This document shows, piece after piece, positions 1 through 64,000 of a DNA stretch of 64,000 bases. The position numbers and the translations under genes are program-made. This DNA is from Centroscyllium fabricii. Lineage: Eukaryota. The stretch's first letter is position 1. Every line of letters begins with the position of its first letter. The stretch covers positions 2,728,001-2,792,000 of the forward strand of contig JBNRSN020000006.1 in assembly GCA_051313645.2 (NCBI GenBank), written 5' to 3'. Below the pieces are notes generated by a model that was given only the letters and a program-made list of their open reading frames with translations, did no database searches and was not told the origin of the DNA.

Positions 1-254
1 TGTAAAGTTGCTGCAACTCCTCTATTTCCCCTCAATTTATGTTTTCTCTTTTTCATTTTCCTTTCTTTGTCTATTGCAGCTGATTCATACTTTGCAAATT
101 CTTGAAGTGCTCAGGTACCCCATCCCCCCACCACCCGCCCGCCCCAGGATAAAATAGTTCAGATGTTTAATGATCAAAGAGCTGATGGTATTGAATGGTC
201 GTGTTTACCATGATATTTTACAACATGCAAGTAAAGGTTTACAATATTGGATTC

Positions 255-790
255 TGCTTGAAAATTGAACTTGTGGATCAACTGGCTCCATCTCAAGCAG
301 CATTAGCAGCAGAAATTTCAGCCAATGCAAGACTGAACTCACTGGATGTAAACAGGATAAATTAAGAGAAATCAAGCTAGCAACAGCTGTGCCTCACAAT
401 ACAGTATTTGTGATTCATTTCAATGATTGCTTCTTGAAAGTGACAGTACACTTGGCCGTCAATCAAAACAAATACTTTCATAATGGACCATAACCAGGCT
501 CTTCATTGAGTCAACATCATGAAATACCCCAGTCAGATCCATCAGTCCCCTTGGCATGCTGATATGTTTGGGGGCTCCATTAGTTGATTATCAATCAACT
601 CACTTGGCCAAAGACTGTTGGACCCATCCAGCTGACAGTACAGTAACAATCTGTTGGCAAATTATAATCTGCTTCTGCTTAGTTTGTGCCAACTGTTGCA
701 GAACATAATAGAGCAATATGTCAGTCACTCAAAAACCACACTAGAATACCTTCTGGAACAATTGGAATCATTGGCCAAATGTAAGTGATT
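255..790 (+). mobile_element. Highly decayed Gypsy-like LTR retrotransposon pol (RNaseH-integrase junction) relic
   Basis: Broken reading frames give ...DKLREIKLATA... (~355-390), IHQS(P/H)LGM (~538-560, resembling the integrase zinc-finger IHxxHLG) and a PSG motif near 750. Many stops and frameshifts; recognised by eye only. Confidence 0.35.
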
Positions 791-1861
791 GGCAGTGTAG
801 AGTGCTACTGTGACAGAGAGAGAGAGCGAGAGAGAGATTAAACCACGTGCACCAGCACTGATTTCCTCAGCACTTTTACCCAAATCAACAAGGAAGGATG
901 GTTCATGGGAGCCATTCAGCTTGCCAGTGAAGCTGCCTCATTTACATTAGCTGACAAATATAGATCTTATAATGACCTAGATTTATAATTCATAGATACC
1001 ATATTGCCACTTCTTTTCGTTGGTCCAACAGTTTCAATCCTCCGATATCTGAATATGATTTCTGTTTACATTAACCTCACGGTTCACCAGACTTCATCCA
1101 GAGGTGCACTACCTGTTTTCAATCTCAGACAGATAACAATGGCCATTTTAATCATGAGTCCTTACCAGGCAGGAACAAGCTGGAAATATAGTTCCCCCTA
1201 TTCTGGAAATTCAGTCTTGAACCTTACAAAGAATGTCTTTTGTTTCAGTTGCACACTCACGACAGCATTCCTAATAAGAGATTTAGTAGGACTGCAATCA
1301 GTGGTCCTTCACTTCACAATAAAATTGAACTAAAAAATGGTGTACGGTATAGCACATCTGAAGTTATATACAGCTCCACTAAGTCACAAGATCTGGCTGG
1401 CAAGTGCCTGGCACACAAGGCAATTCACGTACCCACCTCACCTGTCTTCCAATGCCATGTGTGTGTCCAGGATTGGGCTCATTGCACCATCATCACACCC
1501 ACAGAACTGAGATTCATGGCTGAATCGATGGGAGACGACAGACTCCAGCATCAAGTCACAGAGTTGCTGGCCTTGGCCATGTCGCCGGAGAGTGCAGCAG
1601 TCACAAGCAAGCAGGGGAGTGCTGTCATCTGCTGTTGTTCACATATTGGGTCAGTGCAGCACGGGCCGCAGCCCAAGATTAGACATTGACTCACTCATGG
1701 CTAATGTGAGGAACTCGGAGAAAAATAACTTCAAACGAGATATTAAGACTTATATTAATGTATAATTGTCAAAAATAAAATTTTACATTTTATTTTTTAT
1801 AGTTAATTTAGCTTGGAGAAAATAGATTCAAAAAAGTACTTGGACTTGTATTTACATATAA

Positions 1862-2958
1862 CTAGAAACATAGAAGATAGGAGCAGGAGTAGGCCATTCG
1901 GCCCTTCGAGCCTGCTCCGCCATTCAATGAGATCATGGCTGATCATCCAAATTCAGTTCCCTGTCCCTGCCTTCTCCCCATATTCCTCGATCCCTTTAGC
2001 CTTAAGAAATATATCCAGCTCCTTCGTGAATATATTTAATGAACTGGCCTCTACTGCCTTCTGTGGTAGAGAATTCCACAGGTTCACCACTCTCTGGGTG
2101 CAGAAATTTCTCCTCATCTCTGTCCTAAATGAGTTACCCTTATCCTTAGACGATGACCCCTGGTTCTGGACTCTCCGATCATCGGGAACATTCTTGCTGC
2201 ACCAAGTTTGTCCAGACCAGTTAGAATTTTATATGTTTCAATGAGATCCTCTCTCAATCTTCTAAACTTGAGAGAGTACAAACCCAGTCTCTCCTCATAC
2301 GTCATTCCTGCCATCCCAGGTATCAGCCTGGTGAATCTTCTCTGCACTCCCTCCATGGCAAGAATGTCCTTCCTTAGATAAGGAGACCAAAATTGCACAC
2401 AGTACTCAAGGTGTGGTCTCACCAAGGCCCTGTACAACTGCAGCAAGACCTCCCTGTTCCTGTACTCGAACCCTTTCGCTATGAAGGCCAACATACCATT
2501 TGCCTTCTTAACCGTCTGCTGCACCTGCATGCTCACCTTCAGTGACTGGTGCACAAGGACACCCAGGTCACGTTGTACTTCCCCTTCTCCCGATCTATTG
2601 CCATTCAGATAATAGTCGGCGTTTCTGTTTTTGCCCCCAAAGTGGATAACCTCGCATTTATCCACATTATACTGCATCTGCCACGTCTCAGCCCACTCGC
2701 CCAACCTGTCTAAATCATCCTGGAGCTTCCTGGTATCCTCCTCGCAGCACACACGCCCTCCCAGCTTCGTGTCATCTGCAAACTTGGAGACATTATATTT
2801 AGTTCCCTTTTCTAGATCATTAATGTATATTGTGAATAGCTGGGGTCCCAGGACCGATCCCTGCGGTACCCCACTAGTCACTGCCTGCCGCTCGGAAAAA
2901 GACCCATTTACACCTACTCTCTGCTTTCTGTCCGCCAACCAATTCTCAATCCAAGTCA
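1862..2958 (-). mobile_element. CR1 (HER1-like) LINE, 5'-truncated, RT C-terminal half plus 3' UTR
   Basis: ORF 2114-3049(-) contains TSGVPQGSVLGPQLFTIYIND, KFADDTKLG and [15 protein letters not shown]. The (TTCTATG)-type tail lies at ~1862-1875 on the minus strand. Confidence 0.95.
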
Positions 2959-3150
2959 ATCGAACTATATAAAAAAATCCTTTCAATCTTATCAAACCAT
3001 GTCCAATAATGGGATAAATATGAATACTATGAGTTCCAAGCAATGGCAACCACTGGTCTACAACTCAGAACCAATTTACTCTTATGAATAAAAACTACTC
3101 ATCAGAGAAAGTTTTTGGGCTGGATTTTGCCAGTGCTCAGAGGGCAGGTT

Positions 3151-3340
3151 TCAATTCAATTCAATTTTTATTGTCATTGCAGAGTACTAGTACAATACAA
3201 CGAGACGAAGACTCGCCACTCCAGAGAGTAGTGCAAATAATTTACATACAATTGCATACAGTAAAGTACATTTTCAGGTGTGCAGGTACCGGAGTCTTCT
3301 ATAGAGTTCAGGAGGCTGACAGCCCTGGGGAAGAAGCCCA
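3151..3340 (-). mobile_element. Rex1/Babar-like non-LTR 3' end fragment
   Basis: Minus translation has FFPRAVSLLN, resembling the Rex1 ORF C-terminus. It is followed by a UTR and an (AATTG)n tail at 3151-3167. Confidence 0.6.
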
Positions 3341-3512
3341 GGTGGGTGAAAGGTTTGGAGGTGGGTGAAAGGTTAAAATTGTTTTGATTGACAGCAGGTT
3401 GCAATGCCACCGTCAACCCACCTCCAAAAAATGTTCCCAAGTGTCAGGTCCCCGATTTGCGAATGGACCCGACACCTAGCAGCGGGAAGAGGATTAAAGA
3501 CAATTCCCTCAA

Positions 3513-3682
3513 CAGCAAAATCCTGCGGATGCTGGAAATCCGAAATAACAACAGGGCACGTTAACGTTTCAGGTCGATGATCTTTCTTCAGAATGAAAGG
3601 TCTTCAACCTAAAACATCAACTCTGTTTCTCTCTCCACCGATGCTGCCTGGCCTGCGGAGTTTCTCCAGCATTTCTGTAGTT
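3513..3682. mobile_element. Penelope-derived palindromic short element (degenerate)
   Basis: tgcggatgctggaaat ... tctccagcatttctg fold-back layout, same type as the clearer copy at 20191-20415. Confidence 0.6.
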
Positions 3683-4834
3683 ATTAAAGTCAAATGCCTG
3701 CCTATTAACAGGTAGTTGCTAGTAGTTGACAGGCTATTTTTGAATTTTGCCGCTTCTGGCTCGGGCTTCCTGACGTCTGGTCACCACGCTGGGTTAGTGT
3801 GTTGTGTTGTATTGTGAGTCTGTTGTAATGTTTCTGGATTGATGACAGCTGCAGAAATGGTGTGAAGGATCCAATGTTGCACTTGGTGAGTCTCAAAGGA
3901 AGTAAAATGTTGGGTTCTGCATTTTTATTACATTTACACATTTCTTTAGGTAACAAGTTTTAAAATTCATGTCCAGTGCCACCTCATTGGGAGACCCTCT
4001 CTCACCAGTGACAGATCGCTTCTGTCATCTCACCTGCCACTGCCATCTGTACCAGCCTATGGAGGGAGTCATTGGAGAGTCTGGGTGCAAGAGGTCACTT
4101 TTGTGCAGTGATTGTCAGTGTTTTCAGCACCTCAATGCTGTCAAACAGTGAGAAATCAACTGTCAAAATAAAATTGTGCATGGTCCCTTTAAGGAAACCG
4201 GCAGATGACACTTCATCAAATAACGTCATCAGACCCACTTCCTCTTCATTGGCCGGCAAATCCGCAGGGCGGGATTAACAAGGTCAATCAACGTAAAATC
4301 ACATCTGTGGGCCGGATGCATTTGTGGGTAGGGACTGGAAGCTGGAAACCACCCAACCCGCCTCCATTGATGAAATCACGGCCTTTGTCTCCAAACTACA
4401 TGAACAGGAAGGATTCGCTGTTCTCAGTCAGAGTAACATTCAGGTCATAACAATTAGACTCAGTGCCCCCGCGTCAGCAAAGGGAAAACTGACCGAGGTT
4501 GTTGCGCCTAATCATTATCCAACCTGGGCAATGTACTGGAGGGTGACTGGCATTAATGAAGCTGTACCACAGAGATGCTGGTGATGGGACAAAAGATGAG
4601 GGAAATTGGGAGAACATTTGAATTGCCCGTGTGTCGCAGTTAGTAAGCAGCTGCCAAGACCCAGCCTCAGCATCAAATACAAGTGAGGCGGCATCAGTGA
4701 CTGTGGCCACAGATGACCACACAGGGCATGTAACAGAAACATTGAACACGGGCTGGTTCCACAGCACCAAGACTCTCAGCACGTTGGAGAAGCACTTTCT
4801 GAGCTGCCAGTTTGGCTGGGTTTTCAGTATTCTG

Positions 4835-5164
4835 AGTCAGAAGGTTGTGTGTTCAAGTCTCAGTCCAGAAATGTGAGCAGAGTCTGGGCACTCCCACATT
4901 CCTGGACTGAGAATTCAACCTTCCCACTCAGCCAAACTGGCAGCTCCAGAACTGTCTCTGCAATGTGCTGAGACTCTGGTGCGGTGGAACCAGCCCCATT
5001 TACATTGTTTTGAGGAGATGCAGTCTTTCGGATGTGATGCTAAACGGGGCAGTCTGCCCTAGCAGGTGGATGCAGAAGAGTTCCTGTCTCCTGGGCCAAT
5101 ATTGATCCTTCAAACAACATCGGTAAAACAGATAACATGGCCAGTGCTGTTTGTGGGAGTTTGC
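4835..5164 (+). mobile_element. SacSINE1/Deu-type SINE, 5' part, interrupted
   Basis: gagtcagaaggttgtgtgttcaagtc tRNA-like head and core matching the fuller copy at 60703-61173. Stops at tgctgtttgtgggagtttgc. Confidence 0.65.
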
Positions 5165-5420
5165 CGAGACCATGCAGACACTGCAACAACGGATGAACGG
5201 ACACCGCGCAACAATCGTCAGGCAGGAGTGTTCCCTTCCAGTCGGGGAACACTTCAGCAGTCAAGGACATTCAGCCTCCGATCTTCGTGTAAGCATTCTC
5301 CAAGGTAGCCTTCGAGACACACGACAACGCAAAATCGTCGAGCAGAGGCTGATAGCCAAGTTCCGCACCCATGAGCACGGCCTCAACCGTGATATTGGAT
5401 TTATGTCGCGCTACATGTGA
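5165..5420 (+). mobile_element. Penelope-like element GIY-YIG endonuclease C-terminal fragment
   Basis: ETMQTLQQRMNGHR...PVGEHFS..GHS..DLRVSILQG...EQRLIAKFRTHEHGLNRD matches the PLE GIY-YIG layout (RxxxH, HF, conserved E, GLN). Confidence 0.9.
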
Positions 5421-5704
5421 CTCCGCCTGACGTAGAGTCATCCAGACTCGAATCATCTTTGGCTTGTTCTGCGATTTTCAGTAAGAAAAATCCTTGTTTT
5501 TAAAAATCATTCTGTGGGATTTTCACAGACAGCAGACTGTAACATTTGACCCTTTGTGACTGCACCCTTTGATCTCAGGCTGACTGATATGTTAGAACAC
5601 TTTTGATGTCCCTTAGCTGAGGTGTGATGTGAAACAGCGGGAGAGACCACATTGTTCTCTCTCTCTATATATATGCTGTGTTTAAATGAATCTCGACACT
5701 TCAC

Positions 5705-5873
5705 GATGTGGAGGTGCCGGTGTTGGACTGGGGTGGACAAATGCAAGAAGTCACACAACACCAGGTTAGAGTCCAACAGTTTTATTTTAAATCACAAGCT
5801 TTCGGAGCACTGCTCCTTCCTCAGGTGAAGTGTGCTTGTTTTTTGACACTTCAACACTGGCACCTCCACATCA
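5705..5873. mobile_element. Penelope pLTR-derived fold-back element
   Basis: Starts gatgtggaggtgccggtgttg and ends caacactggcacctccacatc (inverted termini). Carries a hammerhead on the minus strand. Confidence 0.85.
5792..5828 (-). ncRNA. Minimal type I hammerhead ribozyme motif (PLE-associated)
   Basis: Minus strand reads UCAC-CUGAGGA-A-GGAGC-agu-GCUCC-GAAA-GC-UU-GUGA: stem I UCAC/GUGA, CUGANGA core, 5-bp stem II, GAAA, minimal stem III, UH. Confidence 0.75.
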
Positions 5874-5910
5874 TAGATTACAGGAAGTACACGTAAATCA
5901 CAGTTTCAGC

Positions 5911-6040
5911 CATTGCTGTTTGTGGGAGCTTGCTGTGCAGAAATTGGCTGCCGAGTTTCCCAAATTGCGACAATAACTACACTTTAAATGTACTTCATTG
6001 GCTGTAAAGTGCTCCAAGGTCGCTATATAAATTCTTTCTA
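5911..6040 (+). mobile_element. SacSINE1/Deu-type SINE 3' part
   Basis: ttgctgtttgtgggagcttgctgtgc...tacttcattggctgtaaag...gctatataaa tail. Confidence 0.75.
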
Positions 6041-6566
6041 ATGCAACACTAAGCGGCCTTTAGTTTGACGAAGATCCGAGAATTCGAAGTCACATCTCTG
6101 CAGCCAGGAGACAGAAACACATTGTACTACCTGGAAGCTGCTTCTGAAGTGGTGCAGTTAATTACACCTAATGGTTTGATTGACATTTACAGAGTTACTC
6201 TAAGCACTAATTAGCAACTACTGCTCCACATTCCCGTCACAAACAGCAAGTCAGCTAATTCACAAACAATCCTGTAAACACAAGAAAGTCAGAAAGCGCA
6301 TTCCCTCTCTCAGGCTCCACACTACCACACAGACTACAGCCAGAACATGACAGCTTTTTCATGTATTGGGGAAAATGCTGATCTCTCGCCCCGCAAAGGG
6401 AGTAGGAAATATTAATAAATCATGAATACTTCAATGAATTCCTTTGGGATGTTTTTCTGTAGGTGCTGTCCAAATTCAGGTTGCTGGTCCCACGGGCACT
6501 CGCCCTCTGGTACCTCCTGGGACTGAGCGTGCATCACAGCACCAAGCCCCCTCCTGCCTTGACCCC

Positions 6567-6701
6567 CATGATGTGGAGGTGTCGCTGTTGGACTGGGGTG
6601 GACAATTGTAAGAAGTCACACAACACCAGGTTATAGTCCAACAGTTTTATTTGAAATCTCGTGCTTGTGATTTCAAGTAAAACTGTGCGACTTCTTACAA
6701 T
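6567..6701. mobile_element. Penelope pLTR-derived fold-back element with 12-bp TSD
   Basis: Same family as 5705-5873. Flanked by tgccttgacccc at 6555-6566 and 6702-6713. Confidence 0.85.
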
Positions 6702-8700
6702 TGCCTTGACCCCAGCACTGGGCACAGGCGCTGACTATAGACAGGGAAAGGGGACACCGGCAGATTGTCCTCCTCAACCGGGGAATTGAAGGCGGTGGTA
6801 TTCCGGCCCAACTCAACACAGACCGAGGGAGGTCAAACGTGGGCCCCCCCCTGGTCGGTGGGGTTGAACCGTTCGCTTGATAAAGTGGCCGAGCCGTGGA
6901 GACCCCCTTGTTACAATCTAAACTTTACTCCTGCTCAGAATGATGCCTGGTTTATTGGTAGAATCAACGGAATTGACTCCGAGTGGACCCTGCAATCCAT
7001 TCCAAGTGTAGGTTTGAAACGTCGCAGCCGATGTCAGTGCAACCTGCCCGTCGATCTGTGCAGTTCATCTGGCTGCTGTTTTATGTAAAGAAAGATAAGC
7101 AAGAATAGTCTGCAAACAGGGTCAAAAACAGAGGGCAGTGTGCACAGTCCCTGGTTAACTCAGGCTGCTGAGAAAGAGTGCAGTTCACAAAGGGTTCCTT
7201 CCCGATGGCCAGGTGAGCCAGCACTGGCTGGGATCTGACACAATAAACCCACAGCAGAGGCAGCTTTATTTTCAGGGGGTCCTTTTAAAATGGGTAACCG
7301 GCTGCCTCTTGCCGACTGGGGAAGGGGCCAAAGCCGAGGCTGTCCTCAATCTCAGCACCTTGCCGGAGTCAGTGTCAGGGCCACCTTCATGTGAAGCGGC
7401 CACACTCCCAAACAGATTCAGTCACTTCAATGTCACAAGTCCCCCCTCACACTTAACGCTGTTAAAGCCAGCTAATCGAATAAACATGTGTTTAACATTT
7501 GTTCTCATTTCCGAGCCCGGCATGGGGAGGTGGAGAATTTCCCAGCGAGTGTTGTCGGCTGATGTGCCGTCTGGTCATTGTAAGCAGAGTGTGTCCGGCT
7601 CAAACACTGCTCTCAGGATGAAGGATAGTGTCTGCTCGCAGGCTGATTGGACTTGGATGATGATGGATTGGGGAGAAAGTGGAACTACAAGCGCTGTATG
7701 CAAACAAGCTGCGGCTGGCTGTGTATCCGAGTGTCAGAAAGCTCCAACAACTCCAAGGCTATTACTTGTTTACATATTCAATGAAATACTTATCAGCATT
7801 TATTCCAAGATGATACACGTTTCCCATATATTTCCGCCAACAGCTCTAACTTCAGTAGAAATGGAGGCAGCTTTGTGTCAAGAACAGCTAAATCCTGCCT
7901 CTCCATATCAAGCCTCAGCAAGAAAATTACTCTGCAGGCGATAAGGCTTAAAGATAGAATAAAAAGTGACTCGACTCAATTTACACCGCAATATTGGTAT
8001 GACTGAATATTTTTCATTCAGGTAACCGATACAATCACTAAACTGCGCTGCAGATAAATAAAGGGGCTTGTGTCAAGAATAAACGCCATTAATCATGGTC
8101 TTGCCATGCAGTGGTTGTCTGTGCGCCTGATCCACACACAATGGCAAGTGGCACTGCCCCCTCATTGCCCAGCCCTTCTCCCCCCAACATCACTGCACCT
8201 CCTGGTCCTCGGCTTCATTGTCTCATTTTATTATGGACAGCAATGTCAACTGTAACAAAACTTAAAGCTGCACTTTGTAAAAGGCCACACTCCGGCCCCT
8301 AATGACAAAACATTTGCAATTTTGAATTTTTTCAGAAGAAATTTAAATTCAAAAAAGCAGCCAATTTATGAAGAACCCAGACTTAACTACTGAAGAGAGT
8401 CAGAATTCATGAAAAGTGCTTAAGACGGGGCTCGAGTTGTCATTTGTTAGTCTTGCTCTGATTGAACTAAAACACCTCAGCACCCCTGGCCGGCGGGCCA
8501 CCAGTGAAGCTCGAACACACCTGTTCTGAGGACCAGCTGGTTCCAGACACTTGCACCCTCTGAACACCATTCACAGGACTCTCCACACAACAACCAAAGG
8601 GCCCCATCCCTGCCTGCATCAGTCTGGACAGGCCTCTCACACTGCACCATCCGTCTGCCCAGAGAACACGGCCAGCCTGGCAATGGAGTGCCCACCACAG

Positions 8701-9321
8701 GGGGCGGGGGGAGGGGAGAGGGGGAGGGGGGAGAGGAGAGGGGGAGGGGGGAGAGGAGAGGGGGAGGGGGGAGAGGAGAGGGGGGANNNNNNNNNNNNNN
8801 NNNNNNNNNNNNNNNNNNNNNNNNNNNNNNNNNNNNNNNNNNNNNNNNNNNNNNNNNNNNNNNNNNNNNNNNNNNNNNNNNNNNNNNNNNNNNNNNNNNN
8901 NNNNNNNNNNNNNNNNNNNGGAGAGGAGAGGGGGGAGAGGAGAGGGGGGAGAGGAGAGGGGGGAGAGGAGAGGGGGGAGAGGAGAGGGGGGAGAGGAGAG
9001 GGGGGAGAGGAGAGGGGGGGAGAGGAGAGGGGGAGGGGGAGAGGGGGAGGGGGAGAGGAGAGGGGGAGGGGGAGAGGAGAGGGGGAGGGGGAGAGGAGAG
9101 GGGGAGGGGGCAGGGGGCATGGGGAGGGGGCAGGGGGCAGGGGGCATGGGGAGGGGGCANNNNNNNNNNNNNNNNNNNNNNNNNNNNNNNNNNNNNNNNN
9201 NNNNNNNNNNNNNNNNNNNNNNNNNNNNNNNNNNNNNNNNNNNNNNNNNNNNNNNNNNNNNNNNNNNNNNNNNNNNNNNNNNNNNNNNAGTGGGGAGAGG
9301 GAGGGGGCAGGGGGAGGGGGC
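8701..9321. repeat. Polypurine (GGAGAGGG)n / (GGGGGCA)n low-complexity tract with two assembly gaps
   Basis: G/A-only runs; N blocks at 8787-8919 and 9160-9288. Confidence 0.95.
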
Positions 9322-9820
9322 AGTGAAGCACACATTGCTCACAGGAATGTAATGCTGTTTCAGGGGGTCTCTGCACTCTTGTCAGGGAAGCGGGTCCCCA
9401 AAGGGTCCAAACTAAAGGTCATCACTTTTTATGCTCGACTGGCTAAAGGGAGAAAGCATTAGACACAGAAAGAGTTACATTGTCATGTTTTGAGTAAACC
9501 AACAGTATAATTGATGACTATAATGTATGGCTATTGTAAAAGTTGACAACCTGGAGGGGCCGAGGTGTGAAATTCCTGTCATTAATTGTTGGGGTGAGGA
9601 CAGGGGGACAATCCCGCTCTACTCACGGGGACTTTTGCGCTAAGATTACTGACCAGACTTCCACCCCAGGCCTCTCCCAGCCGGCTTCATACTCCTCGGT
9701 GTCACTCAACCACATTTTAAAACATTTTCTCGGGGTTCCGGCAACACCATTGATTGCCCATCCAAGCGGGCATTGCCTCAACCACACAATGTGGGGCTGG
9801 TGTCCAGACAGGCGGTGGGA

Positions 9821-9947
9821 CCGATCCCCCCGAGGCCGATCCCCGAGGCCGATCCCCCCCCCCCCCCCCGAGGCCGATCCCCCGCGAGGCCGATCCCCCG
9901 CGAGGCCGATCCCCCGCGATGCCGATCCCCCGCGAGGCCGATCCCCC
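9821..9947. repeat. GC-rich 15-16 bp minisatellite (CCGATCCCC[C]GCGAGG)
   Basis: About 7 visible units, one with an expanded C run. Confidence 0.9.
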
Positions 9948-10042
9948 TGGGGTGGACACATTGCTCCTTATTTCAGGGGTGCCTGTGGGATCTTGCTGTG
10001 CCCAGATTGGCTGTCGCATTTCCTACATCACAACAGTGAAAA

Positions 10043-10482
10043 AAAGACTTGCATTTATATAGCACCTGTCACGACCACCGGACGTCTCAAAGTGCTTTAC
10101 AGCCAATGAAGTGTTTTTGAAGTGTGTAATGTGGGAAACATGGCAACCAATTTGTGCACAGCAAGCTCCCACAAACAGCAATGACCAGATCATCTGTTTT
10201 TGTGATATTGGTTGAGGGATAAATATTGGCCAGGACACCGGGGAGAACTCCCCCGGCTCTTCTTCAAATAGTGGCCATGGGATCTTTTATGTCCACCTGA
10301 GAGGGCAGACAGCCTCGGTTTAATGCCTCCTCTGAAAGACGGCACCTCCGACAGTGCAGCACACTCTCAGCACTGCACTGAAGTGTCAGCCTAGCTTTCT
10401 GTGCTCAAGTCCCTGGAGAGGGACTTGAACCCACAACCTGCTGACTCTGGGACCAGTGTGCTGCCCACTGAGCTTCGGCTGA
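10043..10482 (-). mobile_element. Near full-length SacSINE1/Deu-type SINE nested in an oppositely oriented copy
   Basis: Reverse complement of the 60703-61173 family. The plus-strand host copy breaks at ...acaacagtga (~10038) and resumes at ~10484 (aaaagtacttcattggctgtg). Confidence 0.85.
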
Positions 10483-11270
10483 CTCTGCAAAAGTACTTCA
10501 TTGGCTGTGAAGCGCTTTGGAGCATCCCGAGTTCTGAAAGGCGCTACAGAAATTTACAAAAATCCAGCAGCTTTCATGGTGGTTTTTTGTTGTTGAATTT
10601 CCCAAGGTGCTCTGGCAGGGTTTAACCTCACAATCTCAGGGTTACTAGTGCAGCACCATAACAACTACCAGACCAGAATGAAAACTTGCAACTTGTAGAA
10701 ATGGAAAAGTTAAAAATGGAAAACAGGTGTAAGAAAATGGTCAATAAAACAGCATCACTGATCACCAAACTGCGCCTGAAAGTACAAGCAATGAATAAGA
10801 CAGCCGATCAACAATGTCTTCTTGTATAACTAAGGAATCTAAAGGTTACATTTTCCATGTCTGCGTTCCGGGCGCTAAGAGCGCCGAGCGGGAAATTGGG
10901 TGCACGGTTTTACCCATTCAATTTAACGGACGGAGGGGAAAGCGTAGTTTTGGCGATAGGTGGCTGCGGACCCGCGAGGGGAGCATGTACCCGACAGGAA
11001 TAAGTAGCGACTTCACCATCGTCCTTTAGTAATGGAGTTGTACTTTGCAGTGATAAGATGCTGATGAATTTACAGCCGCGATGTTAACAACACCTGATCT
11101 CCACCAGAGCTCTGGGGCAGGAAACCCAACTGAGCAAAGCAGTAATCGAGAAATCAATAGACACATCCTCATGTGCCCCCTAGTACTCGGATTAAAGCAA
11201 CACAGACAGAAGCCAGGGAGGCCCAGCTCCTGCCTGTCAACTGAGCTGGGGAATGAGGCCTACTGGACCT

Positions 11271-11272
<2 letters not shown>

Positions 11273-11316
<44 letters not shown>
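11273..11316. repeat. (GA)n microsatellite
   Basis: Direct reading. Confidence 0.97.
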
Positions 11317-11319
<3 letters not shown>

Positions 11320-11824
11320 GGGGAGACAGAGAAAAACAACGCAGATTGCAGCACAAGCTGCCCCCTGTTGTCACTTCAAAAATAACTAATTGATTCAAAT
11401 TTATAGATTCTTATAATGTTAAAAAAGTAGATACATTAAAATAATAAAATGATTCATACAGCCGGAGACGATGCAAGGAGTTCATATTGTCTTTTTTATT
11501 GAACATTACCATTCTTGAGAACATGAATTAAGTGGATTTTAGGACCCAGCGGAAATGCAACATTTAACCCATAGTTCTCCTTGAAGGGAGAAAATTAAAG
11601 CTTCCCGCAGCAAGTTTTAAAGGCAGTCCATCCCGTCATCTGAGACACAGCCATTGAATTCAGCCCATGGGCTCTGATCAGGGGCCAGTGAGAGGCGAAG
11701 CAGCACCGCCTTACCTCACCGGGCCTGCATTTAAAGCTCGTCTGACACATGCTGATCAAACCAATTGTAATCATCTCTCGGAGTTACATTATTCATAGGT
11801 GCAGAAAGAACATCTGATTGTCAA

Positions 11825-14800
11825 GTGCACATTATACAGGTCCCTGATTCTAGAAGGTGCACATTAGACAGGTCCCTGATTCTAGAAGGTGCACATTAGA
11901 CAGGTCCCTGATTCTATAAGGTGCACATTATACAGGTCCCTGATTCTAGAAGGTGCACATTAGACAGGTCCCTGATTCTAGAAGGTGCACATTAGACAGG
12001 TCCCTGATTCTATAAGGTGCACATTATACAGGTCCCTGATTCTAGAAGGTGCACATTTGACAGGTTCCTGATTCTAGAAGGTGCACATTAGACAGGTCCC
12101 TGATTCTATAAGGTGCACATTATACAGGTCCCTGATTCTAGAAGGTTCACATTAGAGAGATCTCTGATTCTAGAAGGTGCACATTAGACAGGTCCCTGAT
12201 TCTAGAAGGTGCACATTAGACAGGTCCCTGATTCTAGAAGGTGCACATTAGACAGATCACTGATTCTAGAAGGTGCACATTAGACAGGTCCCTGATTCTA
12301 GAAGGTGCACATTAGACAGGTCCCTGATTCTAGAAGGTGCACATTAGACAGATCACTGATTCTAGAAGGTGCACATTAGACAGATCACTGATTCTAGAAG
12401 GTGCACATTAGACAGATCACTGATTCCAGAAGGTGCACATTAGAGAGATCCCTGATTCTAGAAGGTGCACATTAGACAGATCACTGATTCTAGAAGGTGC
12501 ACATTAGACAGATCACTGATTCTAGAAGGTGCACATTAGAGAGATTCCTGATTCTAGAAGGCGCACATTAGACAGATCACTGATTCTAGAAGGTGCACAT
12601 TAGACAGATACCTGATTCCAGAAGGTGCACATTAGAGAGATCCCTGATTCTAGAAGGTGCACATTAGACAGGTCCCTGATTCTAGAAGGTGCACATTATA
12701 CAGGTCCCTGATTCTAGAAGGTGCACATTAGACAGGTCCCTGATTCTAGAAGGTGCACATTAGACAGGTCCCTGATTCTAGAAGGTGCACATTAGACAGG
12801 TCCTTGATTCTAGAAGGTGCACATTAGACAGGTCCCTGATTCTAGAAGGCGCACATTAGACAGGTCCCTGATTCTAGAAGGTGCACATTAGACAGGTCCC
12901 TGATTCTAGAAGGCGCACATTAGACAGGTCCCTGATTCTAGAAGGTGCACATTAGAGAGATCCCTGATTCTAGAAGGTGCACATTAGACAGGTCCCTGAT
13001 TCTAGAAGGTGCACATTAGACAGATCACTGATTCTAGAAGGTGCACATTAGACAGGTCCTTGATTCTAGAAGGTGCACATTAGACAGATCCCTGATTCTA
13101 GAAGGTGCACATTAGACAGGTCCTTGATTCTAGAAGGTGCACATTAGACAGGTCCCTGATTCTAGAAGGTGCACATTAGACAGGTCCCTGATTCTAGAAT
13201 GCGCACATTAGACAGATTCCTGATTCTAGAAGGTGCACATTAGACAGATTTCTGATTCTAGAAGGTGCACATCAGACAGGTCCCTGATTCCAGAATGTGC
13301 ACATTAGACAGATTCCTGATTCTAGAAGGTGCACATTAGACAGGTCACTGATTCCAGAATGTGCACATTACACAGGTCCCTGATTCTAGAATGAGCACAT
13401 TAGACAGATTCCTGATTCTAGAAGGTGCACATTAGACAGGTCCCTGATTCTAGAATGAGCACATTAGACAGGTTCCTGATTCTAGAAGGTGCACATTAGA
13501 GATCCCTGATTCTAGAAGGTGCACATTAGACAGGTCGCACATTCTAGAAGGTGCACATTAGAGAGATCCCTGATTCTAGAAAGTGCACATTAGACAGGTC
13601 CTTGATTCTAGAAGGTGCACATTAGACAGGTCCCTGATTCTAGAAGGTGCACATTAGACAGATTCCTGATTCTAGAAGGTGCACATTAGACAGATCCCTG
13701 ATTCTAGAAGGTGCACATTAGACAGGTCCCTGATTCTAGAAGGTGCACATTAGACAGGTCCCTGATTCTAGAAGGTGCACATTAGACAGGTCCCTGATTC
13801 TAGTATGCGCACATTAGAGAGATCCCTGATTCCAGCAGGTGCACATTAGACAGATCCCTGATTCTAGAAAGTGCACATTAGAGAGATTCCTGATTCTAGA
13901 AGGTGCACATTAGACAGGTCCCTGATTCTAGAAGGTGCACATTAGACAGGTTCCTGATTCTAGAAAGTGCACATTAGAGAGATTCCTGATTCTAGAAAGT
14001 GCACATGAGAGATTCCTGATTCTAGAAAGTGCACGAGAGATTCCTGATTCTAGAAGGTGCACATTAGACAGATCCCTGATTCTAGAAGGTGCACATTAGA
14101 CAGATTCCTGATTCTAGAAAGTGCACATTAGAGAGATTCCTGATTCTAGAAGGAGCACATTAGACAGATCCCTGATTCTAGAAGGTGCACATTAGACAGA
14201 TTCCTGATTCTAGAAGGTGCACATTAGACAGATCACTGATTCTAGAAGGTGCACATTAGAGATCCCTCTGATTCTAGAAGGTGCACATTAGACAGGTCCC
14301 TGATGCTAGAAGGTGCACATTAGACAGATTCCTGATTCTAGAAGGTGCACATTACAGATCCCTGATTCTAGAAGGTGCACATTAGACAGGTCCTTGATTC
14401 TAGAAGGTGCACATTAGACAGATTCCTGATTCTAGAAGGTGCACATTAGACAGATTCCTGATTCTAGAGGGTGCACATTAGACAGATCCCTGATTCTAGA
14501 GGGTGCACATTAGACAGATTCCTGATTCTAGAAGGTGCACATTAGACAGGTCCCTGATTCTAGAAGGTGCACATTAGACAGATCCCTGATTCTAGAAGGT
14601 GCACATTAGACAGATCCCTGATTCTAGAATGTGCACATTAGACAGATCCCTGATTCTAGAATGTGCACATTAGACAGGTCCCTGATTCTAGAAGGTTCAC
14701 ATTACAGATTCCTGATTCTAGAAGGTACACATTAGACAGATCCCTGATTCTAGAAGGTGCACATTAGACAGATTCCTGATTCTAGGTGGTGCACATTAGA

Positions 14801-17800
14801 CAGATTCCTGATTCTAGAAGGTGCACATTAGACAGGTCCCTGATTCTAGAAGGTGCACATTAGACATGTCCCTGATTCTAGAAGGTGCACATTAGAGAGA
14901 TTTCTGATTCTAGAAGGTGCACATTAGACAGGTCCCTGATTCTAGAAGGTGAACAATAGTCAGGTCCCTGATTCTAGAAGGTGCACATTAGACAGGTCCC
15001 TGATTCTGGAAGGTGCACATTAGACCGGTCCCTGATTCTAGAAGGTGCATCTTAGACAGGTCCTTGATTCTAGAAGGTGCACATTCGACAGATCCCTGAT
15101 TCTAGAAGGTGCACATTAGACAGGTCCCTGATTCTAGAAGGTGCACATTAGACAGATCCCTGATTCTAGAAGGTGCACATTAGACAGGTTGCTAATTCTA
15201 GAAGGTGCACAATAGACAGGTCCCTGATTCTAGAAGGTGCACATTAGACAGATCCCTGATTCTAGAAGGTGCACATTAGACAGGTCCCTGATTCTAGAAG
15301 GTGCACATTAGACAGGTCCCTGATTCTAGAAGGTGCACATTGGACAGGTCCCTGATTCTAGAAGGTGCACATTAGACAGATCCCTGGTTCTAGAAGGTGC
15401 ACATTAGACAGGTCCCTGATTCTAGAAGGTGCACATCAGACAGGTCCCTGATTCTAGAAGATGAACATTAGACAGATCACTGATTCTAGAAGGTTCACAT
15501 TAGACAGATTCCTGATTCTAGAAGGTGCACATTAGAGAGATCACTGATTCCAGAAGGTGCACATTAGACAGATTCCTGATTCTAGAAGGTGCACATTAGA
15601 CAGGTCCCTGATTCTGGAAGGTGCACATTAGACAGGCCCCTGATTCTGGAAGGTGCACATTAGACCGGTCCCTGATTCTAGAAGGTGCATCTTAGACAGG
15701 TCCTTGATTCTAGAAGGTGCACATTAGACAGATCCCTGATTCTAGAAGGTGCACATTAGACAGATCCCTGATTCTAGAAGGTGCACATTAGACAGATCCC
15801 TGATTCTAGTAGGTGCACATTAGACAGGTCCCTGATTCTAGAAGGTGCACATTAGACAGATCCCTGATTCTAGAAGGTGCACATTAGACAGATCCCTGAT
15901 TCTAGAAGGTGCACATTAGACAGGTCCCTGATTCTAGAAGGTGCACATTAGACAGGTCCCTGATTCTAGAAGGTGCACATTAGACAGATCCCTGATTCTA
16001 GAAGGTGCATATTAGACAGGTCCTTGATTCTAGAAGGTGCACATTAGACAGGTCCCTGATTCTAGAAGGTGCATATTAGACAGGTCCTTGATTCCAGAAG
16101 GTGCACATTAGACAGGTCCCTGATTCTAGAAGGTGCACATTAGACAGATCCCTGATTCTAGAAGGTGCACATTAGACAGGTCCCTGATTCTAGAAGGTGC
16201 ACATTAGACAGGTCCCTGATTCTAGAATGTGCACATTAGACAGATCCCTGATTCTAGAAGGTGCACATTACAGATCCCTGATTCTAGAGGGTGCACATTA
16301 GACAGATTCCTGATTCGAGAAGGTGCACATTAGACAGATCACTGATTCTAGAAGGTGCACATTAGACAGATCCCTGATTCTAGAGCGTGCACATTAGACA
16401 GATTCCTGATTCTAGAAGGTGCACATTAGACAGGTCCCTGATTCTAGAAGGTTCACATTAGACAGGTCCCTGATTCTAGAAGGTGCACATTGGAGAGATC
16501 CCTGATTCTAGAAGGTGCACATTAGACAGGTCCCTGATTCTAGAAGGTGCACGTTAGACAGGTCCCTGATTCTAGAAGGTGCACATTAGACAGATCCCTG
16601 ATTCTAGAAGGTGCTCATTAGACAGGTCCCTGATTCTAGAAGGTGAACATTAGACAGATCACTGATTCTAGAAGGTGCACATTAGACATATTCCTGATTC
16701 TAGAAGGTGCACATTAAACATATTCCTGATTCTAGAAGGTGCACATTAAACAGGTCCATGATTCTAGAAGGTTCACATTAGACAGATTCCTGATTCTAGA
16801 AGGTGCACATTAGAGAGATCCCTGATTCTAGAAGGTGCACATTAGACCCTGATTCTAGAAAGTGCACATTAGACCGGTCCCTGATTCTAGAAGGTGCATC
16901 TTAGACAGGTCCCTGATTCTAGAAGGTTCACATTAGACAGATTCCTGATTCTAGAAGGTGCACATTAGACAGGTCCCTGATTCTGGAAGGTGCACATTAG
17001 ACCGGTCCCTGATTCTAGAAGGTGCATCTTAGACAGGTCCCTGATTCTAGAAGGTGCACATTAGACAGATCCCTGATTCTAGAAGGTGCACATTAGACAG
17101 ATCCCTGATTCTAGAAGGTGCACATTAGACAGATCCCTGATTCTAGAAGGTGCATATTAGACAGGTCCTTGATTCTAGAAGGTGCACATTAGACAGGTCC
17201 CTGATTCTAGAAGGTGCACATTAGACAGATCCCTGATTCTAGAAGGTGCACATTAGACAGGTCCCTGATTCTAGAAGGTGCACATTAGACAGGTCCCTGA
17301 TTCTAGAAGGTGCACATTAGACAGATCCCTGATTCTAGAGGGTGCACATTAGACAGATTCCTGATTCGAGAATGTGCACATTAGACAGATCACTGATTCT
17401 AGAAGGTGCACATTAGACAGATCCCTGATTCTAGAGGGTGCACATTAGACAGATTCCTGATTCTAGAAGGTTCACAATGGACAGATTCCTGATTCTAGAA
17501 GGTGCACATTAGAGAGATCCCTGATTCTAGAAGGTGCACATTAGACAGGTCCCTGATTCTAGAAGGTGCACATTAGACAGGTCCCTGATTCTAGATGGTG
17601 CACATTAGACAGGTCCCTGATTCTAGAAGGTTCACATTAGACAGGTCCCTGATTCTAGAAGGTGCACATTAGACAGGTCCCTGATTCTAGAAGGTGCACA
17701 TTAGACAGATCCCTGATTCTAGATGGTGCACATTAGACAGGTCCCTGATTCTAGAAGGTGCACATTAGACAGATTCCTGATTCTAGAAGGTGCACATTAG

Positions 17801-19993
17801 ACAGGTCCCTGATTCTAGAAGGTGCACATTACAGAGATTCCAGATTCTAGAAGGTGCACATTAGACAGATTCCTGATTCTAGAAGGTGCACATTAGACAG
17901 ATCCCTGATTCTAGAAGGTGCACATTAGACAGCTCCCTGATTCTAGAAGGTGCACATTAGACAGATCCCTGATTCTAGAAGGTGCACATTAGACATATTC
18001 CTGATTCTAGAAGGTGCACATTAGACAGGTCCATGATTCTAGAAGGTTCACATTAGACAGATTCCTGATTCTAGAAGGTGCACATTAGAGAGATCCCTGA
18101 TTCTAGAAGGTGCACATTAGACATATTCCTGATTCTAGAAGGTGCACATTAGACAGATTCCTGATTCTAGAAGGTGCACATTAAAGAGATCCCTGATTCT
18201 AGAAGGTGCACATTAGAGAGATCCCTGATTCTAGAAGGTGCACATTAGACAGATTCCTGATTCTAGAAGGTGCACATTAGACAGATCCCTGATTCTAGAA
18301 GGTGCACATTAGACAGGTCCCTGATTCTAGAAGGTGCACATTAGACAGATTCCTGATTCTAGAAGGTGCACATTAGACAGGTCCCTGATTCTAGAAGGTG
18401 CACATTACAGAGATTCCAGATTCTAGAAGGTGCACATTAGACAGATTCCTGATTCTAGAAGGTGCACATTAGACAGATCCCTGATTCTAGAAGGTGCACA
18501 TTAGACAGCTCCCTGATTCTAGAAGGTGCACATTAGTCAGATCCCTGATTCTAGAAGGTGCACATTAGTCAGATCCCTGATTCTAGAAGGTGCACATTAG
18601 ACAGATCCCTGATTCTAGAAGGTTCACATTGGACAGGTCCCTGATTCTAGAAGGTGCACATTAGACGGATTCCTGGGGGAGTAGTGGATGAGGAGGAAGG
18701 AAGTAGAAGGATTCAGAGGGATATAGATAGGATGCAGAGCTGGGCTGAAGAATGGCAAATGGAGTTCAACACGGGGAAATGCGAGGTGATGCACTTCGGT
18801 AGGGCAAATAGGAAGAGGGAATATAGGGTCAACGGCAGGGTCCTGAGCAAAGCAGAGGAGCAAAGGGATCTGGGAGTATATGTACACAGATCATTGAAGG
18901 CTGCCACCCAGGTGGATAAGGCAGTAAAAAAGGCCTATGGTGTATTGGCCTTCATCAACAGGGGATTAGAGTTTAAGAACCGGGAGGTCATGCTACAGCT
19001 GTACAGGTCACTGGTGAGACCACACTTGGAGTAGTGTGTGCAGTTCTGGGCACCGTACTACAGGAGGGATGTGGAGGCGTTGGAGAGGGTACAGAGGGGA
19101 TTCACCAGGATGCTGCCGGGAATGGGGGGAAAGTCGTACGAGGAGAGGTTGAGGGAGCTGGGACTCTTCTCCCTGGAACGGAGAAGGAAGAGGGGGGACT
19201 TTAAATAGAGATGTTTAAGATGATGAAGGGGATCGATAGAGTAAATGTGCAGAGACTGTTTCCCCGGGTGGGAAGAATGACAACAAGAGGGCACGAGCAC
19301 AAGATTCAAGGAGGAAGATTCAGAAGGGATGGCAGGGGCAAGTTCTTTACACAGAAAATGGTCGGGGAGTGGAATAGGCTACCATCTGAAATAGTGGATG
19401 CGGACAGTCTGGGTGCTTTTAAAAGGATGATAGATAGGTACATGGAGGGGAAGGAAGAGTAGGGGGGACAGGAAAAATCAGAGACGGACTAAGCGCGGCA
19501 CTACATTGAGGGTCCAAGGGCCTGTACAGTGCTGTATGTTCTATGTTCTATGTTCCTGATTCTAGAAAGTGCACATTAGAGAGATTCCTGATTCTAGAAG
19601 GTGCACATTAGACAGATCCCTGATTCTAGAAGGTTCACATTAGACAGATCCCTGATTCTAGAAGGTGCACATTAGACAGGTCCTTGATTCTAGAAGGTGC
19701 ACATTAGACAGGTCCCTGATTCTAGAAGGTGCACATTAGACAGATCCCTGATTCTAGAAGGTGCACATTAGACAGATCCCTGATTCTAGAAAGTGCACAT
19801 TAGACAGATCCCTGATTCTAGAAGGTGCACATTAGACAGGTCCCTGATTCTAGAAGGTGCACATTAGACAGATCCCTGATTCTAGAAGGTGCACATTAGA
19901 CAGGTCCTTGATTCTAGAAGGTGCACATTAGACAGATCCCTGATTCTAGAAAGTGCACATTAGACAGATCCCTGATTCTAGAAGGTGCACATT
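11825..19993. repeat. 32-bp satellite/minisatellite array (GTGCACATTAGACAGGTCCCTGATTCTAGAAG), ~225 units, split by a CR1
   Basis: Continuous units at 11825-18675 and 19553-19993. Unit count estimated from length/32. Confidence 0.98.
18676..19552 (+). mobile_element. CR1 LINE 3' fragment inserted in the 32-bp satellite
   Basis: WAEEWQMEFNTGKCEVMHFG...LVRPHLE*, then FFTQKMVGEWNRLP; (TTCTATG)n tail; ttcctg on both sides (18670-18675, 19553-19558). Confidence 0.95.
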
Positions 19994-20190
19994 TGGTGGC
20001 GCTGCTGTCAGACCCACCACCACCTAGGGGCCACACAGCCAGGGACCGACAAGTCTTCAAATGTCAACCTCAATGTATAAAATAGATTACAACACACTCC
20101 CCGGCTCCAGGTAGCAATACAAAGGTTTTTCACAGTTTGCTCGGACTTCACCAACTCAAAAGATGCGGACGCCCAGATCTCTTAAGTGCG

Positions 20191-20415
20191 ACAGCAAAAT
20201 ACTGTGAATGCTGGAAATCCAAAATAATGACAGAAAATGCTGGAAAACCTCAGCAGGTCAGGCAGCATCAGTGAGGAGAAATATGGAGTCAACCTTTCGG
20301 GTTAGGACCCTTTATCAAGACTGACAAGGGTCGGAACCCGAAAGGTCGACTCTCTATTTCTCTCCACGGATGTTGCCTGGCCTGCTGAGGTTATCCATCA
20401 TTTCCTGTTGTTGTC
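20191..20415. mobile_element. Penelope-derived palindromic short element with two degenerate hammerhead-like halves
   Basis: Arms cctcagcaggtcaggcagcatc / gatgttgcctggcctgctgagg are reverse complements. The centre has ctgacaagggtcggaacccgaaagg and its inverted counterpart. Confidence 0.75.
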
Positions 20416-20950
20416 TCTTCAGTGCAAGTTGGCAGTTCGTTCCAGCACTTTGCTAGGTTGTAATTTGGGAGGGGGAATGATCCCCATATAAGCAGACTCT
20501 GATGATGCTGGGAAACATGGGCAGTTGCCATCCAGCTCGCCATTCACAGCCGGAGGTAGAGGCCAGCCGGGCACAGCCCCCCAGCCCCACTGCAGCCATT
20601 CATTAGTGCAGATTTCATTTTTATAATGATCGATTGGATATTTTAAAATTATAATGTAAGTAATACTATAAACTTAGCTCCCTTTACATTCCTGAAGGCA
20701 CTGACTTTTGGTTAAGTGTAGGTGCTGGGAACGTTGCGGTGCTTTGTCCAGCTGGTCATTCTTCATAGGTAATTCTAGACAGGGAGTGTCTCTAGGATAT
20801 TCAACCTGGTGATTGTTTAATAACGTCACAGTACAGGACAAGTGGAACATCTTTAGAAGGCATAATGTTGAGAATGCAGGATGTAGCTTATAGAAACATA
20901 GAAGATAGGAGCAGGAGTAGGCTATTCGGCCCTTCGAGCCTGCTCCGCCA

Positions 20951-21337
20951 GGGTGGCACAGTGGTTAGCACTGTTGCCTCACAGCACTAGAGACCCGGGT
21001 TCAAATCCAGCCTCGGGTACTATGTGTGTGGAGTTTGCACATTCTCCCCGTGTCTGCGTGGGTTTCCTCCGGGTGCTCCGGTTTCCTCCCACAGTCCAAA
21101 GATGTGCGGGTTAGGTTGATTGGCCATGATAAATTGACCCTCGGTGTTAGGGGGATTGAATAGGTGGGGTTACAGCGATAGGGTGGGCTATGTGTCGATG
21201 CAGGCTCGATAGGGATATGGGGAGAGGGCAAGGGTGGGGTGCTGGGTTTGGATGATCAGCCATGATCTCATTGAATGGCGGAGCAGGCTCGAAGGGCCGA
21301 ATGGCCTACTCCTGCTCCTAGTTTCTATGTTTCTATG
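20951..21337 (+). mobile_element. HE1-like V-SINE with CR1-derived 3' tail
   Basis: tRNA head (ggtggcacagtggttagc; gggttcaaatcc B box), V-domain gtgtggagtttgcacattctccccgtgtctgcgtgggtttcctccgggtgctccgg, and a tail shared with the local CR1. Confidence 0.9.
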
Positions 21338-21788
21338 AGCCAGGCCAGGCGACTGGAAGAAGCCTGAGTGAGGAACCGGAGTGGCAATCTGAGGCGAGCA
21401 GCTTCATTGCACTCTCAACATCAGCATCGGTGCAGCAGCCACTTCCCCACTACTCCCAAGCTCGGCACTGACGCCTGACTCACTTATTAGGGTTCATTCC
21501 TTCCCCCAGCCCCTTAAAAAAAACTTTATACCCATCGGCAGAGAAAAGAATCCGCTTCTACTGGGAAGAGCTGTGGATACAGCTTGATTGAATGGAGCAC
21601 ATGGTAGAAAACAACTGGCTGATAATTGGGAAGGGCGAGTGGAGACGTGATCATGCAAGCGAAAGCACATCAACTGGAAGAGTGAGGGACTCACAGCCCG
21701 AGGAATGTGAATCCTGCAGGAAGGCAGAGTGAGGCCAGGAACAGCGTGGGAAGAAAGACAAACAAACAGTTCAGTGAAAGCAAACAAT

Positions 21789-22050
21789 GGCAGGCAAAGG
21801 CTGGCAGGCAAAGGCTGGCTGGCAAACGCTGGCAGGCAGGCAAACTATGGCAGGCAAAGGCTGGCTGGCAAAGGCTGGCAGGCAGGCAAACTATGGCAGG
21901 CAAAGGCTGGCTGGCAAACGCTGGCAGGCAAACGCTGGCTGGCAAAGGCTGGCTGGCAAAGGCTGGCAGGCAAAGGCTGGCTGGCAAAGGCTGGCAGGCA
22001 AAGGCTGGCAGGCAAAGGCTGGCTGGCAAAGGCTGGCAGGCAAAGGCTGG
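21789..22050. repeat. 14-bp-based minisatellite (GGCAAAGGCTGGCW)
   Basis: Direct reading; this array produces the open frames in the ORF track. Confidence 0.92.
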
Positions 22051-22504
22051 CGCTTGGGCCGCCGGAATACCTTCCCTCTGCCACACTGGATATGGACAAC
22101 TCCACCAAAGGAGCCTCTTCATTAGTAAAACATCAATATACAAAAAACACAGCAGGTCTGCAGGGTTTGGGGCGTTTCCTGGATGTTCTCCTGGGACAGG
22201 CGGGAGATTTGCTTCGGCTGTTTATTGCCGACAGGTTTCTGCTCCTGCTGAGCTCCGAGGACATTGCCAGATATTTCCAGACCCATCCAGATCAGATTCT
22301 CCTCCCCCAACACAACACAGCTTCAACAATCGAGTCTCGGTACAGGGAACTCCCCGAAACCTTGACTCGCTCTCTCTCTCTCTCCACCGATGCTGCCTCA
22401 ACTGCTGAGTTTTTGCAGCATTTTCTGCTGTTTTTAATAATTGAGTCAGGTTTGCTCCCGAAAATCGATCTGCCCGGCAAACACAAGCCTGTTGATTTCA
22501 GGCC

Positions 22505-22610
22505 ATGATGTGGAGGTGCTGGTGTTGGACTGGGGTGGACAAATGTAAGAAGTCACAACACCAGATTATAGTCCAACAGTTTTATCAAATAAAACTCGAA
22601 GCTGGTGTTG
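22505..22610. mobile_element. Penelope pLTR-derived fold-back element with 12-bp TSD
   Basis: atgatgtggaggtgctggtgttggactggggtggac terminus; tgatttcaggcc at 22493-22504 and 22611-22622. Confidence 0.85.
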
Positions 22611-22653
22611 TGATTTCAGGCCGGGGACCGCGGCTGTAAACCGCCGCTCGGCT

Positions 22654-25600
22654 CATTCAAACTAACCCACAATTCAAACTACCACACAATTCAAACTAGC
22701 CCACAATTCAAACTACCCCACAATTCAAACTACCCCACAATTCAAACACAATTCAAACTAGCCTACAATTCAAACACAATTCAAACTAGCCCACAATTCA
22801 GACACAATTCAAACTACCCCACAATTCAAACACAATTCAAACTAGGCTACAATTCAAACACAATTCAAACTAGGCTACAATTCAAACACAATTCAAACTA
22901 GTCCACAATTCAAACACAATTAAAACACAATTCAAACCAGCCCACAATTCAAACACAATTCAAACACAATTCAAACTACCCCACAATTCAAACACAATTC
23001 AAACTACCCCACAATTCAAACCAGCCCACAATTCAAACACAATTCAAACCAGCCCACAATTCAAACTAGCCCACAATTCAAACACAATTCAAACACAATT
23101 CAAACTAGTCCACAATTAAAACACAATTCAAACTACCCCACAATTCAAACACAATTCAAACTAGCCCACAATTCAAACACAATTCAAACACAATTCAAAC
23201 TACCCCACAATTCAAACCAGCCCACAATTCAAACACAATTCAAACCAGCCCACAATTCAAACACAATTCAAACTAGTCCACAATTCAAACTAGCCCACAA
23301 TTCAAACTAGTCCACAATTCAAACACAATTCAAACTAGTCCACAATTCAAACACAATTCAAACTAGCCCACAATTCAAACTAGTCCACAATTCAAACACA
23401 ATTCAAACTAGTCCACAATTCAAACTAGCCCACAATTCAAACTAGTCCACAATTCAAACTAGTCCACAATTCAAACACAATTCAAACTACCCCACAATTC
23501 AAACACAATTCAAACTAGCCCACAATTCAAACTAGTCCACAATTCAGACACAATTCAAACTAGTCCACAATTCAAACACAATTTAAACCAGCCCACAATT
23601 CAAACACAATTCAAACTAGCCCACAATTCAAACACAATTCAAACCAGCCCACAATTCAAACACAATTTAAACTAGCCTACAATTCAAACACAATTCAAAC
23701 CAGCCCACAATTCAAACACAATTCAAACCAGCCCACAATTCAAACTAGCCCACAATTCAGACACAATTTAAACTCGTCCACAATTCAAACACAATTCAAA
23801 CACAATTTAAACCAGCCCACAATTCAAACACAATTCAAACTAGCCCACAATTCAAACACAATTCAAACCAGCCCACAATTCAAACACAATTCAAACTAGT
23901 CCACAATTCAAACACAATTCAAACTAGTCCACAATTCAAACACAATTAAAACACAATTCAAACTAGCCTACAATTCAAACACAATTCAAACCAGCCCACA
24001 ATTCAAACACAATTCAAACCAGCCCACAATTCAAACTAGCCCACAATTCAAACACAATTCAAACACAATTCAAACTAGCCTACAATTCAAACACAATTCA
24101 AACTAGCCCACAATTCAAACACAATTAAAACACAATTCAAACTAGCCTACAATTCAAACACAATTCAAACCAGCCCACAATTCAAACACAATTCAAACCA
24201 GCCCACAATTCAAACTAGCCCACAATTCAAACACGCCCACAATTCAAACACAATTCAAACCAGCCCACAATTCAAACACAATTCAAACTAACCCACAATT
24301 CAAACTAACCCACAATTCAAACACAATTCAAACTAGCCTACAATTCAAACACAATTCAAACTAGCCTAAAATTCAAACTAGCCTACAATTCAAACACAAT
24401 TCAAACTAGCCCACAATTCAAACTAGTCCACAATTCAAACACAATTCAAACTACCCCACAATTCAAACACAATTCAAACTAGCCCACAATTCAAACTAGT
24501 CCACAATTCAAACACAATTCAAACTACCCCACAATTCAAACACAATTCAAACTAGTCCACAATTCAGACACAATTCAAACTAGTCCACAATTCAGACACA
24601 ATTCAAACTAGCCCACAATTCAGACACAATTCAAACTAGCCCACAATTCAAACTAGCCCACAATTCAAACTAGTCCACAATTCAAACTACCCCACAATTC
24701 AAACACAATTCAAACCAGCCCACAATTCAAACACAATTCAAACCAGCCCACAATTCAAACACAATTCAAACTAACCCACAATTCAAACACAATTCAAACT
24801 AGCCTACAATTCAAACACAATTCAAACTAGCCTACAATTCAAACACAATTCAAACACAGTTCAAACTAGCCTAAAATTCAAACACAATTCAAACTAGCCC
24901 ACAATTCAAACTAGTCCACAATTCAAACACAATTCAAACTACCCCACAATTCAAACACAATTCAAACTACCCCACAATTCAAACACAATTCAAACTAGTC
25001 CACAATTCAGACACAATTCAAACTAGTCCACAATTCAGACACAATTCAAACTAGTCCACAATTCAAACACAATTCAAACTACCCCACAATTCAAACACAA
25101 TTCAAACCAGCCCACAATTCAAACACAATTCAAACCAGCCCACAATTCAAACACAATTCAAACCAGCCCACAATTCAAACACAATTCAAACTAGCCTACA
25201 ATTCAAACACAATTCAAACTAGTCCACAATTCAAACACAATTAAAACACAATTCAAACCAGCCCACAATTCAAACACAATTCAAACTAGCCCACAATTCA
25301 AACACAATTCAAACACAATTCAAACTAGCCCACAATTCAAACACAATTCAAACCAGCCCACAATTCAAACACAATTCAAACTAGCCTACAATTCAAACAC
25401 AATTCAAACTAGTCCACAATTCAAACACAATTAAAACACAATTCAAACTACCCCACAATTCAAACACAATTCAAACACAATTCAAACTAGCCTACAATTC
25501 AAACACAATTCAAACTACCCCACAATTCAAACCAGCCCACTATTCAAACTAGTCCACAATTCAAACTACCCCACAATTCAAACACAATTCAAACCAGCCC

Positions 25601-26773
25601 ACAATTCAAACACAATTCAAACTACCCCACAATTCAAACCAGCCCACAATGCAAACACAATTCAAACCAGCCCACAATTCAAACACAATTCAAACCAGCC
25701 CACAATTCAAACACAATTCAAACCAACCCACAATTCAAACACAATTCAAACTAGCCTACAATTCAAACACAATTCAAACTAGCCTACAATTCAAACACAA
25801 TTCAAACTAGCCTAAAATTCAAACTAGCCCACAATTCAAACACAATTCAAACTAGCCCACAATTCAAACTAGTCCACAATTCAAACACAATTCAAACTAC
25901 CCCACAATTCAAACACAATTCAAACTAGCCCACAATTCAAACTAGTACACAATTCAAACTACCCCACAATTCAAACTACCCCACAATTCAAACACAATTC
26001 AAACTAGTCCACAATTCAGACACAATTCAAACTAGTCCACAATTCAAACACAATTCAAACTACCCCACAATTCAAACACAATTCAAACTACCCCACAATT
26101 CAAACACAATTCAAACCAGCCCACAATTCAAACACAATTCAAACCAGCCCACAATTCAAACACAATTCAAACTAGCCTACAATTCAAACACAATTCAAAC
26201 TAGTCCACAATTAAAACACAATTAAAACACAATTCAAACTACCCCACAATTCAAACACAATTCAAACACAATTCAAGCTAGCCTACAATTCAAACACAAT
26301 TCAAACTACCCCACAATTCAAACCAGCCCACAATTCAAACACAATTCAAACCAGCCCACAATTCAAACACAATTCAAACCAGCCCACAATTCAAACACAA
26401 TTCAAACTAACCCACAATTCAAACTAGCCTACAATTCAAACACAATTCAAACTAGCCTACAATTCAAACACAATTCAAACACAATTCAAACTAGCCTAAA
26501 ATTCAAACTAGCCTACAATTCAAACACAATTCAAACTAGCCCACAATTCAAACTACCCCACAATTCAAACCAGCCCACAATTCAAACCAGCCCACAATTC
26601 AAACACAATTCAAACTAACCCACAATTCAAACACAATTCAAACTAGCCTACAATTCAAACACAATTCAAACTACCCCACAATTCAAACTAGTCCACAATT
26701 CAAACTAGCCCACAATTCAAACTAGCCCACAATTCAAACTAGCCCACAATTCAAACTAGCCCACAATTCAAAC
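22654..26773. repeat. Composite 11/17-bp array (CACAATTCAAA interspersed with CTAGCC-, CCAGCC-, CTAGTC- or CTACCC-CACAATTCAAA), ~4.1 kb
   Basis: Direct reading; strongly A/C-skewed strand. Confidence 0.98.
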
Positions 26774-27034
26774 TTTTACGCGCTGTGGCCCAGAGTTGGG
26801 GATTAGTTTTACCAGGTGCACTCCGGATGAAATCCGCCGAACCAGTGCGGAAATTTAAGCGGAAATTCCATCAAGCGTAAATCTCCGCCCACAGAACAGG
26901 CCCCCAGCCCGGATCAGAATAAAGAGGGTGACGAGTTTCCGCTGGTTGTGCCCGTTCGACGAGTCTTCAAACTCAGGCTGTTTCCTTGGGCGCATGATTT
27001 AAACGTTTTTACACATTAAAAAATATTCAATTTA

Positions 27035-27802
27035 TTATTATCTGAATGGCAATAGATTGGGAGTAGGGGATGTGCAATGAGACCTGGGTGTTCTTATGCA
27101 CCAGTCGCTGAAGGTAAGCATGCAGGTGCAGCAGGCAGTGAAGAAGGCAAATGGTATGTTGGCCTTTGTAGCAAGAGGGTTCGAATACAGGAACAAGAAT
27201 GTCTTGCTGCAGTTGTGTAGGGCCTTGGTGAGATCACACCTTGAGTACTGTGTGCAGTTTTGGTCGTCTTATCTGAGGAAGGATGTTCTTGCCATGGAAG
27301 GAGTACAGCAAAGATTCACCAGACTGATACCTGGGATGGCAGGAATGATGTATGAGGAGAGATTGGGTCGACTGGGCTTGTACTCGCTGGAGGTTAGAAG
27401 AATGAGAGGGGATCTCATCAAAACACACAAAATTCTGTCAGGGCTAGACAGACTAGATGCAGGAAGGATGTTCCCGATGGCGGGGGAATCCAGAACCAGG
27501 GGTCACAGTCTAAGGATAAGGGATAAGTCATTTAGGACAGAGATGAGGAGGAATTTCTTCACCCAGAGAGTGGTGAACCTGTGGAATTCTCCACCACAGA
27601 ATGTAGTTGAGGCCAATTCATTAAATATATTGAAGAAGGAGTTAGATATATTTCTGAAGGCTAAAGGGATCAAGGGATATGGGGACAAGGCAGGGACAGG
27701 GTACTGAGTTTGGATGATCAGCCATGATCTCATAGAATGGCAGAGCAGGCTCGAGGGGCCGAATGGCCGACTCCTGCTCCTATCTTCTGTGAATCTATGT
27801 TT
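27035..27802 (+). mobile_element. CR1 (HER1-like) LINE 3' fragment
   Basis: ORF 27096-27707 ([22 protein letters not shown]) plus 3' UTR; same subfamily as 1862-2958. Confidence 0.95.
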
Positions 27803-28109
27803 ACTAAGAAACTGATCAGTGCACAGCAATGAAACTAGTAAAAGGTTCAATATAGTTTTTTTTAAGTCATTTTTAGCGATTTAAAATCTGGTTACTCCCA
27901 GATGGAGGATTATAGGCGCTCTTATTAAAAATGCTTATTTTTGTTATAAACCAATTTTCAGCTGTATTAATAAAACTGCACCAGGTTATCGCTCTCAAAT
28001 TAATCCATTGTTTTAAATGCATAAGAAACGAAATGACTTTGTGACTGCGACAGGTGTTCACGGAAAGTTTCACATTTGTAGTTATGCAAATATATTTTGC
28101 CAGAAACTT

Positions 28110-30686
28110 GAACTGTGACCCAATCAGCGCAATTTACTCCCAAATTCCCCATGAACTGTGACCCAATCAGCGCAATTTACTCCCAAATTCCCCATGAACT
28201 GTGACCCAATCAGCGCAATTTACTCCCAAATTCCCCATGAACTGTGACCCAATCAGCGCAAGTTACTCCCAAATTCCCCATGAACTGTGACCCAATCAGC
28301 GCAATTTACTCCCAAATTCCCCATGAACTGTGACCCAATCAGCGCAAGTTACTCCCAAATTCCCCATGAACTGTGACCCAATCAGCGCAATTTACTCCCA
28401 AATTCCCCATGAACTGTGACCCAATCAGCGCAATTTACTCCCAAATTCCCCATGAACTGTGACCCAATCAGCGCAAGTTACTCCCAAATTCCCCATGAAC
28501 TGTGACCCAATCAGCGCAATTTACTCCCAAATTCCCCATGAACTGTGACCCAATCAGCGCAAGTTACTCCCAAATTCCCCATGAACTGTGACCCAATCAG
28601 CGCAATTTACTCCCAAATTCCCCATGAACTGTGACCCAATCAGCGCAATTTACTCCCAAATTGCCCATGAACTGTGACCCAATCAGCGCAAGTTACTCCC
28701 AAATTCCCCATGAACTGTGACCCAATCAGCGCAATTTACTCCCAAATTCCCCATGAACTGTGACCCAATCAGCGCAATTTACTCCCAAATTGCCCACGAA
28801 CTGTGACACAATCAGCGCAATTTACTCCCAAATTGCCCATGAACTGTGACCCAATCAGCGCAATTTACTCCCAAATTCCCCATGAACTGTGACCCAATCA
28901 GCGCAATTTACTCCCAAATTCCCCATGAACTGTGACCCAATCAGCGCAATTTACTCCCAAATTCCCCATGAACTGTGACCCAATCAGCGCAATTTACTCC
29001 CAAATTCCCCATGAACTGTGACCCAATCAGCGCAATTTACTCCCAAATTCCCCATGAACTGTGACCCAATCAGCGCAATTTACTCCCAAATTCCCCATGA
29101 ACTGTGACCCAATCAGCGCAATTTACTCCCAAATTCCCCATGAACTGTGGCCCAATCAGCGCAATTTACTCCCAAATTGCCCATGAACTGTGACCCAATC
29201 AGCGCAATTTACTCCCAAATTGCCCATGAACTGTGACCCAATCAGCGCAATTTACTCCCAAATTCCCCATGAACTGTAACCCAATCAGCGCAAGTTACTC
29301 CCAAATTCCCCATGAACTGTGACCCAATCAGCGCAATTTACTCCCAAATTCCCCATGAACTGTAACCCAATCAGCGCAAGTTACTCCCAAATTCCCCATG
29401 AACTGTGACCCAATCAGCGCAAGTTACTCCCAAATTCCCCATGAACTGTGACCCAATCAGCGCAATTTACTCCCAAATTCCCCATGAACTGTGACCCAAT
29501 CAGCGCAATTTACTCCCAAATTCCCCATGAACTGTGACCCAATCAGCGCAATTTACTCCCAAATTCCCCATGAACTGTGACCCAATCAGCGCAAGTTACT
29601 CCCAAATTCCCCATGAACTGTGACCCAATCAGCGCAATTTACTCCCAAATTCCCCATGAACTGTGACCCAATCAGCGCAAGTTACTCCCAAATTCCCCAT
29701 GAACTGTGACCCAATCAGCGCAATTTACTCCCAAATTCCCCATGAACTGTGACCCAATCAGCGCAATTTACTCCCAAATTGCCCATGAACTGTGACCCAA
29801 TCAGCGCAAGTTACTCCCAAATTCCCCATGAACTGTGACCCAATCAGCGCAATTTACTCCCAAATTCCCCATGAACTGTGACCCAATCAGCGCAATTTAC
29901 TCCCAAATTGCCCATGAACTGTGACACAATCAGCGCAATTTACTCCCAAATTGCCCATGAACTGTGACCCAATCAGCGCAATTTACTCCCAAATTCCCCA
30001 TGAACTGTGACCCAATCAGCGCAATTTACTCCCAAATTCCCCATGAACTGTGACCCAATCAGCGCAATTTACTCCCAAATTCCCCATGAACTGTGACCCA
30101 ATCAGCGCAATTTACTCCCAAATTCCCCATGAACTGTGACCCAATCAGCGCAATTTACTCCCAAATTCCCCATGAACTGTGACCCAATCAGCGCAATTTA
30201 CTCCCAAATTCCCCATGAACTGTGACCCAATCAGCGCAATTTACTCCCAAATTCCCCATGAACTGTGACTCAATCAGCGCAATTTACTCCCAAATTGCCC
30301 ATGAACTGTGACCCAATCAGCGCAATTTACTCCCAAATTGCCCATGAACTGTGACCCAATCAGCGCAATTTACTCCCAAATTCCCCATGAACTGTAACCC
30401 AATCAGCGCAAGTTACTCCCAAATTCCCCATGAACTGTGACCCAATCAGCGCAATTTACTCCCAAATTCCCCATGAACTGTAACCCAATCAGCGCAAGTT
30501 ACTCCCAAATTCCCCATGAACTGTGACCCAATCAGCGCAATTTACTCCCAAATTCCCCATGAACTGTGACCCAATCAGCGCAATTTACTCCCAAATTCCC
30601 GATGAACTGTGACCCAATCAGCACAATTTACTCCCAAATTCCCCATGAACTGTAACCCAATCAGCGCAATTTACTCCCAAATTCCC
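28110..30686. repeat. 43-bp minisatellite (GAACTGTGACCCAATCAGCGCAATTTACTCCCAAATTCCCCAT), ~60 units
   Basis: Very homogeneous units; rare variants recur at a 1118-bp offset. Confidence 0.98.
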
Positions 30687-30811
30687 GACTGCAGAAACTC
30701 TACCCCGATATTACTTTTGCTTTATTGTTTATATTGCTTAATTTAAATCTTTGGATAATTAATTATTTTTTAGCAGAAAATGACCAATTATCAGTATGCA
30801 TATTTAAAAAA

Positions 30812-31020
30812 ACAAGACTTGCATTTCTATAGCGCCTTTCACAACCTCAGGACGTCCCAAAGCGCTTTACAGCCAATGAAGTACTATTTGAAGTGTTGTC
30901 ACCATTGCAAAGTAGGAAACGCGGCAGCCAAAATTGCGCACAGCAAGATCCCACAAACAGCAATGTGATAATGACCAGATAATCTGTTTTTAGTGATGCT
31001 GGTCGAAGGACAGATATTGG
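30812..31020 (-). mobile_element. SacSINE1/Deu-type SINE 3' half
   Basis: gacttgcatttctatagcgcctttcacaacc...cacagcaagatcccacaaacagcaatg. Confidence 0.85.
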
Positions 31021-31821
31021 GCATTATATACACACATATTATAGGCTAACCGATTTCCTAACAAGGGAGTGAGCCCATTAAACATAAACCTGGATCAAAG
31101 CACTAAATAGGATTGGTAAAATAGCTGTGGTTTAAAATGAGTTGGCATCAAACTGCGAGAAACGACGGGTCGCTAACATTGCAGGGAGGAGTTAATAGCA
31201 GCCCCCAAATGGAGGGTGACTGTTTTCAAGCAATTAAAAAATCAGTCTAACCCAGGAGTGTAAATTGCTGCTTGACAAACAAGTGCGCCCATGCTGTCAA
31301 CACACTCTGCCTTTATTTCGGGCATTATAAGGCCACTGGGCAGAGTTTAGTCTCACTGAGCTGCCGTTGAAATGATGAGTGGAAATTTAACAGCACGCAG
31401 CCACAGTCGGGTACTATATACCCCAGTTAGAGTTAGCTCAGAATTTCTGGGCTTCAACAGACAAAGTGGAGACAGGCAGAGACCCTCTTGTGTGGAACAG
31501 AAATGTATCTCGCACTCCCCCCACCCCCATGATGACTGATGCATCCCACAACACCATCCGATAGGTCAGGTAGTCACAATGGGATTGGCTGCCTGGACAA
31601 CAAACCAAAGGTTCCCAACTCCAACTCATTTGGTCGGAGTCATGCTGATGCAGGGATTCTGCTGCTCCGAGCAGTCCCTTCACACCAGGCACCCAGAGAC
31701 TTTGGGGAAATGATTACTGGGTCACAGCTATCTGAGTTTAGCCATTCCTCCCCATGTCCTGCCCAGTAACCGAGAGTTAACTAGCCAATGCTGTACAACT
31801 CCTCTTACATCACATTAGAAA

Positions 31822-32268
31822 GACAGAACTTTCATTTCTATAGCGCCTCACACGACCGCCGGACATTCGAAAGCACTTCAGAGCCAAAGAAGTTTTTTTG
31901 AACTGTCGTCACTGTTGTAATGTAGGAAATGCAGCATCCAATTTGCGCACAGCAAGAGCCCACAAACAGCAATGAGATACACGAGCAGACTGTGTTTTAG
32001 TGATATTGAATGGGGGATAAATATTGGCCAGAACACCAATAGCACGCCCCCGCTCTTCTTCCAGTAGTCGCATACGGTCTTTTATATACACCCCCACCCC
32101 AAAGCTCAAATGGGTCCGAGGTTTAACACCTCATCCAAAAGACAGCACCTCCGACAGTGCAGCACTCCCTCAGCACTGCACTGGAGTGTCAAGTCTGTGG
32201 AGTGGGGCTTGAACCCACAACCTTCTGACCCACAGATAAGAGTGCTGCCCACTGAGCCCAGCTGATAC
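31822..32268 (-). mobile_element. SacSINE1/Deu-type SINE
   Basis: Tail-to-head reverse match to the family, including cttgaacccacaaccttctga (reverse B box). Confidence 0.85.
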
Positions 32269-32749
32269 ATTCAATTATCTGTCCTAGCTGATTAAAGCAA
32301 CACCATTTCTTTTTTTTAATGACCTCAAATCACTGTCTGTGCACCTGTCTGGAGCAATTAAAACTTTGGGTGAAACTTTCAATTTTGGTGGGGGAGCAAA
32401 CGAGACAGCAGCGGATCAGCCACCCGGCAGACAACCCCGCCCGACTTTCCTTGCTATTGACTTCAATAGTAATGAAAATCAGACGGGATGTGCGATGAGT
32501 GGGCAATCCGCTGCCACCCGGTTTATACCCACCCCGCCTTCGGCAAAGTTGAAAGTTACAACATTTGTTGCTGTAAAATGATTTGAGCAAAGGCCAAGGA
32601 AATTATAGAGCGAGATCAGAAGAAACCTTTTCATACAAAAGAGTATCAGAAGGTGCAGTGTCTTACTACAAGTGGCGATTGATGCTAAATCAATTAGTGC
32701 TCAAAAAGATTCTGAATAAAGAAAAAGGGTGTGGGGGGAAAGCAGGAAA

Positions 32750-33310
32750 TTGAAATATATAAGATTGTGAGAGGGCTTGATCGGGTGGATGCGGTGAGGA
32801 TGTTCCCAATGGTGGGTGAGACTAGGACTAGGGGGCATAATCTTAAAATAAGGGGCTGCCATTTCAAAACTGAGATGAGGGGGAACTTCTTTACTCAGAG
32901 GGTGGTGCGGCTGTGGAATTTGCTGCCCCAGAGAGCTGTAGAAGCTACTATGTTGAATACATTTAAAACTGAGATAGACAGTTTCCTGGAATTAAAGGGA
33001 ATTAGGGGTTATGGTGAACGGGCTGGTAAGTGGACGTGAGGCTAGGTTCAGATCGGCCATGTGATCTCCTGGACCAGTTTTCGATCGCCTAGATGGGTCG
33101 GAGGGGAATTTTCCTGATTTTTTTTCTCCCAAATTGGCCACTGGGTTTTTAATCTGGTTTTTCGCCTCTCCCGGGTGATCACATGGGTTTGGGCGGGATG
33201 GAGAGTAAAAATAAAATTGAGGTTAGGATCAGATCAGCCATGATCTTGTTGAATGGCGGAGCAGGCTCGAGGGGCCGATTGGCCGACTCCTGCTCCTATT
33301 TCTTATGTAA
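32750..33310 (+). mobile_element. CR1 LINE 3' fragment with extended structured 3' UTR, within older CR1 debris (32590-33510)
   Basis: YKIVRGLDRVDA..MFP..GETRTRGHNLKI...FFTQRVVRLWNLLP, then UTR and tcttatg tail. Confidence 0.9.
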
Positions 33311-34299
33311 AATAGGACTGTCCAAAATCAATCGCCAAAAGTGGCTAAAATGCAATGCATGCAGGAAGGGCTGAATGCCCCCTCCTGTTCCAGAAGATAT
33401 CTATGCTTCTCGGTTTCCTAGACTAGATTAGAGTAGGTATCTCCAGATAAAAAGCTGGCACCAGTACAGGCACGATGGGCCAAATGGCCTCCGACCGTGC
33501 TGTAATTTTTAGGACTCTCTCACAACCTTTATTAAAGGATTAAATGCTAAAGCATTCAGCAAGTAAGTCAGCATCTGTGGAAAGAACCGATGAGTTAACA
33601 CTTCAGTTAAGGTACAGTTCCAATGAAGGGAATATACCCCAAATGATAATGTGCCTGTTCACTTCTGAGACACTGGCTGATCTGTGTGTTTTGTTGCAGT
33701 GGTTTCCTTTTGTGAACAGTTCTTTGAGATGCCCTGCCATGCCTTGCACCAGTCGTTGAACAACTGGACTGGCGGGTGACTTGTTGCCAAGCCTCTTGCT
33801 GTAACCGTTCACTAGGAGATCTATGTTTTGGTGGAGACAGACCTGCTAGCAAAATCACATCAAGGGATTTGTTTTGATCAGGAGAATGTCTGACGCACAT
33901 GGAAACCAATCACCATGTTTGAGAGTCTTCAATTCAATCTACGGATAGATCAATACCAATCTACAGGGCATGTGTCTGACCTACATGGAGTGCAGACTCT
34001 CTTCCCACAGTAACACAGCACACGTGCCCAAGACCAAGAGTTGTTTGTCGAACCAAAGCTTCGGGACTTCCAGGTGTAAAGAGCAGCACTGCTGAAGTTT
34101 AACCAGTTCAAATCATACATCTTACCAGAACAGATCACTCATTAGCACCCTGTTGCGTGTAGGGTAACCTGGAGCCAAGTGGGAAGAATCTCAAGCCCCC
34201 GGGACAAGTCCAGGCCAGCTGATGATCAATGGTGCCTTGGCGCATCGTGTGAGCATGTCTGGTTCAGGTAGGAGATTGCTAAATCTGCCAACAATGCTC

Positions 34300-34562
34300 A
34301 TATAAAGTCAGGGAACACTGCCAGATGATTACAGGTAATCTTTCCAACTGCCCTTTATCACACCTCGGCAGAGAGATAATCACAGGTGTGATAAAAGGCA
34401 GTTCGAAAGATTACCTGTAATCATCTAGCATTGTTCTCTGACTATATATGCTGTGCCTATGTGCATCTCTTCACTTCACCTGACGAAGGAGCAGCGCTCC
34501 GAAAGCTTGTGATTTCAAATAAACCTGTTGGACTATAACCTGGTGTTGTGTGACTTCTTACA
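34300..34562 (+). mobile_element. Penelope pLTR fragment with inverted 5' segment
   Basis: ~66-bp inverted arms (34300-34365 / 34384-34449), then a hammerhead and ctgttggactataacctggtgttgtgtgacttctt shared with the other copies. Confidence 0.85.
34476..34512 (+). ncRNA. Minimal type I hammerhead ribozyme motif (PLE-associated)
   Basis: UCAC-CUGACGA-A-GGAGC-agc-GCUCC-GAAA-GC-UU-GUGA. Confidence 0.8.
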
Positions 34563-35097
34563 CAAACCCAACGAGATCTTACCCATCCAACACCACCACT
34601 CAGCACACAAGGAGGGCAGTCATCAGCTGCTCATCAGACAAGTGAGTGGGAAAAACCTCACCAACATTGCTTTCTGACATGTAACCAACTGACTGACATC
34701 GCCGCACTTGAAAGTGAAGACAACACAATGAGTCGGACACAGTTGTAATTATAGTAAGAAGCTGCTGCAGTCTGTTGTGAATTAAAACATCATCACTGAT
34801 TAAAGTAGCAAGAAAAAAGACTTCATTCTAAATGTGATTCATGAAGCACTTGTTCTCCCAGAGACTTCTGTGGTGTGGAGCCATTCGTTGTTTGCATTGT
34901 GCCTATCCACCCTCTTGATAAAATACTCCATTAGTGGAGTTTGGATATGAAGCTTTTCTTTGATCTTCCATCTGTCGTGTCCGTGTATTGAGAAACTTTT
35001 ACAATACTAACAGTTCAACTTTTATTTTGTCTCATCTACTTTGGTGCTAACTCAGCTCAAGGGATATAAGGGACTGAATTTCCACTTGGACGTTTAA

Positions 35098-35872
35098 AGG
35101 CCCTGTCACACCTTGACATTTTAGCCAGCGTATGCAAATTTGGCGAAAACGCTGGGTTACGTCGGATACATTATGGGTACGTTTTGCATACGTTAAGAGC
35201 ACGCTGGCATACGCTGGCCATAAGTTGCATACGTCGTTGTACTCCGAGTAAGTCGAGAAATTTTGAGCATGCACAAAATTTCTCGACGTACCTTGCGTAT
35301 GATTCACACGTTCCGCATACGCTGGCCATACGTTGTAGGCACGTTAGGCGATCGTTGACACACGTCGACACACGTTACTTGTAAGTTAGTCATAAGTCAA
35401 AATACGTCGAGATAATGTCTAGCGTACCCGGAACTTATTTCTAACCTATGAGTAACGTGCTTTGAACCTATGTGTAACGTATCTCCAACGCATATTGACG
35501 TATTTGACGTCTTCCGGACGACCACAGAACTTATGCCCCTGTCATGCCCTGTCACACCTTGACGATTTAGCTAGCGTATGCCGACGTATCAAAATTTATC
35601 TAAAACGTCGGCGATACGCTGCCGCGCGCTATGCATACGTTAGACTATCGTTGGGCATAAGTTGTGAACGCCGACAACACGCTAAGCATTCGTTAGTATA
35701 ACTTATCTGTAAGTTATCGATACGTTCTGTGTACGTTACTAATACGTTATGCATACGTCCAACTCGTTATGAATACGCTATTATACGCCCAAAACTGAAA
35801 AAAACATCGATAGTTCAGCGTTTTAGCCAAATTTGCATACGCTGGCTAAAACGTCAAGGTGTGACAGGGCCT
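35098..35872. mobile_element. Non-autonomous PIF/Harbinger-type DNA transposon (MITE), 775 bp
   Basis: ~57-bp near-perfect TIRs (aggccctgtcacaccttgac.ttttagccagcgtatgcaaatttggc.aaaacgctg); TAA TSD at 35095-35097 and 35873-35875; no transposase ORF. Confidence 0.9.
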
Positions 35873-35976
35873 TAAAGAAAAATACTGAGATCCAGCCTCT
35901 CAAAAGTGGTAAAGCAAGTATTGAGGGAAACTAAACCAGTAAGAGAAATAAACACGACGGGCCGAGTGAGCCAGAC

Positions 35977-38052
35977 TGAGATAGTTACAGAAACACGAGG
36001 GACCGAGGCACAGTGAGATAGTTACAGAAACACGAGGGACCGAGTGACACACAGCGAGATAGTTACAGAAACACGAGGGACCGTGTGAGAGACAGTGAGA
36101 TAGTTACAGAAACACGAGGGACCGAGTGAGACACACAGTGAGATAGTTACAGAAACACGAGGGACCGAGTGAGACACAGTGAGATAGTTACAGAAACACA
36201 AGGGACCGAGTGAGACACAGTGAGATAGTTACAGAAACACGAGGGACCGAGTGAGACACAGTGAGATAGTTACAGAAATACGAGGGACCGAGTGAGACAC
36301 AATGAGATAGTTACAGAAACACGAGGGACCGAGTGAGACACAGTGAGATAGTTACAGAAACACGAGGGAACGAGTGAGACACAGTGAGATAGTTACAGAA
36401 ACACGAGGGACCGAGTGAGACACAGTGAGATAGTTACAGAAACACGAGGGACCGAGTGACACAGTGAGATAGTTACAGAAACACGAGGGACCGAGTGAGA
36501 GACAGTGAGATAGTTACAGAAACACGAGGGACCGAGTGAGACACACAGTGAGATAGTTACAGAAACACGAGGGACCGAGTGAGACACAGTGAGACAGTTA
36601 CAGAAACACGAGGGACCGAGTGAGAGACAGTGAGATAGTTACAGAAACACGAGGGACCGAGTGAGAGACAGTGAGATAGTTACAGAAACACGAGGGACCC
36701 AGTGAGAGACAGTGAGATAGTTACAGAAACTCGAGGGACCGAGTGAGATAGTTACAGAAACACGAGGGACTGAGTGAGAGACAGTGAGATAGTTACAGAA
36801 ACACGAGGGACCCAGTGAGATAGTTTCAGAAACACGAGGGACCGAGTGAGACACAGTGAGATAGTTACAGAAACACGAGGGACCGAGTGACACAGTGAGA
36901 TAGTTACAGAAACACGAGGGACCGAGTGAGAGACAGTGAGATAGTTACAGAAACACGAGGGACCGAGTGAGACACACAGTGAGATAGTTACAGAAACACG
37001 AGGGACCGAGTGAGACACAGTGAGACAGTTACAGAAACACGAGGGACCGAGTGAGAGACAGTGAGATAGTTACAGAAACACGAGGGACCGAGTGAGAGAC
37101 AGTGAGATAGTTACAGAAACACGAGGGACCCAGTGAGAGACAGTGAGATAGTTACAGAAACTCGAGGGACCGAGTGAGATAGTTACAGAAACACGAGGGA
37201 CCGAGTGAGAGACAGTGAGATAGTTACAGAAACACGAGGGACCCAGTGAGATAGTTTCAGAAACACGAGGGACCGAGTGAGAGACAGTGAGATAGTTACA
37301 GAAACACGAGGGACCGAGTGACACACAGTGAGATAGTTACAGAAACACGAGTGACCGAGTGAGACACAGTGAGATAGTTACACAGACACGAGGGACCGAG
37401 TGAGAGACAGTGAGATAGTTACAGAAACACGAGGGACCGAGTCAGACACAGTGAGATAGTTACAGAAACACGAGGGACCGAGTGAGACACAGTGAGAGAG
37501 TTACAGAAACACGAGGGACCAAGTGAGAGACACTGAGATAGTTACAGAAACACGAGGGACCCAGTGAGACAGTTACAGAAACACGAGGGACCCAGTGAGA
37601 CACAGTGAGATAGTTACAGGACCACGAGGGACCGAGTGAGAGACACAGTGAGATAGTTACAGAAACACGAGGGACCGAGTGAAAGACACTGAGATAGTTA
37701 CAGAAACACGAGGGACACAGAGACACAGTGAGATAGTTACAGAAACACGAGGGACCCAGTGAGAGACAGTGAGATAGTTACAGAAACACGAGGGACACTG
37801 AGAGACACAGTGAGATAGTTACAGAAACACGAGGGACCGAGTGAGACACAGTGAGATAGTTACAGAAACACGAGCACGAGTGACACACACAGTGAGATAG
37901 TTACAGAAACACGAGGGACCGAGTGACACCCACAGTGAGATAGTTACAGAAACACGAGGGACCGAGTGAGAGACAGTGAGATAGTTACAGAAACACGAGT
38001 GACCGAGTGAGACACACAGTGAGATAGTTACAGAAACACGAGGGACCGAGTC
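35977..38052. repeat. ~41-bp minisatellite (GAGATAGTTACAGAAACACGAGGGACCGAGTGAGACACAGT) with length variants
   Basis: Direct reading; identical ORF translations at 36639 and 37070 show an internal 431-bp duplication. Confidence 0.97.
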
Positions 38053-39107
38053 AAACAGGTACAGAGGCAGACCCAGAAAACACAAAGGTGAAGGAGACAT
38101 TGAAGATGACAAACCCAGAGATAAAGGAGTGAAGGAGAGACAGAGTGAGACAAACATGAAATCACCTGAGGAGGAGGGAAACCGAGACATATGCATAAAG
38201 AAAGGGAGGGAGTGAGATAAAAATACAAGAGGCTGCAAAAGAAGAAAAAAGAGCAAATGAAAGAGAGAATGAGACCCTGTTATTCTAATATTCCAGAATG
38301 GACCAACAGCCATTCCAACAAATAAGCAGACAATAGAAAAGTTGAAACAAGTGCTTAATAAGTCAAATGAATTGGAATTGTAGATGCCTCACGGAACCCC
38401 ATCAGTTGCACCCTAACAAATGCTGCACCTTACATACTGCATCTGGGGCACTCCGTGGTGTTTATATTTGATTTCACATGAAGACAAGATCTAACCTTTA
38501 CTTGAGGAAACAGAAATCTTGTGACTTTTAATTTTAAACTAAAATTTTGCAGTAAACTAAACCAGGGAAAACACAGAAATCAGCGCGAGTCATCACTAGG
38601 ACCACTAGTGCTAGTGCCGCTGATGGAGGTCTGGGAAATGCAGACCTTTTGTTCATCTCTAGTTAAGAAACAGTAATAATTCAACAAATGGGACAGTTTC
38701 TTCCGCCTTCAACATTCTTCCGAGACCAATACAGAAGGCATGCTTTATTCTGGCTCGGAGCCTGGAAATAATCTCAGATTACAATAAATGAACATGGCCT
38801 TCAATGTCTGCTCTGTGATGTTGAGGGCAATACCAAGGCCATTTAAAAAAAACATTCTTTGTACTTTAATAGTATCAAGTTTTCAGTTGTCTGACTGTCC
38901 TGAAACCCTAGCAACTCTCCAGCACCAGGTTGCAACTCTATTGTAATTAACCTTCTACCTTGTGATTATTGCAGGTAAAAAGAAACCCAAATGGTTTTAC
39001 AATTAATTTTAAATTTGGTTTTGTTTCAGACAGATCAAGGCTTTCAAAAACAACGACATTACTTTCTCTGTTCCGCATGTTCCAAGGCAGAGGAGTGCAC
39101 ATAATTC

Positions 39108-40572
39108 ACCCCCGCAAAACCAAATAAACTAGTGTATTACCCGCAATAACCCCCAAAACCAAATAAACGAGTGTGTTACCCGCAATAACCCCCCGCAAAA
39201 CCAAATAAAAATCATAGAATCCCTGCAGTGCAGATAGAGGCCATTTCGGCCTATCGAGCCTGCACCGACACATATCCCACACTATCCCCGTAACCCCCAC
39301 ATATCTAATACCCCTAACACTAAGGGTCAATTTATCCTGGCCAATCAACCTAACCCGCACATCTTTGGACTGTGGGAGGAAACCGGAGCACCCGGAGGAA
39401 ATCCACGCAGACACGGGGAGAATGTGCAAACTCCACACAGATAGTCACCCGAGGCCGGATTTGAACCCGGATCCCTAAACTAGTGTGTTACCCGCAATAT
39501 CCCCCCAAAACCAAATAAACTAGTGTGTTACTCGCAATAACCCCCAAAACCAAATAAACTAGAGTGTTACTCGCATTAACCCCCCCAAAACCAAATAAAC
39601 TAGTGTTACCCGCAATAACCCCCCAAAACCACATAAACTAGTGTTACCCACAATAACCCCCCAAAACCAAATAAACTAGTGTATTACCCGCAATAACCCC
39701 CAAAACCAAATAAACTAGTGTTACCCGCAATAACCCCCCAAAACCAAATAAACTAGTGTGTTACCCACAATAACCCCCCAAAACCAAATAAACTAGTGTG
39801 TTACCCACAATAACCCCCCAAAACCAAATAAACTAGTGTGTTACCCGCAATAACCCCCAAAACCAAATCTACTAGTGTGTTTCCCGCAATAACCCCCCAA
39901 AACCAAATAAACTGATGTGTTACCCGCAATAACCCCCAAAACCAAATAAACTAGTGTTACCCACAATAACCCCCCAAAACCAAATAAACTAGTGTGTTAC
40001 CCACAATAACCCCCGCAAAACCAAATAAACTAGTGTGTTACCCACAATAACCCCCCCAAAACCAAATAAACTAGTGTGTTACCCGCAATAATCCCCCCAA
40101 AACCAAATAAACTAGTGTTACCCGCAATAACCCCCCAAAACCACATAAACTAGAGTGTTACCCACAATAACCCCCCAAAACCAAATAAACTAGTGTGTTA
40201 CCCACAATAACCCCCGCAAAACCAAATAAACTAGTGTGTTACCCACAATAACCCCCCCAAAACCAAATAAACTAGTGTGTCACTCGCAATAACCCCCCAA
40301 AACCAAATAAACTAGTGTGTTACCCGCAATAACCCCCGCAAAACCAAATAAACGAGTGTGTTACCCGCAATAACCCCCGCAAAACCAAATAAACGAGTGT
40401 GTTACCCACAATAACCCCCAAAACCAAATAAACTAGTGTGTTACCCGCAATAACCCCCCAAAACCAAATAAACTAGAGTGTTACCCGCAATAACCCCCCC
40501 AAAACCAAATAAACTAGTGTGTTACCCGCAATAACCCCTAAACCCAAATAAAGTAGAGTGTTACCCGCAATA
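39108..40572. repeat. ~40-bp minisatellite (ACTAGTGTGTTACCCRCAATAACCCCCCAAAACCAAATAA) interrupted by a SINE
   Basis: Direct reading. Confidence 0.96.
39210..39476 (-). mobile_element. HE1-like V-SINE (5'-truncated) inserted in the 40-bp array
   Basis: Reverse V-domain and (TTCTATGA) tail; taaa on both sides. Confidence 0.9.
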
Positions 40573-41411
40573 AAAAGCAGCATGTTGTTGTTTCACACAT
40601 TGCCTAAGAATATTAAAGACGACTTTGTTTTGAAAATAATTGGCCTTGGAGAGTTTCTTTCTCCGCCCCGAGCTGTATAAACGCTAACTGGCATCTCTTC
40701 AATAACTGTACGTTATGAGAGTAAATAAATATTTTTCTGGTTACCACGGAGTACCAGAAGAAACAAGGATCGGCAGAAAAGTGGGAACTCAACAAAAGCA
40801 GGAATACACGGGGATGCCGCTATAGTTTAGTGAGATTTCTCCATGGGCACTCGGACAATTGGGGGAGTCGGTTTGAAAGTTATGAGGCCGAAGTTGTCAT
40901 TCACATTCCCTAAGCCACACACCAAAGGAACACAATGGCTTGGCTTTCGGCACTGCCCAGCTGGAAGATGTCCCTGCTTTTAATGCTGGTTGGAGCATTG
41001 TGTTCGGAGAAGCCTGTCACAGTCCACTTCCTCACAGTCTAGGGGCTGCACCAGGTTTAACGATGGCCTCTGTAGAGCGAGGCTTAATTCTGGTTCAGTG
41101 CATGTGAATGTTTCACTCAATATCTCCTTGCTGGACTAATACTGCTGACTGCAGCACAAATAACACAGGAATTTAGTTCAAGAAGCTGTTGCACAGTTCT
41201 TCAAACACAAGCTATTTTCAGTCTCCGTTCCTTCGCTGGTTATTGTTGTCAGCATTTAGAGGTTTCAATCAGCTGCCAGGCAGTAACCACCAGGGTCCTT
41301 TTAGACAGTTCTTCCCGCCCCATCCCCCAAACTCTGTGCTACCCAATTTACAATCCCCCTTTCCCCCCTATTCTTATGCGAACCTACTTATACACTGCAC
41401 TTATGGTAGAC

Positions 41412-41665
41412 TGCCGGGAGTGGGTTACAACGCGCCGGGAGTGGGTTGCACCGCGCCGGGAGTGGGGCGCCCGGCGCCGGGAGTGGGGCGCACGGCGCCG
41501 GGAGTGGGGCGCACGGCACCGGGAGTGGGGCGCACTGCACCGGGAGTGGGGCACACTGCACCGGGAGTGGGGCACACTGCACCGGGAGTGGGGCACACTG
41601 CACCGGGAGTGGGGTACACTGCACCGGGAGTGGGGTACACTGCACCGGGAGTGGGGTACACTGCT
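41412..41665. repeat. 21-bp minisatellite (CCGGGAGTGGGGCACACTGCA), ~12 units
   Basis: Direct reading. Confidence 0.95.
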
Positions 41666-43188
41666 GGGAGCACTGACGGCCGTGCAGGAGGCTCCAAGAG
41701 CATTTCCAACAAAAAACACTCCTAATAAATCATCGGGGAAATTGTGTAACTCAAACTGAAGGATCAGTCTCAAAGCACCTTTGGAGAAACAAGCCCACTG
41801 CTCTCTTTCACCGCTATTGTTGGGCTGACAATGTCCACACTCCGTCCTGCCGAGCCCTCAGACTAATGCATCACAAAGCACAGCGGACGCCGGCAAAACC
41901 CAGCTTTATAAAAAAATAAACCCATGTACTTTGCATAACTTTGCAAAAGGAGAACATGCAGACCTTTACTTCAGGCCAGCAAGGTTTATTTTTCCAGAGC
42001 AACAGCAACAGGATCCTGGACTTGAGCCAATGTGGGTTTGTGGAGTGGCTGAAGGTTGAGGCCCTCACCAGTACCGTGCCCCCTCCCTACGCCCCACAGC
42101 ATCATTCTGCCTAATGAACCGAGACGAGATGGTTGCAATTGACTGGGAGATGCATCAGAGGTTCTACACTTGAGTACATATTCATACACACATAGGTTAA
42201 TATTATCACAGAGATAATTGCAGTTATTACTAACTCTAATAAGCCCTGCCTAGACAAACATAGGCAGGTTAATTTGCGATTTCCTGCCTTATTCAGAGGC
42301 AAATTAAGTGTCAAGCGGCTAATACGAAACATATTTCATTTTACGAGCTTTTAATTTAATTTTGCTTCATATTGTTGATGCTGTAAATGGATGCCAGCTC
42401 TATCCGGATTAACCAGCTCTGTGTGAACCTTTGGACCAAATCTTTAATAACAGAATAACATGACTATGACATTCACCATCAGTCGGGGATGTCTGCGTTA
42501 GTCAGGGTAGATACGTGCTCACAAATTTCTGAGAGTTTAATACACAAACGGACCCCTTTATTCTCGTTAATGCACACACAGATTACATCAGATTTATTAC
42601 CTCGCTCCAGGCACATTTGCTCTGTAATTACAAGTCTGCAATGGCAGCCTGATCCGTAAAGTATTTGTAAAATATTAGACATGTGTTTAGCTCTTAGTCA
42701 AATGGGTTAAAAATGATTCCTTCTGTTCACCATGGAGGACTTGTTTTAAAACAATTTCATTTTTTTTTTTCCACACAGTCCATGTAATTACTGTAGTGTA
42801 ACTGATTGCCATGGGTATGCAAGGTGCCATCTACATAACATGACTCATTTCCCACAATATTAAGTGTGATTTTCTAGTAAATAAAGATGTCTGATCATCC
42901 TTACAAATGAAGCCTGATCTGAAAATATTAATAAATGTTGACTGTGACACTTTACAATGGAGAGATTTAAATGCAGCTCTCACAGAGCTTGTATGCTGCA
43001 AGTTTCATGTTTCTTTAATTCTATTCTGGACATCAATGTAATTCGAACTCCTCCAGGATAATATAATCCCCCCCGTAACCCATCCAAGTTTGAGGTAAAG
43101 GTGGTGACCAGAGAGCATTCTGTGAACTAAGCAAATATGTGAAGGTGCAGTTCAGCAAAAAACTTCAGTAAAGTCAAAGGAGCATTAA

Positions 43189-43580
43189 AGGGCGGCACGG
43201 TGGTTAGCACCGTTGTCTCACAGCACTGGAGACCCGGGTTCAAATCCAGCCTCGGGTACTATCTGTGTGGAGTTTGCACATTCTCCCCGTGTCTGTGTGG
43301 GTTTCCTCCGGGTGCTCCGGTTTCCTCCCACAGTCCAAAGATGTGCGGGTTAGGTTGATTGGCCAGGATAAATTGACCCTTAGTATTAGGGGGATTGACT
43401 ATGTGGGGTTATGGGGATAGGGTGGGATGTGTGTTGATGCAGGCTCGATAGGGATGTGGGGGGGGGGGGGGGGGGCAGGGGCAGGGTGCTGGGTTTGGAT
43501 GATCAGCCATGATCTCATTGAATGGTGGAACAGGCTCAAAGGGCCGAATGGCCTACTCCTGCTCCTAGTTTCTATGTGTC
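43189..43580 (+). mobile_element. HE1-like V-SINE
   Basis: Closely matches 20951-21337 along its length. Confidence 0.9.
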
Positions 43581-43714
43581 TAAACATAACTCACAAAACA
43601 GAATACATTGGACATACAACTTGGAGCTCTTTATCTATCAAATGTTCTCGGCATTATTTGAATTTATTAATTTAATATTCAATTGGAAGTATATTTGAAG
43701 ATTAAACATCAACT

Positions 43715-44335
43715 CAGTGCAATGTGCCCAGCTTCAGCTCATTTGCTGCTGAAACCTTCATCTCCAGTGTTCTTACTGCCAGACTCGAATATTCCAATGC
43801 TCCCCTGGCTCCCCTCCCTCCATAAACCTCAGCTCATCCAAAACTCTGCTGCCCGAATCCTAACTCGCATCGAATGCCATTCACCATTACCCCTGTGCTT
43901 GCAGACCGACATTGGTTTGTAGTCCGGCAACACCTCAATTTTAAAATTATTATCCTTGTGTTCAAATCCCTCCATAATGTAATTACTGTCGTGTAACTGA
44001 TTGTCACTCCTCCCTATCTCTGTCACCTCCACCAGCCATGCAATCCTCCAAGCACTCAGAGTTCCTCCAATTCTGGACCCTTGTCCATCCTCCACTTTCT
44101 TCACTCCACCATTGGCGGCATGCCTTCAGTCTAGGCCCCAAGCTCTGGAATTCTGCCCATAAACACCTCTGTCTCCCCACTCCTTTATCTTTCTTTAAGA
44201 TGCTCCTTAAAACCGACATCTTTGACCAAACGTTAATGCTAATATCTCCTTCTGTGGCTCGGTGTCAGTTTTTGTCCGATTACGCTCCTTGGGACGGTTT
44301 CTTACGTTAAATGTGCTATATAAATGCAAGCTGTT
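43715..44335 (+). mobile_element. L2 LINE 3' fragment (decayed)
   Basis: QLIQNSAARILT, KLWNS and LKT motifs; tail gctatataaatgcaag. Confidence 0.85.
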
Positions 44336-46534
44336 GTTATTATTATCACACAGCTTGTACACCGCGCACTTTTAATCCAACACACGTCAATTTTATGAGA
44401 GTGGGTCTTTGGTTAGAATTTGCTCCCAAGTCAGAAGGCGCAGGGTTCAAACCAGCTCGAGACAGTCCCGGTGAGCAGAGCTGGTGTTCTGGTTCAAAGT
44501 CCAGTGGAATACTTGCCTCTGGTGGGTGTGGGCGGCTCCCGCTCATTGTATGGGTTGTGGGAGTCGATAAAATGCTCCGGCCTTATAGGACTAATCACCG
44601 TGCCGCTGGTGTAAAGGTGGTTCCGGCCATGGAAGGAGCGCAGACCATTAATCAGCCTGCGACTCCTTCACACTATTCTCAGAGGAAAGAGTGTGACGAT
44701 ACGAAAAGAATAACATGTCAACGGAGTCTCTAATAACTGAGGGCCATGAATTCATGTCAGTGCTTATTTCATTATCATACACACATCTGGGTGTAACATG
44801 CGCACAGTGCTGTGTCATACCCATGCAGGCTGACTCGATGGCACATGGAATACATTTGTTAATCAATTCTAATCAAATTAAATCAGCATAGTTCTTCAAT
44901 AAACACAATCAGTGCATTAGGGGTGCAGTTAACCATAAAATGGTTAAATCTATATGTGTTTAAATATTTTTAAGCATTGACCAATAGGTCAATTTGTATG
45001 GTACAAATCTATGTTATTAAAGTCTAGTTATAGTAAATTTATCTCCTTCTGTCTGTAACTTGTATTTTCTATCCCCTGCACTCTCGTTCGCTTTTTTATT
45101 ATCTTCCTTTAAGCCGACTGCTGTATTACATTTGTTATTTTGTTAAGATGACATCCCCATCAATCACCTGGTGCTTGTTTATGCAGACAGCAGAGTCCGT
45201 GGAAATGCAGCATAAAATTTTCATTATAGGTAATAGTGGTGCTTAAGGAGAGACGGTGACTTTACAAAATAACATCAAGTGTAATGATGACAAATATGAA
45301 ATATAATGTGGTCCCAGTAAAATCTCTCATCTAATTGTCTTTCACCAAGCTCAGCAGTCCCTCCACGGTTATCATCAGCTCGGAAGCCTCCCGTTCCTGA
45401 ACAGTTATTTTAACAACGATTTTACGCTTGATGGTAATTTTACTAATCTTAAGAAAATCTAACAAATGTATCAAACTCACAGATTTTCAAGCACAGTTTT
45501 GTTTTGGTTCTACGATTTCGTAAATCTGAAAAATTTATTGTTATCCCCAATTGAGAGGAAAACACAACTTGTTTTTAGACAATTGTTCATTCTTCACCGG
45601 GAGTTGGAATTTAACAGATTTCAAATGAACTGACCCACAATTAATGAGGCTACAGGTGGCCAAGACATAACCCCTGTGAGAATACACCAGACGACAAGTA
45701 AAAGTGCAAACACCAGTAATACAACAGGCCACATCTCCGGGATCACGGCAGACTATAATTCAGTGACTGGAACACAGAACTCATGCAGACACAGAAAGAT
45801 TATCAGGAGACCTCAGGGCTGCAAGTTTTTAATCTCACAATGCTCATTATTTCTAATATGAATGGCTTTGACGTCTTCAGCGTTTGATGCTCTATTTGAG
45901 GGAGGAAAAAGTGGGGCAGTGGTTTAACACTGATGTCCATTTCAAGCTGCTGAAATCAACGTTATCTGGGCAGTATCAGTATACTTACCACCCAGCTAAT
46001 CCCAACGAGGCACCTTTCAATATGCCAATCGGGGTCCGACCACGTACATTGGATCCGGATTGTCATTTTAGGATTGAAGTGGTCGGAACCCTTGAGTGGT
46101 AACTTCAATTTTTTTTCAGGAGGTGGGGGAGGTTTCTCCTCAGGTTCCACAACAATACTGCGGCTGCCGTTCTTCCCCCTCGGCTTTGTCTCCCACCCTC
46201 CCTCTTTCCCAGGACTTACCCTGCAATGGCCACCAGAGTCCCAGCCGGGCGACATCCCTGTGACCCAAAACCAGAGAGCTGCGTCGGCAATGCCCGCTTG
46301 GCGTCCCCAGCTCGCCGAGCACATTTAAATCGCAGCTTGCCCCTCCACCGCCAGAATAGGCGGCCAGCTGGCGAGCTCCACCAGTCGGCTGCCTAAAGGT
46401 TAAAATCCACCCCATGGTGTCATGTCATCTTCCAACTCCTGAGCTCGAACTCAATAACGATGGGTGGGAAAAAAATGATGCCCCCTCTGTTGGCTGTAAG
46501 GATCCTGGGTGCAGTGAGTGTGGGCATTCTGAAC

Positions 46535-46918
46535 AACAACAACTTGTATAGCGCCTGTCAAGTAGCAAAACGTCCCAGGCGTCTCATAGGCGCGGTTACC
46601 GAGCCACATGAGATATTAGGGTAGGTAGGTTTTAAGAAGCATCTTAAAGGAGGAGAGCGGTCGAGAGGCGAAGAGGTTCAGGGAGGTCATTCCAGAGCTT
46701 AGGGTCTCACAAGCTGAAGGCACGGCCACCAATGGCAGAGCGATTATAATCAGGGATGCTCAAGACTGGAGCTGAGCAGAGATCTCAGCAGGTTGTGGGG
46801 CTGGAGGAGGTTACAGCGGTGGGGAGGGGCGAGGCCATGGAGGGATTTGAAAACAAGGATGAGAATTTTAAAAATCGAGGCATTGCTTAACCGGGAGTAA
46901 ATTTAGGTCAGCGAGACT
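46535..46918 (-). mobile_element. L2 LINE 3' fragment (decayed)
   Basis: Reverse match to 43715-44335 and 62487-63490 (ttccagagctt; ttgaaaacaaggatgagaattttaaa). Confidence 0.8.
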
Positions 46919-47036
46919 GGACCCACATCCAGTAACCAGTTCAAAATGGCACTGAATTTGGAACCTCACCCACAGAGACCATAAGGAAACTAGGTACAGG
47001 TTAAGCAACATCAATGAAGCAAAAAGTTTACTCTGC

Positions 47037-47133
47037 TGCAGGCTTGCTGCAGGACTGCTCGATATTGACCCCGAGAGCGCAGGCTTGCTGCAGGACTGCT
47101 CGATATTGACCCTGAGAGCGCAGGCTTGCTGCA
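47037..47133. repeat. 41-bp tandem repeat, ~2.3 copies
   Basis: gcaggcttgctgcaggactgctcgatattgaccc(c/t)gagagc repeated. Confidence 0.85.
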
Positions 47134-48814
47134 GTTGATTTTCCCCATTAAGCAACTGGGCATAAAGCACTGATTGGGCAGAGAAACTGAGAGGAAAATC
47201 AGGAATCATCCTTTCAGCTTTTCATTCATAAAAAATTGCTAAATTCTCTTTGGCCGAGGGTTTATAGGCTTGCATTTTTTTGCATGAATATTTTTACTTA
47301 AACAGGGAACACTGATAAATCATTCGGGGTTGAACAGGCATTGAGAAGTTACTGACCCGAGCAGCATGAGATGCTTGATTAGCGTGCTCAGCTAAAGCTG
47401 AGGCACCTCAGGCCAATGACCGTAGGGCCTAACTCCTGCTGAGTGGGCACAAGCCCTCACCACCAGCAGGAATTAGACAGGGCCTCTGCCAGTAATTATA
47501 TATTTAAACTCACCCCCACCGCAGGGACCAGTTACTTTACACCTGAAATCATGCAGTGAAGGCGAGTACAAATTTTACAGGTCCAGGGCAGTATGTTTGG
47601 TTTGGTGTTCGAAAACACCCCTAAAGGGCATCATATCCAATTAATTACTTTTTGAAATGATTAGGTTTTTGTTTCCACATTAGATACAGCACAGCACTCT
47701 AAGCCATGATCAGTAACAGCCTGTTTGTGTAAAGCTGGATTCCATTATGCTGCAGTCACTGTGATGATACAAGCAAATGATGTGGCAGTCGTTCTGCACA
47801 GCAAGATCCCATAAACAGCTGTCAGATAAATTGCCAGGCAATCTGTTTTTGCTGACATTGTGAATGAGAGGTGCTGCTCATAACATCAGGAAAACCCCCT
47901 GCTCTTCTTCCAGTAGGGACTGTGGGGTATTTTATGTCCACTTGGGGTTACGGTTTATCGTCTCCTCTGAAGGATGGCTCCTACAACAAAGCAGCACTCT
48001 ATTGGTACTGCACTGAAGTGACAGCTGAGATGTCCTACTAACTGAGCAAAGCTGGCTAATTGTATTACACAGAAGGTACAGAACTGGAGCCCCCCAACCT
48101 CACCCCAACACTTTAAGGGGCTAAATGTTCTCCCTTTACTAAAATGACTGTAAAAGGTGGTGAGAGTAAAGGGTGATCTATCACACCTCTGACTCATATT
48201 GCTACATTTAGCATAGAGAGCAATTTTACACCTTGGGTGTCTGCAGCTGCCTGATAATATTTTGAAATAAAGTTCTTGCCCTCTTAAGAGTTCCTCCAAG
48301 TCGGCCTGAATTTGTTCCTGAATTGCAGTGACTGGCCATTCGTGCAGCCCCAGTTCGGAGTTCCACCGAGCTGCCACAGGAGTATGTCAAGCCCATGCGC
48401 ACGGAGTAAGACCAGGCGTGCCACCGTTACCTACTAATGGGGCAGTGAGCTCATCGCTCACAAAAGGCGACATTAGGGCCGTGCACATCGGGTCGAACTG
48501 ACGCCCGTGCTCCATGGGATACAACACAGCGAATTACCAAGCACCGAGCCAGCCGGCATGCACCATTGGTCAGTTCCTCAGACTGTGGCAGCGGCGTCAA
48601 AGCCCCATTGGTTGAAACTCCTCGACATCTTTCGGAACGTTCTGGCGTGTCAGAATCGCAGGTTTAGTGGGCTCCAGAATTGGCTGATATTTGGATTGCA
48701 GCGAGTGGGGATTCACCAGCCTCCCTTCAGCTTCTACCCTTCAGCTCTGGCTCTGCTAAAGCTAATGCCGGCGCTTCACATTTTGTAATAGTTTAAATTA
48801 ATAGATGTGGTTTA

Positions 48815-50358
48815 GCGAAAAGTGGACTGGAAACAGAAAATCAGTGTCAGAGCAGTGGGAGGCATTCCAGGAGGAGATAGTGAGGGTTCCGAGAACGTAT
48901 GTGCCAAGGAAAAGGGTGGGATTCCCAAATCTACAGCCCCCTGGATGTCAAGGGGTGTAAAGGGTAGGATAAGGCAAAAAATGGAAACTTATGTCAGATA
49001 CCAAGAGTTAAATACTGCAGAAACTCTGGAGGAGTATCGAAAGTGCAGGGGTGAAATTAAAAAGGAAATTAGGAAAGCAAAGTGTGGACATGAAAAATAT
49101 TGGCAAGTAAAGTCAAGGTAAACCCGAAGATGTTTTATAAATACATAAAGAGCAAGAAGATAACTAAATAAAGAGTAGGGCCTATTAGAGACCAAAAAGG
49201 TAATGTGGGTGTGAAGGCATAGGACATGGGTCTGGGGGTTCTTAATGAATACTTTGCATCTGTCTTCACAAAAAGGAAGAACGATGCAAACATTATAGTT
49301 AAGGAGGAGTGTGAAATATTAGATGAGATAAACATAGTGAGAGGGGAAGTATTAAGGGGTTTAGCATCTTTGAAAGTAGATAAATCTCCAGGCCAGGATG
49401 AAATGTATCCCAGGCTATTAAGAGAATCAAGGGAGGAAATAGCGGAGGCTCTGACCATTATTTTCCAATCCTCTCTGGCTACAGGTGTTGTGCTGGAGGA
49501 CTGTTAACATTGTAACCTTGTTTAAAAAAGGAGAAAGGGACAGACCGAGAAATTACAGGCCAGTCAGCCCAACCTCGGTGCAGGGCAAATCTTTGGAAAA
49601 AATTCTGAGGGACGAGATTAATCGTCAATTAGAAAGACACGGATTAATCAAAGACAGTCAACACAGATTTCTTAAGGGAAGGTCGTGTCTGACTAACTTG
49701 ATTACATTTTTTGTGGAGGTAACAAAGAGGGTCGAGAGCATTTGATGTAGTCTACATGGATTTCAGCAAGGCTTTTGACAAGGTCCCACATGGCAGACAG
49801 ATCAAAAAAGTAAAAGCCCATGGGATCCAAGGGAAAGTGGCAAGTTGGATCCAAAATTGGCTCGGCGGCAGGAAGCAAAGGGTAATGGTCGACAGGTGTT
49901 TTTGTGACTGGAAGGATGTATCCAGTGGGGCTCCGCAGGGCTCAGTACCAGGTCCATGGCTTTTTGTGGTATATATCAATGATTTAGACTTGAATATAGG
50001 GGGCATGCCTACGAAGTTTGCAGATGAGACAAAAATTGGCTGTGTGGTTGATAGCTGTCGACTGCAGGAAGATAGCAATGGACTGGTCAGGTGGGCAGAA
50101 AATTGCCAAATGGAAGTCAATCCAGAGAAGTGTGAGGTGATGCATTTGGGGAGGGCCAACAAGGCAAGGAAATACACATTAAATGGTACAATACTGAGAA
50201 GTGTAGACGAACAAAGGGAGTTTGGAGTGCATGTCCACAGATATCTGAAGGTAGCAGGACAGGTAGATAAGGTGGTTGAAAAGGCATTCGGGATACTTTC
50301 CTTTATTAGCCAAGGCATAGAATAGAAGAGCAGGGAGGTTATGGTTGAACTACATAAA
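48815..50358 (+). mobile_element. Older CR1 LINE ORF2, part 1 (frameshifted)
   Basis: LNEYFASVFT, DKSPGQDEMYPRLL, NYRPVS, DFSKAFDKVPH, SGAPQGSV and KFADETK in successive broken ORFs. Confidence 0.93.
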
Positions 50359-52139
50359 CATAGACATAGAAACATAGAAGATAGGAGCAGGAGTCGGTCA
50401 TTCGGCCCTTCGAGCCTGCTCCGCCATTCAATCAGATCATGACTGATCTTTCAGATTCAGTACCCTGTCCCTGCCTTCTCCCGATATCGCTTGATCCCTT
50501 CAGCCTGAAGAAATATATCCAACTCCTTCTTGAATATATTTAATGAACCGGCCTCCACCGCCCTCTGTGGCAGAGAATTCCACAGGTTCACCACTCTCTA
50601 GGTGAAGAAATTCCCCCTCATCTCAGTCCTAAATGGCTTTCCCCTTATCCTTAACTGTGACCCCTGGTTCTGGACTCCCCTTTCGTCAGAAACATCCTTC
50701 CTGCATCCAGTCTGTCCAGGCCTGACAGAATTTTATAGGTTTCAATGAGATCCCCTCTCAATTGTCTGAACTCCAGTGAGTATAAGCCCAATCGACTCAA
50801 TCTCTCCCCATACGTCATTCCTGCCATCCCATATCAGCCTGGTGAATCTTCGCTGCACTCCATCAATGGCAAGAACGTCCTTCCTCAGTTGAGGCGACCA
50901 AAACTGCACACAATACTCGAGGTGTGGTCTCACCAAGGTCCTCTAGAGCTGCAGCAAGACATCCTTGTTCTTATATTCGAACCCTCTTGCTACGAAGGCC
51001 AACATACCATTTGCCTTCTTAACTGCCTGTTGCACCTGCATGCTTACCTTCAGTGACTGGTGCACAAGAACTCCCAGGTCTCTTTGCACTTCCCCATCTC
51101 CCAATCTATTGCCATTCAAATAATAATCTGCCCTCCTGTTTTTGCCACCAAAGTGGATAACCTCACATTTATCCACATTATAGTGCATTTGCCATGTATC
51201 TGCCCAATCCCCCAACCTGTCCAAATCGCATTGGAGTTTCCCGACATCATCCTCACAGCATACCCTCCCACCCAGCTTTGTGTCGTCCGCAAATTTGGAG
51301 ATATTACATCCAATTCCCTCGTCCAGATCATTAATATATATTGTGAACAGCTGGGGTCCTAGGACTGATCCTTGCGGTACCCCACTAGTCACTGCCTGCC
51401 ATTTGGAAAATGACCCGTTTATTCCAACTCTCTGTTTTCTATCTGCCAACCAGTTCTCTATCCAAATCAATACCTTGCCCCCAATCCCATGAGCCTTAAT
51501 TTTGCACGCTAATTTCTTATGAGGGACTTTGTCGAAAGCTTTCTGAAAGTCCAAATACACTACGTCCACTGGTTCTCCCCTATCTATTTTACCAGTTACA
51601 TCCTCAAAAAATTCCAATAGATTAGTCAAGCACAATTGACCTTTTGTAAATCCATGTTGACTCTGTCCAATCCCATCACTGTTTTTCAAGTGTACTGCTA
51701 TTACATCTTTAATAATGGACTCGAGCATTTTTCCCACTACCGATGTCAGGCTTACTGGTCTATAATTCTCCGCTTTTTCTCTACCCCCTTTTTTGAATAG
51801 TGGGGTAACATTAGCTACTCTCCAATCCATGGGTACTGTTCCAGAGTCTATCGAGTTCTGGAAGATGATCAGCAATGCATCTGCTATCTCCAGGGCCACT
51901 TCCTTAAGTGCCCTAGGATGTAGATTATCAGGCCCTGGGGATTTATCGCCCTTCAATCCCTTCAACTTCCCCAACACCATATCCCTACAAATACTGATTT
52001 CTATCAGTTCCTCCCTCTCATTAGTCCCTATGTTTCCCGACATCTCTGGGAGGTTATTTGTGTCCTCCTTTGTGAAGACAGAACCAAAATATGTATTTAA
52101 TTAGTCTGCCATTTCCTTGTTCCCCATTATATATTCCCT
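50359..52139 (-). mobile_element. Younger CR1 (HER1-like) LINE nested antisense in the older CR1
   Basis: 366-aa ORF 50943-52043 with RT motifs NYRPVSLTS, DFQKAFDKVPH, GVPQGSVLGP and KFADDTK; tail at ~50359; ataaa on both sides (50354-50358, 52140-52144). Confidence 0.96.
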
Positions 52140-52702
52140 ATAAAATACTCAGCTAGAGTACTGCGTGCAGTTCTGGTCACCATATTACAGGAAAGATGTG
52201 ATTGCACTAGAGAGGGTGCAGAGGAGGTTTACGAGGATGTTGCTGGGACTGGAGAATTTTAGCGATGAGGAAAGATTGGAGAGGCTGGGGTTGTTTTCTT
52301 TGGAACAGAGGAGGCTGAGGGGAGATTTAATTGAAGTGTATAAAATTATGAGGGGCCGAGAGAGAGTGAATAGGAAGGACCTATTTCCCTTAGCAGAGAG
52401 ATTAATAACCAGGGGGCACAGATTTAAAGTAATTGGTAGCAGGATTAGAGGGGAGTTGAGGAGAACTATTTTCACCCAGAGGGTGGTGGGGGTCTGGGAC
52501 TCACTGCCTGAAATGGTGGTAGAGGCAGAAACCCTCATCACATTAAAAAAGTACTTGGATATGCATTTGACATGCCGTAACCTAAAGGGCTACGGACTAA
52601 GAGCTGGAAAGTGGGATTAGGCTGGAGAGATCTTTTCTGGCCGGCACAGACACGATGGGCTGAATGGCCGCCTTCTGTGCTGTAAATTTCTGTGATTCTA
52701 TC
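52140..52702 (+). mobile_element. Older CR1 LINE ORF2, part 2 and 3' UTR
   Basis: Continues the interrupted element: [30 protein letters not shown]. Confidence 0.93.
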
Positions 52703-53754
52703 TACAGAAAGTGGAATAGAGAGGGTGGAAAGATTGGATTGAGAGAAATAAAAGAGACAGAAATAAAAAAAATTAATGTCCAACAATAATTAAAATCTGA
52801 AGGAATGAGACGCCACACTTGTAAAAGTAAATTTTCAATGCCAGCAAGATTGTTTGGCAGTAACCAAGACTTCACACACCATTCACCTACACTTGAATTG
52901 ACAACACTTGAATTGACAAGCCGGAACTTTTTCTGGCATGTTTAGTGGCAAGTAGGGAACTTCACTCCCTTCCATGGATGTGGATGCCGAGTCTATTGGA
53001 GAAATACTGTTGGAGCGAAGTCTGTGTAGGAGCAGGGCAACTCGGACAGCAACTCGCTGATTTCCGCGTTTAACTACGCATGTGCGGACGCTGGAAGCTG
53101 CGGTCCGATTTACTCTTTAATAATGGTGAGTGCTGATAGCCTCACCGTTATTTTTACTGAAAATCTGGGTCAATGTTTAAAAATAAACTGAGATGCTGAA
53201 ACGAAGAAGTGAACCTTAACACTTTGTAAAAATTTGGTTTCAAGTGGGTGCTGACAATGACAGTTGCTTTTCAAACAACATTACCCTGATCCAGAAAAGC
53301 AATTCATCTCACAAATTCTACCATAAGTTTTACTGAACAAAGGTTATCCAGAATACTGGTGGATCATACTCACATGTGCAGCGGGGCAAGAGGTGATGGG
53401 TCGTAATGGTAGCGCCCCTCATGATGTCTGGCATCGATCGGAACAGGCGGGTGGAAGGATGGAAAAAGGGGGTGTGGAGCTTTAAAATGAGAGAAAACAA
53501 GAAGCAAGAAGGTTAGAGGCAAATCTCAAAGTACACTTCATCAGCACACTGAATCTCAGGGCTGTATTAACTGATAGACCACTATTAACAACACCACTAT
53601 TAACAACACCACTATTAACAAGCCAACATTTCATTTGGCACATGTATTTTTGAAGAAGGTCAACACTGGCTTGTATTAAATCCATTGTTTAATACCACTT
53701 CCTATCTTCTATGTTTCTACGCCTGAGGCAACTTTATTTCAGTTCAATTCCGTG

Positions 53755-54198
53755 GTGTCAGCTGTGGCTCAGTGGGCAGCACTCTCGCCTCTGGGTCAGA
53801 CGGTTGTTGGGTCAAGTCTCACTCCAGAGACTTGAGCACAATATCTAGGCTGACACTCCAATGCAGTACCGAGGGAGTGCTGCACTGTTGAAGGTGCCGT
53901 TTTTTTGGATGAGGCATTAAACGGAGGACCTGTCTGCCCTCTCAGGTATTATTTCAAAGTAGAGCAGGGACTTTCCCTGGTGCACTCTCCAATGTCTATC
54001 CCTCAATCAGCATCACTAAAACAGAGTATCTGCTCATTATCTCATTGCTGTTTGTGGGAGCTTGATGTGCGCCAATTAGCTACTGCATTTGCTACATTAC
54101 AACAGTGACTACACTTCCAAAGTACTTCAATGGCTGTAAAGTGCTTTGGGGCGTCCGGAGACCATGAACGGCGCTATCTAAATGAAAGTTCCTTCTTT
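53755..54198 (+). mobile_element. SacSINE1/Deu-type SINE
   Basis: tgtcagctgtggctcagtgggcagcactc head through gcgctat..aaatg tail. Confidence 0.88.
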
Positions 54199-54954
54199 GA
54201 CAGATGGATCAGAGACTGAGAAATGGCCACTGTTCCTCAGTGTCTGTCCTGTGGTCAGGTACATGTTGGAAGGCAATTCCTGCATCAGACTCAGCCAGTT
54301 TTATGGTATCAGGCTATGAAGGTTGGGACAGGTTGCCTACATTTGCATCTTTCTAACACAGAGAGCTGGTGAAAAGTGGTCGCTTTCTGCTTTTCATATT
54401 TACTCAAAAAGGCAAATTTATAAAAATATCCAAAGAGTTGCTCTTCACTTTTAGAAGTTTTGGTGCAATCCCTAGACGTCATTAGCGAGTGCTCTCGAAA
54501 TTCCTGAAAGACACACAATTCAACTGAACTGTATGATTGACAAAATATTGACTTACCAGTAAATGATCAAACCTTCTGATTTACAAGGTTTAATTTAAGC
54601 TTCTGTCATCTTTTGACAAGATCAACAACATTTTTGACTAATTTGTAACACGTTGGCAGGCTGAAGGGTTTTCTTACCTGTCTCCTGTGGATTAGAGCAA
54701 TGCGCTCAGTTATAATGTATCAAAAGAACTGCTTATGATCCAGTTCCACAAAACAACTTTGCACAGAACCAATCATACAGGGAGAGAGAACGTGGACAGT
54801 TACTTAGAAAATAAAGAACAGCTGCTGGAGTTACACCAGTCAATGAAATGCAACACGTACAGCCGGCAACAACCAGAACAGATCGATAACCAGCAAACCC
54901 AAACATGGAGCCAACGAATGAAGAAACAACAAGGTGCTCGTTCCAGATGGGTCT

Positions 54955-56307
54955 GCAACTGGCAGGAGGCAGGGCACATCTGGCAGGAGGCAGGGCACAT
55001 CTGGCAGGAGGCAGGGCACATCTGGCAGGAGGCAGGGCACATCTGGCAAGTGGCAGGGCACAACTGGCAGGAGGCAGGGCACAACTGGCAGGAGGCAGGG
55101 CACATCTGGCAGGAGGCAGGAGGCAGGGCACATCTGGCAGGAGGCAGGGCACATCTGGCAGGAGGCAGGGCACATCTGGCAGGAGGCAGGGCACATCTGG
55201 CAGGAGGCAGGGCACATCTGGCAGGAGGCAGGGCACATCTGGCAGGAGGCAGGGCACATCTGGCAGGAGGCAGGGCACAACTGGCAGGAGGCAGGGCACA
55301 TCTGGCAAGTGGCACGGCACAACTGGCAGGAGGCAGGGCACAACCGGCAAGAGGCAGGGCACATCCGGCATGATGCAGGGCACATCCGGCATGATGCAGG
55401 GCACATCCGGCATGATGCAGGGCACATCCGGCAGGAGGCTGTGCACATCCGGCAGGAGGCTGTGCACATCCGGCATGATGCAGGGCACAATTGGCAAGAG
55501 GCAGGGCACATCCGGCAGGATGCAGGGCACATCCGGCAGGATGCAGGGCACATCCGGCAGGAGGCTGTGCACATCCGGCAGGAGGCTGTGCACATCCGGC
55601 AGGAGGCTGTGCACATCCGGCAGGAGGCAGGGCACATCCGGCAGGAGGCAGGGCACATCCGGCAGGAGGCAGGGCACATCCGGCAGGAGGCAGGGCACAT
55701 CCGGCAGGAGGCAGGGCACATCCGGCAGGAGGCAGGGCACATCCGGCAGGAGGCAGGGCACATCCGGCATGATGCAGGGCACATCCGGCAGGAGGCTGTG
55801 CACATCCGGCAGGAGGCTGTGCACATCCGGCATGATGCAGGGCACAATTGGCAAGAGGCAGGGCACATCCGGCAGGATGCAGGGCACATCCGGCAGGAGG
55901 CTGTGCACATCTGGCAGGAGGCAGGGCACATCCGGCAGGAGGCAGGGCACATCCGGCAGGAGGCAGGGCACATCCGGCAGGAGGCAGGGCACATCCGGCA
56001 GGACACATCCGGCAGGAGGCAGGGCACATCCGGCAGGAGGCAGGGCACAACCGGCAGGAGGCAGGGCACAACTGGCAGGAGGCAGGGCACAACTGGCAGG
56101 AGGCAGGGCACAACTGGCAGGAGGCAGGGCACAACTGGCAGGAGGCAGGGCACAACTGGCAGGAGGCAGGGCACAACTGGCAGGAGGCAGGCCACAACTG
56201 GCAGGAGGCAGGCCACAACTGGCAGGAGGCAGGCCACAACTGGCAGGAGGCAGGCCACAACTGGCAGGAGGCAGGCCACAACTGGCAGGAGGTAGGCCAC
56301 AACTGGT
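54955..56307. repeat. 21-bp G-rich minisatellite (CTGGCAGGAGGCAGGGCACAT), ~64 units
   Basis: Direct reading; this array generates the 400-500 aa repeat ORFs. Confidence 0.98.
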
Positions 56308-57599
56308 AACAGGCTAACGGCCCCATGTTCACGTCATACAACCACACGGTTCTCTCACCCTCTTACGTCCCTCGCCCCGGTTGCAGTTTTTGTAGCAGCA
56401 ACTTATTTCACCTCAAGGTTTCCTGCAGTGATCGGATGGTCTTTGCAAGATCCACCGGTTTAAGGGACCTGGGACCAAGTGGTCTCCAAATTTGTCGGCT
56501 GCAGTCACAAATTCAGCCTCAGAAGATGAGAAGCGGAAGCTCTCGGTTCGCTGTATACTCAAAGGTTTACAATACGGCCAACAAGAAATTCTCAAAACAC
56601 ACACAACCTTTAACATCGCCAGTCGGGATGTTAAAAATGTGTTGAATGAATGCTTTGCAAAAAAATATATAAAACTACCCAAAGGCAAGCTGAACACATA
56701 CACAAGCACTTTAACTGTCACAAATGGAACAAAACCAATGAATTTCATTACCATCAGAACTCAACTATGAATAAATGAACTCAGCTCCCCGACCAATCGT
56801 TCATTTCTGCTCCGTTTTCCACACAGCAGCTTTGAGCCACAAAACAGAGACAGTCCATCATTGCTACCTAGTCTGCTTGGGACAAACCCGTGTGACTGGA
56901 AGTGGCCTGCATGACTAGATCCAGCATAATTATCCATCTCGTGACTTATTATTCACATATGAACAATACATCTGGAGAACATCATAACTCAAGAGTCTGT
57001 GTAATAAGTTACTGCACTGTTACCATCTTCTGTTGCAGCCCTTGACAAAATGCCACATGATGACTTTTACAAAGTCAGGCTAAAACTGCTGAAGCAGAAC
57101 AAAATGCCACTAAACCTCCGTACCTGCTATTTATCATACAATTTCCTGACTGATGGTTCCACAAACCAGCTGCTAAGTGCTGTGTACTCTACTGTCAGGA
57201 AACTAACATGCTAAATGGAAGACAGCGAGAGTAATAGGGAGAAGCAGTAGAATCAATTTTACTCTGGGAATTAGTTCTCTCAGGATTTTAATACTAACCG
57301 GACTCCAAAGCACATCAAACCAGATGGATCTTTTGCCATTGAATGTGGTATATATATGTATCGAAAGGGCATTTTGTCATATCTCTGCAATTATAAAATT
57401 GCCCAGTTGAATGAAATAAGATTAACTTTAAGCCATGGGTATCCAAGCTAAATTTTTCCTTCGTGGGTCTCTCATCTATATATGATGGAGCCTCGAGGGC
57501 CACATCCACATTGCCTACATTACAACAGTGACTACACTTCAAAAGTACTTCATTGGTTGTAAAGCGCTTTGAGACATCCGGAGGTTGTGAAAGGCGCTG

Positions 57600-58470
57600 T
57601 ACAATGCAGTGTGTGTCATCTACAAGAAGCACTGCAGCAACTCGCCAAGGCTTCTTCGGCAGCACCTCCCAAACCCACCACCTCTTCCACCTAGAAGGAC
57701 AAGGGCAGCAGGCGCACGGGAACACCGCCACCTCCAAGCTCCTCTCCAAGTCACACACCATCCTGACTTGGAAATATATCGCCGATCCTTCATAGTCGCT
57801 GGGTCAAAATCCTGGAACTCCCTCCCTAACAGCACTGTGGGAGCACCTTCACCATACGGGGAGGCGGTGGCGTAGTGGTTCTGTCACTAGACTAGTAAGC
57901 CAGAGGCTCAGTCAAATGCTCTGCGGAGATGGGTTCAAATCCCACCACGGCAGCTGGTGGAATTTAAATTCAATTCAATTTAATTCTGGAATTAAATGTT
58001 AGTCTTAGTAATGGCGACCATGATACCATTGTCAATTGTTGCAAAAACCCATCTGGTTCACTAATGTCCTTTAGGGAAGGAAATCTGCCGTCCTTACCTG
58101 GTCTGGCCTACATGTGACTCCAGACCCACAGCAATGTGGTGGACTCTTAATGCCCTCTGAAATGGCCTAGCAAGACACTCAGTTGTAAAAACAACCGCTA
58201 CGCAACATTGTGGGTCTACCTACACCATATGGACTGCAGCGGTTCAAGAAGGCAGCTCACCACCATCTTCTCGAGGGCAATTAGGGATGGGCACTAAATG
58301 CAGGCCTAGCCAACCAGCGACGCCCACATCCCATCAACGAATAAAAAAAAATATGGACTGCAGCGGCTCAAGAAGGCGGCTCACCACCACCTTCTCGAGG
58401 GCAATTAGGGATGGGCAATAAATGCTGATCTTGCCAGCGATGCCCACATCCCATAAAAATGAATAAAAAA
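57600..58470 (+). mobile_element. CR1-clade LINE 3' end containing a tRNA-derived SINE (57860-58350) with the same 3' tail
   Basis: GSKSWNSLPNS C-terminal motif. The tail ggactgcagcgg(t/c)tcaagaaggc...gcccacatcccat occurs twice; atacgg/atatgg flank the inner SINE. Confidence 0.8.
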
Positions 58471-58503
58471 GCAAGTCTTTCTTTCTTTAGATCTCAAGTT
58501 AAG

Positions 58504-58952
58504 TGTTAGCCTTGGCTCAGTGGTAGCATTCTTGCCTCTGAATCAGAAGGGCCCATTCCAGAGACCTGAGCACATAATCCTGGCTAACACTCCAGTGCAG
58601 TGCTGAGAGAGTGCTGCACTGTTGGAGGTGCCGTCTTTCAGATAAGACCATAAACTGAGGCCCCATCTGCCCTCTTAGGTGGATGTAAATGATCCCACGG
58701 GACTATTCGAAGAAGCGCAGGAGAGTTCTCCTGATGTCCTGAGCAACATTTATCTCTCAATCAACATCACTAAAACCGAGCCTCTGGTTATTATCTCATT
58801 GCTGTTTGTGGGAGCTTGCTGTGTACAAATTGGCTGTCTCTTTTCTTACATTACAACAGTGACTACACTTCACAAATACTTTATTGGCTGTAAAGCACTT
58901 TGGGACATCCTGAGGTCATGAAAGGTGCTGGATAAATGCAAGTTCTTTCTTT
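58504..58952 (+). mobile_element. SacSINE1/Deu-type SINE
   Basis: Head, core and tail match the family. Confidence 0.88.
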
Positions 58953-59937
58953 TTTGATGATAACAGGTCTTGGTGTTCTGATTCATTACTTATCCACCAA
59001 TGAGGCAACAGCGCTGAAAAAAACAGCAATTTACAAACCTCAAGACCCACAAAATTCAAACCAGAGGGGGAGAAGTATAAGTGTAAATCAGATCGAGATG
59101 CCTGGGTTTTGAGGACGGATTGCCAAGGCACAGGGGACCATGTGGCCCCCAGGGTACAGTTTCAATATCACTGCTCCTGATTGTCAAGCAGTCACTGGCC
59201 GAACTGATGGAAAATTGGCCCAAAATAAACATCCTCCTCGCAGTCCTCAGCAGAAGCAATTCTAAAATACCACTCACTGCCAGACTGTGAAATGGACTGG
59301 GATTTGATATTTTTTATTTAAAAAACACACACATTTAAAGATAAAAGGATGTTTAAGCAGTCCAGCCACTCTGCCAACTTAAAGGAGCTGAAATATCACA
59401 GCGGCTGGAAACCTGAAACAGGAACAGAAAATGACAGAAAAACACAGGTCAGGCAGCATTTGCGGAAAGAACACGCAAATTAATGTTTTGGGTGCGGAAC
59501 CTTCTTCAAAATGCAGAGATTTATTTTTGAAGAAGGTGGTCCCACAGGCAAAACATTTAACTGGTCTGTCCTCTCCGCAGTTTCTGCCTGACCTGCGGTT
59601 TCTGGAGTTCCAGCCGCACCATCTCCAGCTCAGTCACCTTCTGTTTAAAGCAGGCACTGCCAGGCACAGGAAGGTGGCCCAGGATGACTATGCAAACTGT
59701 CAGTGCCAGACAATTTCAGGATGCAGTTTAAACAAAAAAAGTGTGTTTCAAAAATCAATTAAGATAAATTTCGCAAGAATTATTAACAGAGGTCGAGGCA
59801 AGTACACACTTTGTTGGAATTGTACAGCATTTTAAAAGAATATGTTTGATGAACTAGACTTGTGTGTGGGGTCAATAGAAAAGTGTGCGGAATTTTATCA
59901 GAAATTTGGAGGGCAGTGCACCAAACTCATGAATAAT

Positions 59938-60697
59938 GGGCCAGAAATCGCGATGAGCGCGGGAGGTTTTTGAGCCGGGTGTTAGCGCGCCCGAGCTCCG
60001 AATCGCAGGGAGTTCCATTTCCAGCTGCTACCTGCAATTCCAATGGCGTCCAGCGGGGGATCGTGAGTTGCTGCGAGCTGGATCGCGTTCGCCTGCGCAC
60101 CACGAGGTGCGCAGTGCACTTCCGATTTATTTCGGAGTTTTTTTATCGGGGCAAGTATTGAAGATTTTCCACTTAAAAATATCAGACGTAAGCACCCGTT
60201 TTTAGCAGGTAAGTCTTTATTTTATAGAATTTAAGTGTTGTTTTTACAGGTTTTTAATTTGTTTAAACTTTAAGGACAGGTAAGTATTCTTTTAGGCCAG
60301 TTAAAGACTTAACATTTTTTTTCAAAATTTTTATTTTTTCTTTAAAATAGGTCATTTATGTTAGAGTATTGTTAAAAAAATGTGGTGTTTTTTAAATTTT
60401 ATTGTGTGTTCAGGTGTGTTTTTGAAGCTCTTCCTTTTCAAAACTTACACAGATTTCTCCGTATAAGTTATGAATGGAGGATTGCTTCCATTGATTGACT
60501 CCCTGCCGATCACGTGGTCTCGTGCGATATCTCGCGCTAATTACGCCATTGAGTTGCACCAGCAGGTCGCTTGGAGCTTTCAGCAGCTGTACAACTCGGG
60601 AGTTCACATCGTAGAATTGCAAAACGGCAGAAGTGCAGGGTAAGTGTAACTTGGAGCCTTGCACTCGCACGATGGCTCCAAGGCTAATTTTTAGGCC
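59938..60697. mobile_element. Probable non-autonomous DNA transposon (Harbinger-like MITE)
   Basis: Imperfect short TIRs gggccagaaat / atttttaggcc; AAT on both flanks; CpG-rich ends around an AT-rich core. Confidence 0.55.
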
Positions 60698-60702
60698 AAT
60701 AA

Positions 60703-61173
60703 GTGTCGGCCGTGGTTCAGTGGGCAGCACACTCACCTCTGAGTCAGAAGGTTGTGGGTTGAAGTCCCGCTTCAGGGACGACAGCACATATAGCTAGGCT
60801 GACACTCCAGTGCAGTGCTGAGGGAGTACTGCACTGTCGGAGGTGCTGTCTTTCAGATGAAACATTAAACCGAGGCCCGGTCTGCTCTCTCAGGTGGATG
60901 TAAAAGATCCCATGGCCACTATTTTGAAGAAGAGCAGGGGAGTTCTCCCCGGTGCCCTGGCCAATATTTATCACTCAACCAACATAACAAAAAAAACCAG
61001 ATTATCTGGTCATTATCACATTGCTGTTTGTGGGAGCTTGCTGTGCGCAAATTGGCTGCCACGTTTCCCACATTAAAACAGTGACTACACTTCAAAAGTA
61101 CTTCATTGGCTGTAAGGCGCTTTGAGACATCCGGTGGTTGTGAAAGGCGCTATGTAAATGCAAGTCTTTCTTT
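60703..61173 (+). mobile_element. SacSINE1/Deu-type SINE, full length
   Basis: A box (tggttcagtggg), B-box-like gggttgaagtccc, central domain, and tail gaaaggcgctatgtaaatgcaagtctttc. Confidence 0.9.
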
Positions 61174-61339
61174 AACCACAGACAAACATTATTTATTCAG
61201 GAAAGCAGGATGCTGGCTCTGATTGATGGCTTTTAAAAATTGGTACAGCTAACAAAGTGGATTGCTCTCTACTGACTCACCCTTGGCCCAGCAGCATTAT
61301 TATGTCAAGCTTTCTAACTGGTGAATCAACTTGGTCGTT

Positions 61340-61742
61340 CGCTCCCCTCTGAGTCAGGATTTGAGCACATAAATGAAGCGGACTCTTCGTGCAGCAGTCA
61401 GTGAATGATGCTTTGTCAAAGGTGCGGTCTTTTGAATGAGGGTTAAATCGAGGCCCCATCTGCATGTTCAGGTGGATGTTAAAGACCCAATGGTACTACT
61501 GAAGAGGAATAGGGAGTTCTGCATGTATCCTGGCAAACAGTCTTCCTTCAACCAAAACCACAAAAACAACAGATTAACTAATCATTCATCTCAATTGCGG
61601 CTTGTGGGATCTCGCTGTGTAGAATTGGCTTCTGCAGTTACCCACATAACAGAAGCACCTGGAAAATAATTCATTGGTTGTGACGAGCTTTTGGGCTTCC
61701 TAAGGAAATGATAAGGTGCTCGATGGTTGCAAGTTCTTTCTT
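61340..61742 (+). mobile_element. Older diverged Deu-type SINE
   Basis: Collinear but degenerate match to the adjacent copy. Confidence 0.65.
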
Positions 61743-61964
61743 TATTGGGCCAAATGATCCTAAAAAAATCCTTTAATCTTCATCAACAATTCTAGCCATA
61801 GGGCCATAAGCATTTCCACTATAAAAGTCACAATACCAGAGACATTTAATGCACCTCTCCTCTCCCACCTCCACCTCCCCATCCCCGGCTCAATTTCTTG
61901 CATTGTGGAAATCTTGTCAGTGTGTTTATTTTAGCAAATCATCTGCAATTCCAGAAAATAAGCA

Positions 61965-62150
61965 AATGCAAGAAGTCAGATAACACCAGGTTATAGTCCA
62001 ACAGTTTTATTTGAAATCACAAGCTTTCAGAGCGTTGCTCCTTCCTCAGGTGAAAGAGAAGTTTCAAATAAAACTCTTGGACTATAACCTGGTGTTGTGT
62101 AACTTCTTGCATTTGTCCACCCCAGTCCAACACCGGTACCTCCACATCAT
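61965..62150. mobile_element. Penelope pLTR-derived fold-back element with 12-bp TSD
   Basis: Inverted arms; agaaaataagca at 61953-61964 and 62151-62162. Confidence 0.88.
62017..62053 (-). ncRNA. Minimal type I hammerhead ribozyme motif (PLE-associated)
   Basis: Minus strand: UCAC-CUGAGGA-A-GGAGC-aac-GCUCU-GAAA-GC-UU-GUGA (G-U pair in stem II). Confidence 0.72.
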
Positions 62151-62486
62151 AGAAAATAAGCAGGGTAAGAAATAAATCCTCATATGAACCGAGAAAGCAC
62201 CATCACACCCGCCTCCCACTGGACCCTCCATCTTCTCTCAATGGGGAACGGCAGGTCTCACTTGTCATTTAATGAAGCAGTTATTTTACATGAAATGTTC
62301 AGGATGTAGCTAAATCCATTCAAATATCCTTGAGACATAAAGAGCGCACTTTTGAAGGCAGTAGGATTATCGGATTTACTCAACACCATGGTGAACATTT
62401 TTACATCCTGTCACTCAGCTAATATTGTCCAAAGTCTGACCACCATGCAGGGGTCGGACAACAGGAAAGGCAACCATTTCAGTTCA

Positions 62487-63490
62487 ACAACAAACTGCCT
62501 TTATATAGCACCATCAACGTAGTAAAAACATCTCACGTTGCTTCATGGGAGTGATTAGAAAACCACATTTTTGACACCGAGGAAGGAGCTATTCGGACAG
62601 GTGACCAAAGGCTTAATCAAAGAGGTCGGTTTTAAGAAGCATTTTAAAGGAGGAGAGAGGTGGAGAGGTTTAGGGCGGGAATTCCAGAGCTTCGGGGGAA
62701 GGCAGCTGATGGCACGGCCGCCAATGTTGGAGCGATTAAAATCGGGGATGCGCAAGAGTCTAGAATTGGATAAGTGTAGAGGTCTCGGAGAGTTGTAGGG
62801 CTGGAAGAGATCACAGAGATAGGGAGGGGTGAGGCCATAGATGAATTTGAAAACAGGAATAAGAATTTTAAAACTGAGGCCGGACCAGGAGCCAATGTAT
62901 GTCAGCTATAATAGGGGTGATGGGGGCTTGGTGCGAGTTAAGTACACGGGTAGCAGAGCTTTGGAGGAGCTCAAGTTTACAGAGGGTACAAGGTGGGAGA
63001 CAGGTCAGGAGGACATTGGAATAGGTGAGTCCAGCAGTAACAAAGGCATGGATGAGGGCTTCAACAGCACAGGAGCTGTGGCAGGGGTGGAGACGGGCGA
63101 TGTTACGGAGGTGGAAGGAGGTGATTTTGGTGATGCAGAGGATATGGAGTCGGAAGCTCAGCTCAGGGTCAAGTAGGGTACCAAGGTCATGAACGGTCTG
63201 CTTCAGCCTCAGACAGTTGCCAGGAAGAGGGATGGAGTCATTGGTTGGGGAACGGAGTTTGTAGCGGAGACTGAAAACAACAGCTTCAGTCTTCCCAATA
63301 TTTAATTGGATAAAATTTCTACTCATCCAATACTGGATGTCGGACCAGGCAGCGTGGAGGAATCCAGAGAATTGGTGGTGAGGTGGAGCTGGGTGTCGTC
63401 AGCATACATGTGGAACCTGATGTGTTTTCGGATGATGCCACTGAGGGGCAGCATGTAGTTGAGAAATAGGAGGGGGCCAAGGATATGGGG
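62487..63490 (-). mobile_element. L2 LINE RT C-terminal fragment plus 3' end
   Basis: LGPLLF..YMLPL, YADDTQL, QLNIGKTEAVVF, LRNIARL, HAFVT, KLWNS. Confidence 0.92.
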
Positions 63491-64000
63491 GGAATAGTTA
63501 CATTTTGGGGAATTATCATTTTTATCTCCCTTCCCACTCACACAGGAACAATTATGACAAACAAACAAACGCAAATGGAAAACAGCTCCTGCAGCTCTGT
63601 CGAAGCCTGGGTCTGTACATTGTCAATGGTAGGTTCAGAGGGGACTCCCTAGGAAGACCAACCTACTCTTCACTTCTTGGCACCAGCACCGTAGACTATA
63701 TGATTACGGATCTGGATCCATCCTCTTTCAGAGCGTTCACAGTCAAACAGCAAACACCTCTGTCAGATCACAGCCAAATTACTGCGTATATCAAAAGAGC
63801 GGAAACAACCATCACAGAAACACAGCCCAGTAAGCTGTACAAAATTAAAAAATCATACAGATGGGCCCAAAACAGCACTGAAAAATACCAAAAAGCAATT
63901 AGCAGTCAATCAACTCAATCGCTCTTAGGCACCTTTCTGGAAAACACATACACCCACAATAAAGAAGGCGTAAACCTGGCAGTGAACAACATTAATAATA

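Follow-up and report, generated by a model that had tools for sequence, protein, structure and literature searches.

The five related copies in a 64,000-nt stretch of the Centroscyllium fabricii genome (GCA_051313645.2, contig JBNRSN020000006.1, positions 2,728,001-2,792,000, forward strand; referred to as the window) are mirror-image leftovers of a common Penelope-type element, ordinary dead insertions of a known class whose layout is itself already known. Given the near-constant 12-13-base repeats and the matched arms of such copies, it is likely that both sides of a single staggered cut serve as starting points for copying the element's RNA. Our working model, which we consider probable, is that short head-to-head insertions of this Penelope-like element (PLE) are built anew each time by a double cut 12-13 nt apart and reverse transcription from both 3' ends.

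The original prediction had assigned the copies a Penelope origin and proposed a search for a full-length element with the same pLTR; the origin is supported, and an intact element was found. The copies share their sequence with an intact tandem copy, L073, in which an 890-aa ORF starting at the ATG contains a YIDD motif and a Pfam RVT_1 match (E 2e-8). In L073 and L076, tandem or partial-tandem copies, same-strand hammerheads lie 3198 and 3323 bp apart, giving pLTRs. By eye, the C-terminal part of L073 has a VYLI...YIGET form with Cys and His residues, a candidate GIY-YIG endonuclease pattern; a Pfam search of that part matched no family. The linker between reverse transcriptase and endonuclease, CHSNLCKTC, fits the CX2-5CxxC form given for the Neptune or Nematis clade in the available text of PMC8557442. 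The terminus shared by the window copies is the known PLE 'tail', the end of which is the ORF start codon (positions are numbered with the A of the ATG as +1 and are negative upstream), and a genome-wide tally of it returned 35,440 exact matches. The window copies are short insertions of this abundant autonomous element, with no separate mobile family involved.

All five predicted copies are present, and BLAST with three of them as query added no sixth (Table 1). The tail terminus was confirmed in four of the five; copy 1 has a terminus on each side, that on the left differing by a single base. Copy 1 had been described as an element of approximately 170 bp and, although its relatedness stands, it forms the terminal part of a nested or rearranged composite (5165-5874). 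This composite starts in the PLE ORF, with a PLE fragment that lies outside the originally given coordinates and halts immediately ahead of the hammerhead, and it has a single 9-bp repeat (5695/5845). The claim that each copy is an imperfect hairpin needs correction: in copy 1 the hairpin is formed only by the two tail pieces and in copy 4 it lies (34299-34450) upstream of the copy's own hammerhead. Neither a tail nor a target duplication was found at the copy 4 locus. The arms of copy 2 meet at a decayed six-base palindrome of hammerhead stem III, and the second arm of copy 3 (approximately 25 nt) went undetected by BLAST. The three exact 12-bp direct repeats were all located, and none can be extended. 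The three complete hammerhead cores are likewise present, with the loops agu/agc/aac, but the pairing said to be retained is imperfect in copy 5, where stem II opens with a G-U pair in place of the conserved G-C and the fold is no better than that of shuffled sequences (z -0.04). Copy 5 is also the textbook case of the layout, its hammerhead core sitting in the tail-less arm.

Table 1. PLE-derived features of the window; signed numbers are element positions.
Feature	Position	Strand	Description
5'-truncated PLE copy	5165-5704	+	last 84 ORF codons (endonuclease end) and 3' UTR/pLTR; 94% to L073
Copy 1, tail arm	5703-5832	-	about +2 to -127; hammerhead core 5800-5824 (-)
Copy 1, end piece	5845-5874	+	9-bp repeat of 5695-5703, then final 23 nt of tail
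Copy 2, duplication (12 bp)	left 6555-6566, right 6702-6713	not applicable	exact repeat
Copy 2	6567-6701	tail arm -	tail arm +3 to about -97, head-to-head with internally deleted tail-less arm
Copy 3	22493-22622	tail arm -	tail arm 22505-22585, to -81; 12-bp duplications at 22493 and 22611
Copy 4	34299-34562	tail-less arm +	inverted arm -150 to -236; tail-less arm -216 to -38; core 34480-34504 (+)
Copy 5	61953-62162	tail-less arm -, tail arm +	tail-less arm -34 to -129; tail arm -87 to +2; 12-bp duplications on both sides (61953, 62151); core 62025-62049 (-)

The same layout recurs outside the window. Our motif-selected sample comprised 145 copies, found mostly on a single contig and through exact-motif searches, a procedure that biases it toward young copies; a duplicate locus (L186), seven copies open at the locus edge and one unclassified copy were dropped. 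In 69 of the 145, two arms are joined head to head and just one of them bears a tail; a single copy, which had no duplication, carried two tails. The tail-less end falls at approximately -33 to -42 and the tail end at +2 or a few bases past it. In 30 loci chosen independently of the tail we read, by eye, 12 pairs with both canonical ends and one tail each, and the one-tail arrangement was found in 34 of 40 junction-selected pairs. Insertions range from 133 bp up to kilobases (40 of 68 pairs measure 100-300 bp), and copies of 1.4-3.1 kb that bear ORF sequence have the same layout and duplication length. The stereotypy that had been proposed is partial: it covers the fixed outer ends but not the turning point, which varies with preferred zones.

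Target duplications flank 62 of the 68 pairs, compared with 5 of 400 shuffled flank pairings, and this supports the suggestion of abortive insertions made by an endonuclease with a fixed 12-nt stagger. Their lengths peak at 12 bp (n=22) and 13 bp (n=20), with 5 of 14 bp, 4 longer and 11 shorter. In stagger simulations, a fixed 12-nt cut (logL -130) or one of 12 or 13 nt (-129) fits the duplications and a uniform 7-17 nt spread (-162) is rejected. Targets are 71% A+T versus 56% in the flanks; apart from this richness and terminal overlaps no common target sequence was found, as the original prediction had noted for the window. Among one-armed truncated copies, duplications were rarer (18 of 50) and shorter (8-14 bp with a mode of 9), which counts against the model, though some boundaries were limited by the reference set.

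Junctions were mapped in the 47 simple pairs of up to 380 bp among the 68 (L068 and L110 mapped badly). The fold-back points are variable: no two of the 47 junctions are identical, and that of copy 5 has two matches in the genome with one mismatch allowed. Most are short overlaps or insertions, often overlaps of 1-4 nt, for which no null was computed. The two arms end within 10 nt of one another in 25 of the 47 pairs versus 11.4 when shuffled, and arms often stop close to the hammerhead 5' edge (-112 to -140). At subfamily sites the two arms match in 381 of 441 comparisons, where 226 would be expected; 13 rare variants are shared between arms and 130 are private to one. A transcription start may underlie the stop near -125: a TATA-like box approximately 30 nt upstream is present in some subfamilies, but it is absent from the subfamily with 900 such folds. 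Symmetric junctions and shared rare variants are also to be expected from hairpin self-priming, and from a long palindrome that later underwent symmetric deletion or conversion.

It is the combination of the one-tail rule, narrow duplications, variable junctions, same-subfamily arms, correlated lengths and AT-rich targets that leads us to favor twin priming. The element protein would cut both DNA strands 12-13 nt apart, and reverse transcription would start from both 3' ends, at the ORF start codon on one and approximately 37 nt upstream on the other. Both cDNAs would usually come from the same source transcript and would often halt close to the hammerhead 5' edge, and host end-joining may then unite them. 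In L1 twin priming both nicks prime cDNA, leaving an inverted 5' part inside the target duplication; the arms of L1 copy different parts of one RNA, whereas here they copy the same stretch from starts approximately 37 nt apart. For Poseidon PAc of the green anole, the available text of PMC11167929 reports that the PLE protein cuts and extends both strands in vitro, that two adjacent start sites bound the tail, that AT-rich DNA is preferred, that a dimer is predicted and that the hammerhead is dispensable for insertion. The analogy has limits, as PAc belongs by its linker motif to a different clade and primes without homology, while junctions here are often 1-4 nt overlaps. In addition, its ORF begins within the hammerhead, whereas here the hammerhead lies approximately 120 nt upstream of the ATG on which the tail ends, and its duplication length is not given in that text.

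The layout itself is close to that of the EN+ PLEs Pen2a_Av and Pen2_Av, for which the available text of PMC3846280 describes a head-to-head inverted 5'-truncated copy, a one-sided 30-40 bp tail reaching into the ORF start, a target duplication and a tandem full-length form (the general EN+ PLE insertion scheme is given in PMC8557442, likewise in its available part). It differs in that the duplications reported there, on single copies, are 8, 9 and 10 bp, and in that the shark element is present in tens of thousands of copies, of which many have two arms of just approximately 90-130 nt. No published account of a 12-13 bp PLE duplication, of PLE twin priming or of core exchange turned up in our literature search, although such accounts may exist in Repbase, in older subscription literature or in the PMC11167929 supplements. 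As far as their available texts go, PMC11167929, PMC8557442 and PMC4209133 leave the formation of PLE inverted ends and the role of the hammerhead as open questions. The copies supply benchmarks against which a reconstituted system can be judged: a stagger of 12-13 nt, a single start site on each strand, arms of matching length and a switch point at the ribozyme.

The 207 hammerhead motifs in the fetched loci are, as claimed, of the minimal type I of metazoan PLEs, sharing with those in the available text of PMC4209133 an extra base between core positions 9 and 10.1, a G-C first pair in stem II, a palindromic stem III and a short stem I. Each stem II pair is formed in 193-204 of the 207, and variation is confined to G-C/G-U wobble with no two-sided change. 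The proposed covariance scan, run with Rfam models, returned no hammerhead in the window and only chance microRNA hairpin matches; cores were identified by motif and by resemblance to the published minimal PLE type, to which these models are blind. The predicted cut coincides with an arm end in only 4 of 94 arms, and we reject hammerhead cleavage as the determinant of the ends of most copies; the hammerhead would be a passenger of the pLTR. As rough figures obtained with differing patterns, 951 symmetric folds lie near the cut, compared with 225 at a control position and 2688 at the 5' edge of the ribozyme.

Cleavage by the hammerhead may nonetheless contribute in a minority of events: once the RNA is cut, the reverse transcriptase could transfer at that point to another element's RNA and acquire a foreign core. 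We put this forward tentatively, as an addition to twin priming that is somewhat unlikely. For one core type, 107 pairs have different cores versus 900 matched. Of 30 mixed loci fetched, two were excluded (a likely duplication and a broken arm), an exclusion that itself counts against the idea; the chimera figures come from these 30 loci. Mixed pairs share variants downstream. Their switch point maps to a 20-nt block that includes the predicted cut site, lying in most pairs between -104 and -85. The arms of the 28 pairs differ at 29 of 1377 sites (55 expected), and five pairs share rare variants downstream of the cut (0.57 expected). Furthermore, the foreign core carries the partner's downstream allele in 21 of 26 cases versus 8 of 43 when the same core occurs elsewhere (P 6e-7), and of 66 pairs picked without regard to allele, 13 differ upstream only and 3 downstream only (P 0.02). 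A template switch inside the ribozyme seems likely for a minority of arms. However, the block is the only long perfect homology near the arm end, so a homology-guided jump or later ectopic hairpin-tip repair would map there too; moreover, the cut position is only predicted, few arms end there, and according to the available text of PMC11167929 none of the RNA reads was found to end where the hammerhead of that element cuts. The composite scenario, in which a dimeric enzyme with a fixed 12-13 nt cut twin-primes one transcript and a hammerhead cut triggers, in at least a tenth of short events, the jump that swaps cores between subfamilies, we regard as doubtful. If it is true, the stubs would record the in vivo PLE cycle like fossils, and the genome itself would attest that PLE hammerheads are cleaved in vivo and serve as a recombination point.

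The same element and staggered cut could also yield a mirror arm by self-priming, with the cDNA or an antisense template folding back, or with the palindrome centre lost symmetrically. The antisense version is proposed in PMC3846280, in its available part, and the correlated arm ends agree with self-priming, as does a by-eye reading in which 30 of the first 50 listed folds near the cut sit on a six-base palindrome, with perfect or near-perfect centres. Nevertheless, we think it unlikely. Either arm can be the longer, the tail-less arm running more than 15 nt past the tail arm in 11 of the 47 pairs and the reverse in 6; the former is beyond what plain fold-back copying of the tail arm could produce, and a tail-less arm likewise could not template the tail. 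Junctions that are mostly short overlaps or insertions, and arms with different hammerhead cores, also argue against it, and self-priming alone does not account for the one-tail rule together with a two-sided duplication.

We consider twin priming far better placed than a non-autonomous retrozyme-like hairpin RNA, excised by its hammerhead and integrated again in trans as one piece, which is very improbable. The well-preserved hammerhead, the abundance of 100-300 bp pairs and a stem III palindrome junction recurring in an estimated several hundred of the 951 folds would suit such an RNA. However, 20 palindrome-centred copies that we fetched differ in subfamily allele and tail-less end, which indicates that this junction recurs through microhomology, and stem II lacks two-sided changes. 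The fetched loci contain no head-to-tail monomers, and same-strand neighbours are irregularly spaced; ends are not set by the cut, none of the 47 junctions is shared, that of copy 5 is near-unique, lengths reach kilobases with ORF sequence in the longer copies, and the window copies are single and head-to-head. In the available text of PMC4209133, single minimal hammerheads did not cleave and dual motifs on opposite strands 100-700 bp apart were taken as truncated PLEs; the word 'shark' is absent from that text, which does not describe exchanged-core arms. Non-LTR retrozymes are also PLE-derived, hammerhead-bearing, non-coding and from a chondrichthyan (bioRxiv 10.64898/2026.07.22.740005, available text) but are head-to-tail tandem units each with a hammerhead, unlike the single, head-to-head copies with unique junctions found here. 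A MITE or fold-back DNA transposon was rejected, as the ends are unequal (tail), lengths span 133-1437 bp and junctions are unique, leaving no symmetric TIRs or uniform unit.

The five related fold-back copies predicted in the window exist, and they are ordinary short insertions belonging to a known class, the Penelope-like elements (PLEs). All five lie where the original prediction placed them, and we detected no sixth in the window; the 12-bp flanking repeats claimed for three copies are exact and non-extendable, and the three claimed hammerhead cores (ribozyme motifs) are present. Rfam gave no detection of hammerhead cores in the window. Copy 1 had been taken for a stand-alone element; the copy is genuine but is actually the end of a 710-bp composite, the first part of which is the 3' end (84 codons) of the element's ORF. 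It looks as though copy 1 inserted into the terminal repeat (pLTR) of an earlier copy of its own element, and that earlier copy has also lost ~105 nt.

Features in the window and at loci fetched from the whole genome
Feature	Position	Remark
Copy 1	window 5705-5873	
Copy 2	window 6567-6701	
Copy 3	window 22505-22610	second arm ~25 nt
Copy 4	window 34300-34562	no tail, no target duplication
Copy 5	window 61965-62150	
Repeat at copy 1	window 5695-5703, 5845-5853	
Another interspersed repeat	window 5000-5164, 5905-6013	copy 1 composite nested in it
24-nt imperfect direct repeat	window 5141-5164, 5905-5928	flanks copy 1 composite on both sides
78-bp hairpin	window 4843-4920	near-perfect; sole microRNA match due to chance
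Longer inverted repeat	window ~4740-4990	contains the hairpin
32-bp unit array	window from ~11700	~225 copies, mutual similarity 90-97%
Three adjoining short copies	L012 1100-1700	two tail to tail round a common 11-12 bp repeat; suggests repeated insertion at one spot
Pair	L049 ~1529 (minus strand)	both arms ~130 nt beyond tail, into ORF start; departs from the usual pair of start sites
Insertion in near full-length copy	L076 3880-4150	~270 bp, unrelated; splits the early ORF

A full-length PLE was also sought, and locus L073 proved to be an intact tandem copy. Its 890-aa ORF matches Pfam RVT_1 (reverse transcriptase) and also has a CX4CxxC linker, and its C-terminal end was judged by eye to be GIY-YIG-like; the linker fits the definition that PMC8557442 gives for the Neptune or Nematis type. 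The terminus shared by the copies is the PLE tail, a short piece usually present on one arm only, whose end falls on the ATG; with the A of ATG as +1, the core begins at ~-121 and cleavage is predicted at -93/-92. The 7.2-Gb genome contains 35,440 exact matches to a 29-nt tail motif and 111,008 to a 28-nt body motif, and a protein search revealed many long open frames. Judging from its repeats, the host is probably a shark.

Among 145 tail-bearing copies drawn by three exact-motif searches, 69 were head-to-head pairs with the tail on one arm and the other arm ending at -25 to -48; 50 were apparently one-armed, 15 had an inverted arm with a different end, 10 were complex, open or unclassified, and one, without a duplication, had two tails. 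Tail-independent loci had the same one-tail architecture, and 40 junction-selected pairs (one tail in 34, two in one, none in two, other in three) were in line with this sample. There is precedent for the layout: head-to-head PLEs with a one-sided tail are described in parts of PMC3846280 and PMC8557442, and hammerhead pairs on opposite strands, 100-700 bp apart, are interpreted as truncated PLEs in a passage of PMC4209133.

We left one duplicate locus out of the pair set (L185 and L186, both on contig C47, have one and the same insertion with identical flanks, through segmental duplication), giving 68 pairs of 133-1437 bp, 40 of them at 100-300 bp; a 3.1-kb copy has the identical layout and a 12-bp duplication. 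A target duplication was present in 62 of the 68 (null, 5/400), measuring 12 bp in 22, 13 bp in 20, 14 bp in 5, longer in 4 and shorter in 11. The fixed stagger originally proposed is supported by this narrow 12-13 bp peak: simulations that allowed for mutation and chance extension were compatible with a stagger of exactly 12 or a mixture of 12 and 13, and they rejected a stagger fixed at 11 or at 13 as well as broad ranges. The junction-selected pairs again peaked at 12 (duplication in 32 of 40). Target sites are A+T-rich with no fixed sequence. One-armed copies do not fit a single rule, their duplications being fewer (18/50) and shorter than in pairs, although uncertain boundaries weaken this comparison.

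We infer twin priming at a staggered cut. Both nicks, 12-13 nt apart, would prime reverse transcription, the two cDNAs would usually come from a single source transcript, and the arms would then be united by end-joining. A PLE protein, that of the PAc element, cuts both strands and extends them, starting at two neighbouring sites that flank the tail (PMC11167929), and our genomic data fit use of both. Pairs have one tail each and, regarding the arms, we found that: (i) either can be longer (11 and 6 of 47 pairs); (ii) they agree at 381 of 441 subfamily sites (226 expected); (iii) they are also closer than under within-subfamily permutation (186 vs 238) and (iv) they end at similar positions in 25 of 47 pairs (11.4 when shuffled). 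Our literature search, with older papers, Repbase and supplements outside its scope, turned up no earlier description, for PLEs, of a duplication peak at 12-13 bp, of twin priming or of core exchange.

Core exchange is seen in mixed pairs, whose arms carry different cores (107, vs 900 matched pairs, for one core type). Mixed arms still have a common source downstream of the predicted cut: they differ there at 29 positions (55 expected), 5 of 28 pairs have rare variants common to both arms (0.57 expected), and in 21 of 26 cases the foreign core is joined to the downstream allele of its partner, vs 8 of 43 for that core elsewhere. The switch falls mostly at -104 to -85, a block containing the predicted cut; as this is also the sole perfectly conserved block, the switch is just as likely to stem from a jump guided by homology or from subsequent repair at the hairpin tip. 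Self-priming, put forward in a passage of PMC3846280, or later trimming of palindromes would account for the symmetry of the mirror arm but leaves the remaining genomic data unexplained. The suggestion of a non-autonomous, retrozyme-like RNA is rejected, since none of 47 compared junctions were identical and that of copy 5 had one other near match in the genome, so the hairpins arise at insertion and are not copied as units.

The turning points are variable, as first noted, yet 50 of 94 arm ends concentrate at -112 to -140; 4 of the 94 (short pairs) lie at the predicted cut. Genome-wide counts of symmetric folds were 2688 for the ribozyme 5' edge, 951 for the region of the cut and 225 for a control site, a rough comparison as the search patterns differ, and a six-base palindrome formed the centre in 30 of the first 50 folds listed around the cut. 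At many loci the tail extends 1-9 nt into the ORF (at least 1 nt in 44-45 of 84 copies, a raw count), and, as a raw observation at many loci, element ends and target ends commonly overlap by 1-4 nt.
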